From: Escherichia coli
Lineage (GTDB): Bacteria > Pseudomonadota > Gammaproteobacteria > Enterobacterales > Enterobacteriaceae
Assembly: GCF_041248615.1 (NCBI RefSeq)
Contig: NZ_CP158425.1
Reading direction: 5' to 3' (one strand)
Length of the DNA stretch: 64,000 nucleotides
Made by a program: the position numbers and the translations under genes. The first letter of the stretch is position 1. The number at the start of each line of letters is the position of its first letter. The notes below the pieces were generated by a model that saw nothing but the letters and a program-made list of their open reading frames with translations, made no database searches and was not told the origin of the DNA. Below, piece after piece: positions 1 through 64,000 of the stretch.

Positions 1-551
1 CACACTCAGCCATTAACAACCCTATGATTAACCTTCTGGCGCAGGGTCGTGCAGCGAAAATTGCACTGTTTATTTGCACCCAAACCATCTCCGACTTTAT
101 TGCTGCGGCAAGTGTTGAAACTGCCAATCGAATTACGGGGCTCTGCAACAATTATATAAGCTTGCGAGTCAACGATACTCCTACTCAGACGCTTGTTGTA
201 GAGAACTTTGGTAAGAGTGCGATAAGCACAAATATGGTCACTTATACGACCGGTTCAGAAACATCTTTGCCGCATAATAACTTCTCAGGTTCAATCTCAG
301 AAAGAAAGCAGACAACTTTAGAAGAGAGTATTCCAAAGGATCTCTTGGGTCAGGTCCCTATGTTTCACATAGTTGCCAGGCTTCAAGATGGCAGGAAGGT
401 TGTAGGCCAAATCCCTATTGCTGTTGCTGAGAAACAAATGAAGCCAAACACAACTCTGTCGGAAATGCTTTTCAAGAAGGCCGGAAAAGTTACTTTGCGT
501 CAAAATCTCGATATCAAAAATCTTAATAAATTTCTAAGGAAGTTGCATTGA
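1..551 (+). CDS. Type IV coupling protein (TraD/VirD4-like), C-terminal part; ORF open at the left window edge
   Basis: The frame has no stop from nt 3 to the TGA at 549-551. The sequence LLAQGRAAKIALFICTQTISDF resembles the conserved core end of conjugative coupling ATPases. Overlapping co-directional genes follow. Confidence 0.5.
   Translation, partial: HSAINNPMINLLAQGRAAKIALFICTQTISDFIAAASVETANRITGLCNNYISLRVNDTPTQTLVVENFGKSAISTNMVTYTTGSETSLPHNNFSGSISERKQTTLEESIPKDLLGQVPMFHIVARLQDGRKVVGQIPIAVAEKQMKPNTTLSEMLFKKAGKVTLRQNLDIKNLNKFLRKLH
484..498. promoter_or_regulatory. Palindromic operator-like site GAAAAGTWACTTTTC, copy 0 (inside the coupling-protein ORF)
   Basis: GAAAAGTTACTTTGC. Confidence 0.45.
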
Positions 552-1660
552 TGGATGAAAAAATTGTCCTGACGCGCCAGCAAATTTTAAGCTCTGCACT
601 AAAAGTCAGCAAATGTCGCTCGCTCGTAAAAAGGCGCTTTCAGTCTTTGGGTTTAAAGTACGCAGATTCTCAGGAAGTTCGAGATCGGCTAACTAAGATA
701 GAAAAAAACGCGTTTCATCATTTGGGAAAATTTTGTCAGAGCAACGATATCGATTCCCTATTCTCCATGGCAAATACCCTGTCTGAGCTTTTCCTTTTAA
801 AGGGAGAGTTGATCACGACTGATCCCTTTGGGGACCGTGAAACCAGCTACTGGTCGGTACCACAAGGTTCATGCCATGAATGGATTCAATCGCTGACCAC
901 CAGCGAAGGTCCTGAACGTAAATTCGTTAGTTTCCGTATTTCTTTCGATAACAATGACGAACGGTGTGATCTTGTAAAGAAGAATGCCCGTATGCTTGGT
1001 TGTTATCTTTTGCCTTATTTCGTCGATTTGACACGCACGGTGGGCGCATTCATTAATTTGCCAGGTAGTGTCTCTTTTAAACAAGTACAGCGCATCAAAC
1101 CCCAGATTCATCCAGAAACAACACATAGTCATATAGTTACTATTGAGGACTCTCCCTTTCTTTCTCGGTTAAAATTTAAAATCATTACTGCCATAGATCG
1201 GCTTCCTGACCCTAATGGCCTTTATACAAACACCTTTAACAGCATTATTGACCGTGCACTGCTGACTCATCTCAAAACCGAACAGGAAAAAATAGATAGT
1301 CCAAGAGTCTGCAAAAATGTGATTTCGGCTTTTGCCGACTCAACTCTTTCTCTGCCGGTGTTTAACATCGGCCTAAACGAGCAGTACAGATACTGGACGC
1401 CGTGGGGCATCAACTTTATAGAATTTTCCCGCCAGGCCGCAAAAGCAAGGACCGCTGTATTTGTTCCTGATGTGGGACAGATCGAGTGGAAAAGCGCAGA
1501 GCATAAAGAACTGGCGGAGTTAAGCCTCATCGACCAAATCATACCTAAACAGTACCACTGGCTCCTGGGTATCCCGACGATGTGGCGTAACAACTATTGC
1601 AATCACGATCAGAGGCTAGCTCTTTTTCGTGAATGGAGGGAAAGCAATGGCTGCGGATAA
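551..1660 (+). CDS. Hypothetical protein, transfer-region associated
   Basis: ATG at 551 overlaps the upstream TGA (TGATG). 369-aa ORF with no motif I recognise. Confidence 0.55.
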   Translation: MDEKIVLTRQQILSSALKVSKCRSLVKRRFQSLGLKYADSQEVRDRLTKIEKNAFHHLGKFCQSNDIDSLFSMANTLSELFLLKGELITTDPFGDRETSYWSVPQGSCHEWIQSLTTSEGPERKFVSFRISFDNNDERCDLVKKNARMLGCYLLPYFVDLTRTVGAFINLPGSVSFKQVQRIKPQIHPETTHSHIVTIEDSPFLSRLKFKIITAIDRLPDPNGLYTNTFNSIIDRALLTHLKTEQEKIDSPRVCKNVISAFADSTLSLPVFNIGLNEQYRYWTPWGINFIEFSRQAAKARTAVFVPDVGQIEWKSAEHKELAELSLIDQIIPKQYHWLLGIPTMWRNNYCNHDQRLALFREWRESNGCG

Positions 1661-2309
1661 TACAAGCAGAGCAGCAGTGCTCAGAACAATGCTTTTTTTT
1701 GGCATGGTCATTTATTTTGGTTACAGCCTGGCTTTCCAGAATACTGAGGAGCTCAAATATCAGATTACTCAGGAGGTTAATGCAAGCCGGTCCATCATAT
1801 CAAATGACCGTTGGAAGTCTGTTATTGCAAATAGTGAAGCGACTTTAAATTGGTTGGTACATGACTATAAGTTAATTGACTATCTGAATACTATTCTGAT
1901 CCCTGACACCAAAAAACCAGCCAGAGGTATTAACATTGTTGCTGAAAAATTTACCTCTATTAATTACACTATGGCCAAAAACATACCCCTCTTACTTTAT
2001 CAGTCCATTTTCCGGTGGAACTTAATCCTGGGGTGGCTAATCGTTTTTCTGCCCTATCTATTTGCCATGCTAGCAGATGGAATGTACCAGTGGAAATTGA
2101 AGAGGTACGTATTTGGTAAGGTTACAGTTCAGTTTTATCGTATTTGGTTTCGAGCATTTTGGGTGATCAGTGCTTTAACGATGGTCTACCTGGTCATGCC
2201 GAATATGTCACTATTTAACAATATCGCTCAACTTTTCCCACCAGTCGCTTTATTGATACTGGGAATTGCATTGAATCGCTTGTGGTCTAACTTTCAAAAA
2301 CTCATGTAA
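1647..2309 (+). CDS. Integral membrane protein (ICE/plasmid transfer-region type)
   Basis: GGAGGG lies 6 nt before the ATG at 1647, which overlaps the upstream gene. Several hydrophobic helices are present (MLFFGMVIYFGYSLAF, LILGWLIVFLPYLFAML, FWVISALTMVYLVM, LFPPVALLILGIAL). Confidence 0.55.
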   Translation: MAADNTSRAAVLRTMLFFGMVIYFGYSLAFQNTEELKYQITQEVNASRSIISNDRWKSVIANSEATLNWLVHDYKLIDYLNTILIPDTKKPARGINIVAEKFTSINYTMAKNIPLLLYQSIFRWNLILGWLIVFLPYLFAMLADGMYQWKLKRYVFGKVTVQFYRIWFRAFWVISALTMVYLVMPNMSLFNNIAQLFPPVALLILGIALNRLWSNFQKLM

Positions 2310-2319
2310 AGGTGGTCAG

Positions 2320-3501
2320 ATGTTAAGCAGTAAAAAAAGGAAGTCCCCTACAAATATCAAAGAATCGCTCAATGATAACGCTGACCGTTTTTATAAGATG
2401 TTTCGCATTCATACCACGGCAAAAGTTGCTATGTCGCTAATTGCCATGACCGCTGTAGGGTTTTCTTTCTACAATCTTTACGAACAATGGCAGGACGCTG
2501 AAGGGAAGAAAGACCATATAGCTGTAATACGGATTTCTGGCGAGATGGGTACCGGCTCGGAAACGGGCGATGGAACAGTGATCGCAACAGCTCTTGCCAA
2601 AGCTTACAATAATCCCCATGCCAAAGCAGTTATTATCGAGGCAGAGTCAGGTGGTGGTGGTCCCTCTGACGCCATCATTATTTACCGCCAGATAAACGCG
2701 CTTAAAAACCACCAGCCACAGATTGAACGCGTATCAGATGCCGGTTGCTCTCTTTCATCTGTAGCCGCTGACAAGAGTAACAAAACCGGGAGCACAGAAC
2801 GTGGCGATGAAGCACGGTCGAAGCAAAACTCCCTCGAAGTACTCTCCAGCGGTACCGGTCGTTTTTTCTCTGATATCGCAGACTCATATAAACCAATCAT
2901 CGTTAGTGTGAAAGGCATATGCGCATCCGCATGCTATTACGCGGTATCGCCCGCTGATGCAATTTATGCCGACAGTAATGCCCTGATCGGTTCTATCGGT
3001 GTGCGTATGGACCACTGGAATCTGTCAGAGATCATGAGCACAGTAGGCGTCAAGAATGAGCCCCTTACGGCCGGTGAGTTCAAAGATGCTCTTGACCCCT
3101 TCCACCCATTGTCCGATTCAACGAGGGAGTTCATGCAGAAGGAGATCCTGAACACGATGCATGAAAAATTTATAACTGATGTTGAACTTGGACGGGGTAA
3201 AAAGCTTCTCTCGCGTCATGATGCCGATGCTGTTTCTCTCTATTCAGGCCGTGTATGGCCAACACCTCAGGCAGTTAAGTACGGCCTGGTGGATGGAGAT
3301 CTTACGTCAGTAGAGATCCGTACACGTCTTTCAAAAATGTACTCCACTGACACGTTCAAAAACTACAATGAGCCTCATCGTAATCTCCGTTCTGCACTCG
3401 GCATGCTGATGAGCCTGTCTTCAAATATTGAGAGCCTTACCGGTACCACTACCCGCTTGGTAGAATCTGTTAATGCCACCAGCTACCCCTCTGTGAGGTA
3501 A
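2320..3501 (+). CDS. S49 family (SppA-like) serine peptidase with N-terminal membrane anchor
   Basis: The KGICASACYYAVSPADAIYADSNALIGSIGV block matches the SppA/ClpP-fold serine motif region. An N-terminal TM segment is present. A low-complexity insert lies between the two conserved halves. Confidence 0.6.
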   Translation: MLSSKKRKSPTNIKESLNDNADRFYKMFRIHTTAKVAMSLIAMTAVGFSFYNLYEQWQDAEGKKDHIAVIRISGEMGTGSETGDGTVIATALAKAYNNPHAKAVIIEAESGGGGPSDAIIIYRQINALKNHQPQIERVSDAGCSLSSVAADKSNKTGSTERGDEARSKQNSLEVLSSGTGRFFSDIADSYKPIIVSVKGICASACYYAVSPADAIYADSNALIGSIGVRMDHWNLSEIMSTVGVKNEPLTAGEFKDALDPFHPLSDSTREFMQKEILNTMHEKFITDVELGRGKKLLSRHDADAVSLYSGRVWPTPQAVKYGLVDGDLTSVEIRTRLSKMYSTDTFKNYNEPHRNLRSALGMLMSLSSNIESLTGTTTRLVESVNATSYPSVR

Positions 3502-3502
3502 C

Positions 3503-4234
3503 ATGGATGCTTTCAATCTGCTGTGGAGCATTACGGGGGTAGCTTTCATTATCCTTATTTTCGTCGTGTTGCTGTGTCTGTTGGGTTTTATGACCTCTGC
3601 CATAGCGGAACGGCGGACTGCAAAGGCAATTGAATCTGGGCTTCCTGAAGAAGCTCAGGGGCTACTTAGTGATCTCACCTTTCAGTTGTCGGCTCATAGC
3701 ACTACTCAGGTTGATCACATTCTCGTAGCCCCACATGGTATATACGTCATAGAGCAGAAAAACTACGTAGGCAAGCTCTACGGTACTCTGGAGGAAAGCC
3801 ACTGGCGGAAATGGACTCAGTCCCGAACCCTCAAGTTGCAGAACCCGTTTAAGCAAAACCAGGGGCACATCAGGGCTATTCAGTCTGCTCTTAAGGCTAG
3901 AGAACTGGAATGTATCAATGTCGTCATCATAAACGGACGTTGTAAGTTTGATGGCATCAAGCCGGAATGGTTATGTATGGGGATGGACGATTTTATCCAT
4001 AAAGTCAAACAACGACGAGGGCTACGGTTGTTCACACCGGAGTCTGTTCAGCACATCTGTTCGGTGTTGAAGTCAACAAGGAAGTCGCCAGGGCTCTATA
4101 CGGACCTTACTCATATTCACAACATAACGACAAAGTACAAAGCCCCGATGAAATTCGAGCAACGAGTAACATACATTCTGCTCAACTTTATCCATTATCT
4201 GTGGGCAAGTCTGTTCACTAAGCAGAAGCCTTAG
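3503..4234 (+). CDS. NERD (nuclease-related domain) protein with N-terminal TM helix
   Basis: VDHILVAPHGIYVIEQKNYVGKLYG...WRKW...NPFKQNQGHIRAI fits the NERD domain pattern. The start lies 1 nt after the upstream stop. Confidence 0.6.
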   Translation: MDAFNLLWSITGVAFIILIFVVLLCLLGFMTSAIAERRTAKAIESGLPEEAQGLLSDLTFQLSAHSTTQVDHILVAPHGIYVIEQKNYVGKLYGTLEESHWRKWTQSRTLKLQNPFKQNQGHIRAIQSALKARELECINVVIINGRCKFDGIKPEWLCMGMDDFIHKVKQRRGLRLFTPESVQHICSVLKSTRKSPGLYTDLTHIHNITTKYKAPMKFEQRVTYILLNFIHYLWASLFTKQKP

Positions 4235-4273
4235 CGCTCTATCATTGGTAAGGCTGTAAAATGTCTGCAAAAG

Positions 4274-4307
4274 GCCCCATCGGTAAATTGTTGGGGCTTT
4301 TTCTTTG
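4274..4307 (+). terminator. Rho-independent terminator of the rightward transfer-end operon
   Basis: GCCCCA (4274-4279) pairs with TGGGGC (4292-4297) and is followed by TTTTTCTTT. Confidence 0.55.
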
Positions 4308-4520
4308 CGTAGTTCTGATACGGTTTATCCTGTGGAGCATTATGGCCACCAGCCAGCTGGTGACTGGCCAACGCTTTGTATGACGTAGCCTACTCAGGGC
4401 AGGCTATTTTAGAGGGACCGATTTTTATCCGGGCTAATTTAGAAAGAGATAATTTGAACTTAGGCGGGCTGACCACCAGCAGAGAGGTAAATCACTAGCC
4501 GGTGATATTGACAGAAGTCG

Positions 4521-4883
4521 TCAGGGGTTTAACGCCGGAATATTTTGCCAGGCCTCCTGCAAGGTCTGCAAGACTTCTACAAGTGATAGTGACGGCCACA
4601 GGACTGTTTCCGTCATTATCACTCCAGGTGGCTCGCACTCTACTGGTACCAGAATTAAAACAACACGAGTTCCTTTTACCTGGTAGGCAAGGTTTACTGC
4701 CGGTTGGCGGTAGGAGGCCAGTACACCCTCACCATATTGAGCAGGGTTACTTGCCCAGTTCCGCACCATTGCATACACCTGAGGCATATACCGACTATCC
4801 AGATCCCCTTTGGGCCGTCTGAACGGCACGATTTCTTCTGAGCGGTAGGTGGTCGTTGTTGTATTGGTTGTCATCTTTGTCAC
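4521..4883 (-). CDS. Hypothetical protein
   Basis: GGGGAGGTG lies upstream of the ATG at 4883. Preferred over the antisense ORF 4502-4822, which has no RBS. Confidence 0.5.
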   Translation of the reverse strand: MTKMTTNTTTTTYRSEEIVPFRRPKGDLDSRYMPQVYAMVRNWASNPAQYGEGVLASYRQPAVNLAYQVKGTRVVLILVPVECEPPGVIMTETVLWPSLSLVEVLQTLQEAWQNIPALNP

Positions 4884-4939
4884 CTCCCCTGTTCGTCCAT
4901 TTAGAGTTTTAAGCTGCTTTACACATCACACTCAACTGA

Positions 4940-5224
4940 TTATTTAAGCTGGTCATCGTCTCTGGCCAGCATAGCCCAACCATTCGACTGGTTTTCGCGG
5001 GAGTAAGGATTCATTTCAAAATAACTATCTACCGCGTCGCTGTCCGCAACAGAACTGTTGTTAGCTCTCTTTGAACCCTGAACCACTACAGCATCAACCT
5101 CTGCGGCTTTCCCGTTGCGCTGTACCAGGATTTTAACCGTCTTGGGCTTACGTCTTGCGAGCAGTTTGTTGGCGATAAAAAGCACAACAATCCAGGCCAA
5201 AAGCACGTATAAAAATTTATTCAT
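4940..5224 (-). CDS. Small membrane-anchored protein
   Basis: AAGGAGGG RBS. N-terminal hydrophobic helix FLYVLLAWIVVLFIANKLL. Confidence 0.55.
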   Translation of the reverse strand: MNKFLYVLLAWIVVLFIANKLLARRKPKTVKILVQRNGKAAEVDAVVVQGSKRANNSSVADSDAVDSYFEMNPYSRENQSNGWAMLARDDDQLK

Positions 5225-5385
5225 AATGCCCTCCTTTGTATGTGATTATTATACCTGCTTCCATTGCAGGCCAAACAGGTTCGGTGTATGAAAAATAGAC
5301 TTCTCTCCGGCGTATAGCAATCTACTTACTGATCTGTTTTCGTATCAAACTGTATGGCATAACCGAGGGGCGTACGTGGTGAGTC

Positions 5386-5400
5386 AGAAAGTTACTTTTC
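5386..5400. promoter_or_regulatory. Palindromic operator-like site, copy 1
   Basis: AGAAAGTTACTTTTC, intergenic. Confidence 0.5.
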
Positions 5401-5580
5401 CGTAATAGTTAATTTCAGATCCTTCTTCCAGTTACGCTTCAGTATAAAACCGATACCCTCTAATTCAGCATCCTTCACGTTTAATACGCTTCACTTTAAG
5501 GCAGGGCTTTTCGGTTGATATGAATTCTTTTTCCGGTTGCTGGACATGGGTTTCATCCTGATAGTTAAAATTGCAGGCTA

Positions 5581-5883
5581 TCAGTCACCACCACCACCTC
5601 CTCCTCCTCCTCCTCCACCGCCACCATCACAACCACCAGCTATGCTATTTTCACCATTACAATCACCTCCGAGGGGGTTCAAATGGCTGCTCCCCTGTAG
5701 ATGGTGTCCTTGCCAGATCGAACCCGAACCAGCGCCTCCTGAGCGTCTTTGCTTGCCCTGAGGCAATTGTGCAGGCTCACCAGCACCGGCGGTCCCAAAA
5801 ATGTCCCGGGCAATTTTATAAAGAAGGTAAAAAGGTACGCCCAGCATCATAAAAAAGATTACTGAAAATATTACACGTTCCAT
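5581..5883 (-). CDS. Small membrane protein with Gly-rich C-terminus ending in a 13-Gly run
   Basis: AGGAGA RBS and an N-terminal TM helix. The C-terminal GGCDGGGGGGGGGGGGGD is encoded by an imperfect CCN repeat at 5586-5630. Confidence 0.55.
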   Translation of the reverse strand: MERVIFSVIFFMMLGVPFYLLYKIARDIFGTAGAGEPAQLPQGKQRRSGGAGSGSIWQGHHLQGSSHLNPLGGDCNGENSIAGGCDGGGGGGGGGGGGGD

Positions 5884-6315
5884 TGATGATCTCCTGTCTT
5901 GTGAGAGACCAGTTATATCAGGGTGATTCAGTATTTCCGTTTAGAAAAGAGTACTAATTTGGCCCTGTTCGATCTTAATTTGCCATCCGGGAAAAAGTCA
6001 TAGGGATAGGCCTGCCAGAGTCAATAACTTCCAGTGATCTGGAGGAGACCCCGGCTCTCTGAGCCCTCATGGATGGTACGGCTTTACCCCCTGTAAACAG
6101 ATTCACGTTCCGCAGGACAAACATCGACTACTGACGTCTCATATTTGCTGACGCTAATCCGACGTCTCATTGCCGTCTGCTTGTTTTCTTTAAAGGGTGT
6201 ATTAGACGAATATCAAATCGGAATGGTAGGGGATGTGTGGGCACCATGCCCGGCCCTCTTTGAGCATCTGAGAGATTGGAGACCTAGCCGGGTAAGATAG
6301 CTACTTTCTTACGGG

Positions 6316-6684
6316 TTACCCTTCAAATCCAAAGACGAAACGGACGCTGCCGTTCTCCACGTGGAGACGCTTTACTTCTTCGACAAATTCCTGGATCACC
6401 TCTCCGGCGTTATCGGGTGGTATGGCTGACAAAATTTCTTCCGAAGTCAGCCATGAGTATGAATGTTCACCGAATAAATCATCATCTTCGGACGGTATAT
6501 CATCAGGTAATCCGCGTAATGCGTGGATAAAAACTGCTGATGTGCTCGCCCTTTCACGATCTACATCAAATCCGAGCCAGGCAAAGTGGAGATATGATCG
6601 GTCCCCTTTATAATTGCTTGATAAATTAATCCATTTACCAGGCTTTTCTTCCCTTTGAAATCGCCAGCAGATATCAACGCCCAT
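6316..6684 (-). CDS. Hypothetical protein
   Basis: 122-aa ORF with TGGAG 7 nt before the ATG. Confidence 0.5.
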   Translation of the reverse strand: MGVDICWRFQREEKPGKWINLSSNYKGDRSYLHFAWLGFDVDRERASTSAVFIHALRGLPDDIPSEDDDLFGEHSYSWLTSEEILSAIPPDNAGEVIQEFVEEVKRLHVENGSVRFVFGFEG

Positions 6685-6848
6685 TAAGAAACTCCATTAC
6701 TATCGTTCGTATGAGATAACTATCATTTCAGAATACTATGACTTCTTCCCGTATAGAACTAATCGCTCACGCCAACTGGGCGAAGCCAACCGGTTCCGCC
6801 ACTTCGCTCATTGGTTTTTAGGCGTAAGCACTGAAGCCAGTCTCCATG

Positions 6849-7391
6849 CTAACTGGCGAGCCTGCGAAAGTCAGACTCGTTGTTATAAAGCGGCATATCG
6901 TAAGCGGTGTCTGAAATGAACATGCGGATCTGCTCAAGCGTCATGCCACAATGAAAACGGTTTACGCTCACATTGGCCCGGGGGAAGTCAGCACAAAACG
7001 CATTCAAAACATTTTCATGGACAATGCCAATGTTGATCAACGCAGCTGGCCCGTTGTCACGGAAGGATACGACACGGAATCCCCCATACCAGCCTGAATG
7101 GGAGAAAAATGAAAATGCGCCGGATGCCAGACCATTAGACAGGTCATAGCGCAATTTCCCGCACAGAGACTGGCTGTCTTTGCTGTACACGCGATTAATG
7201 AAAATACCGGGACCAACTTCTACCGGCTGCTTGTTGCTTGCTAAACACGGAAAGCCCACCAGCGAAACCTCCCTTTCTCCTGACCAGTTTACCTGATACC
7301 CGGCAGTGAGAAAGTCCGTCAGTTCTACGCCAGAAAGAGCATTAATGGCCGCGATATCGGTAGTCAAAATATTTACGTTTTTCATATTCAT
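6849..7391 (-). CDS. Hypothetical protein
   Basis: 180-aa ORF, co-directional with its neighbours; no recognisable motif. Confidence 0.5.
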   Translation of the reverse strand: MNMKNVNILTTDIAAINALSGVELTDFLTAGYQVNWSGEREVSLVGFPCLASNKQPVEVGPGIFINRVYSKDSQSLCGKLRYDLSNGLASGAFSFFSHSGWYGGFRVVSFRDNGPAALINIGIVHENVLNAFCADFPRANVSVNRFHCGMTLEQIRMFISDTAYDMPLYNNESDFRRLAS

Positions 7392-7452
7392 CTCATCTTT
7401 ATTCTAAAGTGCGTTTTTTGTCTATCAGCCCGAGGATTGAAAATTTGAATAT

Positions 7453-7890
7453 TTAATGTGACAGATAAATACCTGTCACTTTTTCAAAAACAGCCTGTAA
7501 TTGAATATCGAGAGAGTTCATTTTAAAATCCACCAGCTCACCTTTATTATCGCAAACCAAATAAAAATAGGAGTCAAATGCGTCTGTATCTTCATCTTTA
7601 AAAATACGGAAGGAATTAATTTTATCATGCCCTTCAAATTCGGCATGAATACCATAGCGAACCGAGCCGTCATCGAACTGAACAACCCGTCGTACAGAAT
7701 TAATCCGGACGTACTGTTTTAAGGCCCTCGCGAAATCGGCATTTAACGCCAACGCTCGTAAGATTGAATCAGCGGTTTCATTCTGCTTTTTACGATCGTA
7801 TTCAAATATCCCACAGCCGGTGTTACGAAAGACCGGCTGAAGAGCATTAACCAGGTTGAAGGAATCCACGTTTCTGTCGTTTCTGTACAT
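7453..7890 (-). CDS. Hypothetical protein
   Basis: 145-aa ORF with an AGGAGA RBS. Confidence 0.55.
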   Translation of the reverse strand: MYRNDRNVDSFNLVNALQPVFRNTGCGIFEYDRKKQNETADSILRALALNADFARALKQYVRINSVRRVVQFDDGSVRYGIHAEFEGHDKINSFRIFKDEDTDAFDSYFYLVCDNKGELVDFKMNSLDIQLQAVFEKVTGIYLSH

Positions 7891-7934
7891 GAGATATCTC
7901 CTGCCCCTCCGCTATACGAAGGGGCTTGATAGGG

Positions 7935-8231
7935 TTACTGCCAGGCTGCGATCACTTCTTCGCACTGGAAATGAGATAAGCACTGCTGGAGTAGAAGAGC
8001 CAGCACCGCTGTGTTAGGGACGCGATTGTTACACCACGCGTTGAAAAGCAGCTGCCATGGACCGGCATAATACCCGGCCAGTTTCTTTTTTTGTTTAGCT
8101 GTACGGCAGCGGGAAATGGCCTGCTGATAAAGGCTTTCATTCTCATCACCAGCCCGTTTTTGCAGAGTGCGATAAATATACGAATAAAGACTGTCAGAAC
8201 AGTTTGAAGCGTACGCCAGTTGTTTTTTCAT
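7935..8231 (-). CDS. Hypothetical protein
   Basis: 98-aa ORF with a GGAGG RBS. The conserved promoter motif lies at 8275-8286. Confidence 0.55.
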   Translation of the reverse strand: MKKQLAYASNCSDSLYSYIYRTLQKRAGDENESLYQQAISRCRTAKQKKKLAGYYAGPWQLLFNAWCNNRVPNTAVLALLLQQCLSHFQCEEVIAAWQ

Positions 8232-8274
8232 AATACCTCCTGTTTAGAAGTATTATATGTAAACAGCCTCAGCG

Positions 8275-8286
8275 GCTAATAACCCG
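8275..8286 (-). promoter_or_regulatory. Conserved promoter-like motif (minus strand reads ..GGGTTATTAGC)
   Basis: About 45 nt upstream of the ATG at 8231. Confidence 0.4.
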
Positions 8287-8351
8287 TAGCAATATAATTT
8301 GCATTTTTTCTATTTCTGAAGACGCTTTTTAAATTAATATTTACTGAGTTA

Positions 8352-8630
8352 TCACAACTTATTATTCTTCCCGTCTGCTGTTTTATTAATCCCCCAGTTA
8401 GTAATCACGCCAAGTCGGCGCAATTTTTCACGTTGTTCATAAATAAAAAAATCGCCAAGGCAGTCTTTTAAAACTTCACTATCCTGATATTTTATTTTTT
8501 GAAGCATCCTCGCAACTATGGCGCGTTTCAGGAATATGGCTGCATCAGACTCAAGCATTTGTGAGGACTGTCTGACGGTCTCCTGCATGTCGACGATACT
8601 GCTGAGCTTTCGTCTGACCACGCTTAGCAT
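8352..8630 (-). CDS. Hypothetical protein
   Basis: 92-aa ORF with no clear RBS; start uncertain. Confidence 0.35.
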   Translation of the reverse strand: MLSVVRRKLSSIVDMQETVRQSSQMLESDAAIFLKRAIVARMLQKIKYQDSEVLKDCLGDFFIYEQREKLRRLGVITNWGINKTADGKNNKL

Positions 8631-8814
8631 AGTGTCCGGGAACCGCTTAGCGGCTGAATGTAACCCGCAACAACGTTACGCATTGTTTTACTCACTGCAA
8701 TTTTCCATTTAAGTCTGTTTGTTCCACCAGCTGCTAACATCAGCGTTATTCATCCTGAGGTTTCGCCCGCGATTGACAGATCAGAGGCAGCATGGATGAA
8801 ATTGCCAGAGTAGA

Positions 8815-9096
8815 TCACTGCATACGCGAATAGTGGTTTGTATTCAGTTCTGCGTTTGCCTGCTTTTCCAGTGCTGTCATAACCCGGCGGAGCATCGCCA
8901 GAGCCTGAACAGGCGAGCTCCCAAACTGCACTTTCACTTCAGCCGTATCATGATCCTGAATCAGGTCGAGTATATTCACTTCGATCCCTGCCCCGTTTTC
9001 ATCTTTTGCCGTGCACTGAATACTTACCCGGGTCACCGAATCCGTCAGGACTGGCAGTGGGTTAGTTTTGTCTACGTTGATAACAGCCTTCTTCAT
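8815..9096 (-). CDS. Hypothetical protein
   Basis: 93-aa ORF immediately downstream of the ParB-like gene on the same strand. Confidence 0.5.
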   Translation of the reverse strand: MKKAVINVDKTNPLPVLTDSVTRVSIQCTAKDENGAGIEVNILDLIQDHDTAEVKVQFGSSPVQALAMLRRVMTALEKQANAELNTNHYSRMQ

Positions 9097-9161
9097 TGCC
9101 CTGTTTCCCCTTGTCCTGAAAAAGTTACCGACCCGTCCGGATGGAGGGGTCGGTCAGAAAA

Positions 9162-10346
9162 TCATGACTGTCCCTTGTTCATCTTATCAGCATGCTTACG
9201 CAGGTACTCTTTCAGGTCAGCATGAGCGTTGATGATATCGTTCATTTCATCATTGGTCAGAACAAGCGTGTAAGTATCAGTACTGACAGATTCACCTTCT
9301 TTAAGCTTGGCTTCTTCAGCAATACGTTCAAAAATCGGGATCGCGGTGTCTGCAATGACGGTCACAGTCTTTTTGTTCAGAACGCTGGACATGGAAGGTG
9401 CTTTACCTGCCGGGTTCTGTTTAGGAGCGCTGTCCTTTGGAGCTGGAGCCGGTTCCTGTACCGGTGGCGTATCCAGCGTCTCCGTATTGCTTTCATCGTT
9501 CAGTTGATCCGGTACCGGGGTGTTATCGGTAGTATCATCTGCCGGTTGCTCAGCACCGATGTTTTCCGGAGTCTGCGGATCTGCCATGCGCTCTTCTACC
9601 TTGGCAGCTTTGACGAATTTCAGCGTGTTTTTCGTCGCCTTGCCATAGATGGAGATCGCTTTGTTGATGTTATCTACCGCATCCTCACCGCTGTACATAT
9701 ACTCGTCCAGTGCAACGTACATGCTCACCTGATCGCTCACAAGCATGGTCTGTAGTTCAGAAGGCAGGTCCAGTACGCGAACCATCTGGCGAAGATGCTG
9801 CTCTGATTTACCACGTTTTTTTGCCAGTTCCGCAAAGGTCTTAGGCTCTTCTTTATCTTCAACCAGACGCTTAATTGAAAGCGCTTCAGCTACGACAGAC
9901 AGCGCCAGGTTGGAGTTGCCGGTCAGGGTGAAGAGTTCTGCTTTTGAAGCGCTACCGCGAAACTCTTCGCAGCGAATACGAGTAATGCGTTCACGCCCTT
10001 CTGCTTCCAGCTGGCGGTTTGCAATAGCGATGGAACGGATACGGCAAGCCCCCTGACGCAGTACAGGTACGCCATTAACCATCTGAACAACGATAGGCGT
10101 CACGCTGAACGGGTCTTCCATGTAGGCATCGGCCAGGCTGTTCAGGTGTTCCACAACGTGAGGCATTGAATAGTAGAGCTCGCCCATACCGGCCGTGCGG
10201 GTGTTAAAGCCTTCCTGCTCTACAACAACCGAAGGGTCAATGATAAGGCCGTTGCCTTTACGGGCACCGTTACCAGTGCGTTCCAGGTAACCACGAAGGC
10301 TGATTTCGTTGCTGTTGTTTTTTACTTCAGTTTCGATTGCGGACAT
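9162..10346 (-). CDS. ParB N-terminal domain (ParB/KorB-like) protein, paralog 1
   Basis: EGFNTR and VLRQGACR motifs are spaced as in the ParB/sulfiredoxin-fold N-domain. The C-terminal linker is acidic and Pro-rich. Palindromic operator copies lie at 10435-10449 and 10561-10575 upstream. Confidence 0.6.
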   Translation of the reverse strand: MSAIETEVKNNSNEISLRGYLERTGNGARKGNGLIIDPSVVVEQEGFNTRTAGMGELYYSMPHVVEHLNSLADAYMEDPFSVTPIVVQMVNGVPVLRQGACRIRSIAIANRQLEAEGRERITRIRCEEFRGSASKAELFTLTGNSNLALSVVAEALSIKRLVEDKEEPKTFAELAKKRGKSEQHLRQMVRVLDLPSELQTMLVSDQVSMYVALDEYMYSGEDAVDNINKAISIYGKATKNTLKFVKAAKVEERMADPQTPENIGAEQPADDTTDNTPVPDQLNDESNTETLDTPPVQEPAPAPKDSAPKQNPAGKAPSMSSVLNKKTVTVIADTAIPIFERIAEEAKLKEGESVSTDTYTLVLTNDEMNDIINAHADLKEYLRKHADKMNKGQS

Positions 10347-10414
10347 TTTTGTTCTCTTTTTTGGTTGGTTGTTTAACTGCGCTACAACACAACAATACCA
10401 GGTTCGACATTTTT

Positions 10415-10426
10415 CCTAATAGGTTG
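10415..10426 (-). promoter_or_regulatory. Conserved promoter-like motif, variant (CAACCTATTAGG)
   Basis: About 70 nt upstream of the ParB-like paralog 1 start. Confidence 0.4.
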
Positions 10427-10434
10427 CGGAGAAG

Positions 10435-10449
10435 AAAAAGTAACTTTTT
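10435..10449. promoter_or_regulatory. Palindromic operator-like site, copy 2 (overlaps the -35 position of the ParB-like paralog 1 promoter)
   Basis: AAAAAGTAACTTTTT, adjacent to the promoter motif at 10415-10426. Confidence 0.5.
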
Positions 10450-10560
10450 TTAAAAATTTTCCTGAGGCAATACTACTCGATCCGTCCGTTTTAAATCTTC
10501 ACAACAGTGGGCCGTTTTTACGTTTAAGCAAAATAACTGGTTCAGAAGGTGACTCAGAGA

Positions 10561-10575
10561 GAAAAGTTACTTTTC
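10561..10575. promoter_or_regulatory. Palindromic operator-like site, copy 3
   Basis: GAAAAGTTACTTTTC, a perfect 7+1+7 palindrome. Confidence 0.55.
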
Positions 10576-10761
10576 CGGTTGTCTGGGCCAGTGATGGGAG
10601 AGTGGCAGGACAGGAATGGCTAAACCGGTGCGGGTCTCTTGTAAGTCGCAGGGGATTCAGGAGATATAGAGGTAAACTGGTACGTTCAGTTTTTGGATTG
10701 AGCCGGGCTTTTGGCCCGGGCTTAAGGAAGCAGAAATTTGAACGAACTGGCAGGTAATGCT

Positions 10762-10938
10762 TTATGCCGCCGACAGCTGGCCGTCAGTGCTTTGCTGTTC
10801 TGGTTTGACAGTTGGGGGATAACCGGCAGTTAGCCGCTGGCATTCCGCATCACAGAAAGCCCTGAGGTTGCTGAAGACGGACTCCATGAAATCAGCATGA
10901 GCATACGAGTCTACAGGACGTGTCTTGTTATCTTTCAT
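10762..10938 (-). CDS. Small hypothetical protein (58 aa from MKDNKTRP)
   Basis: A GAGGAG RBS precedes the internal ATG at 10938. The longer track ORF (to 10992) lacks an RBS. Confidence 0.4.
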   Translation of the reverse strand: MKDNKTRPVDSYAHADFMESVFSNLRAFCDAECQRLTAGYPPTVKPEQQSTDGQLSAA

Positions 10939-11447
10939 CTTGTTCTCCTCAATCATTATTAAAACCAGCGGATTTAGTTTCTGGCGCTCCATCTGCTGAC
11001 CGGCTTTCCCAGAGAGCAGCGATGTGTCGGGTTCTTTTTCTCATTTTATCGTTTTCATCGGGCCCATCCGGGCGTATAAGAGACCGATTTGGCATGTTTA
11101 GGAAACGTACTGGCGTAATTAAAAGCTGAGGTTGGATTTGGAATAAAAGGATGCTTTTCCCGTTTGTCGGGTCTTTCGCCACCGCTGCACGATGATTCTG
11201 TCAGGCATTCTGCGCCCTCCCAGGCTGCACATCTGGAAACAAGCGTTGGGATGTTCCCTTCCCCTGCTCACCGTAGAAAGATCGGCAAGTCCCGACGGTC
11301 GTTCCGTACGAGCCGGGTCCAAATAATGAATAAATAAAACGCCGCTTCAATTGTATTGACAATAGAAGTCAGGAGGATCATAGTGTCATTCATGGTGCGG
11401 CTTTCGCACCACCGCCCCGGCGGTACCGGGCAGAACTGGAGTACCTC

Positions 11448-12392
11448 ATGAAACTTTCCCGTCAGACGACTTCTGATACTTCTGTTGATGGCCGTTCACG
11501 CGCATATGCCTGGGGCCGTGTCCATTATTTCATTATCGAACATGCACCAATGGCTGAGCTGGTCGCTATTGACGAGCTGCTGGAAAAAGCTGGCTGGAGC
11601 AATGACGGCTGTCCGAACTATGAGAAAGATGACGAGTTTGGTAATGCTGGTTACAGCTGTGGTTACTGGATCGATATTGACAGCGTGGGAAGCTTCAAGG
11701 CTGACTACAAACGTCTTAAGGGGGAGATTAGTGCGCATATCGCCTCAAAGGCGGCAGAGGTGGAGATCCGCGTACTGGACTCGATGTCCGACAAAGAATG
11801 TAAAGATGTTGCCTCGGTGGCATCTACTGTTCGCCGTGACTTACGTACGCAGTCCGAATCGCTTCATTCACTGCGTACAATCGTAACGGTTGATCATTAC
11901 AATCCCTATGTGACCACCAGCCGCCCGCTGAGCATTTCCGCCTGGACACTTATCCACGACTGTCTGAAAACAGGCACCATCAATGACGTCTGTTCACGGT
12001 TGAGTTCATTAATCCTGCACTCTGAAGCCGCGATTGCCCGTTGTAAGGGAAGCTCCGACTACTCTTCGGAACACGCTCAGCTATCGTTTTTTGCTGGTAA
12101 CGACTATGTCACCAGACGCACCCTTGTTGATGCAGCTCACGAAGAGGCTCTGCGAATGAACCGCCGCTTTGATGAACGCATTGCAATGAACGCGGATTCT
12201 GATGCCAGAAGGCTCCAGTGCGAATTCAACCTTAGCAACCATGTCGTACAGCGTAGGACCGTTGAATCTGCTCATATCCAGGCACTCAATGAAGACGTCA
12301 CCCGTTCACAGGCGGAACCACGCTGCCCTGGAAAGCTTCTTCTGAATATGACCAGTCATGAGGAAGTGCGGGACTCACTGAGCGCCTGTTAG
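11448..12392 (+). CDS. Hypothetical protein
   Basis: 314-aa ORF with TGGAG 6 nt upstream. TTGACA at 11365-11370 is a possible -35. Confidence 0.55.
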   Translation: MKLSRQTTSDTSVDGRSRAYAWGRVHYFIIEHAPMAELVAIDELLEKAGWSNDGCPNYEKDDEFGNAGYSCGYWIDIDSVGSFKADYKRLKGEISAHIASKAAEVEIRVLDSMSDKECKDVASVASTVRRDLRTQSESLHSLRTIVTVDHYNPYVTTSRPLSISAWTLIHDCLKTGTINDVCSRLSSLILHSEAAIARCKGSSDYSSEHAQLSFFAGNDYVTRRTLVDAAHEEALRMNRRFDERIAMNADSDARRLQCEFNLSNHVVQRRTVESAHIQALNEDVTRSQAEPRCPGKLLLNMTSHEEVRDSLSAC

Positions 12393-12488
12393 TCCAGCGA
12401 CACCCCCTGCGGCTCTACTACCGGGCCGCAGTCTGCTCCTGCCCAGATGGTGCCAGTGGTGTAATGAATTTGTTTAATAAGGCTAAGT

Positions 12489-13091
12489 ATGATGAATAAA
12501 GAACAACTAATCGACAAACTGGAACGCGTGGTATGTGGTCAGTACTCCTACGAAATGCAGGAGCTTGCGTATTCGGCCCTCTGCTGCATTAAAGGCACCC
12601 CGGACGACTGCGCTAAGTTCCCTGTTACGCGTCCGCTGCCTGACACCTTAGTGGACGTATGGGACGAAATCGGGCAATACCTTGGCACAGGCAAAGCCAT
12701 TGAAACTCGCAGTTGCGGCGTTTCGCTTCTGCTTCATGGACACTGCTACGATTCAAATCATGTGCTTTACTGGCGCAATGCTGGCGCACTTCCAGCAGCT
12801 TGCGATACGCCACTGGCTGGTGGGTCTCGCAAACTGTTCACCTGCTCAGCCTGTGGAGTGGACGGTCTGGATGAACCACCTGAAACCAGTTGCCACTGCT
12901 GCACAGAGGGGGCCCACTGGGTTGAGAGCAGGCTCTTCACCTCCGGGCAGGCAGACCCTGAAGAATTTAGACCCGTGGCGGTCGTGAAAGAGTGTGCAGG
13001 CTCAACGCCGGATGATCGGCTCATCTGGAGTGTGATTGAACAGCTCAACGGCGAACTGGCGGAAGGCGATAAACTATTTAAGCGACGCTGA
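12489..13091 (+). CDS. Hypothetical Cys-rich protein
   Basis: 200-aa ORF, co-directional; CSACG...CHCC cysteine cluster. Confidence 0.5.
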   Translation: MMNKEQLIDKLERVVCGQYSYEMQELAYSALCCIKGTPDDCAKFPVTRPLPDTLVDVWDEIGQYLGTGKAIETRSCGVSLLLHGHCYDSNHVLYWRNAGALPAACDTPLAGGSRKLFTCSACGVDGLDEPPETSCHCCTEGAHWVESRLFTSGQADPEEFRPVAVVKECAGSTPDDRLIWSVIEQLNGELAEGDKLFKRR

Positions 13092-13144
13092 CAGATCACG
13101 GCAGCATTTATAACAGACGAACTCCAGAATAATTTAAAGCAACC

Positions 13145-13501
13145 ATGAACATGAAAAAGCCCAAAGCTGCATTACAGAATGCCATGAAAGAAGATGTGCC
13201 AGCTGTGACACAGATTCAGATGCGATCTACGGTTTCCAGAAAGGTTCGCTATGTAAAACAGGCAAATCGAGAGGGTCTGAAATTATCTGAGTGGATGTCG
13301 CGGCATCTCGACGCTGTCTGTGATACCGCAGATGAGATTCATAAAGGCAAACGCTCAACTCCGGTTGCGCCTGGGAAGATTCCCCCAGAGGTATACCAGG
13401 TGATATACGATCAGTGCGGCGGGTTCGTGGAGTGTGATGCTAATGCCCAGGTTATCTGGGAAGCCTGCCGTAATGCCATTCTTAACGGAGACAAAGGGTA
13501 A
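13145..13501 (+). CDS. Probable ribbon-helix-helix DNA-binding protein (paralog of 38999-39256)
   Basis: VPAVTQIQMRSTVSRKVRYVKQANREGLKLSEWMSRHLDAVCD aligns with VPATAQLQMRVTPDRKLRYVNQAKAEGLGLTDWVQKHMDNVCD. The beta-strand/helix pattern is typical of RHH proteins. Confidence 0.5.
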   Translation: MNMKKPKAALQNAMKEDVPAVTQIQMRSTVSRKVRYVKQANREGLKLSEWMSRHLDAVCDTADEIHKGKRSTPVAPGKIPPEVYQVIYDQCGGFVECDANAQVIWEACRNAILNGDKG

Positions 13502-13546
13502 ACGGCAGGTATCGCCTGTCATTTTACCCTTGTGAGGACAATACTG

Positions 13547-13750
13547 ATGAACCATGAGAGCCGAACTGTATACCTGAACACGGCCATTGAGGCCCTGCTG
13601 AAAGCTGAGGCGGCTCTGAACGATCTGGCATTAGCCTATGAGCTTAAACCTGATGAAAAGGCAAGCGCATGCCATCCCAGAACCGGCACACTTTCCACTG
13701 CGTCCCAGGTAAAAAAACTCCGCCGTGTCCTTGAGAAGCAGAAGGTATGA
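13547..13750 (+). CDS. Small hypothetical protein
   Basis: GAGGAC lies 7 nt before the ATG at 13547; 67 aa. Confidence 0.4.
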   Translation: MNHESRTVYLNTAIEALLKAEAALNDLALAYELKPDEKASACHPRTGTLSTASQVKKLRRVLEKQKV

Positions 13751-14061
13751 AGGGCTGCATCAGCCAGGCCCGGATATAAATACATGCTCTGCCAGGTGAG
13801 TACCACTGCCCGGTAGCCGAATGATAAGTTTTGATTTCACGGTTGCAATTTCTCCCTCTGGCATCACTGCTCCACGATGCACCCCGATCAGCTTAGCGTC
13901 TGAAAATGAAGATGCACCGGACCTGCATGAAGCGGAACGGTGCCCAGCTGAGTGTTTGTGGGCACAATGAACCGCAATTTCATGATGGGAATGAAAGATG
14001 GCTGGTGGCCCGCTGATATGAACGCTTACCCTGCATAACGTTACTAACCACAATCTTTTCA

Positions 14062-14101
14062 CTAAAAGAAAAAAGGGTTCCTCCGCTTTAGAGGAACCCT
14101 T
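14062..14101 (-). terminator. Rho-independent terminator (leftward)
   Basis: Perfect 11-bp stem: AAGGGTTCCTC (14073-14083) pairs with GAGGAACCCTT (14091-14101). A T-run follows on the minus strand (A-run 14062-14072 on plus). Confidence 0.6.
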
Positions 14102-14138
14102 TCAAAAGGTGCCGATGGCATACTAATCCACACCCTGA

Positions 14139-14163
14139 AAAGAGGGGGGTTGCCCCCCTCTTT
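14139..14163 (-). other. 3'-terminal stem-loop of the hok mRNA
   Basis: AAAGAGGGGGG (14139-14149) pairs with CCCCCCTCTTT (14153-14163), directly after the hok stop codon. Confidence 0.5.
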
Positions 14164-14168
14164 GTCAG

Positions 14169-14327
14169 CTACTTACCGGATTCGTAGGCCAGGATAGCAA
14201 ATACCTCCCTTGTTCCGTCTTTCATCCGCAACTCGCAAAGCGAGTTTCGTGTGAGCCAGGTGAATATCAACAGCGTTAAACAAACTATTAATATGCACAA
14301 AACAATGGGTTGGTTCGGCATTTTCAT
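14169..14327 (-). CDS. hok: Hok/Gef family type I toxin (52 aa)
   Basis: [52 protein letters not shown] is near-collinear with R1 Hok (..[42 protein letters not shown]). Confidence 0.9.
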
Positions 14328-14340
14328 GGCCTTCTTCTCC

Positions 14341-14440
14341 TTGCATTTAAGCAGGCAAGAGGCTACGCTGTGTGTGACTAGCATACAGGGGCCTCGGGTT
14401 AATTGAAAAATTACTCGGGGCTTTCTGCTTTTACCACAGT
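14341..14440 (+). ncRNA. sok: Probable Sok-like antisense RNA region (boundaries approximate)
   Basis: Antisense to the hok leader. TTGCAT (14341-14346), a 17-nt spacer and TACGCT (14364-14369) form a promoter-like pair. Placement is by analogy with hok/sok loci; the 3' end was not resolved. Confidence 0.35.
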
Positions 14441-14488
14441 CAAACAGTGTTACCGCTGGCTGGGGCAAAAGCCTCCAGCACCAGCGTC

Positions 14489-14516
14489 ATTATATCACTC
14501 TGCCCTGATCAGCCAA
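14489..14516 (-). promoter_or_regulatory. hok mRNA promoter
   Basis: On the minus strand: TTGGCT (14511-14516), a 16-nt spacer and TATAAT (14489-14494), about 160 nt upstream of the hok ATG. Confidence 0.55.
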
Positions 14517-14681
14517 ACACCCTGCCTGCATAAATCATTGATTTATAATTTATTTGACATGAGTCACTTCCGGTTGTCGGAGACAGTCTTTTTACACTAA
14601 AGAAAAGGGTAACGGGCAGCTGCTTGGTCGGAACATACAGTGCAGTTCCTGCCCGTTTAATTTCCGGATGCAATGGTAGGA

Positions 14682-15287
14682 TCAGGAGGCACTGGTTCCG
14701 TTGATTAGGGAAAGCTTATGTGCCTGAATACGGCTGTATTCGAGATGGGATGGAATATTACAGATGCGCTCCAGTCGATCATGCAGCCTCGTGTAGGTCA
14801 GTCGATGAATACCGGACATTTCATCAAGTAGCCAGCGCTTGATGTAAGGGTTACAGGAAAGCCGGGCAAGATCGTCGTCATCCACTTCGTCAAAGAACCA
14901 GTACTGCTCCATCGGGACTACCTGAAATATCCACGGCCGGGGATAGTCCCCTGTGACAACCAAAAACCATGCGAGAAAGCATAGACACAGCTCAACGATC
15001 ATCAGCATCGAAAATTGCGAATAACTTAGACCAGGCACATAGGGTGAACTATCCGCAACATACCCCCTGAACAATTCCGCCACAAGGTAGCCCAATAGCG
15101 ACAAGGCCAGCATCAGGGTCAGGATTAATCCCCCATTAAACGCTACCGAAGCCTTTTGAACCCGATCAGGTGCTGTCCGGCTGCGATAGTTGGTCACTAC
15201 TCTTTCTACAAGTGCCCTTATGGCAGCCTGTTCTTTACTGACATCAGCTCCGGAAAAACCGGACGGGCTTTTATTTAATTCAGTCAT
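14682..15287 (-). CDS. Membrane protein, unknown function
   Basis: CAGGAG RBS. Two to three long hydrophobic segments (LILTLMLALSLLGYLVAELF, MLMIVELCLCFLAWFLVV). Confidence 0.55.
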   Translation of the reverse strand: MTELNKSPSGFSGADVSKEQAAIRALVERVVTNYRSRTAPDRVQKASVAFNGGLILTLMLALSLLGYLVAELFRGYVADSSPYVPGLSYSQFSMLMIVELCLCFLAWFLVVTGDYPRPWIFQVVPMEQYWFFDEVDDDDLARLSCNPYIKRWLLDEMSGIHRLTYTRLHDRLERICNIPSHLEYSRIQAHKLSLINGTSAS

Positions 15288-15502
15288 ACCCCACTCCTGT
15301 TATGTGCTCTACTGAACAAACACGTAGATCATACAGAGCTCACGGACGCACTCCTGCCAGATAAAGGAGGGAATTTGGCTGTAAGACGGTTAGCCAACAG
15401 TTCAGGTTATGCGTGGGATCCGGCCAGTCAGAAAGGATTCCGTTATTAACAGGCAAGGTTAAAGGCAGATGGACGTTGAAATTGTGGATGCTAAAAGGGG
15501 TA

Positions 15503-15784
15503 TTACTCTTTTTCCTGCATAGCGGCTTTTTCAGCCCGGGTGGCCAGGCGAGCATTTCCGAAAGGTTCACGGACAAGCAGGGGCTTCTCCTTCTTCCAGC
15601 CCCTGATAGCCGTTTCTCCAAAACGACGTGGTGCATTGCCGTTCCAGCGAGCAATCACATGATTATCATGAATTTCTATAATGACAACGGGGTGGACAAT
15701 GACCGTTGTAATGGTGGTATTTCCCATTTTGGTACGGGTTACAGACCAAACCTGCATCCCGGATTCCAGCTGGCTGATTTTCAT
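15503..15784 (-). CDS. Hypothetical protein
   Basis: AAGGA RBS. Preferred over the overlapping ORFs 15340-15654 and 15413-15826. Confidence 0.45.
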   Translation of the reverse strand: MKISQLESGMQVWSVTRTKMGNTTITTVIVHPVVIIEIHDNHVIARWNGNAPRRFGETAIRGWKKEKPLLVREPFGNARLATRAEKAAMQEKE

Positions 15785-16158
15785 ATTATATCCTTAAGCC
15801 AACACGAACTGCGCCACAAAAATTAATGTGGCGCAATTTACCATAAACAATAAACATCAGATACCCGTGAAGAGATTTCCCTTTATTTTAAAATTCTTCT
15901 GGAGAAAAAATGATATTTCCAGAAGAAGTCAGCGAAATTCAGAAACGGCCATCACAATGGTGCTGCGCTGACGCTGGCGTTCTGCCTTGCGCTGCCTGCG
16001 GCGATAGATCTATTTTGCGCTGACGTAAGGGCAGTCCTCACGGGTATACCAGCAGCAGCCGCAAGGTTCGGGCCGGGGTTTTCCGGCAAGTCCAAATGGT
16101 TTCATCAAGTCACCTTTTTAATATTTTTAATGGCAAGATACTTCCCTAACACATTGTT

Positions 16159-16470
16159 TTATCGCATATAACGCTGTTGCATAAACAGATACAGATAACC
16201 CTCAGGAGAAAACATGCAAAGGTTATCAGTGATAACCGCATCCAGATACCGAGTGTCAGTCTGTAAACGTTTTATCACCAGAAAATGTGCTGCCGCAGCC
16301 TTAATGCCAGAACTACCGTTTACAACATTATGTATACCCGCTTCGAATAACGAACGAGCATGAATTACCTTTTCCCGGGCCGCTTCGATCTCCGCATTAA
16401 TAACGCATTGCCGCGCCTGGATGACTGCCTCTCCGGTTAAATCGCGGAAATTCATTAGAGATGTGATCAT
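16159..16470 (-). CDS. Hypothetical protein
   Basis: TGGAGAG RBS. The conserved promoter motif lies at 16522-16534. Confidence 0.5.
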   Translation of the reverse strand: MITSLMNFRDLTGEAVIQARQCVINAEIEAAREKVIHARSLFEAGIHNVVNGSSGIKAAAAHFLVIKRLQTDTRYLDAVITDNLCMFSPEGYLYLFMQQRYMR

Positions 16471-16521
16471 GATTAACTCTCCAGATTATGTGGAATCATT
16501 ATAACAACTGGCATCCCGCCA

Positions 16522-16534
16522 CAAATAACCTGAG
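16522..16534 (-). promoter_or_regulatory. Conserved promoter-like motif (CTCAGGTTATTTG)
   Basis: About 52 nt upstream of the ATG at 16470. TTCAAA lies 15 nt further upstream. Confidence 0.4.
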
Positions 16535-16692
16535 AAAAATTCTTTGAAATATTCCTATATATAAGGAATTACAGTCGGAAAAGAAACGATGAAATAGCGC
16601 CGACCGCTTAAAATCGATAAATTAAAATGGACGGCACTGGAATGAAAAACTGAAAGTAGTAAGACCGTAATTATCCTTCACGGATGTAAGCT

Positions 16693-16893
16693 TTATAAGA
16701 GGAGTACTGGCAAAGCTTTGCCAAGTACTTCGGCGGTTGTGTCTACGATTTTACGGATGTCATCGATCTGCGAAGGCTTATTCAACACCACCGTAAAAAG
16801 CTCTCCTTCGTTATCAGCCTGCTCGCAGTTTCCGTATCGGCTCCCGTCGTACAGCTGCACAATACGTGACATAGAAGACTTTGTTTGTTTCAT
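16693..16893 (-). CDS. Small hypothetical protein
   Basis: AGGTG RBS; 66 aa. Confidence 0.45.
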   Translation of the reverse strand: MKQTKSSMSRIVQLYDGSRYGNCEQADNEGELFTVVLNKPSQIDDIRKIVDTTAEVLGKALPVLLL

Positions 16894-16932
16894 GGCTTTG
16901 CACCTGCTTTTAGGCAGTTTGGTTACTGGTTA

Positions 16933-17157
16933 TCAGAAGCTGGTTTCATGCGCTTCCGGCTGGGACACGAACTGGTATTTGACGCCGCCAGGCACACCTA
17001 CTGCTTCGGCAATAGAGTCGCAAAGCCGCGATAAATCATTTAGTGTCATCGGATATTCAATATCTACAGAATATAAAGCACCTGCATTTTCAGCATCTTC
17101 GATGTTTTTATACTGGGCACTAAATATAGCAATGGTCTGAATTTCGTGGTTATGCAT
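16933..17157 (-). CDS. Small protein, paralog of 23435-23674
   Basis: LYSVDIEYPMTLNDLSRLCDSIAEAVGVPGGVKYQF aligns with LFTLDIEHPMTLNDLSLLCESVADAVGAPGGIKYEI. AAGGA RBS. Confidence 0.6.
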   Translation of the reverse strand: MHNHEIQTIAIFSAQYKNIEDAENAGALYSVDIEYPMTLNDLSRLCDSIAEAVGVPGGVKYQFVSQPEAHETSF

Positions 17158-17170
17158 GAACCGGTCCTTA

Positions 17171-17199
17171 TTAAATTATAAAAGCCACCCGAGAGTGGC
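17171..17199 (-). terminator. Possible rho-independent terminator (leftward)
   Basis: GCCAC pairs with GTGGC (17184-17188 and 17195-17199), followed by TTTTATAATTT on the minus strand. The stem is short. Confidence 0.4.
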
Positions 17200-17211
17200 C
17201 TGAGTTGAAAC

Positions 17212-17415
17212 TTAAATCTGTGAAGTATTTTTGAGAGATTTTTTGCGATCCAGATGCCGGGCAACAATGGTTCCGATAACAAGTAGCATGATGACCGCAC
17301 TGAAGAAGGTGCTGTCAGGGACGCCCTGGAAAAAATCACTGAAACTGTAAACAATAAAAATCAATGCGCAAAAATAGAAAACGATACGAACATAAGGGGT
17401 AAAAAACATTTTCAT
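17212..17415 (-). CDS. Small membrane protein
   Basis: GGAAGG RBS; two hydrophobic helices in 67 aa. Confidence 0.5.
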   Translation of the reverse strand: MKMFFTPYVRIVFYFCALIFIVYSFSDFFQGVPDSTFFSAVIMLLVIGTIVARHLDRKKSLKNTSQI

Positions 17416-17553
17416 CGGTTGCCTTCCATTCAGGGAGAATTCTCAGTAATTACATCACACCTGAAGAGAAACTATTTTCGTATAAATGAGCATTTTCGAC
17501 ATATCAGAGGGGGGGTTTACTCATAAATGAGGTAGTAAGGGTCACACTTGAGG

Positions 17554-17568
17554 TGAAAGTTACTTTCC
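17554..17568. promoter_or_regulatory. Palindromic operator-like site, copy 4
   Basis: TGAAAGTTACTTTCC. Confidence 0.5.
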
Positions 17569-17594
17569 TGGCTGCGAACGAACTATCTCAAATG

Positions 17595-17888
17595 TTAGAG
17601 GTGTGCGTTCGCCTTGAGAGCCTCATGCCCTGAGGAGCTCAACTTGAGCCGATAGTATAAACCTGGCTCCAGATGGCTTGCTGGCTGGCATAACTCCACG
17701 AGGCCGAGCCGGAACAGGACCGGAGAGCTCCTGCACGTCACATCATCAGGATTCCCCATAAACGTACGCCGTTCTCTGGCCCGTCTGAAATTGCCAGAGA
17801 TATCATAGACCGTGCCGGATGCCATCCGTCGTAACACGTAAATCTGTGCCATTGTAAGCTTCTGGGCGGAACTGCTTAAACCTGACAT
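17595..17888 (-). CDS. Hypothetical protein
   Basis: GGAGG RBS; 97 aa. Confidence 0.5.
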   Translation of the reverse strand: MSGLSSSAQKLTMAQIYVLRRMASGTVYDISGNFRRARERRTFMGNPDDVTCRSSPVLFRLGLVELCQPASHLEPGLYYRLKLSSSGHEALKANAHL

Positions 17889-18178
17889 ACCTTCCCCTCC
17901 TTATATAAAACAATCCGCCAGCAGCTCGACTGGCGGACAATGTTTGACTGGCAACAGCAAGGACATACTATTTAGTGACAAGTTTGATCTTGGTTTCACT
18001 CATTCGAAGTCGAAACTCCTGAAAACCCTGCTCTACCGCTAACTCCAGCCACTCAACGGGAATGGTATAGCTACAATCAGACCCACCCAAAGCGGCATCA
18101 CAAGCGTAATCCCAGTCCTCATCCTGAACCGCCCCGGGAATCCTGGAGACTAAACTTCCTGAGAAAGAGGTAAACAGG

Positions 18179-18505
18179 ATGACTAAAAATACTCGTTTTT
18201 CCCCCGAAGTCCGTCAACGGGCAGTCCGTATGGTTCTGGAAAGTCAGAGCGAATATGACTCACAATGGGCGACAATTTGTTCCATTGCTCCAAAGATTGG
18301 CTGTACGCCGGAGACTCTGCGTGTCTGGGTTCGCCAGCATGAGCGGGATACCGGGGGCGGTGATGGAGGGCTCACCACCGCTGAACGTCAGCGTCTGAAA
18401 GAGCTGGAACGTGAAAATCGTGAACTGCGCCGCAGTAACGATATCCTTCGCCAGGCTTCCGCTTATTTTGCGAAGGCGGAGTTCGACCGCCTCTGGAAAA
18501 AATGA
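18179..18505 (+). CDS. IS3-family transposase OrfA (HTH)
   Basis: The 108-aa [22 protein letters not shown]... matches IS629/IS1203 OrfA as I remember it. An A6 run at 18497-18502 lies at the orfA/orfB junction. Confidence 0.9.
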
Positions 18506-19392
18506 TGCCACTGCTGGATAAGCTGCGTGAGCAGTACGGGGTCGGACCGCTATGCAGCGAACTGCATATTGCCCCGTCAACGTATTACCACTGTCAGCAA
18601 CAGCGACATCATCCGGATAAACGCAGTGCCCGTGCGCAGCGCGATGACTGGCTGAAGAAAGAGATACAGCGCGTATACGATGAAAATCACAAGGTATACG
18701 GTGTGCGTAAAGTCTGGCGTCAGTTGTTACGGGAAGGTATCAGAGTGGCCAGATGCACTGTGGCACGTCTCATGGCGGTTATGGGACTTGCCGGTGTTCT
18801 CCGGGGTAAAAAGGTCCGTACGACCATCAGCCGGAAAGCCGTTGCCGCAGGCGACCGCGTAAACCGTCAGTTCGTGGCAGAACGACCTGACCAGCTGTGG
18901 GTGGCTGATTTTACTTACGTCAGCACATGGCGGGGCTTCGTCTATGTGGCGTTCATCATTGATGTGTTTGCCGGATACATCGTGGGGTGGCGGGTCTCAT
19001 CGTCCATGGAAACGACATTCGTGCTGGATGCACTGGAGCAGGCGTTATGGGCCCGTCGACCGTCCGGCACGGTCCATCACAGTGATAAAGGTTCTCAGTA
19101 TGTATCGCTGGCCTACACACAGCGGCTTAAGGAAGCCGGATTACTGGCATCAACAGGAAGTACAGGCGACTCGTATGACAACGCGATGGCGGAGAGCATC
19201 AATGGTCTTTACAAAGCGGAGGTAATACACCGTAAGAGCTGGAAAAACCGTGCAGAAGTGGAACTGGCCACACTCACGTGGGTGGACTGGTATAACAATC
19301 GACGATTGCTGGAAAGGCTGGGCCATACTCCTCCGGCAGAAGCAGAAAAAGCTTATTATGCTTCCATCGGAAACGATGATCTGGCAGCCTGA
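18502..19392 (+). CDS. IS3-family transposase OrfB (DDE integrase core)
   Basis: 296 aa with the VADFTYV...HSDKGSQY...[18 protein letters not shown] signature. Probably expressed as an OrfAB fusion by -1 frameshifting (inferred from IS3-family biology). Confidence 0.9.
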
Positions 19393-19776
19393 GTTCACAG
19401 ATAAAACACTCTCCAGGAAACCCGGGGCGGTTCATCCAGTTTTGGATTCATCCCCTGGGCGTAAGCCACAGTATCGCGGGATGCGGGAGAGCCCTCAAGC
19501 TCAGCATTAGTGATCAGGTATACACCATGACTGTGCGCGAGAAGCACTTTTGGCACCAGATGTGTGCTGGCAATTTTTGAGGATGAGGGAAAGAAAACCC
19601 TACCAGCTTTACGCGCCTCTTCTTCAGTCTGTCCCTCAGCGTTAAGGAGGGCTCCCCCCGGATAGCATGCCGGGTCATAGATCTGATCTGCGGTGACCGA
19701 AAACGTTTTTGCGGTGCGAATTTCTTCGATCAGTTTATTAATATCCGCCATTTCAAATACGAGAGTGGTCACAGGC

Positions 19777-20088
19777 TTACTCTCCCTCTTCAGTGGACAA
19801 CATCAGATACTTTGTTGCCAGCAGAAGCTCTCCCACATCCTTGAGGGACAATTCAGCTTTGCCTTCTACGGCAAGCTGCAAGCGCTGTCGAATTGCATGA
19901 ACAGAATCTGAAGATAAAGATGCCATTTTGCGCAAAACGGCATTAGCCTTTTCTACAGCAGGATACAGAATTTCTGAGTTGGTATTATCTTCGTCATTAT
20001 CAAAGATAATTTCAGAATCCATATTGATGTTATCTTCAAGCCAGCTTGAAAGCACTTCAAGTAATGACATCACCTTTTCAATTTGCAT
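19777..20088 (-). CDS. Acidic hypothetical protein
   Basis: A GAGGAGG RBS precedes the ATG at 20088 (MQIEKV...). The track ORF start at 20124 lacks an RBS. Confidence 0.5.
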   Translation of the reverse strand: MQIEKVMSLLEVLSSWLEDNINMDSEIIFDNDEDNTNSEILYPAVEKANAVLRKMASLSSDSVHAIRQRLQLAVEGKAELSLKDVGELLLATKYLMLSTEEGE

Positions 20089-20137
20089 ATCGCCTCCTCT
20101 GTTAATGTGAAACAAATATAACAAAGTGGCTTACCCG

Positions 20138-20151
20138 GCTAATAACCTGAG
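20138..20151 (-). promoter_or_regulatory. Conserved promoter-like motif (CTCAGGTTATTAGC)
   Basis: About 50 nt upstream of the ATG at 20088. Confidence 0.45.
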
Positions 20152-20388
20152 CAGAAAGTTTTCGCACTTTGTTTGAAAACAACTTTTCTGCTCAGGTTAA
20201 TGTTAAAGTCGCTGTGTAAAAGATAAAGGGCACTAAAGATGATTTAAGCATCAAACAGACTAAATCGGATTCCGTCTTTTATATCGCTTTTAAAATAGAA
20301 TGAATGAAATATAAATTTAGCGTTTATGATTGAACGCTGTAGAGGTTGATTTATCCAGTGATATTCAGTTTGGGGCCTTAAAAAGGTT

Positions 20389-20619
20389 TTATTTTGGATT
20401 CGAATTACAAAGGGAGCACCGACATTTTTCTGGGGGCTCCCGCAGAGAAAAAGCGGTGAGGCTATGAAGACGAAGAGGAGGTATTCGACGAAATACTGTA
20501 TGGCCACAGGAGAGCTTCAGCACCCATATCCTGCCGTCTCGCTCGCCTGTAATGATTTCAACATGTACAACGTCATACCACGTAGTTGTATTTCTCACTT
20601 TGTTTATGCTTCCTGACAC
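20389..20619 (-). CDS. Small Cys-containing hypothetical protein
   Basis: GTG start inside the end of the upstream gene, with no RBS. CGH...CRCSLC cysteines suggest a zinc ribbon. Confidence 0.35.
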   Translation of the reverse strand: MSGSINKVRNTTTWYDVVHVEIITGERDGRIWVLKLSCGHTVFRRIPPLRLHSLTAFSLREPPEKCRCSLCNSNPK

Positions 20620-20924
20620 CGTGTGAACGCAATCTTCGTCTGGATGCGTTCATAGATGGAAAACTGCCTTTCAATGGAACCGGCATTAGACAGTAATTCA
20701 TGAAGCTCAGCAGAGTCTGTATCGGGAACGATAGCTACAGAAACTCCATATCTCCGTCCAATTTTGATTAGGTGCGCAAGCTGTTCTTTTTCGGATTCTG
20801 TGAGCATTGCCAGATCTCTTCCGGACACCTGCTCTATAAACGAACCAAGGTTTTTGGGAAAAAAGGGTTCGGCATCAGAGTTATGTGCTGGGCGCGTCTG
20901 CGGCTTATCGAAGCTATTGGGCAT
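20604..20924 (-). CDS. Hypothetical protein
   Basis: 106-aa ORF. Operator palindrome at 21074-21088 upstream. Confidence 0.45.
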   Translation of the reverse strand: MPNSFDKPQTRPAHNSDAEPFFPKNLGSFIEQVSGRDLAMLTESEKEQLAHLIKIGRRYGVSVAIVPDTDSAELHELLSNAGSIERQFSIYERIQTKIAFTRCQEA

Positions 20925-21073
20925 GAATAGAACCTATACAGTTAGAGAACTGGAGAATGGATAAAGACTCTATGAAAATCAGTTGTGCTACACTCGAATG
21001 CTAATCAAGCTTTATGATGGCTTTAGTAGGGATGGCCGTCAACTTAAACCGATAAGAAGGGAGCCATTTATCG

Positions 21074-21088
21074 TTAAAGTAACTTTCC
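21074..21088. promoter_or_regulatory. Palindromic operator-like site, copy 5
   Basis: TTAAAGTAACTTTCC. Confidence 0.5.
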
Positions 21089-21103
21089 CGGATGATGCTC
21101 TTT

Positions 21104-21331
21104 TTACGAAATAAGTTTCTCACACTCCTGTATAAGAGTCGCCCTGGAACGAGATCGACTGGCTTTGCTTAATGAAGAGCGTAGTTGATGTTCATCAACC
21201 CCATCAGCGATAAACTGACCGATTTTTGTTTCAAGCCGCTGCATTGCCTCGTAAAGCTTGGCATCCGCATTATTTTTAAGAAACCTCAGTATATAATCAG
21301 CAATAATTTGGACGGGAGTGAACTTATACAT
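21104..21331 (-). CDS. Small hypothetical protein
   Basis: AAGGA RBS; 75 aa. Confidence 0.5.
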   Translation of the reverse strand: MYKFTPVQIIADYILRFLKNNADAKLYEAMQRLETKIGQFIADGVDEHQLRSSLSKASRSRSRATLIQECEKLIS

Positions 21332-21558
21332 TATGTATCCTTAAGACGTTGTGTTAAATGATTCAAAAAAATTTATAACCAGACGTAAATTATTATACAT
21401 AAGTAAGCACTTTAGCTAACAAGCTGGAGGAGTGAATTTCGGTTAGCAACTATATTTTAGAAGCTGATTGCTGAATAGACAAAGCCCGGCTTACCGGGCA
21501 TTCATTTAATTAGATGCTAGAAATCTGACCCGTCGTCTGACTTTTATTCCAGGCAGAG

Positions 21559-22170
21559 TTAGGAACTAATAATGATGGCCTGGTCAGTTTGAGGAAGCCG
21601 GTTTCCTCTGATAAATGCAGGGTGGTTTAAACGAGAAGAAGAAATGGTCATCGCCAGAAATGTCTCTTCACGCGAACGCAGAAATTCCCCCCATGAATAG
21701 GTTTCCCATACGTCGTGAGAAAGGTCGGATTCCTTTATGTACCGGGATTGCATTGTTGGCTCAAAATCGACAGGGGCTAAACTGTCATAGGATGGATGAA
21801 CACGGTACCCCAATCCCTCCTCCGTCTGATGGTATGCATGTGCCAAAAGGACATCGTGGGAGACCAGGTCATAGTCGTTGTCCTGAACGAGCGTTTTTAC
21901 GGTATGACTAATTTCCCCAAAGCCGTCTATTTCCCAGAGCGTTATCATTGTGAACTCAGCTAAAGTTCGTGGGCTCTTTACCAGAAAGCCATTTAATGCT
22001 CGTCGCCCCTTCAGCATGCCAACGTGGTAGGTCTTGTTGGGATAGGGTTTCATTGCCACCAGCGAATCAGCTTTAAGCTCAAGTGACAATTCAGGGACAG
22101 ACACGGACATGAGAGTACACTTGTTTTTCATATGGTGAAGAATACGTGGCACAAGATGCAGATACATCAT
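21559..22170 (-). CDS. Hypothetical protein
   Basis: AAGGAG RBS; 203 aa; no recognisable motif. Confidence 0.5.
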   Translation of the reverse strand: MMYLHLVPRILHHMKNKCTLMSVSVPELSLELKADSLVAMKPYPNKTYHVGMLKGRRALNGFLVKSPRTLAEFTMITLWEIDGFGEISHTVKTLVQDNDYDLVSHDVLLAHAYHQTEEGLGYRVHPSYDSLAPVDFEPTMQSRYIKESDLSHDVWETYSWGEFLRSREETFLAMTISSSRLNHPAFIRGNRLPQTDQAIIISS

Positions 22171-22281
22171 TTTCTCCTTTTATGGATATAACTGGCAGAT
22201 CCTCAGCAGCATCAAAATAGTTAATAGACTTTTTTAATTGGTTAACCACTGTTGATTGACTTGTTTTATGTCTCTGAGAAA

Positions 22282-22848
22282 TTATTCGTTTTGTTTCTGT
22301 TCGTTATACTGCTCAAACCAGAAGACGACCGGTTTTACTACAATATGAAGCAAACCAAAACGTTCTGCGGTACGGAAATTCACGCTATATGCGCGAGCCC
22401 GTTCAACCTGTTTGGTAATTTCATTTCTCATTCCTTCAACACTAAAAGCTCCTTTAAAAAGGTTGCAGGGAGCGCATGATGGAAATAAGTTTTCTATTGC
22501 ATGCAGTTCAGGGTGCATAACCTTACCCGTACTTCGGGCAACATGAGTTACGCCGCTGCCGACCGGGGCTCTCACCAGTTCAAAGTCGCGTCGAACAGGC
22601 TCAACATGATCGGCATGCCACCCTTTTTCAGGAAGCTTGCAACCACAATAGGCACAACGCCCCCCAAATTTCATTCGCAGCTCAGCTCGCTGTATTTTAG
22701 AGATCTTATTTTTAGGTTTTGAGAACCTACCATCAGGTGATTCCGCTTTGGATAACTTTGCTGAGGGCTCAGGTAACTCAACTAAATTCCCGTTGATATT
22801 TATCACCTTGACCATATCATTTTCCGCCTTTACTAATCTCACGGGCAC
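22282..22848 (-). CDS. HNH endonuclease
   Basis: CAYCGCKL...WHADHVEPV...HAIENLFPSCAPCNLFKG is a classic HNH (CxxC...H..H...N...CxxC) signature. The start is either GTG at 22848 or ATG at 22815. Confidence 0.75.
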   Translation of the reverse strand: MPVRLVKAENDMVKVININGNLVELPEPSAKLSKAESPDGRFSKPKNKISKIQRAELRMKFGGRCAYCGCKLPEKGWHADHVEPVRRDFELVRAPVGSGVTHVARSTGKVMHPELHAIENLFPSCAPCNLFKGAFSVEGMRNEITKQVERARAYSVNFRTAERFGLLHIVVKPVVFWFEQYNEQKQNE

Positions 22849-22875
22849 AGGAGCTGGCTTAAGTAACCGCTGAAG

Positions 22876-23064
22876 TTAACAGCCACTGACTGCCTCTACC
22901 CAGACCTTCTGTTTATACTCAATAGGCCACCCCTCTTTATCTGCCCGGATGACGCAATCATTTACCGTGGTGCGTGACCGGATACGAACATCAAGCGGAA
23001 GCGAATCGTTATCCACACGAGCCTGTGCCTCATTTAAAATGCGTAAAAACATCTCTTTGGTCAT
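22876..23064 (-). CDS. Small hypothetical protein
   Basis: ATGA overlap with the upstream gene (23061-23064). Confidence 0.45.
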   Translation of the reverse strand: MTKEMFLRILNEAQARVDNDSLPLDVRIRSRTTVNDCVIRADKEGWPIEYKQKVWVEAVSGC

Positions 23065-23372
23065 TCAGATACCCCCTCAACTTTGCGAATTTTGATCAGA
23101 TGAGGGCGATTCAGTTTACAAAGTTGTTCTGTCGCTTCATCAATCGAATTGAACCGATGAGCCTCTTCGATATTTAAAGTCCAGTATTTCGCTTTCCCTT
23201 CTCCCAGATCGGACTCAAAATAATTTCGCTTTACATCCATTTTTTTAGGCCTGCCATTTATCTTGACGACATTATGTCTGTCATCAAAAAGAAATTCGTC
23301 CCCCTCAAAAGTGATTAATACAAATGGCCCCTCAGGCTTGGAAGTCCGGGGACTTCCCATTTTCAAAGTCAT
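23061..23372 (-). CDS. Hypothetical protein
   Basis: GAGAGG RBS; 103 aa. Confidence 0.5.
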   Translation of the reverse strand: MTLKMGSPRTSKPEGPFVLITFEGDEFLFDDRHNVVKINGRPKKMDVKRNYFESDLGEGKAKYWTLNIEEAHRFNSIDEATEQLCKLNRPHLIKIRKVEGVSE

Positions 23373-23434
23373 ACTTCAGCCTCTCGATAGAACTCATGAA
23401 ACCTCAAATTAAAATGGACTCACACCACACTGAT

Positions 23435-23674
23435 TCAGTATTCCTCCTGAACCCCATTAGGCTCTGTTGTGATTTCATATTTAATACCGCCAGGTGCTCC
23501 CACAGCGTCCGCGACCGACTCACACAGCAGCGAGAGATCGTTGAGGGTCATTGGGTGTTCAATGTCCAGCGTGAAGAGTTTCCCGGCTTGCTTGGCGGCT
23601 GTCTTGTCAGCATGTTCAGCATTAAAAAGGTATACGGTGTGTTTTTCCTGAGCGGGGGTATTTTGATTTTGCAT
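23435..23674 (-). CDS. Small protein, paralog of 16933-17157
   Basis: Shared PMTLNDLS.LC.S.A.AVG.PGG.KY block. AAGGA RBS. Confidence 0.6.
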   Translation of the reverse strand: MQNQNTPAQEKHTVYLFNAEHADKTAAKQAGKLFTLDIEHPMTLNDLSLLCESVADAVGAPGGIKYEITTEPNGVQEEY

Positions 23675-23804
23675 TGATGATCCTTTTGTTTAGTTCCCCG
23701 ATTCCGGGGGTGAGTGAATTAATTTAAATTTATATTTGTCTGGTTTAATTAGAACGTTTCCAGGCTATGCGTAAACAGGTAATGCAAAGGCTGTATCAAC
23801 AGGA

Positions 23805-23819
23805 TTAAAGTTACTTTTC
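23805..23819. promoter_or_regulatory. Palindromic operator-like site, copy 6
   Basis: TTAAAGTTACTTTTC. Confidence 0.5.
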
Positions 23820-23923
23820 TGGATGCAGCAACGCTTGGACATGATGTCCACATTACATCACGATCAAAGCTAAGTTTTTTTTGTATAACCCCTTCATTTT
23901 CGTGTGTTTCGCGTTTCAGACGC

Positions 23924-26308
23924 TTATACGACCTGCCTGACCATCCTCATCAGAAGGCGGTTTAACAGTCCTTTCGCTGTCGGGCGATTGCTATCGACAT
24001 AGTAAAAACCTGTTTTGGTCGTACCGTGAGCACTGCTCAGCACCCTCAGTTCCCAGATAACGTCACGGATAACGCCGCCATTTTCTGGCTTAAGGCATTC
24101 AGATAAATGGCGCATGAAACGAGCTCTTACGGCACGGTAATAGCGGAACTCCTCTGGCTGGTTAGTATTTTCTTTCACCCGGAGTCGCTGGTTACACAGA
24201 GTTAGAACTGCATCCATCATTCCCGCCTTCAGCTTCGCCTGGATCGCACCTTGTTGCTGTTCCCTCTCACCTTCGAGTAACGTTAAGATTCTTTCTCCGA
24301 GTGCCGTCTTGTTGTGTACGTGCAACTGTACACAGGCAGCTACGCATGCCCAGAATCTGAACTTTTTTATCTGTCCACGCAATTTCCGGGCTACAACCTG
24401 ACGGTATGCAGTATCGCTGAGTATTTTAAAACGCCGACTGGCAACCAGCTCTGGAAGCGACACTCTTTCGCCTATCCCCAGGCGGGAAAAGGTTTGTCCC
24501 CGTTGTGCGAGACGATGATAGACAGCGCCCTTCCCTTTTGAAATTCGGACCGCGCCATAACGAAGAAGATACTGAGCAGCAGTCGTTGGAGTAAACTCAC
24601 CGTCAGCGATGCTCTGGCGTAACCCGTCGTATTCATGCCAGATAATCCAGGACGCCGTATCTTCTTCAACAGTCAGCTCATCCTCTTCCTCGAATGCCAC
24701 GACGACAGAACTGCTCTCTCCGGTCTTTAGGCTACGTGAAGCCCTGGGGTCAGCCTGCCCGTCAAAATAGGTCATCAGCGGCAACGTATCAGTCAGTCCA
24801 TCATAAGCTGTACCGAACCGGCCTCCGGGCAGTTTCATCCAGAGTGGAGCTGGCATTGGTGTACGGGCCACAGGCAGCATGTCAGGCTCATCCTCAAGAA
24901 GGTCCAGATCGGCCTCTTCCCAGACTCTGCGATAGATCTCAATTGCCCGAAACGGGCGAGGGTTGAAACAGTGCAACGACCAGAGGAAATCAACGTGGAT
25001 CACGTTTGCTTCATGTACAAGCCGAAATTGTGGCTCAGCCATACGACGGTTATAAGCCGTATCGTCCACCTCGCCGGAAAGTAGCTTTCTGCGATGCTTT
25101 GCCGCACGTCTGGCTTCAACATAATCAAGGCTGCAACAGACATGAAAAAGACGTTCAGTCAGGGACGAAGAAAAGATATTGGGTTGAAGACGCACATACC
25201 CGCCTTCGAACACTTTACGACCGATATAATCCCGCAGGCTCCAGTCGTACTGGATCTTAGAAAGAAATCGCTGAAGACGACTTAGGCCTGCCTGATAACC
25301 ATATTTCTCAGGGTCAGTGCGAAGGAGCGTTTCCATTGAATGGTCAACCCCTACGGCTGTGCAAAGCGAGCACCCATATCTAGCCCCACAAGCTGAGGTT
25401 CGCGTGGGTTTCTCCGGCGACCAGATACACTCTCCGGTGGCGTCTTTATAAAGCGTTGCCAGGCTGAAGTTATCCGGCATAAAGCTTGGTAAAGGGAAGC
25501 GGGATTCGGAACCACAGGCCATTAGAAAAGACCAGATGTCCTGAGTGCGCCACTCCTTTACTGGATAGAGTTCACCACCGTGCTCAGTCAGGGTTACTTT
25601 CCTCGCCTGCCCTCCCATTTTGAGGATATTTCCGGCCCTTCGGGCACTTTCATCATCCCTGGAGCCCAGCATCAGGCATACCCTGCTTCGTACGGATGCC
25701 GGGGCGTTTTTTAGATAACGAGCTTTGGCCTTGCGCAGGGGGGCGATTTTGTAGTCGGTTGAGCACTGACGGGTTGAAGAATTAGTCCAGGTCGGAAGTC
25801 CACGTCCAGTCAGAATGCGGCCTACCCAGCTCTGCGTAAGAGACGGTTGGGCGACAAGGACTGTGACCGGTAGCTGGTGTTCAGCAATGAACATTCTAAG
25901 CTGGTTGAGAACCTGTGAAGCCTGATAGTGCATCTCAGGGTTTTCGATCAGCGTATCGGACATCTGAATGAAATGATGTTCGCTGATATTTGTGCCGTTA
26001 CGTACTGCCCTGATCAATGCCATCAGAAATAGGTGAAGAAGAGAATGGGAGTCTTTACCGCCACTGTATCCCACGCACATCGTCCATCCGTCCGTAATAG
26101 CCTGATAAATAGCAGATGTGGCTGACGTGACCAGAGAAGAAAGACTCACAGTCTCCTTTTCATCGGTATAGTTCAGATCGGCATCGGTTGTCAGGGTCTC
26201 CCAAACATCAGCCCATTTATCATGTTTCAAAATGGCAGCATTAGCCGCCTCAGGAAAAATAACTTCTGAGGGTAATTCAAGGAATGAGTCACTTTTTTCA
26301 ATAAACAT
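23924..26308 (-). CDS. DndC / PAPS-reductase-like PP-loop ATPase with a long C-terminal extension (794 aa)
   Basis: PP-loop motif VGYSGGKDSHSLLHL. Downstream cysteine motif ARYGCSLCTAVGVDHSMETLL resembles the DndC/IbrA family (R[FY]GC.xCT...D.SME). The roughly 330-aa C-terminal region is unassigned. Confidence 0.65.
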   Translation of the reverse strand: MFIEKSDSFLELPSEVIFPEAANAAILKHDKWADVWETLTTDADLNYTDEKETVSLSSLVTSATSAIYQAITDGWTMCVGYSGGKDSHSLLHLFLMALIRAVRNGTNISEHHFIQMSDTLIENPEMHYQASQVLNQLRMFIAEHQLPVTVLVAQPSLTQSWVGRILTGRGLPTWTNSSTRQCSTDYKIAPLRKAKARYLKNAPASVRSRVCLMLGSRDDESARRAGNILKMGGQARKVTLTEHGGELYPVKEWRTQDIWSFLMACGSESRFPLPSFMPDNFSLATLYKDATGECIWSPEKPTRTSACGARYGCSLCTAVGVDHSMETLLRTDPEKYGYQAGLSRLQRFLSKIQYDWSLRDYIGRKVFEGGYVRLQPNIFSSSLTERLFHVCCSLDYVEARRAAKHRRKLLSGEVDDTAYNRRMAEPQFRLVHEANVIHVDFLWSLHCFNPRPFRAIEIYRRVWEEADLDLLEDEPDMLPVARTPMPAPLWMKLPGGRFGTAYDGLTDTLPLMTYFDGQADPRASRSLKTGESSSVVVAFEEEDELTVEEDTASWIIWHEYDGLRQSIADGEFTPTTAAQYLLRYGAVRISKGKGAVYHRLAQRGQTFSRLGIGERVSLPELVASRRFKILSDTAYRQVVARKLRGQIKKFRFWACVAACVQLHVHNKTALGERILTLLEGEREQQQGAIQAKLKAGMMDAVLTLCNQRLRVKENTNQPEEFRYYRAVRARFMRHLSECLKPENGGVIRDVIWELRVLSSAHGTTKTGFYYVDSNRPTAKGLLNRLLMRMVRQVV

Positions 26309-26480
26309 ATATTTTCCTGAACCACGGCATATGCTGCATCACTGATATTTTTATTAGAACTTTAAAATAACTACAGCGCAACCATTTAGCGAAATTATAT
26401 TAAATCAAAATCACGCAAATTTAATTCTTAAATAGATTTAAAATAAAAACCCATTGTAATTTAATCTCCCAGCACAGCTA

Positions 26481-26930
26481 TTAGATATAGGTTGGTGGTG
26501 TAATAAAAGCCGTGACATTTGTTTTCAACTCAGACAGCGGAATTGAAGGAGTGTTAAGAGTCATGTCATCACCACAATGGCGTGGTAGAGCAGAAAGCTG
26601 AAATGAATCTTTCATCACCCTAATAACCGGGCATTCCGTACGTGCTGATGGCATTACTTCCCGCAGCATCGCTTCCTGCCTTGTGCTATCGCTATGCTTA
26701 TATTCATCCTGGTCTGTTATTTCTTGAATTTCATCTTCACCACAAAATGACCAGTTAGCGTCATAGAAGTAAAACTCAGTTAACTGAAGATCGTTTTTTT
26801 TCACGTATGTCGCCAATTTGCGGATACGCTGTTCAAGCATTGTATCTATCCGTAAGGAAACACTTTGCGGAACATCACTTGCAAAGTCATTGATGCAAAC
26901 AACGGTAGATACTATGAATTTATTGGTCAT
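26481..26930 (-). CDS. Hypothetical protein
   Basis: TGGAG RBS; 149 aa. Confidence 0.5.
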   Translation of the reverse strand: MTNKFIVSTVVCINDFASDVPQSVSLRIDTMLEQRIRKLATYVKKNDLQLTEFYFYDANWSFCGEDEIQEITDQDEYKHSDSTRQEAMLREVMPSARTECPVIRVMKDSFQLSALPRHCGDDMTLNTPSIPLSELKTNVTAFITPPTYI

Positions 26931-26981
26931 GGCAGGCTCCAGGCCACCGGGGGAACCGGTGGCTACGGTTATCAGGCAGGC

Positions 26982-27773
26982 TTATGCGCCGCAAAGGGTG
27001 TCAAGGGAAGGAAGAAGCTTGCTCAGCTTGTCGTAATCGAGCGGAGACAGTTCTGTAACGAGTTCGACCGAAAGACTGGTGTTGTCTTCTTCACTCAGAA
27101 TATAGATTCCGTCTTCTGGCTCTTTTCCGGCACATGCCTTCAGTCGTCTGTTAACGACCTCCTGGGCTGAATCCGCTACGTCGCAGCTCAGGACATAGCT
27201 TGCCACATAGCTGCTCTCACCGTGGTAATGCGTCACTTTACACAGAGCATACTGGATACCGGCTTTGTGAGCCTCATTCATGAGACGAGAAAACTGACAG
27301 CCATCCTGGTAATAGTGGGTATCCTTTGTGACCAGAATAGTCATACCCCCAAATTCATCTGTCCGGCTTTTACTGCATGTAAATGCAGCAGTAATTGTTA
27401 CCATTTCCGGGAGGTCGAATACCGACAGCACGGCAGTTGTGAGGCAAATTGCATGGTCAAGATCAATAGTCTCTCCATGAAAAACTGACAGCCCACTGCT
27501 GTTAACTTCTGTTGCGAACGACAGTTCATAATTACAGTCTGGGCAGGATGGTTGCCCAAAGCTCGGCTCTGAAGGGTCATACTCAGGGTGGTTCTCAATA
27601 ATACTGAGAATCAGCTTCTCAGTCAGAGAACAATCTGCCAGTGGCTTATCAAGCAAACGCTCACCTTCTGCAATTTCTGCTTCGGTAACGAATGTGATTG
27701 CTTCTTGTGCCATTTTAGCCTGCTCCTGAGTGCAGGGAATAATAAACGACGCCAGAGTATAATTATCTGCCAC
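26982..27773 (-). CDS. Hypothetical acidic protein
   Basis: GTG start with AAGGAG 6 nt upstream; 263 aa. The conserved promoter motif lies at 27841-27854. Confidence 0.55.
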   Translation of the reverse strand: MADNYTLASFIIPCTQEQAKMAQEAITFVTEAEIAEGERLLDKPLADCSLTEKLILSIIENHPEYDPSEPSFGQPSCPDCNYELSFATEVNSSGLSVFHGETIDLDHAICLTTAVLSVFDLPEMVTITAAFTCSKSRTDEFGGMTILVTKDTHYYQDGCQFSRLMNEAHKAGIQYALCKVTHYHGESSYVASYVLSCDVADSAQEVVNRRLKACAGKEPEDGIYILSEEDNTSLSVELVTELSPLDYDKLSKLLPSLDTLCGA

Positions 27774-27840
27774 AGTTGACTCCTTGATTATTTAATTAAT
27801 GTATTTGATGAGAAGATCATAACAAACACACTACTACCAA

Positions 27841-27854
27841 CTAATAACCTGAAG
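27841..27854 (-). promoter_or_regulatory. Conserved promoter-like motif (CTTCAGGTTATTAG)
   Basis: About 68 nt upstream of the GTG at 27773. TTCTAA sits at the -35 position with a 16-nt spacer. Confidence 0.45.
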
Positions 27855-27940
27855 TCGTTTTTTTAGAAAAAATATTAAGAAGAATATGAACACCACCTCA
27901 TCTTAAATTAATATTGTTCAGGATTAATATTCATTTTTGC

Positions 27941-27968
27941 AAATAAAAACCGCCAGACGGCGGCTTTT
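27941..27968 (-). terminator. Rho-independent terminator (works in both directions by sequence)
   Basis: CCGCC-AGAC-GGCGG stem flanked by an A-run upstream and a T-run downstream. Confidence 0.55.
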
Positions 27969-27999
27969 ATAAAGAGGGAAATATCATTGGAAGCTGAAA

Positions 28000-28257
28000 T
28001 TACTTCACGGCAGGCCGACAAATTACGCGACTGCTGTGAGCTGAAGCGAAACTTGTAGAGGAAACTATAATCACCTTTTCTAAGTCGTCGGCACTGTCGG
28101 CAATATGATGCCGAAAAGCCTCCTCTGCATCACCAGGGGAATCGGCTTCGACCGGGTAGGCCTGATCATCATCATCAAACATAATGCGCCCGGAAATGAG
28201 ATAAAGTCGGCTCAAATCTGGCGTCGCTGCGCTCGTGCTTCGTTCGTTCAGATTCAT
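28000..28257 (-). CDS. Small acidic hypothetical protein
   Basis: ACGGAGA RBS; 85 aa; Asp-rich (FDDDDQ, DSPGDAEE). Confidence 0.5.
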   Translation of the reverse strand: MNLNERSTSAATPDLSRLYLISGRIMFDDDDQAYPVEADSPGDAEEAFRHHIADSADDLEKVIIVSSTSFASAHSSRVICRPAVK

Positions 28258-28322
28258 TTTTTCTCCGTCTGTTGCTCGTAAAAAGAATGACGCCGGTTTA
28301 AAAGGCGTCGCCAGGGTTCAGG

Positions 28323-28649
28323 CTAAAACGCAGGGTTGCCATCGAGGAAGCTCATTGGCTGGCCAATAGCGGATGCCACCCTGAGAATTTCACCTGGTGT
28401 GGCATAGCGCAGCATTTCTGAGCGTCCAAATTTCTGATACTCATCTACTGACATCTTTCTCCACTCGGGGTGAGGATCTTTTCCGCACAGTGACCAGTTG
28501 CTTTCAGAGGAATCACGACGGAGAACGTACACATCAAGCGAGGCTGTAAGCCCGCTTCCATATCCCCGCTGCGCTACAATACGAACCTGAGAACCATCGT
28601 CGCGTTGCAACGTCTGGGTTAATTTCGTGATAGGATCCTGAGAATGCAT
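28323..28649 (-). CDS. Hypothetical protein
   Basis: GAGGT RBS. The promoter motif lies at 28711-28723. Confidence 0.5.
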   Translation of the reverse strand: MHSQDPITKLTQTLQRDDGSQVRIVAQRGYGSGLTASLDVYVLRRDSSESNWSLCGKDPHPEWRKMSVDEYQKFGRSEMLRYATPGEILRVASAIGQPMSFLDGNPAF

Positions 28650-28710
28650 GCCATTTACCTCGTTTTTAAAAGAATTACCGTAAGTAAATGATACCGAATC
28701 GAGAATTCTG

Positions 28711-28723
28711 GCTAATAGGTCAG
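28711..28723 (-). promoter_or_regulatory. Conserved promoter-like motif, variant (CTGACCTATTAGC)
   Basis: About 62 nt upstream of the ATG at 28649. Confidence 0.4.
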
Positions 28724-28853
28724 AAGAAAAAATATTGCATATTTTTGAAGTGTAGGATAATGATTAGAATAAAATGGCCTGAATAAATCGTTAGCTTTAA
28801 CTCTGCTTATTTCAGAAAAACTCTGAATTAGTAGTGATGGAAAACGACGCGGT

Positions 28854-28868
28854 GAAAAGTAACTTTTA
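28854..28868. promoter_or_regulatory. Palindromic operator-like site, copy 7
   Basis: GAAAAGTAACTTTTA. Confidence 0.5.
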
Positions 28869-28890
28869 CACCGCAATTCAGAAAAAAGTT

Positions 28891-29211
28891 TCAGTTAGTC
28901 ACATTACGAATAACCCGGCTTACTTTCGCATGTGCGTTCCCCTGCATGTTAAAGTAAAGCCCTCCGGGCAGACTCGTCGCCCACTTAACGCCTCGCTCAG
29001 CCATACGCTTCGGTGTTTCCAGCCAACCACGAGGAATATTGCCCGGAACGTTACCGATAACCCGTCAAATGCATGCTGCTACCCGGATGCCGCCGGGAAT
29101 ATCGCATTTGGATTCAACAATATGCATGACCTCAGATAAAGCACCATGCCGCTGGACATGATCGCCAATGTGCAACTCGATAGGAGAAGCCATTTCTGAA
29201 TCTGACTTCAT
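28891..29211 (-). pseudogene. 106-codon ORF interrupted by a single in-frame TGA (codon 49)
   Basis: AAAGGTGGA RBS and ATG at 29211. Reads MKSDSEMASPIELHIGDHVQ...GGIRVAACI-TGA(29065-29067)-RVIGNVPGNIPRGWLETPKRMAERGVKW...NVTN*. Both halves are in the same frame. Confidence 0.45.
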
Positions 29212-29491
29212 ATCTGTCCACCTTTAATTTAGAAACCGTCTAAATTACCAAATTAGTTAATCCAACAACATCTGTATCACAACCATCAATTTGTTTTTGT
29301 TGGGTCTATATCGTAGAAACAAGTGAATAATGAATACACTCGTTAATACAGACAACCGGAAATGAATGACTACCTGATTATCTCAGCGGTATATGCTAAG
29401 CCGTTAATATTGCCATTCTCTGGTGGAACCACTGCTAAATGAATAAACCGTTTGTCGCTTCAAACCACTTTATCAAAACCGTTAACTTGCA

Positions 29492-30742
29492 TTAAGTCCG
29501 ATACAGTTCGGCGAGCTCATCCAGCATGGGGTTACTCTTATATCCCGGTGCGGCCGTAAAAAGGTTTCGGGAAATCGCCAGCCACTCCATGATTTTGTCC
29601 GTCGCCAGCCAACGTCTGCCAAGTCGCTCGGCTGCGATGGGGACTTTATGCAAGCCAGCGAAGGGATCTACAACAAGATCTCCCGGCTCTGTCAAAAACT
29701 CAATCAGAAACGCTGCAAGCCTGGTAGGAGACGTTGCACCGTGCAGCGGAAAACCGAGCTCGCGGGCAATGGAATGGCAAAATCTCGTATCAGCGCAGCT
29801 ATTGCCGTAAAACAAAGTATTCTTGGGGATCGTTCCTTCTGTTTTATTTCCAAAGGAACCGCTTTTAAGCTGGTACGCCCCATCACCATAAAAGGTCGTG
29901 CGATTTTCACCGCCTGCTGCCTGCAATTTTAGATGCTGGTCTGAATGCGGTTGTAGTACACGTAAGTTGTTTGAACGAACCTTACTCGCATCATTGGTAA
30001 ACCACAGCACAGGCTCATACGATGAGCAGAGCTGCACCCGTTGCTTACATGCCCAGTGCGTTGGCGATGGGGGCTTACTGCGATTCACCCACTGAAGCCT
30101 GTCCATGAGCTCAAGCCCCAGCTTGTCACATAATGCCAGTGTCAGACGCTCCAGATACAGAGAACGTGAAGGCCTACCCCTATTAAAGCTATCTTGAGTG
30201 ATATTCAATGCCACACTTGCGCCCGGTACAAGCTGTTTCACGATCGGTTCGAGGATACGCAGAAGCCAGTCAATATAAGCCTGCTCGCCACGCCCCCCTC
30301 CGTGCCCGTAGTCTCTTGAATTTCGAAGGAGGTAAGGTGGCGAGGTCAGGCAAAGATGAATTTGCTCGGTGATATTGCTGAAGAAGGCATAGGCGTTTCC
30401 AAAAACCGATGCCCCAAGAGAAGTTGAGAAACCGACAACACAGAGCTTTTCCCATGACTCATGCAGGTTTGTTTTCGTCTTAGAGGCGTATCTCCAGACG
30501 CCCCGTTTTTCTGGAACGCGTTCGATGACCCCGGCCTGACGGAGAGTCTGCTGAAACCAGCGAACCTTATGTTTGACGCCGCTGGTTCTGGTTTTATCTG
30601 ACCCAAATTCTTTCAGTTCGTGCAATTCGGCATCCGACATGCCAGTTTTACGCTGCACTTCGCGATAAAGCTCGTCGTTGGTCAACGGCGATTCGGAGGC
30701 AGCGTAGATATGCGCAATTAAGTCCGTATTAATCGTACTCAT
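29492..30742 (-). CDS. DNA methyltransferase, beta-class N4/N6 family (SPPY motif), orphan
   Basis: Motif IV LTSPPY lies before motif I VVDPFAGLHKVPIAAERLGRRWLATD, which is the beta-class order. The first ~90 aa look like an N-terminal winged-helix domain. No adjacent endonuclease was recognised. Confidence 0.75.
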   Translation of the reverse strand: MSTINTDLIAHIYAASESPLTNDELYREVQRKTGMSDAELHELKEFGSDKTRTSGVKHKVRWFQQTLRQAGVIERVPEKRGVWRYASKTKTNLHESWEKLCVVGFSTSLGASVFGNAYAFFSNITEQIHLCLTSPPYLLRNSRDYGHGGGRGEQAYIDWLLRILEPIVKQLVPGASVALNITQDSFNRGRPSRSLYLERLTLALCDKLGLELMDRLQWVNRSKPPSPTHWACKQRVQLCSSYEPVLWFTNDASKVRSNNLRVLQPHSDQHLKLQAAGGENRTTFYGDGAYQLKSGSFGNKTEGTIPKNTLFYGNSCADTRFCHSIARELGFPLHGATSPTRLAAFLIEFLTEPGDLVVDPFAGLHKVPIAAERLGRRWLATDKIMEWLAISRNLFTAAPGYKSNPMLDELAELYRT

Positions 30743-30910
30743 CAGCCATCCTAATGGGGATACAGTTATTATATCGGCCTGATGGTTGGAAGTGAGATTA
30801 CTAAATCAGACCGATCTGGTTTGTTGAAGACTTTGCCAAATCATGCAGCACAGCTGGGCTTGCACAGAGCGAGCCGGGCTCCTTTAGCGGAGACACCTTC
30901 GCAAGTTGGA

Positions 30911-31519
30911 TTAATCAGCCTCAAGATTCTGGAACTCAATGAGCTTTTGCTCACACTCCTCCCTGCCCCACGATCCCTGCCAGTCACAGATGTCCCGGTA
31001 CTTACTTTCCAGCTTATCCATCTGTGCGAGATTAGCTGTTGCGAAGTCTGTCCATATGTCATGCCAGCAAGCGTTGTACGTAACGCCAGCTGGTGGACAA
31101 TACTCCATTGCATCAGCATTAATAATTTCAACGCGAAGATCGGTTGCAAACGAGGCTGCAACGAGGTTAATAACATCCTGTTCTTTTTCGATTACCGTGA
31201 CATGGGTTACATCGTCTTTCTGAAGAATGGCGTGGAGCACCATACCAAGACCAAGACCATTAATGAGCACCCGCCCGGTGGCTCGCTCTATAAAATCCTG
31301 GCAGGTTCGGATCTCCATCGGGGTATTGGACATCACCACATCCCAGCCGTTGGACAAGCGGCGATATCTACCGGGCGGGATAAACTCATCTGTATTACCA
31401 GTACACTCGGCACGAAGGGCGAGGGTCAGCGCCTTATCTGTGGTAATTTCGAAAGTGTCCAGTTTCCAAGTTCCGGACTTGCCGTCTTTAACGGGTAAAT
31501 CAGAAAAGCAGCTCTTCAT
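30911..31519 (-). CDS. Class I SAM-dependent methyltransferase fold protein
   Basis: RVLINGLGLGMVLHAIL...VTVIEKE...IINADAMEY matches motif I, the acidic residue after beta-2, and motif III. The start is uncertain (ATG 31519 or TTG 31531). Confidence 0.5.
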   Translation of the reverse strand: MKSCFSDLPVKDGKSGTWKLDTFEITTDKALTLALRAECTGNTDEFIPPGRYRRLSNGWDVVMSNTPMEIRTCQDFIERATGRVLINGLGLGMVLHAILQKDDVTHVTVIEKEQDVINLVAASFATDLRVEIINADAMEYCPPAGVTYNACWHDIWTDFATANLAQMDKLESKYRDICDWQGSWGREECEQKLIEFQNLEAD

Positions 31520-31674
31520 CGAGGCAACCAAAATTCCAGTAGTTTTGTTACGCTGAACCTACCACAAACCCGCTCTTAATGAAGGCATCAGGAGCGATAG
31601 CGATCTTTGAGGCATCGTTTAAAACAGCGGCATCCTGTAACAGACACCCGATATTTTTTTTAATGCCGCAGGTG

Positions 31675-31932
31675 TTAAAGGTAGCGTTGCAAAGTTGCAA
31701 CATCTTCAGGGGCAACCTCCACGCAGCTCCTGACACTGTAGTGATTTTCGCCGTTGTAGTCATAAACCCCACCGTCTTCAAAACTCAGCTGTTCAACCTC
31801 GCCAGCACACTCGGAAATCAGTGCCGTCTGGCAAGCATTTTTCTCACAATCGCTGACGAGTATACGAACATAGCTTTTCTCATGGTCGCCGTTACGGTTC
31901 TGGATCTTTACGATAAAGTGTTTTTCAGACAT
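31675..31932 (-). CDS. Small hypothetical protein
   Basis: GGAGG RBS; 85 aa. Confidence 0.55.
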   Translation of the reverse strand: MSEKHFIVKIQNRNGDHEKSYVRILVSDCEKNACQTALISECAGEVEQLSFEDGGVYDYNGENHYSVRSCVEVAPEDVATLQRYL

Positions 31933-31996
31933 TTGTGCCTCCAGCTCAGGTTGAGGTTAATTTAGCGTTGCCCCGGTTCACCGGGGCAAGAATAAA

Positions 31997-32425
31997 TCAA
32001 CCCTTAATGAAATTGTGCCCCCAGGTGTTAGGCTTAAATGCCTGCTCTTTGATATATGTTTTCATTACCTTGCAGGTTTTTTTCAGGGCTTTGGTATTGG
32101 CATCGGTTACTGGGATAAAATGGCGAGAATGACGGTTTTCCCGGTACTGCTTATCAGCGTTTGGGTCAATTGCTTCGCTTTGCAGGAGCCCTTCGTGCCT
32201 GCCAATTACTATTACGTAGTTCATTTCACCTGAAACACGATCCGTGAGTAATTGAAGGGAAATATCAGCTGCTCGCGTGGCCTGGCTTGCAGATATTTTT
32301 GCATGCAAGAAAGCCCCCTTTCTGAATTTGGCCGGAGTTAGCCCTGTAATATCCTCAACACTAAAATTAAGTGAGGAAAGAATTGAAAATAAGTCGCAGC
32401 TAATGACTTCAGTATTATTAGGCAT
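31997..32425 (-). CDS. Hypothetical protein
   Basis: 142-aa ORF, co-directional. Confidence 0.5.
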   Translation of the reverse strand: MPNNTEVISCDLFSILSSLNFSVEDITGLTPAKFRKGAFLHAKISASQATRAADISLQLLTDRVSGEMNYVIVIGRHEGLLQSEAIDPNADKQYRENRHSRHFIPVTDANTKALKKTCKVMKTYIKEQAFKPNTWGHNFIKG

Positions 32426-32519
32426 TTTACCCGTCCCCGTCCATATTCATGATACGGTAATGATACCAGGTCGATATCATTACCTAATAACTTGGTGAAA
32501 GAAAATCTGTAATTTTTAG

Positions 32520-32897
32520 TTAACTAAAATTAATAGTCTCAATACTGCTCAAGAATTCTTTTTTTACGTCCGGTGTAAAAGGTATACGTTCAATGTATTT
32601 ATAAAGTGTCGCAAATGTTTTGGGTTCAATGTTTCGGGAGATAATGTCATCAATCGGATCTTCGAACATATTGATAAAGATATCGACATGCTGCTCTCCG
32701 CTTTCTGATGCCTTTGAAAGAAGACTGACCACTTCAATGTAGCGATTATCCTGCTCTGCAATGAACAACCAGTGCCCTTCGTTAAAGGCGGGTGCAGCGC
32801 TGTAGCGTTTAACAACAATTTCTGAAAGATTATATCCTGCCTGATTCAGCAGATTATTAAAGTTGAGTTGAGTTGAAATCACGTCTAACGTTTTCAT
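32520..32897 (-). CDS. Hypothetical protein
   Basis: GGAGG RBS. The promoter motif lies at 32945-32957. Confidence 0.55.
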   Translation of the reverse strand: MKTLDVISTQLNFNNLLNQAGYNLSEIVVKRYSAAPAFNEGHWLFIAEQDNRYIEVVSLLSKASESGEQHVDIFINMFEDPIDDIISRNIEPKTFATLYKYIERIPFTPDVKKEFLSSIETINFS

Positions 32898-32944
32898 AAA
32901 ACCTCCTTTTCATCTGTACTTATTATACTGTTACCCAACCCCCA

Positions 32945-32957
32945 GCTAATAACCTCC
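32945..32957 (-). promoter_or_regulatory. Conserved promoter-like motif (GGAGGTTATTAGC)
   Basis: About 48 nt upstream of the ATG at 32897. TTCTGA sits at the -35 position. Confidence 0.45.
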
Positions 32958-33065
32958 CAGCAAATTTTCAGAAAAAAAACACCGCCTTTTATTTAAGATT
33001 GAACACATCCTTTTTAAATACCAACAATGATTATGAAACCACAATGTAAGTGAAGCGCCATTATG

Positions 33066-33080
33066 GAAAAGTAACTTTTG
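33066..33080. promoter_or_regulatory. Palindromic operator-like site, copy 8
   Basis: GAAAAGTAACTTTTG. Confidence 0.5.
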
Positions 33081-33304
33081 TGCAGCTCATAAATTTTATT
33101 TATTAGTTACGTTCCTTTGTCTTGTGGTCGAAGTTCATCAGGCGAGGCCTAAGAAGAATATGTGTGGTTTCAGCCAATGCGGTGATCGGGCATTATAATT
33201 TGGTCGGGCTATTATACGTGGGTAAAGGTAGTGGTAGGGAGAGGATCAGGTTAAATTGCATTTTCCCGGTTGCCTTCCCTGGCCTACCGGTTTCAGGTCA
33301 GACG

Positions 33305-34486
33305 CTAAGACCAGCGGTAATACTTAAAGTAGTCCTCATTTACAGCCAAAAACTCCCTTAAACCGTTCATTAATCCCTTTTCAAACGCTGTAACGATAAA
33401 CCGGTATCCGTCCAGTGTTTCAATGTAGTAGATCCCGCCCGGTGTTATTCCAACATGCAACACCTCGGCTGTCATCATAAACTGGCCTTCCGGAAAATCA
33501 TGCGACAGGTATATAAAACCCGTCGTGGCCGGTGCGGGTGTGGCATTCACTAAGACACCGTTAAACTGCTGCCCGTGCCTCGCCGGTACAAGCTCACTTC
33601 CCCTGGTTGACTTATCGAGCAGCCCCTTAACATCTTTTTGCTCTTTAGATGAGGTATAGCCCCGCACATCACTCCCATCACCTGGGCGAGAGCCGGTGCC
33701 GACATGTGCAAGACGACGGTAAGCGCTGCGCATATTGATGTGGCAGGATGCCCCGGCTCTACCCTGAAGCCTTACGCCAAAATCTTCGCAAAGTAATAAA
33801 ATCTGACGTAGCTGGTGTTCATACACGGACGCAGAAAGTGAAAGGTTGAAACTGGAAAAGGTCAGTTCTAAAACCTTTTCCCGTTTGTCATTGAAATGTG
33901 CTTCCAGCCTGATGATTGGCTTTTCCGACATTGCAAAAGCTTTGTCCGTTGCTCTGTACCGGCATTCATCTCCGAAACATTCTTCAACAACGCTGGCTAT
34001 AACCGTGTCGTGATCGCCATCTTCCGGAGCTGGCACAAAGATTTCAAATTGTGCCGGTGTCTCCGGCTCCAGCAGAACGGGATATAAACGCGGAGAATTA
34101 AGCAATGCGCATTCAGAATTAATGAGCTTAACCCAGGCGCTTTTGTCGTCCGGATCCTTAAGCTGCTGTCCAAGGTTATCGCAAAAGTCTACTATCTGAC
34201 GGGTATGCTCATCCGTGACTGCACAGATCAGGTTAAGACCATGCGTGGCCATACTCAATTCCCGGGTTCGGGACTGGGAATTGATCGACCAGGGGTTAAG
34301 TGAAAGCGAAATAGGGCTTATGGAAGGGACGACCGTCTCATTCTGCAAATCTGTAAGCTGGCAGTTCGCAGTAGGCTTCGGGGAAAGGGTACTAAATATG
34401 TAACTTGCCTGTTGTTTAGTACTGGCCTGGATATAAAACATCGCGTCCATGCTTGTATCCCGGGATGAAATTGAAAATAGCTTCAT
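33305..34486 (-). CDS. Hypothetical 393-aa protein directly downstream of the HigB-like toxin
   Basis: The start is 8 nt after the toxin stop, with a TAAGG RBS. No helix-turn-helix or other motif recognised. Confidence 0.55.
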   Translation of the reverse strand: MKLFSISSRDTSMDAMFYIQASTKQQASYIFSTLSPKPTANCQLTDLQNETVVPSISPISLSLNPWSINSQSRTRELSMATHGLNLICAVTDEHTRQIVDFCDNLGQQLKDPDDKSAWVKLINSECALLNSPRLYPVLLEPETPAQFEIFVPAPEDGDHDTVIASVVEECFGDECRYRATDKAFAMSEKPIIRLEAHFNDKREKVLELTFSSFNLSLSASVYEHQLRQILLLCEDFGVRLQGRAGASCHINMRSAYRRLAHVGTGSRPGDGSDVRGYTSSKEQKDVKGLLDKSTRGSELVPARHGQQFNGVLVNATPAPATTGFIYLSHDFPEGQFMMTAEVLHVGITPGGIYYIETLDGYRFIVTAFEKGLMNGLREFLAVNEDYFKYYRWS

Positions 34487-34494
34487 TTTTAACC

Positions 34495-34791
34495 TTAATG
34501 GATGAGCGATTTATAGTCATGTGCTGACAAATGGACATTATGTGCGCCATCATTCCATTCAAAGAATAATCGATACTTAGAGTTTACTCGAATGGAGGAA
34601 TAACGGTTTGACGTCATTCTTAAGCGTTCATAACGCAAGCTGTTGGATAATAACTCCCGCTCACTCTGGACATTATCCAGCGTTTCGAGTCGACACAGAA
34701 TCGCGTTAATAATTTCAGAAGGAATACCTGCCGTTGTTTTTCCATTACGGAAGAACTTTTCAAGCCGTCTGTCTTTAAATGAATGGATCAT
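34495..34791 (-). CDS. HigB-like toxin (RelE/ParE superfamily, plasmid-maintenance killer type)
   Basis: MIHSFKDRRLEKFFRNGKTTAGIP...RLETLD...SIRVNSKYRLFFEWNDGAHNVHLSAHDY follows the MIKSFKHKGLKLLFEKG..GVP...RL..ID...SI.V...WRI.F....GDAY.L...DYH pattern of HigB killer proteins. GGAGG RBS. Confidence 0.65.
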   Translation of the reverse strand: MIHSFKDRRLEKFFRNGKTTAGIPSEIINAILCRLETLDNVQSERELLSNSLRYERLRMTSNRYSSIRVNSKYRLFFEWNDGAHNVHLSAHDYKSLIH

Positions 34792-34840
34792 AGTTCCTCC
34801 GTAATAATTGACCTTAAAATTAAATTAAAAGGGCTTTGAA

Positions 34841-35311
34841 TTAATGAATCCCTAAAATGCGGGCGGCGACTGCCAGCTGCTTATCACTTAACTGACGCTG
34901 GTGGGTTAAAGAAGACTTAAGGCTTTCCAGAAAATTATTACTGCTGGATTGCTGGGTGATTGCATCAACCATTTTTTGATGAGATCTGCACCATGCATTG
35001 AACGCAGAGTTGTGGGCGTTTTCAGTCCTCAAACGCTCGTTTTGCAAGGATGCTGACACTTTGCGGGCAGCTTGAGCATTAATGCGGTACAGCGCATTCA
35101 GCGTGTAAGAAGTGCGGGTCGTTTCGAGGCTGTAACCCGTGGCTTTACAAGCCATACAGCGACTTCTATAAAAATGCTTACGCTCTCCCCGACCATTGCA
35201 TTTATCGCAAAGAATACGAAAAGTATATTCCGCAGTACCTTTTACAGAATCAACACAGCGGATTTTTGCGCTGGAGATTTCAATTCCACTGCGATCATAA
35301 TATTTGGTCAT
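34841..35311 (-). CDS. Zinc-ribbon protein (CxxCxGxG type)
   Basis: CDKCNGRG...CMACKATG motif. GGAGG RBS. The promoter motif lies at 35365-35378. Confidence 0.55.
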   Translation of the reverse strand: MTKYYDRSGIEISSAKIRCVDSVKGTAEYTFRILCDKCNGRGERKHFYRSRCMACKATGYSLETTRTSYTLNALYRINAQAARKVSASLQNERLRTENAHNSAFNAWCRSHQKMVDAITQQSSSNNFLESLKSSLTHQRQLSDKQLAVAARILGIH

Positions 35312-35364
35312 AATGTGATTCCTCCGGTTAGTTCTGGAGTAATCATGACAGAATGAATCTACTG

Positions 35365-35378
35365 GCTAATAACCTGAG
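35365..35378 (-). promoter_or_regulatory. Conserved promoter-like motif (CTCAGGTTATTAGC)
   Basis: About 54 nt upstream of the ATG at 35311. Confidence 0.45.
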
Positions 35379-35745
35379 AGTAAATATTTTAAAAAAACAT
35401 TGAGAGAGGGTCTGCAAATTTATACACGAAGGATTCAAATATAATTTTGTTTAAAAAATTAAGAGCATTCTGAAGTAAAAGTGCATCAAAAAGCATTCAT
35501 GGATAAATCATGTACTGGTGCCAGCCATTTAAACGCGGGCATTGTTCCGGAGTGATTAAACGGTTTAGCATCATAGATTAAAACCAAAAGGAAGGCGTCC
35601 TTCCCGTCTCGGGAATATTACTTTCCCGTTTGCAATTTAAGAGCCACTTAATGAGAAAGTAATAATTAAGTCATGCTCAACTCTACATATTACATTGAGG
35701 ATGGCGTAACAGGGTACGGCATACTACCGCACCCTTCTGAAGAGC

Positions 35746-38136
35746 TTATGTTTGAGGGAATTCTATAGCAAATGTGGCCGTGCCAGATTGACCACTTACA
35801 GCGGGAGTAACGGGATACGTGCGCTCTTCACCATTACCAAGATCCAGTGACAGCGATTTAGTTTCACCAGGCTGGACCGTAACTCCGGCAACCGTAACGC
35901 CGAACTGGGCATTTTTCTGAACAGTCAGGGTTCCGTTTAACTGTCCGGTAATGATAGAACCGTCCTGACGCCGCAACACACTGGTTCGGATGATGGCCAG
36001 CGGCGTGTTGTCCGTTGCTTTCAGTGCTACGGCTGTGGCCAGCGTCTTGAGATTATCCAGCATAATCAGATTCGCAGGCTGGTAGGTAAAATTAAGCGTT
36101 TTAGTGGTCCGGTTACCTGATTCGTCAATAGCCAGTGCCTCCAGATGATACATCTGTCCCGATTCGTCAGTGTTGGGGAAGATTCTGGGGTATTCCGGAA
36201 TAAAGACATCCTTGGATAACGGCGTGAATGCCAGGGTGACCTTTTCAGAGTTAGGTCCACCAGCGAGCTGAAGCGATGTCAGGGAAGCATCCCCAGAGGC
36301 ATCAGTAACGCTTATGCGAAGGTTCTCAAGCCCTTTAACCAGTTTTCCTTCTGCGTCTGCGCCATTAAAACTGAACGCGATAACCGGAAGCGTTGAGTCA
36401 ATTTTCAGCGGTGCATTAAGCGTTTTGGTTCCGGTGTTTCCAACAAGATCCGTGGCAGAGACGCTAACCACCGTATAATCCCCGTCCGGTAGACCAGCGT
36501 ATGAGAAGGTGGCGTTTTTGGTTTTATAATCGCTTTCACTGACGGTCACAGGCTTCAGCGTGAAAGGTTCCCCCCGGGCATTTTTAAGGGTGGCTTCGAA
36601 AACTTTGGTATCCCAGTAGCTGATGTTCCAGGCGTTGACGCGATCATTATCGGTGGCCGTCATAGTGATTGTCTTGGAGGCCTTGTTTACCTGAGCGACA
36701 TTAACCACCGGTGGGTTGTTATCCCAGATAACCGTAAAATTACCAGCAAGCGCATCGAATATGCTGTCACCATCTTTTCCCGAGTAAAGGTGCAGATACT
36801 CAAATCCTTTGTCACTGGTGTAGTTGAAGTTAACCGTCATCTCGCATGAACTTTGTCCGATAGGTATAGTGCAGAACCAGGCTGCATTTTTTACCGTTCT
36901 GAACTTTTGCACGTATGGTCGGGGTTCAGCGGTTACCTTTATGCGGCTAATGGTGGCGGTTTTAACGCTGATTGAGGCCTGAGTTAACCACTCACTGGTA
37001 TCACTCCGGTACATCTCTTTAGCCACTATCTTCGGGGCTATTTCCATCGCCGGGGCTGGAGTGAAGTTGAGGGAGTTATGATGAATTCGTCTTACTCCTC
37101 CTGCCAGAGTCTGGAATTCATGATAAGTATCCCCCACATTGGGATATATGTATTTGAAAGTATAAATATTATAAGTGCTATCGGACGTCTGGAAATTCGA
37201 GTCCGCCCAGCCATATTTGGAACCGTTAACAGCAGTAAAGTCACTTTTTTTCCTTAATACCCGTACGGAAATAGGGTTCTGGAAGACGGTCATGCCAGAC
37301 TGATAAGTGACCCATGATCCGGTAGTGGCGTCCTGCACCTGGATGATATCGTCAGGCTTAACCCGATCAATTACGCTTCGGCGGCTTAGTTCGATCCTGT
37401 TTCCCGCTTTGTCATAAAGGTAGATCCCCACTTTATATTCAGAGCGGTTTTCCGGTGCCAGGGCATTGCTGCTTGCGTCGGCGACTTGAACGGTTACGCT
37501 ACCTTCCACTGTATTAATTTCCGCTGGCTTTTTACGCTCCACTCCAGCGGCATCGGTTATGAAATATTCAGCATTAGCAAGCCCGGAACCTTTATCACTC
37601 AGTCCATTAAAGACCAGTGCCTGGACGCTGGCGTACTGCATACCGGCTGGTACTGAAGTGAAGATCGCTTCGCTGCCAAAGTTCCACCCGTTTCTCGTAT
37701 AACTTATGGTACCCGTTGCCGGAGGCGTTCGGTCAATTGCAAGCGGGTAATCCTGCCGGGAGACCTCCTTCCCTTGCAAGTCGGTAATCACCTCTCTGAG
37801 GGTGAAGCTATCTTCTCCCATCGCTGGTACGGTCAGAGTCTTGCCGTAATAATCAAAGCCTGTCGAAGATGTGGTACGGTCATCTACGGTAACCAGGCTG
37901 CTTTTCGTGCTCCAGATGAGGCTCCCGTCACTTTTCAGCAGACTGAGCGTAATATAACGGTCCAGACCGGAAATAACGGCAACGTCAAAGCTCGTTACCG
38001 GATTAATCCATACGGATGCAGGCGATACGGTCTTTTTAACGTTCAGGGTATCTTTAAAGCTGAATTCTGCGATTTCAGCGGAAGCTCCTGCGCTGAAACC
38101 TGCAAATGCAATAAGCAGGGCTAGTTTGATTTTCAT
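35746..38136 (-). CDS. Secreted large beta-rich (Ig-like repeat?) protein, paralog A
   Basis: AGGAGA RBS before the ATG at 38136. Signal peptide MKIKLALLIAFAGFSAGASA. Shares GLDRY, YYGK.L.PA.GE, GLENLRI, GGP and EYPRIFPN blocks with 43689-46109 and 50384-52840. Confidence 0.7.
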   Translation of the reverse strand: MKIKLALLIAFAGFSAGASAEIAEFSFKDTLNVKKTVSPASVWINPVTSFDVAVISGLDRYITLSLLKSDGSLIWSTKSSLVTVDDRTTSSTGFDYYGKTLTVPAMGEDSFTLREVITDLQGKEVSRQDYPLAIDRTPPATGTISYTRNGWNFGSEAIFTSVPAGMQYASVQALVFNGLSDKGSGLANAEYFITDAAGVERKKPAEINTVEGSVTVQVADASSNALAPENRSEYKVGIYLYDKAGNRIELSRRSVIDRVKPDDIIQVQDATTGSWVTYQSGMTVFQNPISVRVLRKKSDFTAVNGSKYGWADSNFQTSDSTYNIYTFKYIYPNVGDTYHEFQTLAGGVRRIHHNSLNFTPAPAMEIAPKIVAKEMYRSDTSEWLTQASISVKTATISRIKVTAEPRPYVQKFRTVKNAAWFCTIPIGQSSCEMTVNFNYTSDKGFEYLHLYSGKDGDSIFDALAGNFTVIWDNNPPVVNVAQVNKASKTITMTATDNDRVNAWNISYWDTKVFEATLKNARGEPFTLKPVTVSESDYKTKNATFSYAGLPDGDYTVVSVSATDLVGNTGTKTLNAPLKIDSTLPVIAFSFNGADAEGKLVKGLENLRISVTDASGDASLTSLQLAGGPNSEKVTLAFTPLSKDVFIPEYPRIFPNTDESGQMYHLEALAIDESGNRTTKTLNFTYQPANLIMLDNLKTLATAVALKATDNTPLAIIRTSVLRRQDGSIITGQLNGTLTVQKNAQFGVTVAGVTVQPGETKSLSLDLGNGEERTYPVTPAVSGQSGTATFAIEFPQT

Positions 38137-38269
38137 GGGTTGTCTCCTGATCAGGTTCCCCATGATACTTTTTCAGTGTTCGAGATCTTTTCGGGAAAAT
38201 AGCTAATTTTAATGTTTTTCTTTTCTGCCCGGCGGGACTTGTTTTGTTTACGTAAATGCAAAAATACAA

Positions 38270-38284
38270 GAAAAGTTACTTTTT
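38270..38284. promoter_or_regulatory. Palindromic operator-like site, copy 9 (upstream of paralog A)
   Basis: GAAAAGTTACTTTTT followed by GATAG, as in copy 12. Confidence 0.5.
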
Positions 38285-38539
38285 GATAGGGTTAAAATTA
38301 GGTTTTCCCAATTTCCAGAAGCAAGCGAAAGCAGAACTAGCTTAATAGCCATTAAAAACGCCATGCCTATTGATAAATAAAGCTCATTACATTTAATGAT
38401 TAGAGCATTTAAAACTGAATTAGCGAAAGAATTTCGGTTAGCTTTTTATTGCATGAGTGAAACAGTATTAATAATCCGGAGCCATCAGAACGTACTCTAA
38501 AGACTCCGGTATACAGATATCTTGCCAGTAAAAATGGCC

Positions 38540-38791
38540 TTACTCCTCATCATCCCCCAGCGCTTTTTTGATGGCGCGGCGGCGGGCTGCATCACCTACA
38601 CGATATCCGACTGAATATACGTCATTCAACCGGCGCAGAATAAGATTTATTTCCTCATCCTGAATGTAGGCAGGTAAACACAGAACTACGTCGCCATCTT
38701 CATCATAGACTCGAACAACTTCCTTCTGCCCATCTCGCTCGCGAATAATCTGGACATGCTGAACCCTGGTGTAATCTGGGATTACGCTCAT
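38540..38791 (-). CDS. Small hypothetical protein
   Basis: 83-aa ORF, co-directional. Confidence 0.5.
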   Translation of the reverse strand: MSVIPDYTRVQHVQIIRERDGQKEVVRVYDEDGDVVLCLPAYIQDEEINLILRRLNDVYSVGYRVGDAARRRAIKKALGDDEE

Positions 38792-38823
38792 TTTAAATAT
38801 CTCTCTTTAATTGTTGTTACCAG

Positions 38824-39027
38824 TTAGCTATAAGCCGGTTTATTCAGGTACTCAGTGTTCTGCACAGCAATCGCCTGTTCGTGGATCATTAACACTGCTG
38901 GGCGGGCTTTAAGGCGCTTGCTGGTGAGAAAACGCTTCACTTCTTTAAGTTCGCTGCCAGCCGACAGCATATTGAAGACATGCTGTTTGAGACTGTTGTT
39001 ATTTTTGGCCACTTGTTTCTCCATCAT
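38824..39027 (-). CDS. Small hypothetical protein
   Basis: The start ATG at 39027/39024 overlaps the end of the upstream gene. No strong RBS. Confidence 0.35.
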   Translation of the reverse strand: MMEKQVAKNNNSLKQHVFNMLSAGSELKEVKRFLTSKRLKARPAVLMIHEQAIAVQNTEYLNKPAYS

Positions 39028-39256
39028 CTTTGTACATGGTTGTGTCGGGCTGGCCTGCCAGATCACACACGTTATCCATATGCTTTTGGACCCAGTCTGT
39101 TAGACCCAGGCCTTCGGCCTTTGCCTGATTGACGTAACGCAGTTTCCGATCAGGGGTAACCCGCATCTGTAGTTGTGCCGTCGCTGGAACCGCCTCTTTC
39201 AGGGCGTTAAGGCCCCTCTGATCACGGGCCTGATTTGATGGTTTACCGTTTGGCAT
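38999..39256 (-). CDS. Probable ribbon-helix-helix DNA-binding protein (paralog of 13145-13501)
   Basis: See the alignment given under 13145-13501. Confidence 0.5.
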   Translation of the reverse strand: MPNGKPSNQARDQRGLNALKEAVPATAQLQMRVTPDRKLRYVNQAKAEGLGLTDWVQKHMDNVCDLAGQPDTTMYKDDGETSGQK

Positions 39257-39680
39257 CTGAGGTATCGCTCTCCCGGCGAGCGGTGGACGACTCTAATTCT
39301 TTTGCGATTGCTTTATCTACGGCATCCAGCTGCATAGCAAACTTGATTTCAAGCGAACAGCGTAATGCCTTCAGGGCGCGTTCTTTGGTGCTGTATTGTG
39401 GTATGCCGTTCTGGCTACCATTCATGCCTCGCATGCGGCGGGAGGTTGCATCGACAACCTCTCCCTCTTCCCGTGTGCCGTGAACCGTAGTTCCGCTCCA
39501 TGTCGGATAAACAGTGCCAGTGGCGGTGTTGAAGCTCCAGCCGTTTTGGTATTCCCCCGAGACCTCTGGTACGGGCATATCGCGTTCAACGCTATAGTCA
39601 GACCAGCGTAAAGCGCGGTTTATTCTGGCCTGTGCCACCAGCTCATCATAGGCGGCTTGTTCTTTTTTATTCATCGCCAT
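39243..39680 (-). CDS. Hypothetical protein
   Basis: AAGGAG upstream; 145 aa. Confidence 0.5.
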   Translation of the reverse strand: MAMNKKEQAAYDELVAQARINRALRWSDYSVERDMPVPEVSGEYQNGWSFNTATGTVYPTWSGTTVHGTREEGEVVDATSRRMRGMNGSQNGIPQYSTKERALKALRCSLEIKFAMQLDAVDKAIAKELESSTARRESDTSDAKR

Positions 39681-39783
39681 TTAGGGCAATCTCCTTAAAG
39701 GGGAATTAGGTGTTATATCGGTACGTAAGTGCTTTTCAGGCCTAATCTCTGACAAGGCCTGATGTGCCAGACTGCCGTTGCAT

Positions 39784-40308
39784 TCACCGTTTTATGGCGG
39801 TTGACTGAGCCTCATTAAGAGCCGCAATTAGTTCAGGCGAAGTCGGCTCCAGATTTTTGGAAGCGTTCAGCAGCTCCTTAAGTGAAGAGATTTCCTTTGG
39901 CTCTACCTGGTTTGCTTCAGGAGCCGTTTTTTGAACTTCATCCAGAGTACGCTGTGCACCGTTATCCAGCACCAGCACACCCCCAGCACGAATTTCTGAA
40001 ATGGTGCGCACCGTATACATCATTTTATCCCAGACACGGCTACCAACCTCGATCCCGGAATCAGCTACTTTTTTTTCATTATGCTTTTGAAAAATTTCTT
40101 CTAACCATGTGGTGAAGCGCTTTCCAAAAGTATTGGCGGCTAAAGAAGTGCAGGAATAAACCTGTTCGACCTGTTTTGTTCCATTTTTATCAGTGAATGT
40201 AATGAGACCGATTCGTCCACTGTTAACAGTGTAAAAGCGAGGTTGAAAGCCAGCTTTGAGAAGGTTTTCAATAGCTGAAAAAAAATCTTTTTTGAGCATC
40301 GGTTTCAA
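39784..40308 (-). CDS. Hypothetical protein
   Basis: TTG start with AAGGA 8 nt upstream (alternative ATG at 40299); 174 aa. Confidence 0.45.
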   Translation of the reverse strand: MKPMLKKDFFSAIENLLKAGFQPRFYTVNSGRIGLITFTDKNGTKQVEQVYSCTSLAANTFGKRFTTWLEEIFQKHNEKKVADSGIEVGSRVWDKMMYTVRTISEIRAGGVLVLDNGAQRTLDEVQKTAPEANQVEPKEISSLKELLNASKNLEPTSPELIAALNEAQSTAIKR

Positions 40309-40566
40309 GATGGTTTTCCTTTTATGCCCGGTGCCGCCGGGACGGTGGCATTAAATATACGCCATGTAAGTAAATTAATTTTTACCCATTTGATTGTCAA
40401 TACAAACAAAAAATAAACCATGTTTATTATTTTACCAGCGATGCTATTTTAAAGTCCGTCTAAAATAAAAAACCAAAAAGTTAAATTTGAAGCCATCCTT
40501 CCTAAATTCATTTCTTGCGCATATTAGCCCCTGCTTTAAGTATATAATTTTTGAAAAAGTTGTCTG

Positions 40567-40579
40567 GAGGTTATTAGCT
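40567..40579 (+). promoter_or_regulatory. Conserved promoter-like motif (GGAGGTTATTAGC), rightward copy
   Basis: About 50 nt upstream of the ATG at 40629. TTTGAA lies 16 nt upstream of TATTAG. Confidence 0.45.
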
Positions 40580-40628
40580 CGTGCATCTGGATTGTTAATA
40601 TAAAGCCAACACAGAAAAGGAAAACAAA

Positions 40629-41393
40629 ATGTATAAATTAGTATCTCCTCGTGAACTGACTGAGATTATTACCGGTTTACTGCTTAAACCTGAACTCCTT
40701 GGTGAGCTGGACTCACCAGAAAAGCATCGGATGTTTATGGCAGATTTAGGCCGGGTGGTGGCAGAACATTGTGGAGGTCTGGTAAACAGCGTCGTCTTGC
40801 CAGGAGCTGAAGTTACAGTGCCGGATGGGTTACCGCTTAACGGCCAGCCAGTACGTTATCTCGGAATCAAAGAGAGCATCCCTCACCTCCTTGTAGAGCC
40901 TGATGCTTCCTTACCTTCGCTCGCTAAAAACGTCTGGATGTATGCAGATCCTGAAGGCTGGAAAGAACATTTTGGAGCTGAGGAAGACTGCCTTACTCAT
41001 GAAATGATGCAGCTGTTCCGTAAAGGTATCCAGGCTCTTCAGAAGGAGCATGATACCCCTGAAATTAGCCTCACACTTCAGGACTGGCGCCTGGAGGAGG
41101 AAACACTGAGAGAAGAGGACAGTCAGGCCTATCAGGTCAGCGTTACCGGCCAACATAACATCCACTGTGAAGTTGTTAACAAGGAAGGTAACCCCTGTTT
41201 TGGTGTCATGTTCGAAATCGATCAGGGTGTGCCTGCCTTACACATCAACACCGGCGGGGATATGTTGCTCCACATTCATTGCGCCCATAACGGACTCGTT
41301 CTGACCCCTGATGCAAGCGGTCAGCGATTTGAGAAGGCTCCCGTTGACCGCTTCGCTTATAACAGCCCATCCCTGCTGTTGTCTGCCGACTAA
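40629..41393 (+). CDS. Hypothetical protein
   Basis: AAGGAAA RBS. The promoter motif (plus orientation) lies at 40567-40579. Confidence 0.55.
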   Translation: MYKLVSPRELTEIITGLLLKPELLGELDSPEKHRMFMADLGRVVAEHCGGLVNSVVLPGAEVTVPDGLPLNGQPVRYLGIKESIPHLLVEPDASLPSLAKNVWMYADPEGWKEHFGAEEDCLTHEMMQLFRKGIQALQKEHDTPEISLTLQDWRLEEETLREEDSQAYQVSVTGQHNIHCEVVNKEGNPCFGVMFEIDQGVPALHINTGGDMLLHIHCAHNGLVLTPDASGQRFEKAPVDRFAYNSPSLLLSAD

Positions 41394-41473
41394 CCAAGGC
41401 CAAATCTGAATTGTCCTGTTTAAGTAACCAACCCGCTGCCGCCAGGCGGGTAAATCCTCTTAATGGAGTTTTA

Positions 41474-42235
41474 ATGCAAATCTCAACTGAAGTTCTGAAC
41501 GTCTTATCTCGCTGCCGTGCTGAAGGGAACTTTCTTTTCCTGGCCGACCAGCTCGACCGCAGCATTTATGTTAAGACAAACAAAGTGCTGGAAGCTGCCG
41601 GTGGCAAATGGAACCGAAAAGAGCAGGCACATATTTTTACGGCGGATGCAGCTGAGCGTATCGAGCAAATCATTCTGACAGGTTCGGTCGACATCCCACG
41701 TGATTTGTTCAATTTCTTCCCTACCCCTGAGAATTTAGTCACAGATATGGTTCTACGCGCTGAACCAGCTGCCGGGGAACGTGTTCTGGAGCCTGAGTTT
41801 GGTGATGGCCGCATTCTGAAAGCCTTAAAACTGGCGGCTCCGGATGCATTGATTACCGGGATCGAATTGAACGATGAGCGATTCCTTGCAGTGAAGAACG
41901 ATAGTGTCCTTAGCACAGGGGCCGAGCTGGTGCATACCGACTTTCTTGGGTACCAGCCCGATGAAACTTTTGATGTTATCGTTATGAATCCACCATTCCT
42001 TAAACGCTCTGACGTTAAACATGTCATGCATGCCATCGCAATGCTCGCTAAGCGAGGTCGCTTACAGGCCATTCTGTCAGCTGGGGTATTGTTCCGGGAA
42101 GACACACTGACAAAAGCGCTCAGGGAGCGAGTCAAACAACTTGGCGGACAAATTTCGCCTCTTCCGGATGATACATTTAGGGAGTCCGGAACAAAGGTCA
42201 AAACAGCCCGCCTTGAAATTGATCTTCGCCGCTAA
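41474..42235 (+). CDS. N6-adenine-type DNA methyltransferase (NPPF motif), orphan
   Basis: Motif I VLEPEFGDGRIL and motif IV FDVIVMNPPF. ATG at 41474 is preceded by TGGAG. Paralogous to the C-terminal half of the IS-disrupted gene at 54842-55913. Confidence 0.7.
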   Translation: MQISTEVLNVLSRCRAEGNFLFLADQLDRSIYVKTNKVLEAAGGKWNRKEQAHIFTADAAERIEQIILTGSVDIPRDLFNFFPTPENLVTDMVLRAEPAAGERVLEPEFGDGRILKALKLAAPDALITGIELNDERFLAVKNDSVLSTGAELVHTDFLGYQPDETFDVIVMNPPFLKRSDVKHVMHAIAMLAKRGRLQAILSAGVLFREDTLTKALRERVKQLGGQISPLPDDTFRESGTKVKTARLEIDLRR

Positions 42236-42328
42236 CTGACAAGCAACCGGAAAGAAATCTTAATACGAGTAGCCGGTTAAAGTTACCTGACCGGCTTAAC
42301 TGACTAAATCAATAAAGAGTGAACAGAA

Positions 42329-42592
42329 ATGACGCATACTGCCGTTTCTCAGGCTAATAGTGCTTTGCAGCTACCCACGCTGGAGCATGTCTACGCACTT
42401 CTGAAAGCAAATTGTAAACCTGACCGCTTTGACGGGCGTGACGGACCCGTGTGGGGCCAGGAATACTCGTGGAATCTGGCAAAAGATCGCTTACAGGATC
42501 TGGAGAAATACGGTAAGGCATATGTCTCCCGTCATGAAGACCGTATGGGGGAAGGATTTAGTTTTGGTCCTGACCTGTTAATTATTCGCTAA
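42329..42592 (+). CDS. Small hypothetical protein
   Basis: 87-aa ORF, co-directional. Confidence 0.45.
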   Translation: MTHTAVSQANSALQLPTLEHVYALLKANCKPDRFDGRDGPVWGQEYSWNLAKDRLQDLEKYGKAYVSRHEDRMGEGFSFGPDLLIIR

Positions 42593-42612
42593 CGCTCTTA
42601 AGGCCTGATGAT

Positions 42613-43224
42613 ATGGTAAGCACAACTGGAAAAAATATGTTTTCAAAGCCTATGACCACTTTCACACCAGAACGTATTGAACAAATTTTGGAATTTTCCG
42701 AGGGTAGTAACCCAAGCGAAGCAATGAGTCTTAGAGCTGACGAAGTTGCTGTACTGGCACGTATTGGAAAGGCAGTTATGTCGATTGCGCCTGTTTATCA
42801 GTGCGAGTTTTGCCACCATGACGCAACCGGGCAACTTCAGTGGCACTGGGAAGATGTGAACAAAGCTTTTTATGATAAATACGATCCAGACAGACGCGGA
42901 AGACGTCGAATCCTCTATACCGCCCCGCCGATGCCTTTAGTTTCGGCTGACCTGCTTAACATGGCTTCATCTGCTATTGAAGACTTGCTCACTAACAAAG
43001 ACAGAAGTGGTGCGGGAATGTGGAATGACATTCCAGAACAGCTACGACGCGCAGCAGAACTGGTAATGGATAATAGCCGGGCCGCTGAAATAGAAGCGAT
43101 GCTGATGCGTCTTTATGTAGAATGTGACACCGGTGAGCGCAGAGGCAACGGCAGTCAATCTGGCGTAGCAATGCCTTCGTGGCAAACCGTTGAAGAGGCA
43201 CGTGTGTTGCTGGGGGTGAAATGA
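42613..43224 (+). CDS. Hypothetical protein
   Basis: 203-aa ORF, co-directional. Confidence 0.45.
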   Translation: MVSTTGKNMFSKPMTTFTPERIEQILEFSEGSNPSEAMSLRADEVAVLARIGKAVMSIAPVYQCEFCHHDATGQLQWHWEDVNKAFYDKYDPDRRGRRRILYTAPPMPLVSADLLNMASSAIEDLLTNKDRSGAGMWNDIPEQLRRAAELVMDNSRAAEIEAMLMRLYVECDTGERRGNGSQSGVAMPSWQTVEEARVLLGVK

Positions 43225-43688
43225 TGCAGTTCTCGCCAGGGCAGTTTGTAATTCACAACAAGAAGCGCCTTGCGGAACGAAGGTAGACGTACTGACTGAG
43301 GTTCACTCCCCTCTCGACTGGTGGCGTAATACCGCCAGGTTTTGATTCATATATGCCGTCCGTTAACGCATTTATATCTGTCATACCTAATTTATCCTGA
43401 TTCTTTTTTACACAAAGTAAAAGCATCACTTAATGCGATATGTGGATGCCGATAGTTTCAGGCTAATGTTATAAGTTTTGCAATCGTTGCCAGTTTGGAT
43501 ACCACAGCAATGTCAGATGTAATTCCAAAAAGAAAGATTTACGTCCTGAACGCACAATAAGGTTTGTCGAAAGGCAAATTATAGATTTGTAATTTCGAGC
43601 ACCATATGGAGAAGTTTTTTATACTTTTACGAACATAGTGACCTTTAGGAAAAGCTTAAAATAACACCAAACCTAAAGGGGAATAAGA

Positions 43689-46109
43689 ATGAAACATCTC
43701 GCTTTTATTACTGCTGTAGCCGGACTCGGTATGTCTGTTCAGGCCCCAGCTCAGATATATGAATCGGCCTTTAAGGACACGAACGGTATTGAGATCCACG
43801 CCCCGTCTTCTCGTCTTATGCTTAATCCGGCATCACCGGTAACTTTGACACTTATTTCAGGTCTTGATCGTTTCGTTAATGTCAAAGTCACGAAAGACAC
43901 TGGAACTGTCATTCTTAATACTACGACTACACGGACGGGTGTATCAGACCGACTAACAGCTGCTGACGGTAGTGAGTTCTACGGCAAAAAAGTAACTTTG
44001 CCTGCTTTGGGTGAAGGCAAATTTGTCGTTCAGATAAACGTGTTAGATCTCAATCAGAAGCCTGTAGCGACCTATAACTATAACTGGCTAATTGATGTCA
44101 CCCCTCCAGCGGCAAATGCTCTTACCGCTAATACTGGTTCTGGCTCTACCGCTGGTGACGTGTGGAAGCTTGGATTAGAGGCAACGGGGCAGTATGACTT
44201 CACCTCTTCGGGCGTAAGTGATGCAAATGGTATTGATAAGGGCCTAATATATATTTACAGGCAGGACGGTAGCCTCTACAGCACTACACAGATGCAGTAT
44301 GACGTATCCGGCCAAAAGATGTACCACACTTACTCTAAGAATTCAGTTAAGGGAACCGGAATACCAGACAGCAACCTGGATGAAGACTTTACTGCAAAAG
44401 TTGTTATCTTCGATAACGCAGGTAATAGCCGAACGCTGCCAACTCAAAAATTTCGCTACGACAACACGCTGGGTGAGATGACACTGTGGGCCGTTCATGA
44501 TCCAAATACGTCTTCCAGCGTCGTACCCGGGGTTTCTAATTATCCGGCTTACAAAGCCGGTATGGTCGTTAACGAAAACCCTATTCGATTAGTCTACCGG
44601 ATCCCAAAATCTAACTACCGTGCTTATTCAGAAGGTGGGCTTCAGTTCATCAATCAATATTCCGCCCCCAAAGAGATAGCTGTAGACAGCACTTATGCTT
44701 ATGTTGAAATGACTCTTCCCTATGGCTCAATTAATGGGGATATGGCTCGTATGGCGAACTTTGGCCAGTGGGGAGGGTATTATCCGTCATACAGCCTCGT
44801 TCTAAACCCATCTGCAAACCAAACGCCTGCATTTGCGGGTACCTGGGTAGATTTCCTCGATGATAAGGGGAACTGGGTTAAGTGGAAGGATTTTGAGAGT
44901 GTGGCTTCATCACGACTGCCAATTAAAATTTCCCGACTTCGTTTTAACGTTGAAGCCCGGCCCTTTGCACAGGAGATCGGCGGTAAGGCGACCTGCACCA
45001 TTCCGGCAGGAAAAACCTCGTGTGAAGCGCCTGAGACGTTTGATATGGCCTTGGGTACCCAGGGCTACAATAGAATCCTTTACTTCGTTCGCAGCATCAG
45101 CAATCCCATTTTGCGGTCTGAGCAATGGATTATGACACGCTGGAACAATAAACAACTGCCGGTAATAAACTCGATATCATATGACGAGACTAACAAGCAG
45201 CTGGATGTACTGGCGTCACTTGAAGGCGATGGTAACTGGTTCGACTCGGTCTCATTGAGGGAATTTTATCTTTCCGATAAGAACACCGGTACCCGGATGT
45301 CACCAACAGGCGTAATCAAATCTCGTATCTCAGGTAACTACACGATTGCTTATGATTTATCCCGTCAGTCTGAAGGAAAATACAACGTTGAGGTCAACAT
45401 CAGGGACTTCTTCCAGAACCAGACCAATAAAACTTTCGGAGAAATTGCTCTGGATAACACTCCTCCGACAGTGGCCATAACATTCGACGGAAAGCCGGTA
45501 AAAGACGATACGGTAGTGTACGGCCTGGAGAACCTCAGGATCGCTCTGGCAGATAATCTGACAACCCCGAGGATAACCCGTCTTCAGCTCGTAGGTGGCC
45601 CCACAGCTGATAACGTTGAGCTTACGTGGTCACCGGCAGGCAAAGATACATACATGCCTGAGTATCCGAGGCTGTTCCCAAATTTCGAACCATCTGAAAA
45701 TTATTCAATTAGCGTAACAGTTGCCGATAGTCAGTCGAATACCAAAACCTATACTCAGAAGTTCAGTTATCTACCGAATAACCTTGTGCAGTTACATAAT
45801 CTACGCACATTGTCGGTCAGTTCACCTCTCAAAACGACAGATGGCGTACCACTTGCGTACCTGTCCACTAACGTTCTGCGTAAGACAAATGGAGAAATTG
45901 CTAAAGGGGTCCAGAACGCAACGCTGACTGTGCGGAAGGATGCAGCCTTCGGTATTAAATTTAATGGGGCACAGGCGGCTCCAGGCGAGTCAGTTGAGGT
46001 GCAAATAGATATGGGCCAGGGGGATAATCTTCTGTTACCCGTTTATCCTTCCGAAAATGGGAAAGTTGGCACCTCAGAATTCATGATTCAGATCGACGAG
46101 TTGAAGTAA
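43689..46109 (+). CDS. Secreted large beta-rich (Ig-like repeat?) protein, paralog B
   Basis: AGGGGA RBS. Signal peptide MKHLAFITAVAGLGMSVQAPA. Long collinear similarity to 50384-52840, for example RFNVEARPFAQEIGGKATCTIPAGKTSC against RFNVQARPYDQKITGGATCSIPAGSTTC. Confidence 0.7.
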   Translation: MKHLAFITAVAGLGMSVQAPAQIYESAFKDTNGIEIHAPSSRLMLNPASPVTLTLISGLDRFVNVKVTKDTGTVILNTTTTRTGVSDRLTAADGSEFYGKKVTLPALGEGKFVVQINVLDLNQKPVATYNYNWLIDVTPPAANALTANTGSGSTAGDVWKLGLEATGQYDFTSSGVSDANGIDKGLIYIYRQDGSLYSTTQMQYDVSGQKMYHTYSKNSVKGTGIPDSNLDEDFTAKVVIFDNAGNSRTLPTQKFRYDNTLGEMTLWAVHDPNTSSSVVPGVSNYPAYKAGMVVNENPIRLVYRIPKSNYRAYSEGGLQFINQYSAPKEIAVDSTYAYVEMTLPYGSINGDMARMANFGQWGGYYPSYSLVLNPSANQTPAFAGTWVDFLDDKGNWVKWKDFESVASSRLPIKISRLRFNVEARPFAQEIGGKATCTIPAGKTSCEAPETFDMALGTQGYNRILYFVRSISNPILRSEQWIMTRWNNKQLPVINSISYDETNKQLDVLASLEGDGNWFDSVSLREFYLSDKNTGTRMSPTGVIKSRISGNYTIAYDLSRQSEGKYNVEVNIRDFFQNQTNKTFGEIALDNTPPTVAITFDGKPVKDDTVVYGLENLRIALADNLTTPRITRLQLVGGPTADNVELTWSPAGKDTYMPEYPRLFPNFEPSENYSISVTVADSQSNTKTYTQKFSYLPNNLVQLHNLRTLSVSSPLKTTDGVPLAYLSTNVLRKTNGEIAKGVQNATLTVRKDAAFGIKFNGAQAAPGESVEVQIDMGQGDNLLLPVYPSENGKVGTSEFMIQIDELK

Positions 46110-46117
46110 CTACCCGG

Positions 46118-46149
46118 AGCCGACAGTAAAACTGACGGCTTCAATTTTA
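46118..46149 (+). terminator. Probable terminator after paralog B
   Basis: AGCCGACAG (46118-46126) pairs with CTGACGGCT (46132-46140) with one A-A mismatch, followed by TCAATTTTA. Confidence 0.4.
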
Positions 46150-46210
46150 CTGCCCTCCTCGACTCCGATCAGCCAGTACGTCTTCAGAGATTCGCAAGGA
46201 AGAACCGAAA

Positions 46211-46225
46211 GAAAAGTTACTTTAA
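46211..46225. promoter_or_regulatory. Palindromic operator-like site, copy 10 (at the edge of the iteron array)
   Basis: GAAAAGTTACTTTAA. Confidence 0.45.
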
Positions 46226-46276
46226 TCGTACGTTTCCAGCGATGCTTTCAAAAGACAATGCATACTCGTTGATTAC

Positions 46277-48112
46277 GACAATGGGAGTGAGTGTCGAACC
46301 CCTTGAGTAAGGATACTTGGTAAATATACAGCCCCGGGGATTCTCTTCCTTCAACCGGGGATGACAACGGGAGTGAGTCCGGCAACTCACACCTGTTGTC
46401 ACTTCTCTGACATATCGTCATACGAGCTTACTCAAGCGCATCCACAAAGATGGGATCGTTTTGAATCTAAACTGGTACTGGTTAGCCAGTCACTTGCATC
46501 TACTCCCCCGTCGATATTTAAGTGACAATTGTAGTGATCTGCAATACTGGTGTCTCAGAAACACTGACGACGGTAGAGACTCAATACCCTAACCCCTGAC
46601 AACAGAAGTGAGCTTAGAGGTGTTACGCTGCTGTCACCTAATGCTTGGGAATTGCCTGACTCACAACCATTGTCATCCGGAGCTACTGATTAACGTTGAA
46701 CCGCTGGACTTTAATGACAGTGGTAGTGATGGATAGGCTCATTTCCATTGTCGTCATTTTATCGGACAAGCCTCTTCGTCCTACAGGTTTAAGCTGACAA
46801 TGGTAGTGATTGGATGATCTCACTACTGTTGTCACTCAGTTCTTTGAGCGGACCCTTCCCTCGGTTGGTCGGCATTAACAACGGTAGTGACTCGATTGGC
46901 TCACTGCCATTGTCATCGTGTAAATGACGTACCTTATCAGCTCAGCTGAAAGCAATGACAACGGTAGTGACTCTAATTGCTCACTGCCATTGTCGTCGTG
47001 TCTATTGAGAGCCTTATCAGTGCACCTGAAAAGCAATGACAACGGTAGTGATTCTAATGGCTCACTACCGTTGTCACCGTGTGTATTGAGAGGATGGTCC
47101 ACCTAACTGGACGTATATGACAATGGTAGTGACTTTAATAGCTCACTACCATTGTCGGTGTGTGAATTGAGAGGATGAGCAGCTCAGCTGTACGTCCATG
47201 ACAATGGTAATGACTTAATGAGCTCACTACCGTTGTCACCCTGTTAATTAAGAGGCTCATCTGCTCTTCTGGAAGGCTATGACAACGGAAGTGACTTGCT
47301 GGGCTCACTGCCATTGTCGCCGTATGAATTGAGAGGATCATCCGCTCTTCTGGATGGCAATGACAACGGTAATGACTTAATAGGCTCACTACCATTGTCA
47401 CCCTGTGAATTGAGAGGATGATCTGCTTAACCAGACGGCCATGACAACGGTAGTGACTTTCTGGGCTCAATACCGTTGTCACCCTGTGAGTTAAGAGGTT
47501 GACCCGCTCTACTGGACGGCCATGACAACGGTAGTCACTTTCTGGGCTCACTACCGTTGTCACCCTGTGAGTTAAGAGGTTGACCCGCTCTACTGGACGG
47601 CCATGACAACGGTAGTCACTTTCTGGGCTCACTACCGTTGTCGCCATATAGAATGAGAGGAGCATCAGCTCAACTGAACGGCAATGACTACAGTAATGAG
47701 CTGGATGAAGCATAACCATTGACATCTGGCCCAACCGGAAGCCGTATTCGCCAATCCAATCGAGATTCACAATGGCCGTGACTCGCCGCATTAAGTTCCG
47801 GTGTCCTCCCAAAGCTGAACGCACACTCGGAGGACAATGACAATGCCAGTAAGGTACACATCATTACCATTGTCACTATAGCTACCAGAGAAGCCGGGAT
47901 TTGAATGTCGATGGTAGTGAGTGGGTCAACTCACTGCCATTGTCACCCCGTTACGATATTTTCCGTTGGATGTACTGGCCAATGAAGTAAAGCGTAGAAA
48001 CCGGGTGTTAACAGGTGACTCAGGAGAAAGCGTTGAATTTCGCAATCTCGATCTACATAGGGTGGTAGAGAACAATGACAACGGTAATGACTTTTGACTC
48101 ATTACCGTTGAC
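46277..48112. repeat. Array of about 20 inverted iteron pairs (RepA-site palindromes) downstream of repA
   Basis: Each unit is GACAAYGGTAGTGA, 8-10 nt, then TCACTRCCRTTGTC. The arm sequence equals the direct iterons at 49496-49593 and 49919-50017. Confidence 0.85.
46796..47685. repeat. Core of the array: 11 tandem units of 80-81 bp
   Basis: Left arms start at 46796, 46877, 46957, 47038, 47119, 47200, 47281, 47362, 47443, 47524 and 47605. The spacers between pairs are also conserved. Confidence 0.9.
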
Positions 48113-48187
48113 GTGAAAGAGCGGGCTGGGACTAACGAAAATCGAAGAAGTAATTTAGCACCCGGAGCCTAAACCGCCGGGTTAACT

Positions 48188-49276
48188 TTAGCTGGCGTTG
48201 CTGTTCTTTTTCTGGCTTCGAAGACTACGAATATAGCGCAGTTCTTCAGCGGTTAAATCATGGACGGTAAGAACATCATCGCCGTCAATCGGGTCAGCTG
48301 GTGGGCATAACTCACCTTCTAAAACAGAAGACCCTGAGTTCTCTTCTTCATCTTCAACCACTTCTAAAGGAGGCTGAGTATTGTTCAAATTCAGATCGGG
48401 ATCCCGCTTATGAATCTGGAAGTATACTTTTCCGTCTTTCTTAATTTCGGTGTACTTGAGGTATCCTATCGATGCCAACTCTTCAAGAGCCTTTCTCACG
48501 GTAGCATTCTGACTATTTGCTCGTGTTTTGAGGTTCAGACGATTTTTCAGCCGAGTAAGGGATATCGGTATAGGATTTGGCGGTAATGACTCTATGAACG
48601 TATAGAGAGCCTGGGCGCTTTCCTTCTTGGCCAACTCCTTAATTGCCTTCAGCTGCATCAAAACCTTATGATCGTATTGATAGAGCTCGAAAATCTTAGG
48701 ATCAACCTGAAGGACAACCTGATCTGATTCCGGGTCTAACAGGGCAGACTGTACCAGATGCGTTGTATAGACTTTGGACGAGTTATTACTGGTGAACGAC
48801 AAGGTAACGGATGCTAACCTGCGTAAGGAGGCGTCTATACGTTTTCTGGACGCTGTAGATGAGCGATAATTTTCAGGCGTACATAGCTTGAGGAATTCAG
48901 TGAATTTTAAGCTTATCGTGTCATTGTTAATCGGATGATTGGCATAGGTTCGAATGATGCCCATCCACGTCTTAAAATCTACTGACATATTAAGACGCTC
49001 ACCGACAATTGAAATATTGGTGAACCCCTCGCTCTCCATTAAAGAGAGCGTCTGTAACTCTTTCGTTGCGTCAAAGCCAACCGTTTTATATTCCCGATTT
49101 TGACGCCCCACACTCTTTGGTGATGGGACGAACAGCCCGAGCCGCATCAAAGCAATAGACTGCACCGTACGGTTGCTGTTAGGACGCAAAATGATGTCTT
49201 TACCTGATTCTTTCTCTCTAACAGAGAAAGCCCTGGTGACCAGGTCCTGCTGCTCAGTATCTTTCTCTTTAGTCAT
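48188..49276 (-). CDS. repA: Replication initiator RepA, P1/RepFIB type, with an acidic C-terminal extension
   Basis: [28 protein letters not shown] and [31 protein letters not shown] align with the P1 RepA blocks [28 protein letters not shown] and [31 protein letters not shown] (from memory). Iterons flank the gene on both sides. Confidence 0.85.
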   Translation of the reverse strand: [362 protein letters not shown]

Positions 49277-49339
49277 AATTAGTTATCACTGAATGTGTAA
49301 ACAGATTGGTGAATAGTAAGCCCCAGCGAACTCTATGTC

Positions 49340-49490
49340 ACTGGATGGATCATTGTGATGATCCATATCTGTGCATAAGTTCTACCTAAAAAAACGACTC
49401 CACTCATTAAAACTTGGCAAAAACTCTTTGCATACAATGACCTGCAACTCTTATCAACAACGGATCAGATCAAGTTAAAAAGATCTAATG
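49340..49490. promoter_or_regulatory. GATC-rich repA promoter/origin-proximal region
   Basis: GATC at 49348, 49360, 49463, 49468 and 49482. Palindrome GGATCAT-TGTG-ATGATCC at 49347-49364. AT-rich. Confidence 0.5.
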
Positions 49491-49495
49491 AAAAG

Positions 49496-49593
49496 TCACT
49501 ACTATTGTCGCTCTGATCACTACTGATGTCAAAAAACTCATTACCAACGTTATAATAATCACTACTAATGTCAAAATAATCACTACTGTTGTC
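49496..49593. repeat. Origin iteron set 1: five direct repeats at exact 21-bp spacing
   Basis: TCACTACTATTGTC (49496), TCACTACTGATGTC (49517), TCATTACCAACGTT (49538), TCACTACTAATGTC (49559), TCACTACTGTTGTC (49580). Confidence 0.85.
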
Positions 49594-49796
49594 ACTGATC
49601 ACGTCTCAGGCCTTGTGCCGTCTGGCCTGGAGGCAGCGGGGATCTCTTTTGATCTATCAGGAACACTAAGGTACTAATTATTGGAACTACCTTGTGGAAA
49701 ATGGGGATAAATAAATGCTTAGTTCTTATACAGGTCTCAACTTGCCTCCCTGATAAAAACTGTCGTCAAAGCTAAATCACAGCCACAGGCATTTTC

Positions 49797-49805
49797 GGTG
49801 GATAA
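49797..49805. promoter_or_regulatory. DnaA-box-like sequence
   Basis: GGTGGATAA is the reverse complement of TTATCCACC, an 8/9 match to TTATCCACA. It lies between the two iteron sets. Confidence 0.3.
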
Positions 49806-49918
49806 ATTTTTGAGAAATAGAAGCATACATGCAGACTCGTGTCGCAAGTAATTGAAAGTAATGATTTATTTAAATAATGCGAGTCACCTTACCTCACAGT
49901 GGAAGTTTAAGTCTAACC

Positions 49919-50017
49919 TCACTACCATTGTCACTTAAAATCATTACCAACGTCGAAATAGTCTCTACCATTGTCTTTTAAGTCACTCCCGTTGTCACTT
50001 ATGTCGCTACTGTTGTC
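49919..50017. repeat. Origin iteron set 2: five direct repeats at 21-22-bp spacing
   Basis: TCACTACCATTGTC (49919), TCATTACCAACGTC (49941), TCTCTACCATTGTC (49962), TCACTCCCGTTGTC (49983), TCGCTACTGTTGTC (50004). Confidence 0.85.
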
Positions 50018-50245
50018 AGTGACAATGCTCCAGCCCAGTAACCATGCGGCCTACAGCGTACCGGGATCTTCTTTGTACTCTCTGGCACCTTTGGGATCAT
50101 TTATTGGATCTACATGAGGGATAAAATCTTTTGACGATTTCGTAGTGCAGTTATACCAGCGACTTAGCAAGACAAAAGCTGCAATTTAGTGACGAGTTAC
50201 TAGTCTGCCCAACAAGAGCAATGCAGAGAAGATATGTGGTGAAAT

Positions 50246-50279
50246 GACCATGGTAGTGAGTCTAATCACTACCATGGTC
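50246..50279. repeat. Isolated inverted iteron pair
   Basis: GACCATGGTAGTGA (50246-50259), 6 nt, then TCACTACCATGGTC (50266-50279). Confidence 0.8.
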
Positions 50280-50383
50280 CGCAGTAAGCGTTACTTACGC
50301 AATGAACGTCGGACTGATTTGCAACAACATGGGCTACGGCGCATCAGAAGGCGGCCGTTGTGCTTCAGCAAAACAGCCCTGCT

Positions 50384-52840
50384 TTATTTTAATTCTTCAA
50401 TGTTAATCATGAACTCAGATCTGCCAGTAAGGCCGGATACAGCAGGGAAAATAGGAAAGCTACGGCTGTCCCCGAGCCCCAAATCCAGTTGAAGCTCTTT
50501 GCTTTCACCTGGCATCGCAGAAACGCCATTTACAGTCACGCCGAATGCAGCGTCCTTACGGACAGTAAGCACTGCGTCCTGAAGCCCTGTAGCGATTGAA
50601 CCATCCTTTTTACGCAGCTGGCTGGCATACAGAACAGCCAGAGCAGTATTGTCAGATGTTTTGAGAGAAGCATTGACAGCTAAGGTTTTCAGATTCTCTA
50701 GCCTGACGAGATTGTTTGGAAGGTAGTTAAATTCGACTGAGCTTTCTTTAACGTTGTTCATCTCATCTTTGGCCTGAACTGTGAGAGTGTATGTTTCGCC
50801 TTCATTAAGAGACGGAAAGATCTTGGGATAATTAGGTGCATACAGGTTGTTTCCCAGATTCACCCAAGACAATTCCACCGCATCAGAAACAGGGCCACCG
50901 CGAAGAGTCATACGGCTTAAGGATGGTTTAGTTAGAGCATCGGTGAGCTGTATACGGACGTTCTCCAGCCCATATACTGTTACGTTTTTGCTGATCGGTT
51001 TTCCTTCGTAGCTAATACTTACAGATGGTGCTGTATTATCAACGACAACTGTTTGATAAGGGAGGTTACCGGTATTGTTGAATGTATCTTGGGCATTAAT
51101 CACCACGTTATAACTGCCTTCTGGTACCTCTTTCATGTTGAACTCATACGTGTAGTTCCCAGACGCCATATTTCTACCTGTTTGTTTGCCGGTTACGCTT
51201 ATTTCTGCGTTGTTACGGTTTTTATCTGACAACCAAACTCGATTTACATAAACATGGTCGAAATATGAACCATCTCCAGGTTGATTCACGTAAACCTGGA
51301 GAATGTTGGTGGTTTCATTGTAATCAAATCCAGTGACGGAGGGACCCAGTGTATGCCAGGCTATATTCTCCCATATAGGGGCAAAGAAGGTTGCTTCGGT
51401 GGTTGACCTTACTTCATAGCCACTATGAAGATAACCGGTAGTGCCATTTATAATATCCTGGGGCAAAGAGACGGTACAGGTTGTTGAGCCAGCTGGAATA
51501 CTGCATGTTGCTCCGCCAGTGATTTTTTGATCATATGGCCTGGCCTGTACATTGAATCGGATATTAGTAAGTTTTATAGGCATATCAGATGCCTTGAACA
51601 GGTTCCAGTTTACGCTGTTGAACCATGTTCCATCAGCCTTTTGTCGTTCTATGGGTGAACTTCCCCAAGCCGGACTCTTTACAGAGGCAGGATCCCAGTT
51701 GAGCCAGCTGGCATACTGACCAAGATCTCCTCCAGACCATTGATATGTATTCACAGGTCTATAGTAGTTTCCATCTAAGGCACCCTGTGGCAGCTTAACT
51801 TCCACGTAGACATAGGTGGCATCTTCGGAAAGGACCTGTACTCCGCCATAGTTATTGGTAATGCTCATGCCACCATTTCGATATGGCTTCCAGTTAGTTC
51901 TTGGGATACGTATAACCAACTTGTAGGGGTTTTCCAGCACTGTAAGGCCTCGTTTAAACGGGACGTATCCCGAAGAAATGCCGGGTACAACACTGGTGCT
52001 TACACGTGAGTCATGAACTGCAAATGGCGTAAATTCTCCCATTTGATCGTCATATAAAAACCGCTGGGGAGGAATGTTAAGCGTATTTCCTGCCAGGTCC
52101 GTAACGATGAAATTGAAGGTGAATTCTTCATCAAGATCACTTGAGGGCATGCCAGCCTGGGTGTTCATATCTTTAATCCACGGATAGAACGCACGTTTAT
52201 TGGCTGTGTCATAACTCAGGTTATTGTCGGAGACCACAGAACCATTACTTCGTTTAATGACAAGACGGATCTTGTCAATTCCACTAGCATCCTCAATACC
52301 GTCTGCAAATATAGAAAACTGGCCACTACCGCCTCGGCCCAACTCCCAAAGTGGCCCAGAAAGTACCATGTCGTAACCTGCGTTTTGACTCGGATAAATA
52401 CTCTTATAGCGTGGAGGAGTTGTATCAACGATGAAATGATAAGTAGATGTGCTCACTACAGTCTGGCGAATATCCAGAGTTTCATTGACTACAGTAAAGG
52501 TCCCTTCTCCGAGCGCCGGTAGAACCATATCCTTTCCATAGTATTCTGTTCCATCGGCAGCAACGATACGATCTGCAACGCTCGTTTTGGTCGAGACGGA
52601 GGAATACATAACCTTTTTATCGCTGTCTCGTGTGACCGTCACTCGCTCGTACCGATCAAGACCCGATATCAAGTTCAGAGTCAAAACACCAGCGGGATTA
52701 AGATATGTTTGTGTTGCAGGTTTGATATTCCGAACAGCCTTATTGGTATCTGTAAATGAGTAGCTAAATACCTGAGCATGTGCCGAAGATACAGTAGCAA
52801 GGGCAGTTGCAACCATGCAGCCAATTAGAGTTTTACGCAT
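50384..52840 (-). CDS. Secreted large beta-rich (Ig-like repeat?) protein, paralog C
   Basis: GGAG RBS. Signal peptide MRKTLIGCMVATALATVSSAHA. C-terminus SEFMINIEELK against SEFMIQIDELK in paralog B. Confidence 0.7.
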   Translation of the reverse strand: MRKTLIGCMVATALATVSSAHAQVFSYSFTDTNKAVRNIKPATQTYLNPAGVLTLNLISGLDRYERVTVTRDSDKKVMYSSVSTKTSVADRIVAADGTEYYGKDMVLPALGEGTFTVVNETLDIRQTVVSTSTYHFIVDTTPPRYKSIYPSQNAGYDMVLSGPLWELGRGGSGQFSIFADGIEDASGIDKIRLVIKRSNGSVVSDNNLSYDTANKRAFYPWIKDMNTQAGMPSSDLDEEFTFNFIVTDLAGNTLNIPPQRFLYDDQMGEFTPFAVHDSRVSTSVVPGISSGYVPFKRGLTVLENPYKLVIRIPRTNWKPYRNGGMSITNNYGGVQVLSEDATYVYVEVKLPQGALDGNYYRPVNTYQWSGGDLGQYASWLNWDPASVKSPAWGSSPIERQKADGTWFNSVNWNLFKASDMPIKLTNIRFNVQARPYDQKITGGATCSIPAGSTTCTVSLPQDIINGTTGYLHSGYEVRSTTEATFFAPIWENIAWHTLGPSVTGFDYNETTNILQVYVNQPGDGSYFDHVYVNRVWLSDKNRNNAEISVTGKQTGRNMASGNYTYEFNMKEVPEGSYNVVINAQDTFNNTGNLPYQTVVVDNTAPSVSISYEGKPISKNVTVYGLENVRIQLTDALTKPSLSRMTLRGGPVSDAVELSWVNLGNNLYAPNYPKIFPSLNEGETYTLTVQAKDEMNNVKESSVEFNYLPNNLVRLENLKTLAVNASLKTSDNTALAVLYASQLRKKDGSIATGLQDAVLTVRKDAAFGVTVNGVSAMPGESKELQLDLGLGDSRSFPIFPAVSGLTGRSEFMINIEELK

Positions 52841-52994
52841 ATGATGCTCCGGGAATAGGTTATAGCCTTATTCTACGGATTCAGCCTACAAGGTCCGGTC
52901 GGATAAAGTGATAATTTGCCTGTTAAAAGAGACATCAAGTGAGAAAGCAACCAACGTACAGAATGCAAAATGGCGGCAGTGCATCTGGATGACG

Positions 52995-53009
52995 CAAAAG
53001 TAACTTTTT
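52995..53009. promoter_or_regulatory. Palindromic operator-like site, copy 11 (upstream of paralog C)
   Basis: CAAAAGTAACTTTTT. Confidence 0.5.
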
Positions 53010-53059
53010 GTATCCACTTTTTTGGATTTTAGCCTTCAAAATGAGTATTCAACCAATCA

Positions 53060-53074
53060 TAAAAGTAACTTTTG
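53060..53074. promoter_or_regulatory. Palindromic operator-like site, copy 12 (upstream of paralog C)
   Basis: TAAAAGTAACTTTTG followed by ATAG. Confidence 0.5.
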
Positions 53075-53212
53075 ATAGACGCTGCTCCTTTATGTTTGCC
53101 AATTGTGCTGATATGTTTGTAAATTCAAGGAAGCGAGATTTTAAAAGCATCTGTTGAGTCAAATTTATGTAAAATAACAGGGAAACCATCACTTCTAGGT
53201 TGAGGAAACCCA

Positions 53213-53839
53213 ATGTTATACATGCTCTTATGCTGTTTTCTGATGCTCAACAGTACATTCGTTATGTTCAGAGCAATGTCTGCAATAAGTAAAGGATCCG
53301 CTAAAGAAAACCGGTCTGAAATATCGCTGATAGTCCTAGCAACACTTGGAATCGCATCACCATTCATTGTCGCAATGATTACTATTAATGAAAGTATGAC
53401 ATCTAAAACAGTAACAGATTTTTCTTTGGGTGCTCAGTGGTACGGAATGGTTTCAGCGGTAGCGCTAATGGGGTTATATGCTCGACGCGTTTGGAAAGAG
53501 AAGAAGTCCTTATTTACTGGCGCTTTCCTGGCCTCTTCCTTAATGGCCTTTATTTTTACTGACAGCCTTGTTTTCGTATCCCAGAAGGACACCGGCGTTC
53601 TGGCTACTTTCGTACTCGATAAAAACGCTGGAGATATTGATTGTAGTCGCCCGGCTATGATTGTCCATTACAGTAAAGGTGTTCCAACGGACTGGCGTTG
53701 CCCAACCAGTATCATGTTGATGGCGTATTCTTCATATCCTTTTTTACCCTGGCCTGAGTATAGCCATGGTACCAGCCAGTCTCTTACGGTTGTTATTGAT
53801 ACATTTATGGAAAACGCTGTTAATCTCAGCCAAAAATAA
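53213..53839 (+). CDS. Polytopic membrane protein
   Basis: GAGGAA RBS. At least five hydrophobic segments. Confidence 0.55.
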   Translation: MLYMLLCCFLMLNSTFVMFRAMSAISKGSAKENRSEISLIVLATLGIASPFIVAMITINESMTSKTVTDFSLGAQWYGMVSAVALMGLYARRVWKEKKSLFTGAFLASSLMAFIFTDSLVFVSQKDTGVLATFVLDKNAGDIDCSRPAMIVHYSKGVPTDWRCPTSIMLMAYSSYPFLPWPEYSHGTSQSLTVVIDTFMENAVNLSQK

Positions 53840-53844
53840 AAAAT

Positions 53845-53866
53845 AAACCTCTCTAGTGAGAGGTTT
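53845..53866. terminator. Bidirectional rho-independent terminator
   Basis: AAACCTCTC-TAGT-GAGAGGTTT, a 9-bp stem between convergent genes. A-run before it and T-run after it. Confidence 0.65.
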
Positions 53867-53896
53867 TATAAACCTGAGCCACCAATCTAATTAACT

Positions 53897-54178
53897 CTAT
53901 ATTTTTGTTTTAGCTTTTTTAAAGATAGACTTACCGAATAAAACAGCAATTATAGAGCAAAGGCCTGGCGTTAGGACAAAAGCTAATAATGCACTGCCAA
54001 AACTTGTCATTTCAGGCACCAGGAACCAGCTGATAGGCCACGTCAGGGCTGGTAAATTTAGCGGATCATAAAGCGCATGTAGAGCGCTTAACACACAGTA
54101 AAGTGCTAAAAAGCAAACTAGATAAACAACGATCCACATTTTAATTTGCTCAGCAATTTCAAATTTTGGACTGCCCAT
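53897..54178 (-). CDS. Small membrane protein
   Basis: 93 aa with three hydrophobic helices. Overlaps the upstream gene by 20 nt. Confidence 0.5.
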   Translation of the reverse strand: MGSPKFEIAEQIKMWIVVYLVCFLALYCVLSALHALYDPLNLPALTWPISWFLVPEMTSFGSALLAFVLTPGLCSIIAVLFGKSIFKKAKTKI

Positions 54179-54620
54179 GCTTTACCTCAGTGGCTGAATA
54201 TTGATGGTTAATATCTTTAATCACCCGTAAGCACTTAGTGCATACCTTAGTTCGATTTGTCTGCTTGTCCAGAGTGTATTTAACTTCAAGTTGACCTCCA
54301 GCATTAAGCAAAGTGAGCATCTCATCTTCTAACACGCTTCGGTAAATGGTCTTGGCCGAGAGTGTGCCCGGTAAAGAGTACTCAACATAATTGTTTGAAA
54401 CTCTTACCGATTTAGGGATTTTACCACTGAGCTGGGTTTCATTCGTTGAAGGCATTACAGTTACTTTAATCACAGTTGCCGGTGACCAGAAATCCTGATA
54501 ACGCACTTTATGAATTTTATCAGCTCTAAGGCCTAACCACACATTTCCGGCGATAAGAACAATAAGCAATCCATAAACTGATCGTCGAATGTTACGCCTT
54601 TTAATCACAATGTCCCCCAT
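54159..54620 (-). CDS. Membrane-anchored hypothetical protein
   Basis: 153 aa with an N-terminal TM segment YGLLIVLIAGNVWLGL. Exact start uncertain. Confidence 0.5.
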   Translation of the reverse strand: MGDIVIKRRNIRRSVYGLLIVLIAGNVWLGLRADKIHKVRYQDFWSPATVIKVTVMPSTNETQLSGKIPKSVRVSNNYVEYSLPGTLSAKTIYRSVLEDEMLTLLNAGGQLEVKYTLDKQTNRTKVCTKCLRVIKDINHQYSATEVKHGQSKI

Positions 54621-54668
54621 CCCTCAAATATCATTCTAAATAACTGCACCAGGATATCATGAGCGTAA

Positions 54669-54845
54669 TTAATAGAATTCTTCATAACCGGGGTTTTCAG
54701 TTGAGTTTGCGGACTCTTTACTTTGCGGTTTCTCACCCTCTAGTTGAGTATCCCTGACAGGCTTGGATTTACCCATGCTCCTCTGAAAGGTATCCATAAC
54801 AAACTCAATATCTTCTTCTGGCAGGCTGGTGGGTTGGTTGCTCAT
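54669..54845 (-). CDS. Small hypothetical protein (58 aa, below the track cutoff)
   Basis: ATGA overlap with the stop of the methyltransferase gene (54842-54845). Reads MSNQPTSLPEEDIEFVMDTF...NPGYEEFY*. Confidence 0.35.
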   Translation of the reverse strand: MSNQPTSLPEEDIEFVMDTFQRSMGKSKPVRDTQLEGEKPQSKESANSTENPGYEEFY

Positions 54846-55967
54846 AGGACTTCCTCTTGTTGAATACGTTCGGCGTACAGGATGCGAACCGAAACGGTCG
54901 TGTTTTCAAACTCGTTCTCAAAAACGTCCATCCATTCCGTCCGGAATTCTTCCCCCAAAAGGTTATCGAGCCCCTGAAGAGATAATGGAAGAACGGCTGC
55001 TAGAGATCCCCCGGCTGCGAGATGAGATGCAGCTGCCTGGAGATGCCGCCTGGCCCGGTTATCGGCAAAAGGTGGGTTCATCACGACATAATCAAACTTC
55101 TTCTGTTGATTAGACTTAGACCATGTGAGGAAGTCAGCTTCTGTCGTATCGTATCCCTTAGCCCGGGAGATAAGGCAATTCAAAGTATCAAGCTCGATGC
55201 CAGTAACGATCACACCGGCAGGGAATGATTTAAGCAAATCCGCATGGCCAATATTAGGCTCCAGGAGGGTATCCCCTTCCCCTGCACCAAGCAGGGAAGA
55301 TACATATTCGCTGATTCGGCAAGATGAAGGGTAAAACTGATGCGATACAATATCAGGCATCTCCCCTATCTGGCCGATGTAACGAATAACCTCACACGGA
55401 TCATAGGAAAATGTCACATCGTATTTTGTTACTGTTGCCCCTAAGAACCGAAGGGTGTCAGCGGCAACACTCGAAGATTTGCGTTCGGCGAGAGACCCTA
55501 AAGATGTCCAGCAACTCCATTTATTGTCCCCGTCATTTTTAAACATCAGTTCAGAAAGCTGCATCCGGGTATCAAAGTCGATGCACTGCTTAAGTACAGG
55601 GAATGCCTCCAAAGATTTCTTGCTATGAGCCATACGGTCGGCAGGTAATGCCAGCGGTACGATAGCTGATAAAATATTGTTAAGCCGCTCGGCGATATCA
55701 GGGTGGACGTCAATATGCATTGATCCATTTTTGTAAACCCTGAAACGAATACTGTTGCCATCGATGCAGATCCATTTTCTGAACCCCTCATGTTCGACCA
55801 ACGCCTCAACCAATGATTTGGTGTTATGGATCGCCTTCACCTGTTCGCCACGGAAGAATGCGCATATAACGCGGAGCTCGCTCAGCGGTGAAATGCCAGA
55901 CTCTTTAAAATCCTGAACCGCCCCGGGAATCCTGGAGACTAAACTTCCTGAGAAAGAGGTAAACAGG

Positions 55968-56294
55968 ATGACTAAAAATACTCGTTTTTCCCCCGAAGTC
56001 CGTCAACGGGCAGTCCGTATGGTTCTGGAAAGTCAGGATGAATATGACTCACAGTGGGCGGCAATTTGTTCCATTGCCCCAAAGATTGGCTGTACGCCGG
56101 AGACTCTGCGTGTCTGGGTTCGCCAGCATGAGCGGGATACCGGGGGCGGTGATGGTGGGCTCACCAGCGCTGAACGTCAGCGTCTGAAAGAGCTGGAACG
56201 TGAAAATCGTGAACTGCGCCGCAGTAACGATATCCTTCGCCAGGCTTCCGCTTATTTTGCGAAGGCGGAGTTCGACCGCCTCTGGAAAAAATGA
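55968..56294 (+). CDS. IS3-family transposase OrfA
   Basis: 108 aa; differs from copy 1 at a few residues ([18 protein letters not shown]). Confidence 0.9.
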
Positions 56295-57181
56295 TGCCAC
56301 TGCTGGATAAGCTGCGTGAGCAGTACGGGGTCGGACCGGTATGCAGCGAACTGCATATTGCCCCGTCAACGTATTACCATTGTCAGCAACAGCGACATCA
56401 TCCGGATAAACGCAGTGCCCGTGCGCAGCACGATGACTGGCTGAAGAGAGAGATACAGCGCGTATACGATGAAAATCATCAGGTGTACGGTGTGCGTAAA
56501 GTCTGGCGTCAGTTGTTACGGGAAGGAATCAGGGTGGCCAGATGTACAGTGGCGCGCCTCATGGCGGTTATGGGACTTGCCGGTGTTCTCCGGGGTAAAA
56601 AGGTCCGTACGACCATCAGCCGGAAAGCCGTTGCCGCAGGCGACCGCGTAAACCGTCAGTTCGTGGCAGAACGACCTGACCAGCTGTGGGTGGCTGATTT
56701 TACTTACGTCAGCACATGGCGGGGCTTCGTCTATGTGGCGTTCATCATTGATGTGTTTGCCGGATACATCGTGGGGTGGCGGGTCTCATCGTCCATGGAA
56801 ACGACATTCGTGCTGGATGCACTGGAGCAGGCGTTATGGGCCCGTCGACCGTCCGGCACGGTCCATCACAGTGATAAAGGTTCTCAGTATGTATCGCTGG
56901 CCTACACACAGCGGCTTAAGGAAGCCGGATTACTGGCATCAACAGGAAGTACAGGCGACTCGTATGACAACGCGATGGCGGAGAGCATCAATGGTCTTTA
57001 CAAAGCGGAGGTAATACACCGTAAGAGCTGGAAAAACCGTGCAGAAGTGGAACTGGCCACACTCACGTGGGTGGACTGGTATAACAATCGACGATTGCTG
57101 GAAAGGCTGGGCCATACTCCTCCGGCAGAAGCAGAAAAAGCTTATTATGCTTCCATCGGAAACGATGATCTGGCAGCCTGA
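56291..57181 (+). CDS. IS3-family transposase OrfB
   Basis: 296 aa, near-identical to copy 1 OrfB. Confidence 0.9.
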
Positions 57182-57900
57182 GTTCACAGATAAAACACTC
57201 TCCAGGAAACCCGGGGCGGTTCAATCCACCCTTAATTTCTGCCAGGGGTATTTAGACGGCTCGCAAACTCCGGTAGTGATCATGCGGGTGGAGAACCCAA
57301 AAGCTTTGTTTGTCTTGTGACTGCGGCTCAGAGACTGGAAGACGTCGTAAACCCTTTCTTTAATAAATTGATTGCGGTCATTAAGCAAAGCAACGACTGT
57401 GCCCACTACAGCGTCAGCTGTGAAATCAGGGATCACCTGAGGCGGCATAATATAACGGTCGGCCGTAAACTGCTTATCCCATTCGTTACGTTTGGCATCC
57501 GACATGATAGGCAAAACATCAGTGAGTGCCATAACGCGTTTCCAGTATTCTGATCTCAGAGCGTTTTCTGCGAACAAGGCATCCGCTTCTGAGATGCTGT
57601 GGTTGTAGCCTGAGAGATAAGAATAAAGTTTCTGGTGATTGTGGGTTTTGAACTGGACAGCCATGAGTTTCAACAAGCAGAGTTCATCATTATAGGACTC
57701 AACAAGATCCGCGATAATGCCGAGCTCTTTGCGCATATCTGGAAGAAATGTTTCAGGAGAGCTAACCACCAGGCTATGAGAGGTTGTTAAAGCCAGTACG
57801 CTGTGACCTGCATTATCGGGTTTAGCTTCAGAATCAAGAGATGACATTTTACCGGTCCTTTAGAAAAAACTTTTACCAGGATAGCAACGTCGCTCAGTAA

Positions 57901-57914
57901 CCTAATAGGTTCAG
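57901..57914 (-). promoter_or_regulatory. Conserved promoter-like motif, variant (CTGAACCTATTAGG)
   Basis: About 54 nt upstream of the ATG at 57847. Confidence 0.4.
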
Positions 57915-57978
57915 TGACACGAAAAAGTTTTTTATGTCTCTGAATAAAACTTAAAGATGTCAACTCATAGAAAGAAGC

Positions 57979-58005
57979 AAAAAAAAAGCCCCGCATAAAC
58001 GGGGC
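57979..58005 (-). terminator. Rho-independent terminator of the ParB-like paralog 2 gene
   Basis: GCCCC (57988-57992) pairs with GGGGC (58001-58005). Nine U follow on the minus strand (A-run 57979-57987). Confidence 0.65.
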
Positions 58006-58094
58006 AAGAACGATACATGGAGGTTTAAAAAAGGCGGGCAAAAAGCCTGAATCCTTAATGACTCTGACAAAACCAGCACTTTGCCAAAAGTAAA

Positions 58095-59258
58095 TTATTC
58101 TGCGTCCGGCTGTGGGTCAGTATCCTGATCGGTCTCTTCCCCTGCCTTCTTAGCATTTTTTTTACGTGGGTATTTTGGCTTCTCACCATTAAGTTTTGCC
58201 TGACGATTCTCCGCACGGCGAAGCTGCTTGTTCTCTGATTCTGTGATCTCTTTTGAAAGATTTCTCAACATCTCCAGAGTACTGCGGTTCAACGTAATGT
58301 TGATTTCTTCGTCAGCACTTGAATCTGTCAGCTCCGGCAATTCAATATCCCCCAGTTTCTGTAATAAGCTGGTGGTGATGAGTTTGACGCCTTCTACGGC
58401 TTTTGTGGCAATAACCGGCGGAATCCGTGCTGGCTTGAAGTCTGAAGGTCTGACTCGTACCTGACCATGTTGGGTTTTTTTCACCGTGATGCCATTCGCA
58501 TCGGCCTGCTCAAGTTCTGCGATCATCTTCTTGATACGTGAAATTGCTTCTGTTTCGCCGAGCTCATCGATCAGTGAAAGCACGTTAACATACGAAATAG
58601 CGTCAGCATGAATCCATTTCTTGATAACAACAGAACAGGTTGTCAGGCGGATAAGAGAACTGATGGTCGTCGGGCTTTTATTTTCACGTTGAGCAATTCG
58701 TTCGAGTGACCAGCCAGCAAGAGAATGTAGGCGACGATAGGACTCGCCAAGCGCAACAGGAGAAAGCGCAAGACCACGGTTACCATCAATGGTCGCGAGC
58801 TCACAGCCAATTTCATCTTCTTTAATCTCAACGCAAAGGATTGTGATGTCATGATCTTCATCACATGCCATCATTGCGGCTTTTAAACGGCAGTGCCCCT
58901 GGCGAACAAAAGGTACCCCATCAATGACACGTACTCGGATAGGGTCTACATAGTCACCTCGAATGTAGGCATTCTTGATGTTGTAGATGTGTTCTTCAAC
59001 CTCAGGGAGCTTATAGTAATCGTCACCCATTCCCATTTCGCGGGAGTTGAAGCCTGGCGTGACCTGAATTACTGAAGGGTGGATAGCCCATGCTTTCTGG
59101 TCACTTACTTCAGTACAAAGTTCAGGGTTTGCATCACGGAACTGTTTAAGCCCAGTGACGTAACGGCCTGTGCCAGTAACTACTGAAAAGGCAACATGGG
59201 CCGTTTTAAAGACCTTGTCATTAGCTTGCTGTGTAGGTTCTGTCAGTAAAACACTCAT
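58095..59258 (-). CDS. ParB N-terminal domain (ParB/KorB-like) protein, paralog 2
   Basis: PGFNSREMGMGDDYY and FVRQGHCRLKAAMMA are collinear with paralog 1 (EGFNTRTAGMGELYY, VLRQGACRIRSIAIA). ACGGAG RBS. Confidence 0.6.
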   Translation of the reverse strand: MSVLLTEPTQQANDKVFKTAHVAFSVVTGTGRYVTGLKQFRDANPELCTEVSDQKAWAIHPSVIQVTPGFNSREMGMGDDYYKLPEVEEHIYNIKNAYIRGDYVDPIRVRVIDGVPFVRQGHCRLKAAMMACDEDHDITILCVEIKEDEIGCELATIDGNRGLALSPVALGESYRRLHSLAGWSLERIAQRENKSPTTISSLIRLTTCSVVIKKWIHADAISYVNVLSLIDELGETEAISRIKKMIAELEQADANGITVKKTQHGQVRVRPSDFKPARIPPVIATKAVEGVKLITTSLLQKLGDIELPELTDSSADEEINITLNRSTLEMLRNLSKEITESENKQLRRAENRQAKLNGEKPKYPRKKNAKKAGEETDQDTDPQPDAE

Positions 59259-59534
59259 AGGGGCTCCGTTACATTTTTCTGCTTACTTTCTGCGTAGCGG
59301 GGATACTACCGAAAAAAAAATTCATAATTTTTCGCAAAAAAGGTACTTTTTGAGCCTATTCTGATTTTTTACAAAAAAAGGTGGCTCCCCATTACTTGTG
59401 ATGGCATAAAAATCGCTTCATAAACAAATACATAAATCCAAAACATAAAGTTCAGGTATAAGTGAGGAAAAATCTTATAAATCCGAAATGCTGAAAGTCA
59501 AAACTGTGCGTCTTAAACAACTTTTTTTTGCTCC

Positions 59535-59547
59535 CTAAGTTATTAGT
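59535..59547 (+). promoter_or_regulatory. Conserved promoter-like motif, variant (CTAAGTTATTAGT), rightward copy
   Basis: About 80 nt upstream of the dam-like ATG. Confidence 0.35.
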
Positions 59548-59627
59548 TAAAGCCCGTGGTTAGGTACGATACCAGCACCTAAATTTCTCTCTCAGGTATA
59601 GACACTTTGACTCGACATCTCAGACAC

Positions 59628-60440
59628 ATGCCGATAATCAAATGGGCTGGTGGAAAAACGAAACTGATGCCTTTCATCAGCCATCACTACCCACACGATC
59701 ATAGTTGCCGGTGGGTAGAACCCTTTATAGGCGGTGGTGCCGTTTTTCTGAACATGTTTGCACAAAATGCATTGCTTGCAGATAGCAATCCAGACTTGAT
59801 CAACCTATACAGGACTATTCAAAGACAGAAAACTAACTTTATAAATCAGGTCCAAAACTTGGCGGATAAAACCTTTGTCGAAAAGGACTACTATGAGATG
59901 AGGGACCGTTTCAACAAAACCTGTATTTCTGGTCAATCGCTTCAAAGAGCGGCTTTGTTTTACTCCCTGAATCGCCTGGGCTATAACGGTATGTGCCGCT
60001 ATAACTCAGAAAGAATCTATTCAGTGCCGTGGGGGAAACATACAGAACTGAAGCTTGACCTCAATAAAATAGACTACCTTTCATTTCGTCTTTCAGGTAT
60101 TGAACTGATCACCGCTGGTTTTGAGGAGACTCTGGCCGCAACCGGTGAAGGAGATCAGATTTACTGTGATCCGCCATATGACAAAACAAGCAAAACTAGT
60201 TTTGTCAGTTACGATGGTAAACCGTTCAGCCAAAGCGACCACGTGCTGTTAGCAAATATGCTCGTTGACGCTCACAGAAAAGGCGCTGCTGTTGCGATAT
60301 CAAATAGCCTGACATCATTCACTTTGGGCCTCTATGAAGAGCGTGGATTCGTCATACACAGACTCAGCGCTTACCGATCCGTAGGAAGTAAGCCGAATAC
60401 ACGGAAAACGGAAACAGAAATACTGGCCGTGCTGAAATAG
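59628..60440 (+). CDS. dam: Dam-family (D12 class) DNA adenine methyltransferase
   Basis: IKWAGGKTKL...VEPFIGGGAVFLN...YNGMCRYN...IYCDPPY is collinear with E. coli Dam (LKWAGGK...VEPFVGAGSVFLN...YNGLCRYN...VYCDPPY). The track ORF starts at TTG 59607; the ATG is at 59628. Confidence 0.85.
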   Translation: MPIIKWAGGKTKLMPFISHHYPHDHSCRWVEPFIGGGAVFLNMFAQNALLADSNPDLINLYRTIQRQKTNFINQVQNLADKTFVEKDYYEMRDRFNKTCISGQSLQRAALFYSLNRLGYNGMCRYNSERIYSVPWGKHTELKLDLNKIDYLSFRLSGIELITAGFEETLAATGEGDQIYCDPPYDKTSKTSFVSYDGKPFSQSDHVLLANMLVDAHRKGAAVAISNSLTSFTLGLYEERGFVIHRLSAYRSVGSKPNTRKTETEILAVLK

Positions 60441-60448
60441 AGTAAATT

Positions 60449-61306
60449 CTAATCAACTAGGCTAATCCATTCCTCAAAAGTTAATACCTCAGGGTAAGTT
60501 CGTTGAACATAAGGTATAAACTGAAGCTCTTCTATTCTCCGGTCGCCCCTCTTTCCTTCGCAAATAAATGAAATGAGTCCTTGCTGAGAAAGGCCAGTAA
60601 GGACGCTCATAAGTCTTATATTTAGACTTTTAAGCTGTAAGTCGTTATTAATGTCCTCCACTTTATGAGAGCTCTGGCCTGAACGTTTAAGATACTCGTA
60701 AACCATGAAATTCGAATTTCGTCGTTTTAACAATTTTTCGGTTATGCATTCCTGAATGAAGTCGCCAAGAGCATCTAAAAGCGGACTGAGAACTACCGGG
60801 AAAGTTAATGTGTAACTTTGAGAAGTTTTAGACAAAGTGAATGAGTTTAGAAAGCTAAAGTTTAGTCTCTTTTTTGAATATGGAACATAAGCGACAAGAG
60901 TAGTCGACATAACAGTAAGTAAAGCTTCAAGATGGTTCACTGTTATTAAAGTGGTTTTATCTGTATTTCTAAGATTATGGAAATCAATAAACGCTACTCT
61001 TGAACGGCTAAGCCAATCTTGTACTTTAATGTCGATAGAAAATTGCGAGATATGATTTGAACATTCATTTTGGGTGATAGGGCATGCAGACGAAAGATGG
61101 TTATGGATTATCATGCATAGCACAAAAAAAGGAAAACGGCAGGCTGTGGGGCATTGAAAACCGGTTAAAGAAAGCTTAGACGTTTCATATGCGCTTACCG
61201 GAAAAGTAACTTTTCTTAACGTTGGCTTTGACGATGTTCTTGCATTTTTACAAATGAAACCGAGACCCAGATCATTGTGCATTTTAAAGTCCATCTCCAT
61301 CATCAC
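60449..61306 (-). CDS. Hypothetical protein
   Basis: AAGGTG lies upstream of a cluster of ATGs at 61297-61306; 285 aa; AT-rich. Contains operator palindrome copy 61201-61215. Confidence 0.45.
   Translation of the reverse strand: MMMEMDFKMHNDLGLGFICKNARTSSKPTLRKVTFPVSAYETSKLSLTGFQCPTACRFPFFVLCMIIHNHLSSACPITQNECSNHISQFSIDIKVQDWLSRSRVAFIDFHNLRNTDKTTLITVNHLEALLTVMSTTLVAYVPYSKKRLNFSFLNSFTLSKTSQSYTLTFPVVLSPLLDALGDFIQECITEKLLKRRNSNFMVYEYLKRSGQSSHKVEDINNDLQLKSLNIRLMSVLTGLSQQGLISFICEGKRGDRRIEELQFIPYVQRTYPEVLTFEEWISLVD
61201..61215. promoter_or_regulatory. Palindromic operator-like site, copy 13 (inside ORF 60449-61306)
   Basis: GAAAAGTAACTTTTC, a perfect palindrome. Confidence 0.45.
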
Positions 61307-61537
61307 CTTTTAGCCTTAACTGTATGGTATTGGTATACAAAAAATTAAAATTATAATTAATAAGATTATCATTTTTTTACAATAGAAAAGGTTCTGATAG
61401 AGGGGAATTTAAATGTAAAAGATTTATACTCGCAGATCTTTATGAGGGATAAAACCCATTGCGTAAGCAACAATATTACGTGAGTGAGTCCTAACGACAG
61501 TTAAAGTCTTGGCTCTATATTTAAGCAGCAAAAACAT

Positions 61538-62254
61538 TTAACTGTCTTGGAGTTTATTTAACTTAAAAACTGTTATTGCAGCATAATTTTTCGAATCAAA
61601 TTCATAGAATTTTCTGACTTTTCCAGTCAAATGATAACGTTCACCCAATAAAATGTGATCCTGTTTATCGGCCGTTAAAGCGATCCCGTCATTTCTAACT
61701 TTACCAGTAAATGTAAAAAAATAACTCCCTTTACTTTTTGCGTACGCGGCCCTGACTTCAGTAAATGTTAGTTCAATGCTTATGACCTGGCCGATATTGT
61801 AGCTATGTTTTAAAATTTCTTGTTCATTTTCCGGAGTTTCAGACAACATCACATCAAAAGTTGTAAAGAAACAATCCAGCTGGCGTTCTGTCAAGAAACG
61901 GTTATTGTCTAATTGCGCCAATATACTATTAGAAAACTTAGTGTTAGCCTTTTTTGCTTTCTCAATAAGGACGTGGTTTCTGGATTTCCATGCTTCGAGT
62001 GTTGGGTTAACACGCAGTTCCGGAATGTTATCGAGAAAGGTAATTGGCTCTAGTGCCACTAATTTTTCAATAATGGGTCCAACTGTTTGTACCCCATGAC
62101 ACTTTTCACATAAATCAGCCCCTTTGTGGCCTGTGCCCGCACATTCGTTACATTCTCTTTCGATAGGTGCATAATAATTTCCATCTCCGTTAAGTGATAC
62201 ATTCACTGAGGCTGGTACCATATGACCATCAAGAGTAAAGAAAAGAGATTTCAT
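61538..62254 (-). CDS. Zinc-ribbon (CxxCxGxG) protein
   Basis: CNECAGTGHKGADLCEKCHG motif. Overlaps the upstream gene by 4 nt. Confidence 0.5.
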   Translation of the reverse strand: MKSLFFTLDGHMVPASVNVSLNGDGNYYAPIERECNECAGTGHKGADLCEKCHGVQTVGPIIEKLVALEPITFLDNIPELRVNPTLEAWKSRNHVLIEKAKKANTKFSNSILAQLDNNRFLTERQLDCFFTTFDVMLSETPENEQEILKHSYNIGQVISIELTFTEVRAAYAKSKGSYFFTFTGKVRNDGIALTADKQDHILLGERYHLTGKVRKFYEFDSKNYAAITVFKLNKLQDS

Positions 62255-62451
62255 TTTCGAAACACCTCCAAACGTGCCTCTACGATTGCTACAGCTTCTT
62301 TCACAGTTTTTTCATAGTGGTCATGCCCTTCAGGAAATTGATCAAAACGTTTACCGTGTTCTAACTCTTCCATGTTGCGTTTAAGGACTTCATGAGTTAG
62401 AAGCAAATCACTATAATTATCGATAAGAGTCAGCTTTATAGGTTTAATCAC
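62251..62451 (-). CDS. Small hypothetical protein
   Basis: GTG start with GAGGA 8 nt upstream; 66 aa. Confidence 0.45.
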   Translation of the reverse strand: MIKPIKLTLIDNYSDLLLTHEVLKRNMEELEHGKRFDQFPEGHDHYEKTVKEAVAIVEARLEVFRK

Positions 62452-62468
62452 TCAACTAATCCTCGTTT

Positions 62469-63524
62469 TTAATATTCCTTAAGGAGATCTCGAATTTCCA
62501 GAAGCTCTTCTAATTTTGGTTTAGAAACAATGATTGCTGTATTTTCGTCGTTAAGTAAAGACAATAAAATATTTAGCTTTTCATCATTCAAGATTATTTG
62601 AACACCATCATTGGAAAATATTACATTATTACTATTAACATTTTTGAACAAGTGTGCACTATCTCTACCAAATTTTAGTTCTGTTTGAGTATTCGTTATA
62701 GATTCCGTATGTGTACTTTCCACAAGCTCAAGAAATTCAGATTTTAGCCGTTCTGTTTTCTTATGCGAGAGGCGCTTAATACCCAAAGTCTTACGAGTGA
62801 CTGCCGAATTTTTCTTTTCTGGTCCGCCTTTATTTAAGGTGTCTGGTCCTGCTCCAGCTGCATTGTGTTCAGGTATGCCTACAATTTTGCTCGTTGTAGT
62901 CTCAATATTCTTAACGCCAGGTAAGAAACCTTCTATATGTTTTAAAACCATTTTGTGATCGTTGGAATATTTTAACATTATTTCAATGGCGAGCGTTTTT
63001 TTGATTAGATTTAGGCTAATCAAACGTTGAAGCTCTAATGGCATATCAAGGATTTTTAGCATATTACGAATTGCGGTAGTTGATCGTTGATATCGCATTG
63101 CTAGTTCTTCAACCGAATACCCGAGACTAACAGCATGAGCTAATGCATGAGCTTGCCCAACCGGATTTAGCCCATTGCTTCTGTTACCATCGAGGTTCTC
63201 AAGGTATTCTTCAATTTCGTTTTTATAATCGATTAGGATAACAGATAATTTTGGAATATTAGCACCTTCAGAAATTGCTAATTTTAAGCCATGAAAACGA
63301 GTATGACCTTGACGAACTAAATATTTACCTTTTCTTTTTACGACCTTGATCATATCAACCTGCCTTCCTTCCTTAAAGGCTTGTTTGATTGACACAATCA
63401 TCGACTTGACAGGTTCTTGTTCGTAACACAAATCTCCGATTACCGCCTCTCGGGGATTAAATCCCTTTTCAATTTCAACTAGATTAGTATCCACTTCAAT
63501 GACTGTATGTTTGCTGTTGTTCAT
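62469..63524 (-). CDS. ParB N-terminal domain (ParB/KorB-like) protein, paralog 3
   Basis: KGFNPREAVIGDLCY and LVRQGHTRFHGLKLA motifs. GGAGG RBS. AT-rich codon usage compared with paralogs 1 and 2. Confidence 0.6.
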   Translation of the reverse strand: MNNSKHTVIEVDTNLVEIEKGFNPREAVIGDLCYEQEPVKSMIVSIKQAFKEGRQVDMIKVVKRKGKYLVRQGHTRFHGLKLAISEGANIPKLSVILIDYKNEIEEYLENLDGNRSNGLNPVGQAHALAHAVSLGYSVEELAMRYQRSTTAIRNMLKILDMPLELQRLISLNLIKKTLAIEIMLKYSNDHKMVLKHIEGFLPGVKNIETTTSKIVGIPEHNAAGAGPDTLNKGGPEKKNSAVTRKTLGIKRLSHKKTERLKSEFLELVESTHTESITNTQTELKFGRDSAHLFKNVNSNNVIFSNDGVQIILNDEKLNILLSLLNDENTAIIVSKPKLEELLEIRDLLKEY

Positions 63525-63752
63525 ATCTTCCTCCTGTTTACTACATGATACATGAACCTCAAATTTGCCAAATAGGGCTGATACATCTAAAAGGTAAACT
63601 CAAAAAATTTGCTTAATAAAATTAAAATAAAAACTGTCTTGAATAAAACAATGATAGTAGACCCTCGTTCATTTCCGTTTGCGATCTGTAGATATTGTTA
63701 AAGGAGCGCTATTCCTTGTTTTATATGGACTTATCATTGTTTTCAACAGGAT

Positions 63753-63802
63753 AGATCAATTCTTTAGATCACTAAAGATCAATAGAGTTCAAGTAAAGAT
63801 CA
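63753..63802. repeat. Four AGATCA motifs phased at 11-12 and 21 bp
   Basis: AGATCA at 63753, 63765, 63776 and 63797. Confidence 0.5.
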
Positions 63803-63848
63803 CGGCATCTTTAACTCATTGATTATAGTGACTTTATGAAAGGATCCG

Positions 63849-63945
63849 GCATTCGGATGCATGCGAAAAGCATTTGAATGAATAAGGAAGGCATTTACTG
63901 GAATGCTTATGGCATTTAGGTTAATGCGTAAAAAGCATTTGCAAG
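63849..63945. repeat. Five direct GCATT(T/C) repeats at 21-23-bp spacing (cut by the window edge?)
   Basis: GCATTC at 63849; GCATTT at 63870, 63891, 63912 and 63935. Each is followed by a (G)AATG-like submotif. Confidence 0.55.
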
Positions 63946-64000
63946 AATATGTTATAAACAGTTTGCCAAATGAAAATCTTATCACCGACGAGTTAAGTTA

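Follow-up and report, generated by a model that had tools for sequence, protein, structure and literature searches.

Orphan ParB-like proteins and a dispersed palindrome on an IncHI2 plasmid

The window analyzed here is the last 64 kb (64,000 nucleotides) of the Escherichia coli IncHI2 multidrug resistance plasmid p14408_M1, and it encodes three orphan ParB-family proteins that have no ParA partner. These paralogs are named P1 (9162–10346, 394 aa, WP_001272970.1), P2 (58095–59258, 387 aa, WP_000114859.1), and P3 (62469–63524, 351 aa, WP_001065779.1), and all three genes lie on the minus strand. Each protein was evaluated by using BLASTP and Pfam searches, with AF2 modeling and Foldseek comparisons added for P1 and P3, and synteny with plasmid R27 added for P2. 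On balance, we lean toward the view that they are orphan regulators of the ParB-clamp type rather than segregation proteins, with the P1 type as the likeliest, albeit putative, reader of the 13-bp palindrome AAAAGT-N-ACTTTT.

Three paralogs with a common ParB-type core

The original prediction listed three ORFs at these coordinates that share several sequence blocks, and both the ORFs and the blocks were confirmed, with GFN.R, Y, and RQG..R appearing as invariant alignment columns. By BLASTP, P1 is related to P2 (E=6e-27, 32% over 224 aa), P2 to P3 (E=4e-22, 30% over 174 aa), and P1 to P3 (E=7e-10, 26% over 179 aa). Thus, the three proteins are true paralogs. The shared blocks had been described as N-terminal only, but the region in common (approximately 175–225 aa) comprises both the N-terminal domain and an HTH DNA-binding domain. 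Scores for Pfam HTH_ParB (PF17762) are 26.6, 22.7, and 26.9 bits for P1, P2, and P3, respectively, against a gathering score of 22.6 that P2 clears narrowly. Because this HTH domain is intact in all three paralogs, the suggestion that they might be ParB-like nucleases is without support.

A profile of the three proteins matches ParB/Spo0J, Noc, and KorB structures, and PHROG 1033, a 'ParB-like partition protein' family, fits all of them (1e-21 to 3e-28). Relatives are also present in 47 phage genomes. The AF2 models are of P1 and P3, and P2 aligns throughout with both proteins in pairwise comparisons. In these models, the ParB/Srx-type N-terminal domain has pLDDT values above 95 and is matched by Foldseek to ParB, Noc, KorB, and sulfiredoxin at a probability of 1.00. 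The P1 model (pLDDT 84.9, with residues 11–255 above 95) consists of a ParB/Srx N-terminal domain, an HTH_ParB domain, a disordered linker (residues 256–318), and a two-helix C-terminal module. Its best Foldseek matches are KorB, ParB-CTPgS, and Noc, headed by KorB of RK2 (8qa9, TM-target 0.66). The P3 model (pLDDT 84.7) has a mixed alpha/beta C-terminal module and best resembles Noc, KorB, and ParB.

The C-terminal halves had been called unrelated, and no BLASTP similarity was found among the C-terminal parts of P1, P2, and P3; the predicted folds of the P1 and P3 modules differ. By hhalign, comparisons of C-terminal subfamily profiles yield E=0.16 for P1–P2, E=0.04 for P1–P3, and a weak P2–P3 segment at E=2.5e-4.

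The predicted nucleotide pocket retains the box I Arg (R50 in P1) and the box II G..R (G99 and R102 in P1), which are invariant in 105 relatives. The box II arginine is required for CTP binding in characterized proteins (Bs R80, KorB R117, HerB R94), and R102 of P1 falls at Bs R80 in an alignment to 6sdk. In the GERR motif, Glu is replaced by A, H, and H to give GACR, GHCR, and GHTR in P1, P2, and P3, respectively, and box III E-N reads G-N in all three. In published mutants, the Glu residues at these two positions have been linked to coordinating Mg2+ and hydrolyzing CTP (HerB E130, C. crescentus ParB E135). With both Glu residues replaced, canonical CTPase cycling by the paralogs is doubtful.

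As originally predicted, no ParA is encoded next to any paralog: Scanning all frames of the window revealed no deviant Walker A motif, and there is no ParA annotation in the window or beside P1, P2, or P3. A search of the rest of the replicon for parA found one gene only, annotated at record position 16340, which carries the sole ParA-type KGGTGKS motif of the whole plasmid. This parA is paired with its own ParB (PF08775, P1 ParB/SopB type) and a tandem array of 12.6 copies of a 249-bp repeat, and none of the paralogs has a cognate parA. The genuine ParA/ParB and ParM/ParR systems of the plasmid lie 16–23 kb away and have separate repeat arrays. Furthermore, tblastn yields no cross-match between the canonical plasmid ParB and the three paralogs, and PF08775 matches that ParB but none of P1, P2, or P3. 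The N-terminal ParA-binding motif defined as [LFI]G[KR]G[LFI] (PMC12704722) is absent from P1–P3 and 15 relatives, and all three paralogs (29.5, 32.5, and 33.9 bits) miss the TIGR00180 parB_part cut-off of 58.45.

A conserved palindrome and the loci of the paralogs

The palindrome AAAAGT-N-ACTTTT is a real and conserved feature of the plasmid, and its placement favors intergenic regions. There are eight exact copies in the window, where 0.01 would be expected, and 24 on the whole plasmid, with none in the resistance island. No other palindrome on the plasmid is strongly over-represented. Intergenic positions account for 11 of the 15 window sites (25.5% expected, P=1.4e-4), and all but one of these 11 sit 86–222 nt upstream of gene starts, although approximately one-quarter of the exact sites plasmid-wide are deep within genes. 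Neither a sigma-70 consensus nor a promoter element at a fixed offset was found beside the sites. Exact copies are located at 28855–28867 (212 nt upstream of ORF 28323–28649), at 33067–33079 (176 nt upstream of ORF 32520–32897), at 38271–38283 (141 nt upstream of the Ig-like protein gene 35746–38136), and at 52996–53008 and 53061–53073 between Ig-like gene 50384–52840 and ORF 53213–53839, which are divergently oriented. An identical palindrome is present in IncHI1 and Klebsiella IncHI1B plasmids, and it is absent from IncC. The Klebsiella plasmids keep the palindrome despite missing P3, and there one site precedes each Ig-like gene.

A palindromic operator had been proposed upstream of P1, and two exact copies (AAAAGTNACTTTT; 10436–10448 and 10562–10574) are indeed centered 96 and 222 nt before the P1 start. 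The paired arrangement is kept upstream of P1-type genes in other lineages, as pairs or clusters (L030 included): L011 (-110/-212) and L013 (-258/-290) have two sites, L028 has three (-103/-221/-338), and the Klebsiella lineage L015 has six exact copies within 870 bp. Every P1-type gene sampled, down to approximately 34% identity, has 2–6 sites upstream. P1 is the first large gene in a leftward run of small genes, and the nine small ORFs that follow it in an apparent operon (4521–9096, minus strand) have zero Pfam matches. No methyltransferase gene is located beside P1.

The degenerate palindrome predicted upstream of P2 also exists, as a one-mismatch copy (AAAAGGTACTTTT) 80 nt before the start, but it occupies 59338–59350 rather than 59336–59349. 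IncHI1 carries the identical sequence at the same position, and P2-type genes more generally have upstream sites, which in Klebsiella include clustered one-mismatch copies. P2 is the ortholog of R27 R0042, which was originally annotated as a 'partition protein', is highly expressed in microarray data (6132 a.u.), and is co-regulated with conjugation, its expression rising under conditions that favor transfer. Downstream of P2 is a DUF4942/N6-methyltransferase gene (54842–57847, minus strand) that is split by an IS3 element (55968–57181) and is intact in IncHI1 (1677 bp). A Dam-family (D12 class) adenine methyltransferase gene (59628–60440, plus strand) points away from P2 and toward the P3 module, an arrangement that recurs in L016 and L017.

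P3 is the ortholog of R27 R0037, whose expression is low in the microarray data. Its module (60449–62451, minus strand) encodes a small ORF (62251–62451), a Zn-finger-like protein (61538–62254), and a 284-aa protein (60449–61303), and an exact palindrome (61202–61214) lies near the annotated 5' end of this last gene. In three other replicons (L016–L018), the genes that follow a P3-type gene are arranged in this order as well. P3 had been described as part of an AT-rich block by phased repeats. The low GC content is evident (35.7% for P3 and 35.7–36.3% for P3 with its operon, versus 45.7% for the window), and phased GCATTT-type repeats and GATC-containing TAAAGATCA repeats are present (63753–63949). 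However, these repeats are directly upstream of a RepB-family (IncHI2A) rep gene whose start is plasmid position 1, just past the window end, and P3-type genes in other replicons have no adjacent rep gene. Thus, the repeats are probably iterons or a rep control region belonging to the neighboring replicon rather than a P3 site.

Candidate functions

Each paralog is predicted to combine an N-terminal ParB/Srx domain that binds NTP with an HTH of the ParB type, followed by a flexible linker and a C-terminal module specific to its subfamily, and may well act as a DNA-loading regulator of the IncHI backbone. At least one of them probably reads the palindrome in front of backbone genes, much as KorB and VirB read their sites, and the P1 type would be the most likely to recognize AAAAGT-N-ACTTTT. 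The presumed target sites precede many backbone operons, including those of P1 (two sites) and P2 (one degenerate site), and the bound protein could control transcription at a distance, either by repression as for KorB or by relief of H-NS silencing as for VirB. P2 would be the abundant paralog, co-regulated with conjugation and heading a methyltransferase operon, and P3, which would have no tie to the palindrome, would lead an AT-rich module of its own that comprises the small ORF, the Zn-finger protein, the unknown protein, and Dam. In this proposal, we infer the paralog identity of the palindrome reader, the NTP dependence, and the sign of regulation.

A plasmid-wide regulon does exist, because 139 of 181 expressed R27 genes are de-repressed in an htdA mutant, including R0037, R0040 (P3 module, up 18.6-fold), R0042, and R0045. 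The link to P1 draws on the sites found upstream of every P1-type gene sampled, on the retention of the palindrome in Klebsiella plasmids that lack P3, and on the recognition helix, which retains S..H[LVI]R[QK][ML] in the P1 type but varies in the P2 type while the palindrome stays constant. P2 instead of P1 could nevertheless be the reader, since P2-type genes also have upstream sites and P2 is more abundant. Co-variation between helix and site has no power to choose between them, because the palindrome does not differ among the lineages sampled.

P1-type genes may also simply belong to a regulon that another protein reads. The alternative that survives best, although we consider it rather unlikely, assigns the palindrome to TrhR/TrhY or HtdA and leaves the ParB-like proteins as regulon members with their own role elsewhere, such as binding to the host chromosome on entry, as for HerB/YfjB. 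Some palindrome sites coincide with or lie close to tra operon starts, and this also applies to the operon carrying trhR itself. The F, H, AC, and Z operons are activated by TrhR/TrhY, and the broad effect of htdA mutation fits with this assignment. HerB also provides a precedent for an orphan plasmid ParB-like clamp whose action on the host chromosome needs no parS-like site. Nevertheless, the TrhR, TrhY, and HtdA counterparts have no recognizable DNA-binding domain, and the reported action of HtdA on TrhR/TrhY is at the protein level. A perfect 13-bp palindrome suits a dimeric HTH protein, of which the plasmid encodes three of ParB type, and the highest density of site clusters is seen ahead of P1-type genes (six sites in Klebsiella), as autoregulation would give.

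The gene neighborhoods of P2 and P3 bring to mind another explanation, which we judge to be quite unlikely: P2, P3, and a related IncC orphan might be DNA-loading cofactors that bring adjacent DNA methyltransferases to plasmid DNA or activate them there, used for self-protection or establishment after transfer, and not transcription factors. P2 precedes the DUF4942/N6-methyltransferase gene and is oriented away from dam. In three unrelated replicons, the end of the P3 module is marked by a Dam gene that faces it, and the IncC orphan also precedes a methyltransferase gene. Moreover, fusions of the ParB fold to methyltransferases are common in phages, and the activity of a DNA-modifying dioxygenase on dsDNA depends on a phage ParB-like protein. 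Such an interaction would be hypothetical here, where paralogs and methyltransferases are separate genes rather than fusions, and it neither extends to P1, which has no methyltransferase neighbor, nor explains the promoter-proximal placement of the palindrome. Finally, the ParB fold, the palindromic sites, their clustering beside P1-type genes, and the early 'partition protein' annotation of R0042 might evoke accessory centromere-binding proteins that use the plasmid ParA in trans or position DNA independently of ParA, with the palindromes as dispersed parS, but this is very improbable given the missing ParA-binding motif and adjacent ParA, TIGR00180 scores of 29.5–33.9 against 58.45, two partition systems with dedicated repeat arrays already on the plasmid, and sites spread across the whole backbone with enrichment before genes.

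Returning to ParB-clamp-type regulators as the preferred reading, an unlikely extension is a three-paralog network in which P1 or P2, at approximately 24–46 sites, sets most backbone expression, and the others deliver or control DNA methyltransferases during establishment. The R27 regulon spans the plasmid and depends on temperature and HtdA; if true, this network would provide the link at the DNA level that has been missing from it, and the remaining paralogs would use the same fold with different C-terminal modules for the methyltransferase role.

Comparison with known systems

The KorB OB operator is a 13-bp palindrome, and AAAAGT-N-ACTTTT resembles an operator set of this type in being dispersed and promoter-proximal. 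KorB of RK2 is a CTP-dependent sliding clamp that loads at OB sites and can repress promoters as far as 1.5 kb away, with 12 binding sites on RK2 according to the title of a cited work. Its published layout (NTD, HTH DNA-binding domain, flexible linker, CTD) is also that of the P1 model, including a linker of approximately 50–60 aa. The analogy to KorB made in the original prediction is therefore apt for the ParB family and fold, the best structural match of P1, the layout, and the form of the site. It fails in that KorB, which works with KorA, has the ParA partner IncC and an N-terminal ParA-interacting peptide, whereas the paralogs have neither. In addition, no match to the KorB Pfam domain was found in P1–P3 at E<=0.1, and sequence-profile similarity to the PDB KorB is marginal (E=0.41), such that only the fold matches. 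For these reasons, the orphan ParB-like regulators VirB, BisD, and HerB appear by analogy to be closer counterparts.

VirB descends from the P1 ParB/SopB lineage, unlike the IncHI paralogs, which have no PF08775 match. Like them, it is an orphan ParB-like protein of a large H-NS-silenced enterobacterial plasmid, the Shigella virulence plasmid, and the IncHI backbone is likewise under H-NS/Hha control. VirB loads at inverted repeats upstream of promoters and acts at a distance, and it binds CTP with little hydrolysis, which parallels the loss of catalytic Glu residues in the paralogs. There is one VirB with a role in activation, versus three IncHI paralogs on a plasmid with many more sites (24 exact). 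BisD of ICEclc in Pseudomonas is reported to be a ParB-like CTP-dependent clamp that controls transfer-competence genes over long distances. On that account it parallels P2, which is co-regulated with conjugation, although BisD belongs to another element type and lineage and the likeness is one of described function.

HerB/YfjB, encoded in the F leading region, is likewise an orphan of the ParB-like kind; it joins a CTP-binding domain and an HTH to a C-terminal dimerization module of a novel type, and it has no segregation role. It is much larger than the IncHI paralogs (numbered residues reach at least 625, versus 351–394 aa), keeps the box III Glu that they lack, and binds the host chromosome without a defined palindrome, whereas the IncHI plasmid has a clear candidate site. 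A true relative is the IncC orphan WP_000268394.1 (sharing approximately 36% identity with the P2 core and 32% with P1), carried by a MOBH/MPF_F plasmid and followed there by a site-specific DNA methyltransferase gene. Like the IncHI paralogs it is separate from a ParA/ParB pair, but it is a single copy within a long operon. IncC has another dispersed palindrome, CTTTCACATGTGAAAG, and one of its copies precedes parA.

ParB-like proteins of an IncHI2 backbone

The window is identical in sequence to positions 174074-238073 of the E. coli plasmid p14408_M1 (NZ_LT599829.1, 238,073 bp), which is typed as IncHI2/IncHI2A, MOBH and MPF_F. Plasmids of the IncHI1 and IncHI2 types are important vehicles of multidrug resistance, and the present one bears mcr-1. 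The gene order runs from the end of Tra1 (traD) into a long backbone of unknown function that includes three genes for Ig-like proteins and repHI2, and the window ends just short of a second rep gene. Transfer of IncHI plasmids is thermoregulated by a circuit of TrhR, TrhY, HtdA and H-NS/Hha; the accessible portions of the literature report no DNA-level targets for this circuit and no binding sites for TrhR, TrhY or HtdA.

Three ORFs, all on the minus strand and all labeled 'hypothetical protein' in RefSeq, were predicted to be paralogs with a ParB N-terminal domain: P1 (9162-10346, 394 aa), P2 (58095-59258, 387 aa) and P3 (62469-63524, 351 aa). Pairwise comparisons bear this out (E-values of 6e-27 for P1-P2, 4e-22 for P2-P3 and 7e-10 for P1-P3). 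The N-terminal blocks originally noted as shared are indeed invariant alignment columns, but the common part is longer, comprising ~175-225 residues that include the HTH domain. Each protein passes the Pfam gathering score for HTH_ParB, P2 by a narrow margin, and each fits PHROG 1033 ('ParB-like partition protein'). Searches with tblastn found neither a fourth copy on the plasmid nor any cross-match between the paralogs and the canonical plasmid ParB.

The C-terminal halves had been called unrelated, which holds for BLASTP (no similarity) and for profile-profile comparison of subfamily alignments between P1 and either P2 or P3 (nothing detected), but not entirely for P2 and P3, whose profiles align weakly over a single stretch (E=2.5e-4) with, past the linker, the basic peptide '(T/V)R.(S/T)SLG(I/V).R' at its center. 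In its fuller form, '(T/V)R.(S/T)SLG(I/V).R(L/I)..KK', this peptide is conserved and common to P2-type and P3-type proteins, lying at approximately residues 266-285 of P2 (58400-58460) and 240-262 of P3 (62740-62810). The peptide bears a vague likeness to LG[KR]GL, with which canonical ParBs bind ParA, although its position differs, and could be a partner-docking motif. In AlphaFold2 models, P1 has a disordered linker of ~60 residues followed by two terminal helices and P3 ends in a mixed alpha/beta module, which agrees with the C-terminal sequence comparison.

Structural modeling of P1 and P3, proposed with the original prediction, yielded a ParB-family fold, with confident models across the N-terminal and HTH domains. 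Foldseek matched these models to KorB (8qa9, TM-target 0.61-0.66), M. xanthus ParB-CTPgS, Noc and ParB-parS complexes. Similarly, a profile built from the three proteins matches ParB/Spo0J structures (4umk, 2.3e-10; 6sdk, 4e-9), as well as Noc and, weakly, KorB. Across 105 aligned relatives, internal residues are invariant only at the box I Arg and at G..R of box II, and mutating the box II Arg abolishes CTP binding in KorB and HerB. In the paralogs, other residues stand in place of the GERR Glu and the box III Glu. Because the box I and II residues are kept and both Glu residues are lost, nucleotide binding is plausible and canonical hydrolysis doubtful, and VirB, which binds CTP but hydrolyzes little of it, provides a precedent among ParB-like clamps. 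Membership in a defense system was rejected, as PADLOC gave no match.

P1 heads nine small ORFs, none with a Pfam match, and most operon partners of P2 and P3 likewise have none. P2 is divergent from dam and heads a DUF4942/N6-methyltransferase gene (54842-57847), which is interrupted by an IS3-family element (55968-57181) and so annotated as two CDSs. IncHI1 plasmids carry the gene uninterrupted (1677 bp), and in R27 it is called R0043, 'DNA restriction methylase'. The P3 module comprises a small ORF and genes for a Zn-finger-like and a ~270-aa protein, closes at a convergent Dam gene and is AT-rich as predicted (36% GC versus 45.7%). It is kept in three unrelated replicons, there with no adjacent rep gene, which makes the rep gene of the present plasmid the most likely owner of the phased repeats at ~63750-63950. 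The R27 ortholog of P3, R0037, has low expression.

Elsewhere in the window, 13.5 kb from the nearest paralog, a 794-aa PAPS-reductase-family protein is encoded at 23924-26308, and IncHI1 and IncC plasmids encode such proteins as well. In IbrAB and DndBC-type systems, members of this family have ParB-like proteins as partners. In R27, a fourth ORF, R0153, also bears the annotation 'partition protein'; it lies beside a cytosine methylase and is induced together with R0042, the P2 ortholog, in conjugation-promoting conditions (PMC7366339, Table S3). It falls outside the P1-P3 family (no tblastn match), and its IncHI2 counterpart is near record positions 103476-106473 of the plasmid.

Partition systems and orphan relatives

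The paralogs were predicted to lack a ParA partner within 64 kb, and the window indeed has neither a ParA-type Walker A motif in any frame nor a ParA annotation. The ParA-binding motif, as defined in a 2025 survey of the ParB fold (PMC12704722), is missing from P1-P3 and from 15 relatives, and TIGR00180 scores of the paralogs are about half the cut-off. A search of the remaining replicon did locate a parA, but with its own ParB: a type-Ia ParA and a ParB of the P1 ParB/SopB lineage (PF08775) are encoded at record 15974-18228, and a second partition system, ParM/ParR, at record 21334-23021. Directly upstream of this parA, an unannotated gap holds a 249-bp x 12.6 tandem array (record 12504-15594) that probably serves as the Par1 centromere. 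Of the 18 ACAAC-NNN-GTTGT palindromes in a Klebsiella relative, 16 flank parAB. Since P1-P3 have neither ParA nor its binding motif, and the partition genes lie elsewhere with their own centromere candidate, no copy is accompanied by a cognate parA and parS. P1-P3 are probably DNA-binding ParB-family regulators without a role in partition.

Relatives occur in about 2,400 plasmid records and 47 phage genomes, and an exhaustive HMMER search returned 4,938 distant representatives at E<=1e-3. IncHI1 and IncHI2 plasmids carry all three paralogs at conserved positions, with P2 divergent from dam and followed by the DUF4942 methyltransferase, and with P3 adjoining RepHI1A. Klebsiella IncHI1B/IncFIB megaplasmids have one P1-type and one P2-type gene (43% identity each) and no P3-type gene. 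In IncC plasmids, a single orphan relative lies within a long operon, ahead of a DNA methyltransferase gene, and a true ParA with a KorB-domain ParB is encoded 3 kb downstream. Even if none of them reads the palindrome discussed below, the IncHI proteins belong to a widespread, unstudied subfamily of orphan ParBs.

A dispersed palindrome and its candidate readers

The 13-bp palindrome AAAAGT-N-ACTTTT occurs in eight exact copies in the window (10436, 10562, 28855, 33067, 38271, 52996, 53061 and 61202), where 0.01 would be expected, and in seven one-mismatch copies (485, 5387, 23806, 37236, 43988, 46212 and 59338). The whole plasmid has 24 exact and 22 one-mismatch copies, none of them in its 48-kb resistance island. 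An unbiased census of the plasmid found this to be the only strongly over-represented palindrome; the next candidate for a second operator family serving P2 or P3 proved to be just tetO plus one isolated site. Intergenic sites account for 11 of the 15 in the window (25.5% expected, P=1.4e-4), and 10 of these 11 precede a start codon by 86-222 nt. The genes concerned include two Ig-like genes, several small-gene operons and, as originally predicted, P1 (two exact sites) and P2 (one degenerate site). Judged from the annotation, 14-15 of the plasmid's 24 exact copies are intergenic, and several sites are at the starts of tra operons. Near the sites, a sigma-70 consensus scan gave nothing beyond shuffled expectation, and no promoter element was found at a fixed offset.

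The site is also found in related plasmids. IncHI1 has six exact copies in 50 kb, and the degenerate site upstream of its P2 ortholog is identical in sequence to that of P2 (AAAAGGTACTTTT). A Klebsiella plasmid carries 12 exact and 13 one-mismatch copies in 40 kb, and every Ig-like gene there is preceded by one site. AAAAGT-N-ACTTTT thus has the look of an operator serving a regulon that spans the backbone. No paper describing it as a plasmid site was found.

Several individual sites deserve mention. The three large Ig-like-domain genes (35746-38136, 43689-46109 and 50384-52840) are paralogs of the RSP type, whose products are needed for IncHI conjugation. Exact palindromes lie 141-162 nt upstream of two of them, and the third, 43689-46109, has one-mismatch sites within and directly past the gene. 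The copy at 23806 is directly downstream of the PAPS-reductase-family gene and 138 nt upstream of ORF 23435-23674. An exact extended palindrome, GAAAAGTAACTTTTC, at 61202-61214 falls within CDS 60449-61303, ~100 nt past its annotated 5' end; the true start may be further downstream, placing the site in the promoter. The R27 counterpart of this CDS, R0040, is 18.6-fold up in an htdA mutant. In the IncHI1 plasmid pSX8G-tetX4, a variant forms a short array directly downstream of the RepHI1A rep gene, with three gcaGAAAAGTGCCTTTTg copies at 35307, 35350 and 35393 (L009 coordinates) at an exact 43-bp spacing; the equivalent IncHI2 region has two single sites (record 986 and 1771).

IncC plasmids lack AAAAGT-N-ACTTTT and have a different dispersed palindrome, CTTTCACATGTGAAAG. 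In CP082551.1 it reads CTTTCACA/TGTGAAAG, its half-site being the canonical parS half-site, and occurs at record 4212, 7627, 25046, 51557, 52636, 56220, 56679, 62005 and 65353. One copy is 64 nt upstream of parA, which pairs with the KorB-domain ParB, and another is 31 nt upstream of the long operon holding the orphan ParB-like gene. This set looks like a KorB-type regulon.

Several clues bear on which plasmid protein may read AAAAGT-N-ACTTTT, and these point tentatively to P1, with a chance slightly below even. Every P1-type gene sampled has multiple upstream sites: at -96/-222 for P1, at -103/-221/-338 for an IncHI1-type ortholog, at -110/-212 in one metagenomic lineage and -258/-290 in another, and, in Klebsiella, six exact copies inside 870 bp. 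Furthermore, the P1-type recognition helix conserves S..H[LVI]R[QK][ML], in contrast to the freely varying helix of the P2 type. P2 is also a candidate, as R0042 ('partition protein') is among the highest-expressed R27 genes (6132 a.u. at 25 C) and is induced in all conjugation-promoting conditions, as a global clamp might be. Against both paralogs, TrhR, TrhY and HtdA control many of the same operons and 139/181 R27 genes; their IncHI2 counterparts have no recognizable DNA-binding domain, which argues neither for nor against them as readers. Co-variation of helix and site is uninformative because the palindrome is identical in all lineages sampled (IncHI2, IncHI1, Klebsiella IncHI1B, two metagenomic lineages and GTDB genomes). 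P3 is an unlikely reader, since Klebsiella plasmids without it are site-dense. No conserved palindrome was found upstream of P3-type genes. The canonical ParB is an unlikely reader as well and was set aside, as its own repeat arrays adjoin parAB.

Comparison with known systems

A conserved 13-bp site that precedes tra operons, genes for Ig-like conjugation proteins and ParB-like genes, together with three candidate readers, renders the missing DNA-level part of the IncHI transfer circuit directly testable. Should one of the paralogs prove to be the reader, plasmid-wide transcription control by a ParB-type clamp would gain another natural example, here without any ParA, and the protein might offer a target for disrupting plasmid gene expression. 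In the literature on the IncHI proteins, only the old 'partition protein' label of R0042 was found, and papers on IncHI comparison and on the Ig-like proteins mention neither the paralogs nor the palindrome. Overall, the original observation of three ParB-like paralogs is confirmed, and its interpretation is supported in part.

The analogy to KorB that was part of this interpretation holds for the fold, the domain layout and the dispersed palindrome as candidate operator, but the IncHI paralogs differ from KorB in having no ParA partner, no ParA peptide and no membership in its sequence family. They resemble VirB as orphans on an H-NS-controlled plasmid with doubtful hydrolysis, but fall outside the P1 ParB lineage. 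BisD and HerB are further orphan ParB-like precedents, and the methyltransferase neighbors recall both ParB-fold/methyltransferase fusions and a ParB-dependent phage dioxygenase. Orphan ParBs are an already established category, to which IncHI plasmids add a clinically relevant, unstudied case that is now directly testable.

Follow-up and report, generated by a model that had tools for sequence, protein, structure and literature searches.

Two IS629-type elements stand as direct repeats on either side of one replicon of an IncHI2 plasmid. Their arrangement raises the question of how they came to be there, whether they arrived together with the DNA between them, and what recombination between them would do to the plasmid. 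The plasmid is p14408_M1 of E. coli NRZ14408 (IncHI2, mcr-1, 238,073 bp), which belongs to a well-known type of colistin-resistance plasmid, and the window, the whole stretch of DNA analysed here, comprises its last 64 kb. Annotation of the entire record contains RepHI2, RepHIA, Tra1, Tra2, ParAB and ParMR, which is the two-replicon IncHI2 backbone, a backbone that has been described in the literature (PMC9019673). MOB-suite typed the plasmid as IncHI2A + rep_cluster_1088, MOBH and MPF_F. Our results make it very probable that two independent, recent IS629 insertions created the direct repeats, and that a RecA-dependent crossover between these repeats would split the plasmid.

Structure of the two IS629-family elements

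Base-level alignment and the inverted repeats placed copy 1 at 18125–19434 and copy 2, a mosaic of IS629 and IS1203, at 55914–57223. Both are 1310 bp long and lie on the plus strand, so that the length and the shared orientation given in a preliminary description of this locus were correct to the base. The copies are separated by 36,479 bp, the spacing of the repeats is 37,789 bp and the total span is 39,099 bp. Both have the same ends (TGAACCGCCCCGGG...CCCGGGGCGGTTCA). The terminal inverted repeats are imperfect and of the form TG...CA: the left end, TGAACCGCCCCGGGAATCCTGGAGA, agrees at 23 of 25 bases with the right end read in reverse complement, TGAACCGCCCCGGGTTTCCTGGAGA.

Each copy contains an intact orfA of 108 aa (18179–18505 in copy 1 and 55968–56294 in copy 2, both plus strand) and an intact orfB of 296 aa (18502–19392 and 56291–57181, both plus strand), which overlap in the 0 and −1 phases. 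A programmed frameshift is annotated by RefSeq at both copies, and the ALIL frameshift-stimulating pseudoknot (Rfam RF01497) was found on the plus strand at 18460–18576 in copy 1 (120.2 bits) and at 56249–56365 in copy 2 (121.5 bits). Pfam detected HTH_Tnp_1 and rve (DDE) domains in both copies, and NCBIfam assigned them to the IS3 family transposases (transpos_IS3, 314.6 bits). As far as can be read from the sequence, the transposition machinery (ORFs, ends and frameshift signal) is intact in both.

Nucleotide identity was determined against the mobile element that the depositors of LC567824.1 annotated as 'IS3 family IS629'. Over 1310 bp, copy 1 has 6 differences from this element (99.5% identity) and copy 2 has 25 (98.1% identity). 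Hence, both copies combine the ends, the orfA/orfB arrangement with frameshift, the 3–4 bp duplication and the nucleotide identity that are hallmarks of IS629, and the earlier assignment as IS629-type is supported by Rfam, Pfam and identity to an annotated IS629. In length, ends, ORFs, frameshift and duplications they resemble IS629 and its isoforms IS1203 and IS3411 of E. coli and Shigella. We found no substantive difference from IS629; copy 2 does combine IS629-like with IS1203-like segments, but this mosaic is itself widespread.

Empty sites and interrupted genes

Copy 1 is flanked by a 3-bp target duplication, TCC (18122–18124 and 19435–19437), and copy 2 by a 4-bp duplication, ATCC (55910–55913 and 57224–57227). 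Duplications of 3–4 bp have been reported for IS629 (PMC3271280). Because TCC is present on all four IS flanks, the duplications alone are ambiguous, and the pairing of each IS with its flanks was settled by gene reconstruction and by comparison with empty sites. These empty sites are provided by pMS8345A (CP025402), a near-isogenic mcr-1 IncHI2 plasmid with 2 substitutions over the 44 kb compared. Gene order, RepHI2, RepHIA and iterons are alike in the two plasmids, but in pMS8345A neither site holds an IS629-type copy. Site 1 reads ...CTCATCCAGTTT..., with TCC once, and site 2 reads ...TTTAAAATCCACCC..., with ATCC once. The separate duplications that had been proposed for the two copies agree with both the alignment and these empty sites.

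Removal of each IS together with one copy of its duplication yielded two minus-strand ORFs, which encode a 163-aa DUF3085 protein (Pfam PF11284) and a 563-aa protein with DUF4942 and N6-methyltransferase domains (Pfam) and an NPPF motif. Over 1597 and 1596 bp, respectively, these reconstructions match the empty sites of pMS8345A at every base, and both genes are annotated as intact in that plasmid, where the DUF3085 gene measures 492 bp. In p14408_M1, copy 1 separates a C-terminal fragment of the DUF3085 gene (17968–18124, minus strand) from an N-terminal fragment (19435–19772, minus strand); the annotated ORF on the N-terminal side (19395–19772) extends 40 bp inside copy 1. Likewise, copy 2 separates a C-terminal fragment of the DUF4942/N6-methyltransferase gene, with the NPPF catalytic domain (54842–55913, minus strand), from an N-terminal fragment (57224–57847, minus strand). 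The preliminary description had stated that each IS splits one backbone gene that can be restored in frame, and the exact match to pMS8345A confirms this. Hundreds of relatives carry these genes intact.

The two split genes have presumably lost their function. In the annotation they are entered as separate intact CDS instead of interrupted genes; for instance, the C-terminal part of the methyltransferase gene is annotated on its own as 'methyltransferase' (54842–55840). This C-terminal fragment keeps the whole catalytic domain, which counts against an assured loss of function.

One or both copies might also be assembly artefacts, that is, misplaced repeats. The record of p14408_M1 is flagged 'linear', and IS629-family copies are frequent in E. 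coli. However, a misplaced repeat would not produce a 3–4-bp flanking duplication, whereas the duplications found here are clean and as long as expected for IS629, the junctions are exact and lie within ORFs, and the two copies have distinct internal sequences. An artefact is extremely unlikely.

Selection might have kept the insertions if either the plasmid or its host gains from the loss of the orphan methyltransferase or of the DUF3085 gene. Other IncHI2 plasmids contain further IS629-family insertions, at two different positions within this methyltransferase gene and at three positions in or upstream of the adjacent dam gene. Yet, most relatives by far retain an intact methyltransferase gene, and IS629-type copies are found in other parts of the backbone in relatives as well. 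Moreover, the survey of these hits was made without a control for insertion density elsewhere in the backbone. We therefore consider selection an unlikely explanation.

Origin and recency of the insertions

The 36,482-bp interval is collinear with the IS-free pMS8345A, with one mismatch and no indels (99.997% identity), and the right flank of 6,778 bp also shows one mismatch. In pMS8345A the interval has equal length and runs on into both outer flanks without a break. Alternatively, the pair could form the ends of a 39.1-kb composite transposon (IS629-cargo-IS629), inserted as one unit together with RepHI2. The outer flanks do share ATCC (copy 1 left ...CATCC; copy 2 right ATCCA...), which can be read as a span-wide duplication. 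However, the interior is ordinary IncHI2 backbone, collinear with pMS8345A and continuous with the outer flanks, each IS has its own duplication with the halves of one gene on its two sides, and about 1000 relatives that lack the IS pair have RepHI2 at the same position. The interval is native (one mismatch in 36,482 bp), not a foreign segment, and it is not bounded by a single duplication. This refutes the composite transposon, to which we assign virtually no probability. A genuine composite transposon, Tn6330 (ISApl1-mcr-1-pap2-ISApl1), is located elsewhere on p14408_M1. It resembles the IS629 pair in that two copies of one IS family bound a segment, but it differs in that the segment bracketed by IS629 is native backbone that was not imported as a unit.

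The two copies differ from each other by 21 substitutions (1.6%), all clustered at IS positions 124–644, while the last 666 bp are identical. Thus, the earlier remark that the copies differ at a few positions was right about the existence of differences, but these number 21 and form a single block. At positions 124–635 copy 2 carries IS1203-like alleles; elsewhere it is as copy 1. Copy 1 matches the IS in the phage 21 int record with 100% identity, and at least 40 other E. coli records contain the exact sequence of copy 2. Other E. coli carry both exact variants, with 100% identity, at numerous unrelated loci.

Their same ends, matching orientation and identical 3' 666 bp might also suggest that one copy arose from the other by intramolecular transposition within the plasmid, followed by divergence or gene conversion. 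This is very unlikely. The 21 differences form one block that matches IS1203-like alleles, and each exact variant also occurs, at 100% identity, at many unrelated E. coli loci. In addition, a single substitution in 36.5 kb separates the backbone from that of pMS8345A, too short a divergence for 21 changes to build up in 1.3 kb.

Regions around the insertion sites are present in several hundred to about 1,000 related IncHI2-type records. Among PLSDB plasmids, sites 1 and 2 are occupied only in p14408_M1, and neither was occupied in the other public records searched. Given the 21 clustered differences, the mosaic make-up of copy 2 and the unchanged circulation of both variants in other E. coli, the two insertions are independent and recent. 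Two circulating IS629 variants have thus very probably each transposed into the IncHI2 backbone of p14408_M1, probably by the copy-out-paste-in route of the IS3 family, one splitting the DUF3085 gene and the other the DUF4942/N6-adenine methyltransferase gene. The direct repeats of 1.3 kb around 36.5 kb of otherwise unaltered backbone are a by-product. The pair is routine IS-mediated plasmid polymorphism, real but ordinary, and the target genes are dispensable.

Predicted recombination between the repeats

What recombination would do depends on which functions lie between the copies. The interval contains RepHI2 with its iterons, three Ig-like paralogs, two methyltransferase genes and a higB-like toxin gene. 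The replication initiator gene repHI2 (48188–49276, minus strand; RefSeq name, WP_000159529.1) represents the only replicon inside the interval. Its product had no HMM match in Pfam or NCBIfam, and therefore its identity rests on annotation and on the 1021 IncHI2-type records that share the region (coverage of at least 80%; 1236 records match). Downstream of repHI2 lies an iteron field at 46362–47963, within which an array with an 81-bp period (46871–47699, 10.3 units) has the core TGACAACGGTAGTGA. Upstream, iterons with a 21-bp spacing extend over 49471–50279. The arrays on both sides share the core TCACTACCGTTGTCA, an architecture typical of iteron replicons. Hence, annotation and repeat arrays support the earlier statement that the interval includes a replication gene and its iterons, namely those of RepHI2. 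The preliminary description also placed two large paralogs in the interval. They are indeed inside, but so are all three of the ~800-aa Ig-like paralogs of the window, at 35746–38136 (minus strand; DUF4165 + Big_3_2 + Big_3_3), 43689–46109 (plus strand) and 50384–52840 (minus strand). A HigB/RelE-like toxin gene (34495–34791, minus strand) is the sole recognisable stability-type gene in the interval.

The second replicon is located outside. A distance of 6.8 kb separates copy 2 from RepHIA and its iterons; iteron-like repeats occupy 63866–63949, and repHIA begins one base past the end of the window (record positions 1–876). The interval likewise excludes ParAB, ParMR, both Tra regions, the MobH relaxase, mcr-1 and all resistance genes, including the multidrug-resistance region.

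Direct repeats with a perfect tract of 666 bp should be a legitimate substrate for homologous recombination leading to deletion or excision, as had been proposed. A RecA-dependent crossover, most likely in the identical 3' tract, would give two products. The first would be a plasmid of 200,284 bp with RepHIA, ParAB, ParMR, Tra1, Tra2 and mcr-1, which should stay replicative and conjugative. The suggestion that the transfer backbone would lose the replicon is at variance with this, since RepHIA lies outside the interval and the transfer backbone would keep the ability to replicate. It is well established that IS copies in direct repeat can remove parts of a backbone and that IncHI2 plasmids tolerate the loss of repHI2. 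For instance, an evolved derivative of pJXP9 was recovered after losing about 165 kb including repHI2 (PMC9599605), and Page et al. (2001), going by the title listed in PMC5347186, describe two autoreplicative regions of R478, which would also fit a RepHI2 replicon able to replicate when separated from the rest of the plasmid.

The second product would be a circle of 37,789 bp with RepHI2 and the HigB-like toxin. Annotated partition, relaxase and transfer genes are absent from it, and therefore a stable form of the smaller autonomous derivative envisaged earlier is doubtful. Natural precedent for a small RepHI2-only plasmid is likewise missing, because the records that hold a substantial part of the RepHI2 region were all at least 122 kb in a sample of 60 across the 1236 matches. 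It is quite unlikely that the pair leads to fission into two compatible replicons per cell (a 200-kb conjugative RepHIA plasmid with mcr-1 and a stable 37.8-kb RepHI2 mini-plasmid), or that the 39-kb span moves as a replicon-carrying composite transposon that seeds multi-replicon cointegrates.

Neither the predicted deletion junction nor an IS joined to only one flank of site 1 was found in PLSDB and 5,426 complete E. coli genomes. Recombination between the copies is thus hypothetical, given that public records contain no recombinant junction. In other IncHI2 plasmids comparable events were observed experimentally: evolved pJXP9 derivatives with a large deletion including repHI2 were maintained (PMC9599605), and a chromosomally integrated IncHI2 plasmid gave resolution products mediated by IS26 or Tn1721 (PMC9019673). 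In these cases directly repeated mobile elements in an IncHI2 backbone serve as substrates for recombination, as they would in p14408_M1. They differ in that most of them concern IS26, IS15DI or Tn1721 within resistance regions, whereas here the elements are IS629-type copies in the backbone and the product is predicted.

A deletion derivative would type as IncHI2A only. As strain-specific markers, the two insertions themselves set p14408_M1 apart from almost identical IncHI2 plasmids with mcr-1, for example pMS8345A. They could aid outbreak or plasmid tracing, and have little importance beyond such bookkeeping.

Two IS629-type elements in direct orientation

A repeat search of the window detected a single long two-copy direct repeat with a spacing of 37,789 bp. 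Base-by-base comparison set the boundaries of copy 1 at 18125-19434 and of copy 2 at 55914-57223, both on the plus strand, and this bears out the earlier report of two 1310-bp copies in the same orientation. The IS termini are TGAACCGCCCCGGG... and ...CCCGGGGCGGTTCA, with 23 of 25 bases shared between the terminal inverted repeats. Between the two copies there are 21 differences, confined to IS positions 124-644; positions 1-123 and 645-1310 are identical. The differences result in three amino-acid changes in OrfA and four in OrfB. A repeat of 1.3 kb with 98.4% identity could not have arisen by chance.

Each copy contains an intact orfA (108 aa, HTH_Tnp_1) and an intact orfB (296 aa, rve/DDE) that overlaps orfA in -1 phase. 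OrfB scores 314.6 bits against the NCBIfam IS3-family model, the ALIL frameshift pseudoknot is present in copies 1 and 2 (120 and 121 bits, respectively), and RefSeq labels both copies 'IS3 family transposase, programmed frameshift'. The mobile element of LC567824.1, labelled 'IS3 family IS629' by its depositors, is separated from copy 1 by 6 differences over the 1310 positions and from copy 2 by 25. The IS that interrupts int in the phage 21 record AF017626 is identical to copy 1. IS1203 and IS3411 have been described as isoforms of IS629, for which target duplications of 3-4 bp were reported (PMC3271280). On the basis of these open reading frames, the pseudoknot, the RefSeq label, the two database matches and the published isoforms and duplications, the copies are IS629-type elements, as the preliminary description had named them. 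The annotation of the public record already includes both.

Interruption of two backbone genes by separate insertions

The flanking sequences read TCC|IS|TCC for copy 1 and ATCC|IS|ATCC for copy 2, in agreement with the separate target duplications noted before. Excision of each IS together with one copy of its duplication restores two minus-strand ORFs. At site 1, where copy 1 inserted, the restored ORF encodes 163 aa from a GTG start and matches Pfam DUF3085. At site 2, where copy 2 inserted, it encodes 563 aa, with DUF4942 at residues 96-290 and an N6-adenine methyltransferase with motif DYVVMNPPFADN in the C-terminal region. Neither of the two rebuilt proteins had an NCBIfam match. The rebuilt sites are 100% identical to the empty sites of the near-isogenic IncHI2 plasmid pMS8345A (CP025402) over 1597 bp and 1596 bp, so that the claim of two interrupted ORFs that reconstruct in frame holds. 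Nor are these genes naturally split or absent in this relative, where both are annotated as intact (492 bp and 1692 bp).

RefSeq/PGAP lists the fragments of both split genes (17968-19772 and 54842-57847) as ordinary separate CDS rather than pseudogenes, under the names 'hypothetical protein', 'methyltransferase' and 'DUF4942 domain-containing protein'. In the C-terminal methyltransferase fragment the NPPF catalytic domain is complete. Elsewhere on the plasmid, at 101176-101994 of the record NZ_LT599829.1, lies another DUF4942-domain gene, which is shorter (272 aa), lacks a methyltransferase domain and may be a partial paralog of the interrupted one.

The target triplets of the two insertions are nearly identical. 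TCC occurs in all four IS flanks (18120-18124, 19435-19439, 55909-55913 and 57224-57228), which read ...CATCC and TCCAG... around copy 1, and ...AATCC and ATCCA... around copy 2. When the outer flanks are cross-paired, they imitate the duplication of a composite transposon. Because TCC is common to all flanks, the duplications alone do not separate independent insertions from a rearranged or composite arrangement; this ambiguity is settled by the gene reconstruction and by the comparison with pMS8345A. For this comparison, the ends of the circular pMS8345A were joined and the sequence was aligned to positions 16,001-64,000 of the window. The aligned blocks are 16964-18124 (100% identity), 19432-55913 (99.997%, with one mismatch in 36,482 bp and no gaps) and 57223-64000 (99.985%, one mismatch). 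pMS8345A, with both sites empty, is thus collinear with the window over the aligned stretch and differs from it structurally only by the two IS elements. This collinearity rejects the insertion of a composite transposon as one unit. An assembly artefact is unlikely, because the duplications are proper and the copies differ internally.

The window is identical to positions 174,074-238,073 of NZ_LT599829.1, the record of plasmid p14408_M1 of E. coli NRZ14408 (238,073 bp), which carries mcr-1.1 and is typed by MOB-suite as IncHI2A plus rep_cluster_1088, MOBH and MPF_F. The record is flagged as linear in both collections, yet its first base is exactly the start of the repHIA start codon. Since it begins there and is collinear over that point with pMS8345A, which is circular, it evidently represents a closed circle opened at repHIA.

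Recency and donors of the insertions

A site 1 query consisting of the IS with 800 bp of flank on either side reached at least 80% coverage in PLSDB only in the source record, and the next-best matches were empty sites with 55% coverage. Similarly, an IS at the exact site 2 position was absent from every other record searched. The surrounding regions are widespread: 696 records match the 14-kb region around site 1, and 1062 the 13-kb region around site 2, in each case over at least 80% of its length. Occupied sites in the source record only, with so many relatives that share the surroundings, indicate that both insertions are private to p14408_M1 and recent. This is a textbook case: an insertion sequence that is common in E. 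coli has landed in two non-essential genes in the backbone of a much-studied plasmid family.

The allele of copy 2 matches that of a PGAP 'IS1203 family' element (plasmid CP122916) at 19 of the 21 differing sites. Beyond positions 124-635, it agrees with copy 1 at all 29 sites that distinguish this IS1203-family copy from copy 1. Judged from its sequence, copy 2 (55914-57223) is a recombinant IS, with IS1203-like alleles at 124-635 and IS629-type sequence elsewhere. The mosaic did not form on p14408_M1, because at least 40 other chromosomes and plasmids of E. coli carry the exact copy 2 sequence (100% identity) at unrelated loci. The exact copy 1 sequence is likewise found in other E. coli at unrelated loci, and the two copies therefore derive from separate donors. 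An origin of one copy from the other on p14408_M1 itself might account for two elements so alike, and was rejected in view of the IS1203-type differences clustered in one block, the circulation of each variant independently of the other and a backbone divergence near zero.

Independent insertions of IS629/IS1203 type are also present in five other IncHI2 plasmids, all within 4.4 kb of site 2 (equivalent to window positions 55632-60003). Two lie in the DUF4942-methyltransferase gene, at 55632-34 (target duplication ATA) and 57683-85 (TTC), one upstream of dam at 59460-62, and two in dam at 59898-900 and 60001-03. According to this survey, which had no control, the region may be one where IS629-type insertions are tolerated or preferred. 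The uniform plus orientation of the six IS629-family insertions near site 2 was rejected as evidence of a bias; it is a search artefact, because the search joins same-strand pieces only and could not retrieve opposite orientations. An IS inside the methyltransferase gene was also rejected for some relatives, whose loci show copies in or adjoining dam.

Possible recombination between the copies, and the two replicons

Direct repeats of 1310 bp with a perfect tract of 666 bp should be an adequate substrate for RecA-dependent recombination. A crossover between the copies would leave a plasmid of 200,284 bp and release a circle of 37,789 bp; with the 666-bp tract as the place of exchange, the plasmid is predicted to carry an IS of copy 1 type and the circle one of copy 2 type. 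The preliminary description had proposed that this could remove the replicon from the transfer backbone. RepHI2 and its iterons do lie in the interval between the copies (19435-55913), and to that extent the proposal stands; the second replicon, RepHIA, lies outside it. The large product would retain one complete replicon together with both partition systems and every transfer gene, so that the transfer backbone would still have a replicon. The description was accurate and its interpretation only partly right, because IncHI2 plasmids carry two replicons. IncHI2 backbones have been described with both repHIA and repHI2 (PMC9019673), and R478 is cited in PMC5347186 (reference 22 therein) as having 'two autoreplicative regions'. 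In an evolution experiment with the IncHI2 plasmid pJXP9, clones arose in which the plasmid lacked ~165 kb including repHI2 (PMC9599605).

The 37,789-bp circle would hold RepHI2, with no annotated partition, relaxase or transfer genes, and its stable inheritance is doubtful. The RepHI2 region has matches in 1236 records. In a spread sample of 60 of these, all records with a substantial part of this region were at least 122 kb; no natural small RepHI2-only plasmid was seen in this sample, which is not proof of absence. In PLSDB and in 5,426 complete E. coli genomes, no record reached 80% coverage of a query for the deletion junction (1500 bp of left flank of copy 1, the IS, and 1500 bp of right flank of copy 2). 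The circle junction is covered too, because no PLSDB record besides the source joins the IS to either flank of site 1. Recombination between the copies is a possibility, with no product observed.

The interval contains chiefly hypothetical backbone genes, in addition to a PAPS-reductase-family gene, two methyltransferase genes, a HigB-like toxin gene and three Ig-like paralogs of ~800 aa each (DUF4165 + Big_3_2 + Big_3_3). The repHI2 gene is annotated at 48188-49276 on the minus strand, with an iteron field downstream at 46362-47963 and iterons of 21-bp spacing on the other side at 49471-50279. Outside the interval, repHIA encodes a RepB-family initiator (record positions 1-876, starting one base past the window end), with iteron-like repeats at window positions 63866-63949 and record positions 1016-1598. 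Also outside are the Tra2 region, ParAB, ParMR, Tn6330 with mcr-1, the ter operons, the multidrug-resistance region, and Tra1 with the MobH relaxase and TraD. Just beyond the interval, at 14169-14483, lies a hok/sok type I toxin-antitoxin locus (Rfam sok 81 bits; Hok CDS 14169-14288), which a deletion would leave on the large product. The RGI layer of PLSDB labels a hypothetical backbone protein of 93 aa (15503-15784) 'Brucella suis mprF, defensin resistant' with 100% identity, which looks like a database artefact.

RepHI2 (362 aa) had no Pfam-A or NCBIfam HMM match; it has long been known as a plasmid initiator, yet is named solely by annotation based on sequence identity. The downstream iteron field includes an array with an 81-bp period (46871-47699, 10.3 units), each unit of which contains an imperfect palindrome of ~40 nt (TGACAACGGTAGTGA...TCACTACCGTTGTCA). 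The span with this array is 81 bp shorter in many relatives (3720 vs 3801 bp), and hence the unit number of the array varies.

Follow-up and report, generated by a model that had tools for sequence, protein, structure and literature searches.

A stand-alone DndC-like PP-loop protein of IncHI2 plasmids belongs to a family confined to mobile elements

Introduction

What does a relative of DndC do on a plasmid, away from the genes with which DndC normally works? The question is raised by one gene in a 64-kb window of DNA (the whole stretch analysed here), which is IncHI2 plasmid backbone. RefSeq names this gene 'PAPS reductase family protein' and nothing more, and a literature search found no functional study of an IncHI2 or IncC PAPS reductase, or of a stand-alone or orphan DndC. 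IncHI2, IncHI1 and IncC plasmids are major vehicles for mcr-1, carbapenemase genes and other determinants of multidrug resistance, and the gene is a tractable target, with clear predicted catalytic residues in a single gene and natural loss-of-function alleles.

Results

A conserved 794-aa protein under purifying selection

The open reading frame (ORF) of 794 codons plus stop on which the original prediction was based exists at 23924..26308, and we place it on the minus strand, a point on which the prediction was silent. It starts with ATG, includes its stop codon within this interval and is identical to WP_000469466.1, 100% identical copies of which are present in IncHI2 plasmids. An AGGA ribosome-binding site is found 6 nt 5' of the ATG (26315..26318, minus strand, read from the sequence), within an AT-rich 172-bp intergenic region that contains no strong sigma-70 consensus. 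Full-length homologues range in identity from 98% down to ∼28%, the AlphaFold model is confident (pLDDT 86.5), and dN/dS against orthologues is 0.05–0.10 overall and 0.036–0.046 in the catalytic core; the ORF is therefore not a chance reading frame. These values show strong purifying selection, which is strongest in the catalytic core.

The N-terminal part is homologous to DndC

Both motifs that had been quoted for this protein are present, VGYSGGKDSHSLLHL from aa 79 and ARYGCSLCTAVGVDHSMETLL from aa 309. A PP-loop ATP-pyrophosphatase domain with the PAPS-reductase fold occupies aa 60–270 (25499..26131, minus strand), as indicated by a Pfam PAPS_reduct (PF01507) match at aa 78–264 that is barely over threshold (25.8 versus 22.5 bits) and by a Foldseek comparison of the predicted model with solved structures. 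This comparison matched CysH, the PAPS domain of FAD synthase and TtuA, with target-normalised TM-scores of ∼0.6 for the first two. The SGGKDS motif (aa 82–87; 26048-26065, minus strand) was located in the translation and the homologue alignment, where S82, G84, K85, D86 and S87 are invariant across 45 homologues. Five cysteines, C182, C294, C307, C313 and C316, are equally unvarying in 45 relatives (alignment A1) and define a span at aa 182–316 (25361..25765, minus strand) that includes a GCSLC motif (25361-25372, minus strand). All five align with cysteines of Halorubrum DndC (RWC, DEC, SCG and GCWTC), a reference protein that is encoded in a dndC-dndD-dndE-cysteine desulfurase operon. In DndC, three cysteines reportedly bind a [4Fe-4S] cluster and an additional cysteine dyad is present (PMC10853773); judged by the alignment, the 794-aa protein retains this pattern, and binding of a cluster is predicted.

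Profile comparisons extended this relationship well beyond the motifs. Alignment of the family profile with Halorubrum DndC using hhalign gave a probability of 100 and an E-value of 9e-40 over aa 70–444 (24977..26101, minus strand), and PADLOC identified DndC at 4e-38 with model PDLC02661, which aligns to aa 63–474. The assignment to a DndC-type PP-loop enzyme is thus upheld, with every DndC-aligned cysteine conserved. NCBIfam DndC (TIGR03183) matched at 6.4e-34, and its 117.6 bits do not reach the equivalog cut-off of 290.4, while PRK06850 scored 129.9 against a cut-off of 536. Since the TIGR03183 score is below this cut-off and dnd, ssp or cysteine-desulfurase genes appeared neither in the window nor at 18 related loci, the protein is a DndC homologue and not a DndC equivalog.

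An enzyme of this fold could also act on something other than DNA, by thiolating or adenylating tRNA, another RNA, a nucleotide or a small molecule in the manner of TtcA/TtuA and thereby retuning host translation or nucleotide pools. The fold is common to TtuA, CysH, FAD synthase and the GMP and NAD synthetases, weak TtcA and TilS profile hits are centred on the PP-loop, the solved-fold comparison recognised no DNA-binding domain, and the IncC copy of the gene precedes, by two genes, one for a YfbR-like 5'-deoxynucleotidase. However, the profile searches did not place the protein in a tRNA-modifying family, an outcome by which the original prediction could have been overturned: TtcA scored 17.8 bits and TilS 13.8, against ∼118–130 for the DndC models, a lead of ∼100 bits. 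Furthermore, DndC homology runs ∼180 aa past the PP-loop domain and brings the DndC cysteine pattern with it, and the genomic neighbours are DNA methyltransferases and DNA-handling genes. A non-DNA substrate therefore seems rather improbable to us.

Two C-terminal parts, one of which defines the family

The C-terminal ∼330 aa had been described as lacking any recognisable motif, and this description holds: aa 476–794 have no PHROG match, Pfam matches nothing past aa 264 and no solved fold was significant. The region consists of two parts, neither of which was matched in the solved-fold comparison. The first is a family-specific alpha/beta module of ∼180 aa (aa 445–625; 24434..24976, minus strand), which is kept in all relatives, and the second is a lineage-specific, basic and all-helical tail (aa 626–794; 23927..24433, minus strand; pI 10.4, net charge +17), which is restricted to an ∼800-aa branch found mostly on enterobacterial plasmids and is the fastest-evolving part of the protein. 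Compared with 1.84 billion representatives, a profile of the module (A4) retrieved no more than 356 clusters. In the long hits the module follows roughly 360–520 N-terminal residues, while short hits look like fragments, and Pfam analysis of ten long hits identified PAPS_reduct in seven and no Pfam family in three. Together, the DndC-like core and the module define a stand-alone, mobile-element DndC-like family, to which the 794-aa protein belongs. The module does not resemble a diverged DndC C-terminus: hhalign found no match between it and the C-terminus of the single DndC compared (Halorubrum).

The family is confined to mobile elements

Members of the family are carried by IncHI2, IncHI1 and IncC plasmids (assigned by plasmid typing), pMOL30, ICE-like loci and one lambdoid prophage, and the family is confined to mobile elements. 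On the conjugative plasmids and at the ICE-like loci, the gene forms part of runs of small genes in one orientation, together with orphan DNA methyltransferases. A tblastn search with the 794-aa protein matched 2,796 of 72,556 plasmid records (∼4%), a count made up of clear family members plus distant PAPS-reductase relatives; 77% were conjugative. A profile scan of genome contigs with a 12-sequence alignment returned 12 loci, mostly close relatives. Viral contigs yielded no loci with the close-group profile and 13 with the distant-group profile. The one examined is the lambdoid prophage, in which the gene is part of the early operon, directly 5' of O/P-like genes for replication; a gene encoding a DNA methyltransferase follows ∼3 kb further downstream.

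No partner is conserved beside the gene

The original prediction recognised no Dnd or Ssp partners, and our analysis agrees with it. The 89 ORFs of the window were scanned against PADLOC and Pfam (E ≤ 1e-4; families listed, 25 of 58 and 25 of 27). Among the families listed, DndC was matched by the 794-aa ORF only, and DndB, DndD, DndE, Ssp, cysteine desulfurase, QueC and TGT were all absent, as were SspB/C, PglZ and BrxL. RefSeq annotation of the identical plasmid region likewise names no Dnd/Ssp, cysteine desulfurase, QueC or TGT gene. The gene is part of a block in which small genes on the same strand occur together with orphan DNA methyltransferases, its immediate neighbours have no Pfam match, and several orphan DNA methyltransferase genes lie within the window. 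Elsewhere in the window, a Pfam hit to 'sulfide dehydrogenase' was considered as a possible sulfur link. It covers 28 residues of an ORF without annotation (47135-47824) beside repHI2 and was judged to be spurious.

The stand-alone character of the gene was borne out by an all-against-all BLASTP comparison of the ORFs from 18 diverse loci, in which the DndC-like gene itself was the sole common gene. A 108-aa ORF (28323-28649) recurs upstream of it in close enterobacterial lineages only. In one plasmid lineage, a gene encoding a DndB/DGQHR protein lies two genes upstream of 669-aa relatives, and BLASTP of this protein against all window ORFs gave no match.

This last gene bears on two further explanations. 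The first is that the protein is a specific anti-Dnd or anti-Ssp factor that does not work alone, and instead joins the DndD/DndE (or SspB/C) of a recipient to mark the element as self or, as a competitor of host DndC for IscS or DndDE, disarms phosphorothioate-dependent restriction. The DndB/DGQHR gene hints at an origin in a dnd cluster, the protein retains in full the DndC core with which such partners would make contact, and two Vibrio phage-specific genes, one of them a PAPS-domain/Dam fusion, sufficed against a Dnd system; frequent loss of the gene, described below, would also fit a benefit in the minority of hosts with Dnd or Ssp. On the other hand, a pure decoy would need neither an invariant PP-loop nor five invariant cysteines across relatives of 25–30% identity, the protein is no simple spare part, since nothing in the DndC compared corresponds to its aa 445–625 module, and pairing with many different host DndDE proteins seems unlikely for broad-host-range plasmids. 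We regard this explanation as unlikely.

The second is that the protein resembles IbrA, acting in trans with a plasmid ParB-like protein on gene expression and not on bulk DNA modification. IbrA/IbrB, which Sandt et al. are said to have described in 2002, reportedly pair a PAPS-reductase-domain protein with a ParB-like protein; DndB/DGQHR belongs to the ParB superfamily, and the window encodes three ParB-HTH paralogues, all on the minus strand (9162-10346, 58095-59258 and 62469-63524). As originally predicted, none of these is adjacent: they are 13.6–36 kb from the DndC-like gene, the first being the nearest at 13.6 kb. The proposed likeness to IbrA did not survive, however. In the profile searches that the prediction had called for, PF01507 was over threshold and the DndC profiles, which are the nearest, were strong, whereas DUF3440 gave no match even at E ≤ 1; no ParB-like gene is present within 13 kb, and none is conserved beside the gene in the 18 loci. 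An IbrA-like role is accordingly very unlikely. Membership of the transfer or establishment programme, which had also been suggested, was not supported either. The gene and the presumed oriT are ∼31 kb apart, with the gene on the side of the relaxase.

The gene is conserved where intact and often lost

Between the IncHI2 and IncHI1 lineages, the DndC-like gene is 76% conserved, compared with 50–69% for most syntenic neighbours. The catalytic (5') half is nevertheless missing from ∼20% of IncHI2 plasmids, an in-frame deletion variant exists, and one copy is a pseudogene. The surrounding 4.5 kb is commonly interrupted by IS insertions and deletions, with at least 80% of it kept in one piece in only 656 of 1,010 records. 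Because loss is this frequent, the gene is dispensable for maintenance or spread in clinical lineages. Such erosion could mean that the gene is a relic in IncHI2 plasmids, without present function and in the course of being lost, but the low dN/dS of intact copies, their unvarying catalytic residues and a conservation above that of most neighbours make this highly improbable.

Discussion

Proposed function

We tentatively favour, as plausible but well short of assured, a reading in which the protein is an active, dispensable, stand-alone DndC-type sulfurtransferase that acts on nucleic acid, probably for counter-defence or epigenetic camouflage. With ATP, the enzyme would activate an oxygen of a phosphate or carbonyl group in a nucleic acid, which is most likely DNA of the element itself. 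Sulfur supplied by IscS, the cysteine desulfurase of the host, would then take the place of this oxygen. Substrate targeting, which DndD/DndE perform in Dnd systems, may here be the task of the additional C-terminal parts, and the modification may provide counter-defence or camouflage together with the neighbouring orphan methyltransferases. If the benefit were felt in some hosts only, the function would be easily lost.

DndC homology, intact predicted catalytic residues, the PAPS-reductase fold and purifying selection speak for this proposal, as do the lack of a conserved neighbour in 18 loci, the restriction to mobile elements, the orphan methyltransferases nearby and dispensability. There is also precedent, since two Vibrio phage-specific genes, including the PAPS-domain/Dam fusion, give escape from host Dnd (bioRxiv 10.1101/2021.05.05.442762), and PAPS reductases in Aca-regulated phage operons have been proposed as anti-defence genes (PMC13551039). 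Against it, DndD/DndE are regarded as the DNA-scanning functional core, and no modification of DNA by DndC on its own is known (PMC10853773). The frequent loss of the gene, from which it is unnecessary for maintenance or spread in clinical lineages, also counts against it. The solved-fold comparison also found no recognisable DNA-binding fold in the C-terminal parts. Pulsed-field gel electrophoresis (PFGE) is a routine typing method for IncHI2 and IncC hosts, and we know of no report of phosphorothioate-type DNA degradation in PFGE of these hosts, which counts against dense, constitutive modification.

In a bolder form of the proposal, which we consider improbable, the protein would be a self-sufficient, single-polypeptide nucleic-acid sulfurtransferase in which the module and tail replace DndD/DndE, so that conjugative plasmids, ICEs and temperate phages could sulfur-mark their own DNA (as phosphorothioate or otherwise) with host IscS alone, as a broad anti-restriction camouflage. 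Such a portable backbone modification would then be present on roughly 4% of sequenced plasmids, among them IncHI2, IncHI1 and IncC resistance plasmids. Modification of DNA by a lone DndC-type enzyme without DndD/DndE would, if true, alter the accepted view that phosphorothioation needs multi-protein Dnd/Ssp machinery, and the anti-restriction tools of mobile elements would gain a sulfur-based route. If Dnd/Ssp defence were disarmed instead, the gene would be to plasmids what the PAPS-domain anti-Dnd gene is to the phage.

Comparison with known systems

The tRNA-thiolating PP-loop [4Fe-4S] enzymes TtcA and TtuA share the fold and the general chemistry (ATP activation, sulfur on an Fe-S cluster), but sequence likeness to TtcA is confined to the PP-loop (17.8 bits versus a cut-off of 272). 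CasCysH of plasmid-borne type IV-B CRISPR-Cas is also a plasmid-associated, PAPS-reductase-like PP-loop protein; it is linked to csf genes and reportedly has no catalytic cysteine (PMC8175902), whereas the 794-aa protein keeps all DndC-aligned cysteines, and the Pfam families listed for the window include no csf family. The features that the 794-aa protein has in common with IbrA/IbrB are a PAPS-reductase domain, occurrence on mobile elements and the presence of ParB-like genes on the same replicon; it differs in lacking DUF3440 (Pfam at E ≤ 1 gives PAPS_reduct and a weak ATP_bind_3 only) and in having DndC as its nearest profiles. SspD of SspABCD and BrxP of type 4 BREX belong to the same superfamily and presumably use the same chemistry, although in PADLOC BrxP was a weak match (23 bits) and SspD gave no match. 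BrxP, which likewise has additional C-terminal sequence in the form of a targeting domain (DUF4007), reportedly has no DndC cysteine dyad (PMC12839542), whereas the 794-aa protein keeps this dyad.

Protein p0018 of Vibrio phage 44E38.1, the PAPS-domain/Dam fusion of the anti-Dnd pair, is likewise a PAPS-reductase-domain protein of a mobile element that lacks Dnd partners and is linked to DNA methylation. It has 479 aa and a fused Dam, whereas the 794-aa protein has no methyltransferase domain and an unrelated C-terminus. A PADLOC methyltransferase-type model, which is not necessarily this phage fusion and whose N-terminal part aligns to the PAPS region, matches aa 65–334 (7.5e-23). DndC (DptC) itself, the PP-loop/[4Fe-4S] sulfurtransferase of DndABCDE, shares the SGGKDS motif, the five aligned cysteines including GCxxC and homology across aa 70–444. 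The 794-aa protein differs in having its family-specific 180-aa module and basic tail where DndC has its own C-terminus, in being encoded in the window without dndD, dndE, dndA or dndB beside it, and in belonging to a family that resides on mobile elements and not in defence islands.

A DndC-like protein on IncHI2 plasmids

The window is IncHI2 plasmid backbone, and the 4.5 kb around the DndC-like gene is 100% identical in numerous 200-370 kb plasmids from E. coli and Salmonella. This region was matched in 1,010 PLSDB records and in 250 of 5,426 complete E. coli genomes, and plasmids carrying the gene were typed as IncHI2A/MOBH/MPF_F. The gene (23924-26308, minus strand) has an ATG start preceded by AGGA and encodes a 794-aa protein identical to WP_000469466.1, which RefSeq names only 'phosphoadenosine phosphosulfate reductase family protein'. 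The reading frame and both motifs quoted in the original prediction were confirmed, the motifs starting at aa 79 and aa 309.

The predicted DndC-like PP-loop identity was also upheld. Pfam returned PAPS_reduct alone, a borderline match (aa 78-264, 25.8 bits versus a threshold of 22.5), while DndC profiles scored well above it (PADLOC DndC, 4e-38; NCBIfam TIGR03183, 6.4e-34), one DndC model spanning aa 63-474. When DndC from a Halorubrum plasmid operon (dndC-dndD-dndE-cysteine desulfurase) was compared with a profile of 45 family sequences, homology covered aa 70-444 (probability 100, E 9e-40). In this profile alignment the SGGKDS loop and C182, C294, C307, C313 and C316 each lie opposite the equivalent DndC residue, and all are invariant among relatives with identities down to 25%. 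DndC is described as an ATP pyrophosphatase of the PP-loop type in which three cysteines carry a [4Fe-4S] cluster, with a characteristic cysteine dyad in addition (PMC10853773). The complete DndC-type catalytic apparatus therefore appears to be retained. AlphaFold predicts the structure confidently (pLDDT 86.5), and the N-terminal domain of the model resembles CysH, the PAPS domain of FAD synthase, and TtuA.

Two C-terminal parts follow this core. An alpha/beta module (aa 445-625) is kept in every relative, and its profile matched only 356 clusters in 1.84 billion representative proteins. Long matches carry ∼360-520 residues N-terminal to the module and shorter ones resemble fragments; a Pfam scan of ten long matches found PAPS_reduct in seven and no Pfam family in three. 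Similarity between the module and the C-terminus of Halorubrum DndC was not found. The all-helical tail (aa 626-794; pI 10.4, net charge +17) is the fastest-evolving part and is restricted to a branch of ∼800-aa proteins, mostly from enterobacterial plasmids. In agreement with the earlier description of ∼330 C-terminal residues without a known motif, a PHROG search with aa 476-794 gave zero matches, a solved-fold search matched neither part, nor was a DNA-binding fold recognised in this region.

Genomic context

Across 18 compared loci, the DndC-like enzyme is the sole common protein. Among the families listed for the window's 89 ORFs, DndD, DndE, DndA, SspB/C, PglZ, QueC and TGT were absent, in line with the stand-alone gene first described; they were also absent from Pfam annotation precomputed for the related loci. 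In every case the gene is part of a long array of small, unknown genes that share its strand. Its company, which varies with the element, takes in orphan DNA methyltransferases, HNH or VRR-NUC nucleases, DUF3085, RadC, DUF4942, Toprim primases, Rad52 and a polyvalent protein. Only in the plasmid lineage with 669-aa proteins does a DndB-family/DGQHR gene lie two genes upstream (8443-9558 in locus L004, 7473-8543 in L011), with dndD and dndE absent; it may be the leftover of a dndB-dndC pair. No window ORF is similar to its product. A 108-aa ORF without a family match (28323-28649, minus strand) lies ∼2 kb upstream of the gene in the window. Homologues lie immediately upstream of the DndC-like gene in the Kluyvera loci L017 and L021, and the IncHI1-type lineage has one in synteny (62% identity); this ORF may go with the enzyme, though only in enterobacterial lineages.

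Three ParB-HTH paralogues (9162-10346, 58095-59258 and 62469-63524, all minus strand; 351-394 aa; PF17762, E 5e-6 to 1e-4), all named hypothetical protein in RefSeq, are present in the window. As first observed, none is adjacent, their distances from the gene being 13.6-36 kb. They are a feature that would suit an IbrA-like regulator, a reading we consider quite improbable; the protein is not IbrA, and this half of the predicted DndC/IbrA-like identity found no support. The proposed role in a transfer or establishment programme also found no support: the gene is ∼31 kb from the oriT, which, as in related MOBH elements, we presume to lie upstream of mobI, and it is on the relaxase side, its array converging on the mobI-mobH-traD operon. 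It was therefore not assigned to the leading region.

Genes of DNA methyltransferase type number at least four in the window; a restriction partner was seen for none, and the plasmid appears to invest heavily in self-modification. They comprise an Mrr_N plus N6_N4_Mtase gene (29492-30742, minus strand), the MTS part of a split DUF4942/MTS gene (54842-55840, minus strand) and, as inferred from the RefSeq annotation of pSA186_MCR1 and a pooled Pfam scan, an MTS-type methyltransferase (41411-42235, plus strand) and a Dam-like D12 methylase (59607-60440, plus strand). Two direct copies of a 1,319-bp IS3-family element with HTH_Tnp_1 and rve ORFs (∼18121-19438 and ∼55910-57228, plus strand) are 98.3% identical. 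The second appears to split the DUF4942/methyltransferase gene, which is intact (563 aa) in pSA186_MCR1, into DUF4942 (57221-57847) and MTS-domain (54842-55840) products; the first is bordered by a DUF3085 ORF of reduced length (19395-19772). The RepHI2 replicon has three large paralogues with bacterial Ig-like domains at its flanks (35746-38163, minus; 43689-46109, plus; 50384-52840, minus; 805-818 aa; Big_3_3, Big_3_2, DUF4165). Between repHI2 and one Ig-like gene, a 229-aa ORF without annotation (47135-47824, minus strand) matched FCSD_central (Pfam 'sulfide dehydrogenase', 5e-8) over 28 residues only; it is probably a spurious ORF over the replication-origin region and no sulfur enzyme.

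Selection, loss and distribution

The gene is under purifying selection, with dN/dS of 0.05-0.08 against two ∼75%-identical IncHI1A-type orthologues (dS saturated) and 0.10 within IncHI2, the lowest values falling in the catalytic core. Between IncHI lineages the protein is 76% conserved, versus 50-69% for most syntenic neighbours. The gene is also dispensable. Its 3' part is present in 979 PLSDB plasmids and its 5' catalytic part in 786; the deficit is mainly in Enterobacter, Klebsiella and Citrobacter, where 5'-truncated copies on IncHI2 plasmids keep aa 312-794 only. All five cysteines and half of the PP-loop domain are lost from a variant with ∼aa 154-345 deleted in frame, which circulates in the IncHI1-type lineage; in Morganella, one copy is split into three ORFs. 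Such broken copies would fit a decaying relic, which the dN/dS values make very improbable. These recurrent natural loss-of-function alleles (P0018, 600 aa; P0029/P0030, 484-486 aa; plasmid matches H56-H61) offer ready-made experimental controls.

Family members were found on mobile elements only. IncHI1A plasmids carry a 75%-identical orthologue within a syntenic block, IncC plasmids an 817-aa relative (47% identical), and ∼70-115 kb plasmids with KorB and ParA genes from Citrobacter, Salmonella and Enterobacter the 669-aa relatives. Cupriavidus pMOL30 encodes a full-length relative, and so do loci resembling ICEs or plasmids in metagenomes and other bacteria. A tblastn match was present in 2,796 of 72,556 plasmid records (77% of them conjugative), a count that takes in distantly related PAPS reductases, such as those of Bacillus and Pseudomonas plasmids, which may lie outside the family. 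A 591-aa member is encoded in a lambdoid prophage early operon (L028, IMG/VR UViG_2609460199_000002, 4154-11554) ordered repressor, small genes, DndC-like gene, O-like, P-like helicase loader, DNA methyltransferase and Q-like antiterminator; the DndC-like gene overlaps the start of the replication O-like gene, and the methyltransferase gene is ∼3 kb downstream. On the IncC-type contig with the 817-aa relative (L003), Csf3 of type IV CRISPR-Cas is encoded ∼10 kb downstream (21887-22454, minus strand); type IV-B systems are tied to CasCysH, a PAPS-reductase-like protein distinct from this relative.

Proposed function and comparison with known systems

We tentatively favour a stand-alone, ATP-dependent nucleic-acid sulfurtransferase for counter-defence, given the intact DndC-type active site, purifying selection, confinement to mobile elements, lack of partners and DNA-modifying neighbours. 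The enzyme would activate a nucleic-acid oxygen at the expense of ATP and insert sulfur supplied by host IscS, and the extra C-terminal parts would target the substrate. We know of no report of electrophoretic DNA degradation in carriers of these plasmids, which argues against solo DNA phosphorothioation, as does a C-terminus without a recognised DNA-binding fold. Also against it, DNA scanning in Dnd systems is attributed to DndD/DndE as their core (PMC10853773). A substrate other than DNA we judge unlikely, the gene having DNA-modifying neighbours.

A counter-defence purpose for the putative sulfurtransferase is supported by a Vibrio phage that escapes Dnd via a pair of phage-specific genes, one a PAPS-domain/Dam fusion (bioRxiv 10.1101/2021.05.05.442762), and by PAPS reductases of Aca-regulated phage operons, proposed as anti-defence genes (PMC13551039). 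The Vibrio case would also suit an anti-Dnd/Ssp factor acting in trans, a somewhat unlikely reading for a protein whose DndC-type active site is intact.

A literature search for this protein did not find a paper on its function; the idea that PAPS reductases of mobile elements serve anti-defence is already published. Identities as IbrA, SspD, BrxP and CasCysH were all rejected. The protein shares the catalytic loop and cysteines of DndC but falls short of the equivalog score cut-off, and its gene lacks the operon context of dnd partners; it is DndC-like yet no DndC equivalog. What appears to be new is a family of DndC-like proteins that stand alone, are specific to mobile elements and have a C-terminal module of their own.
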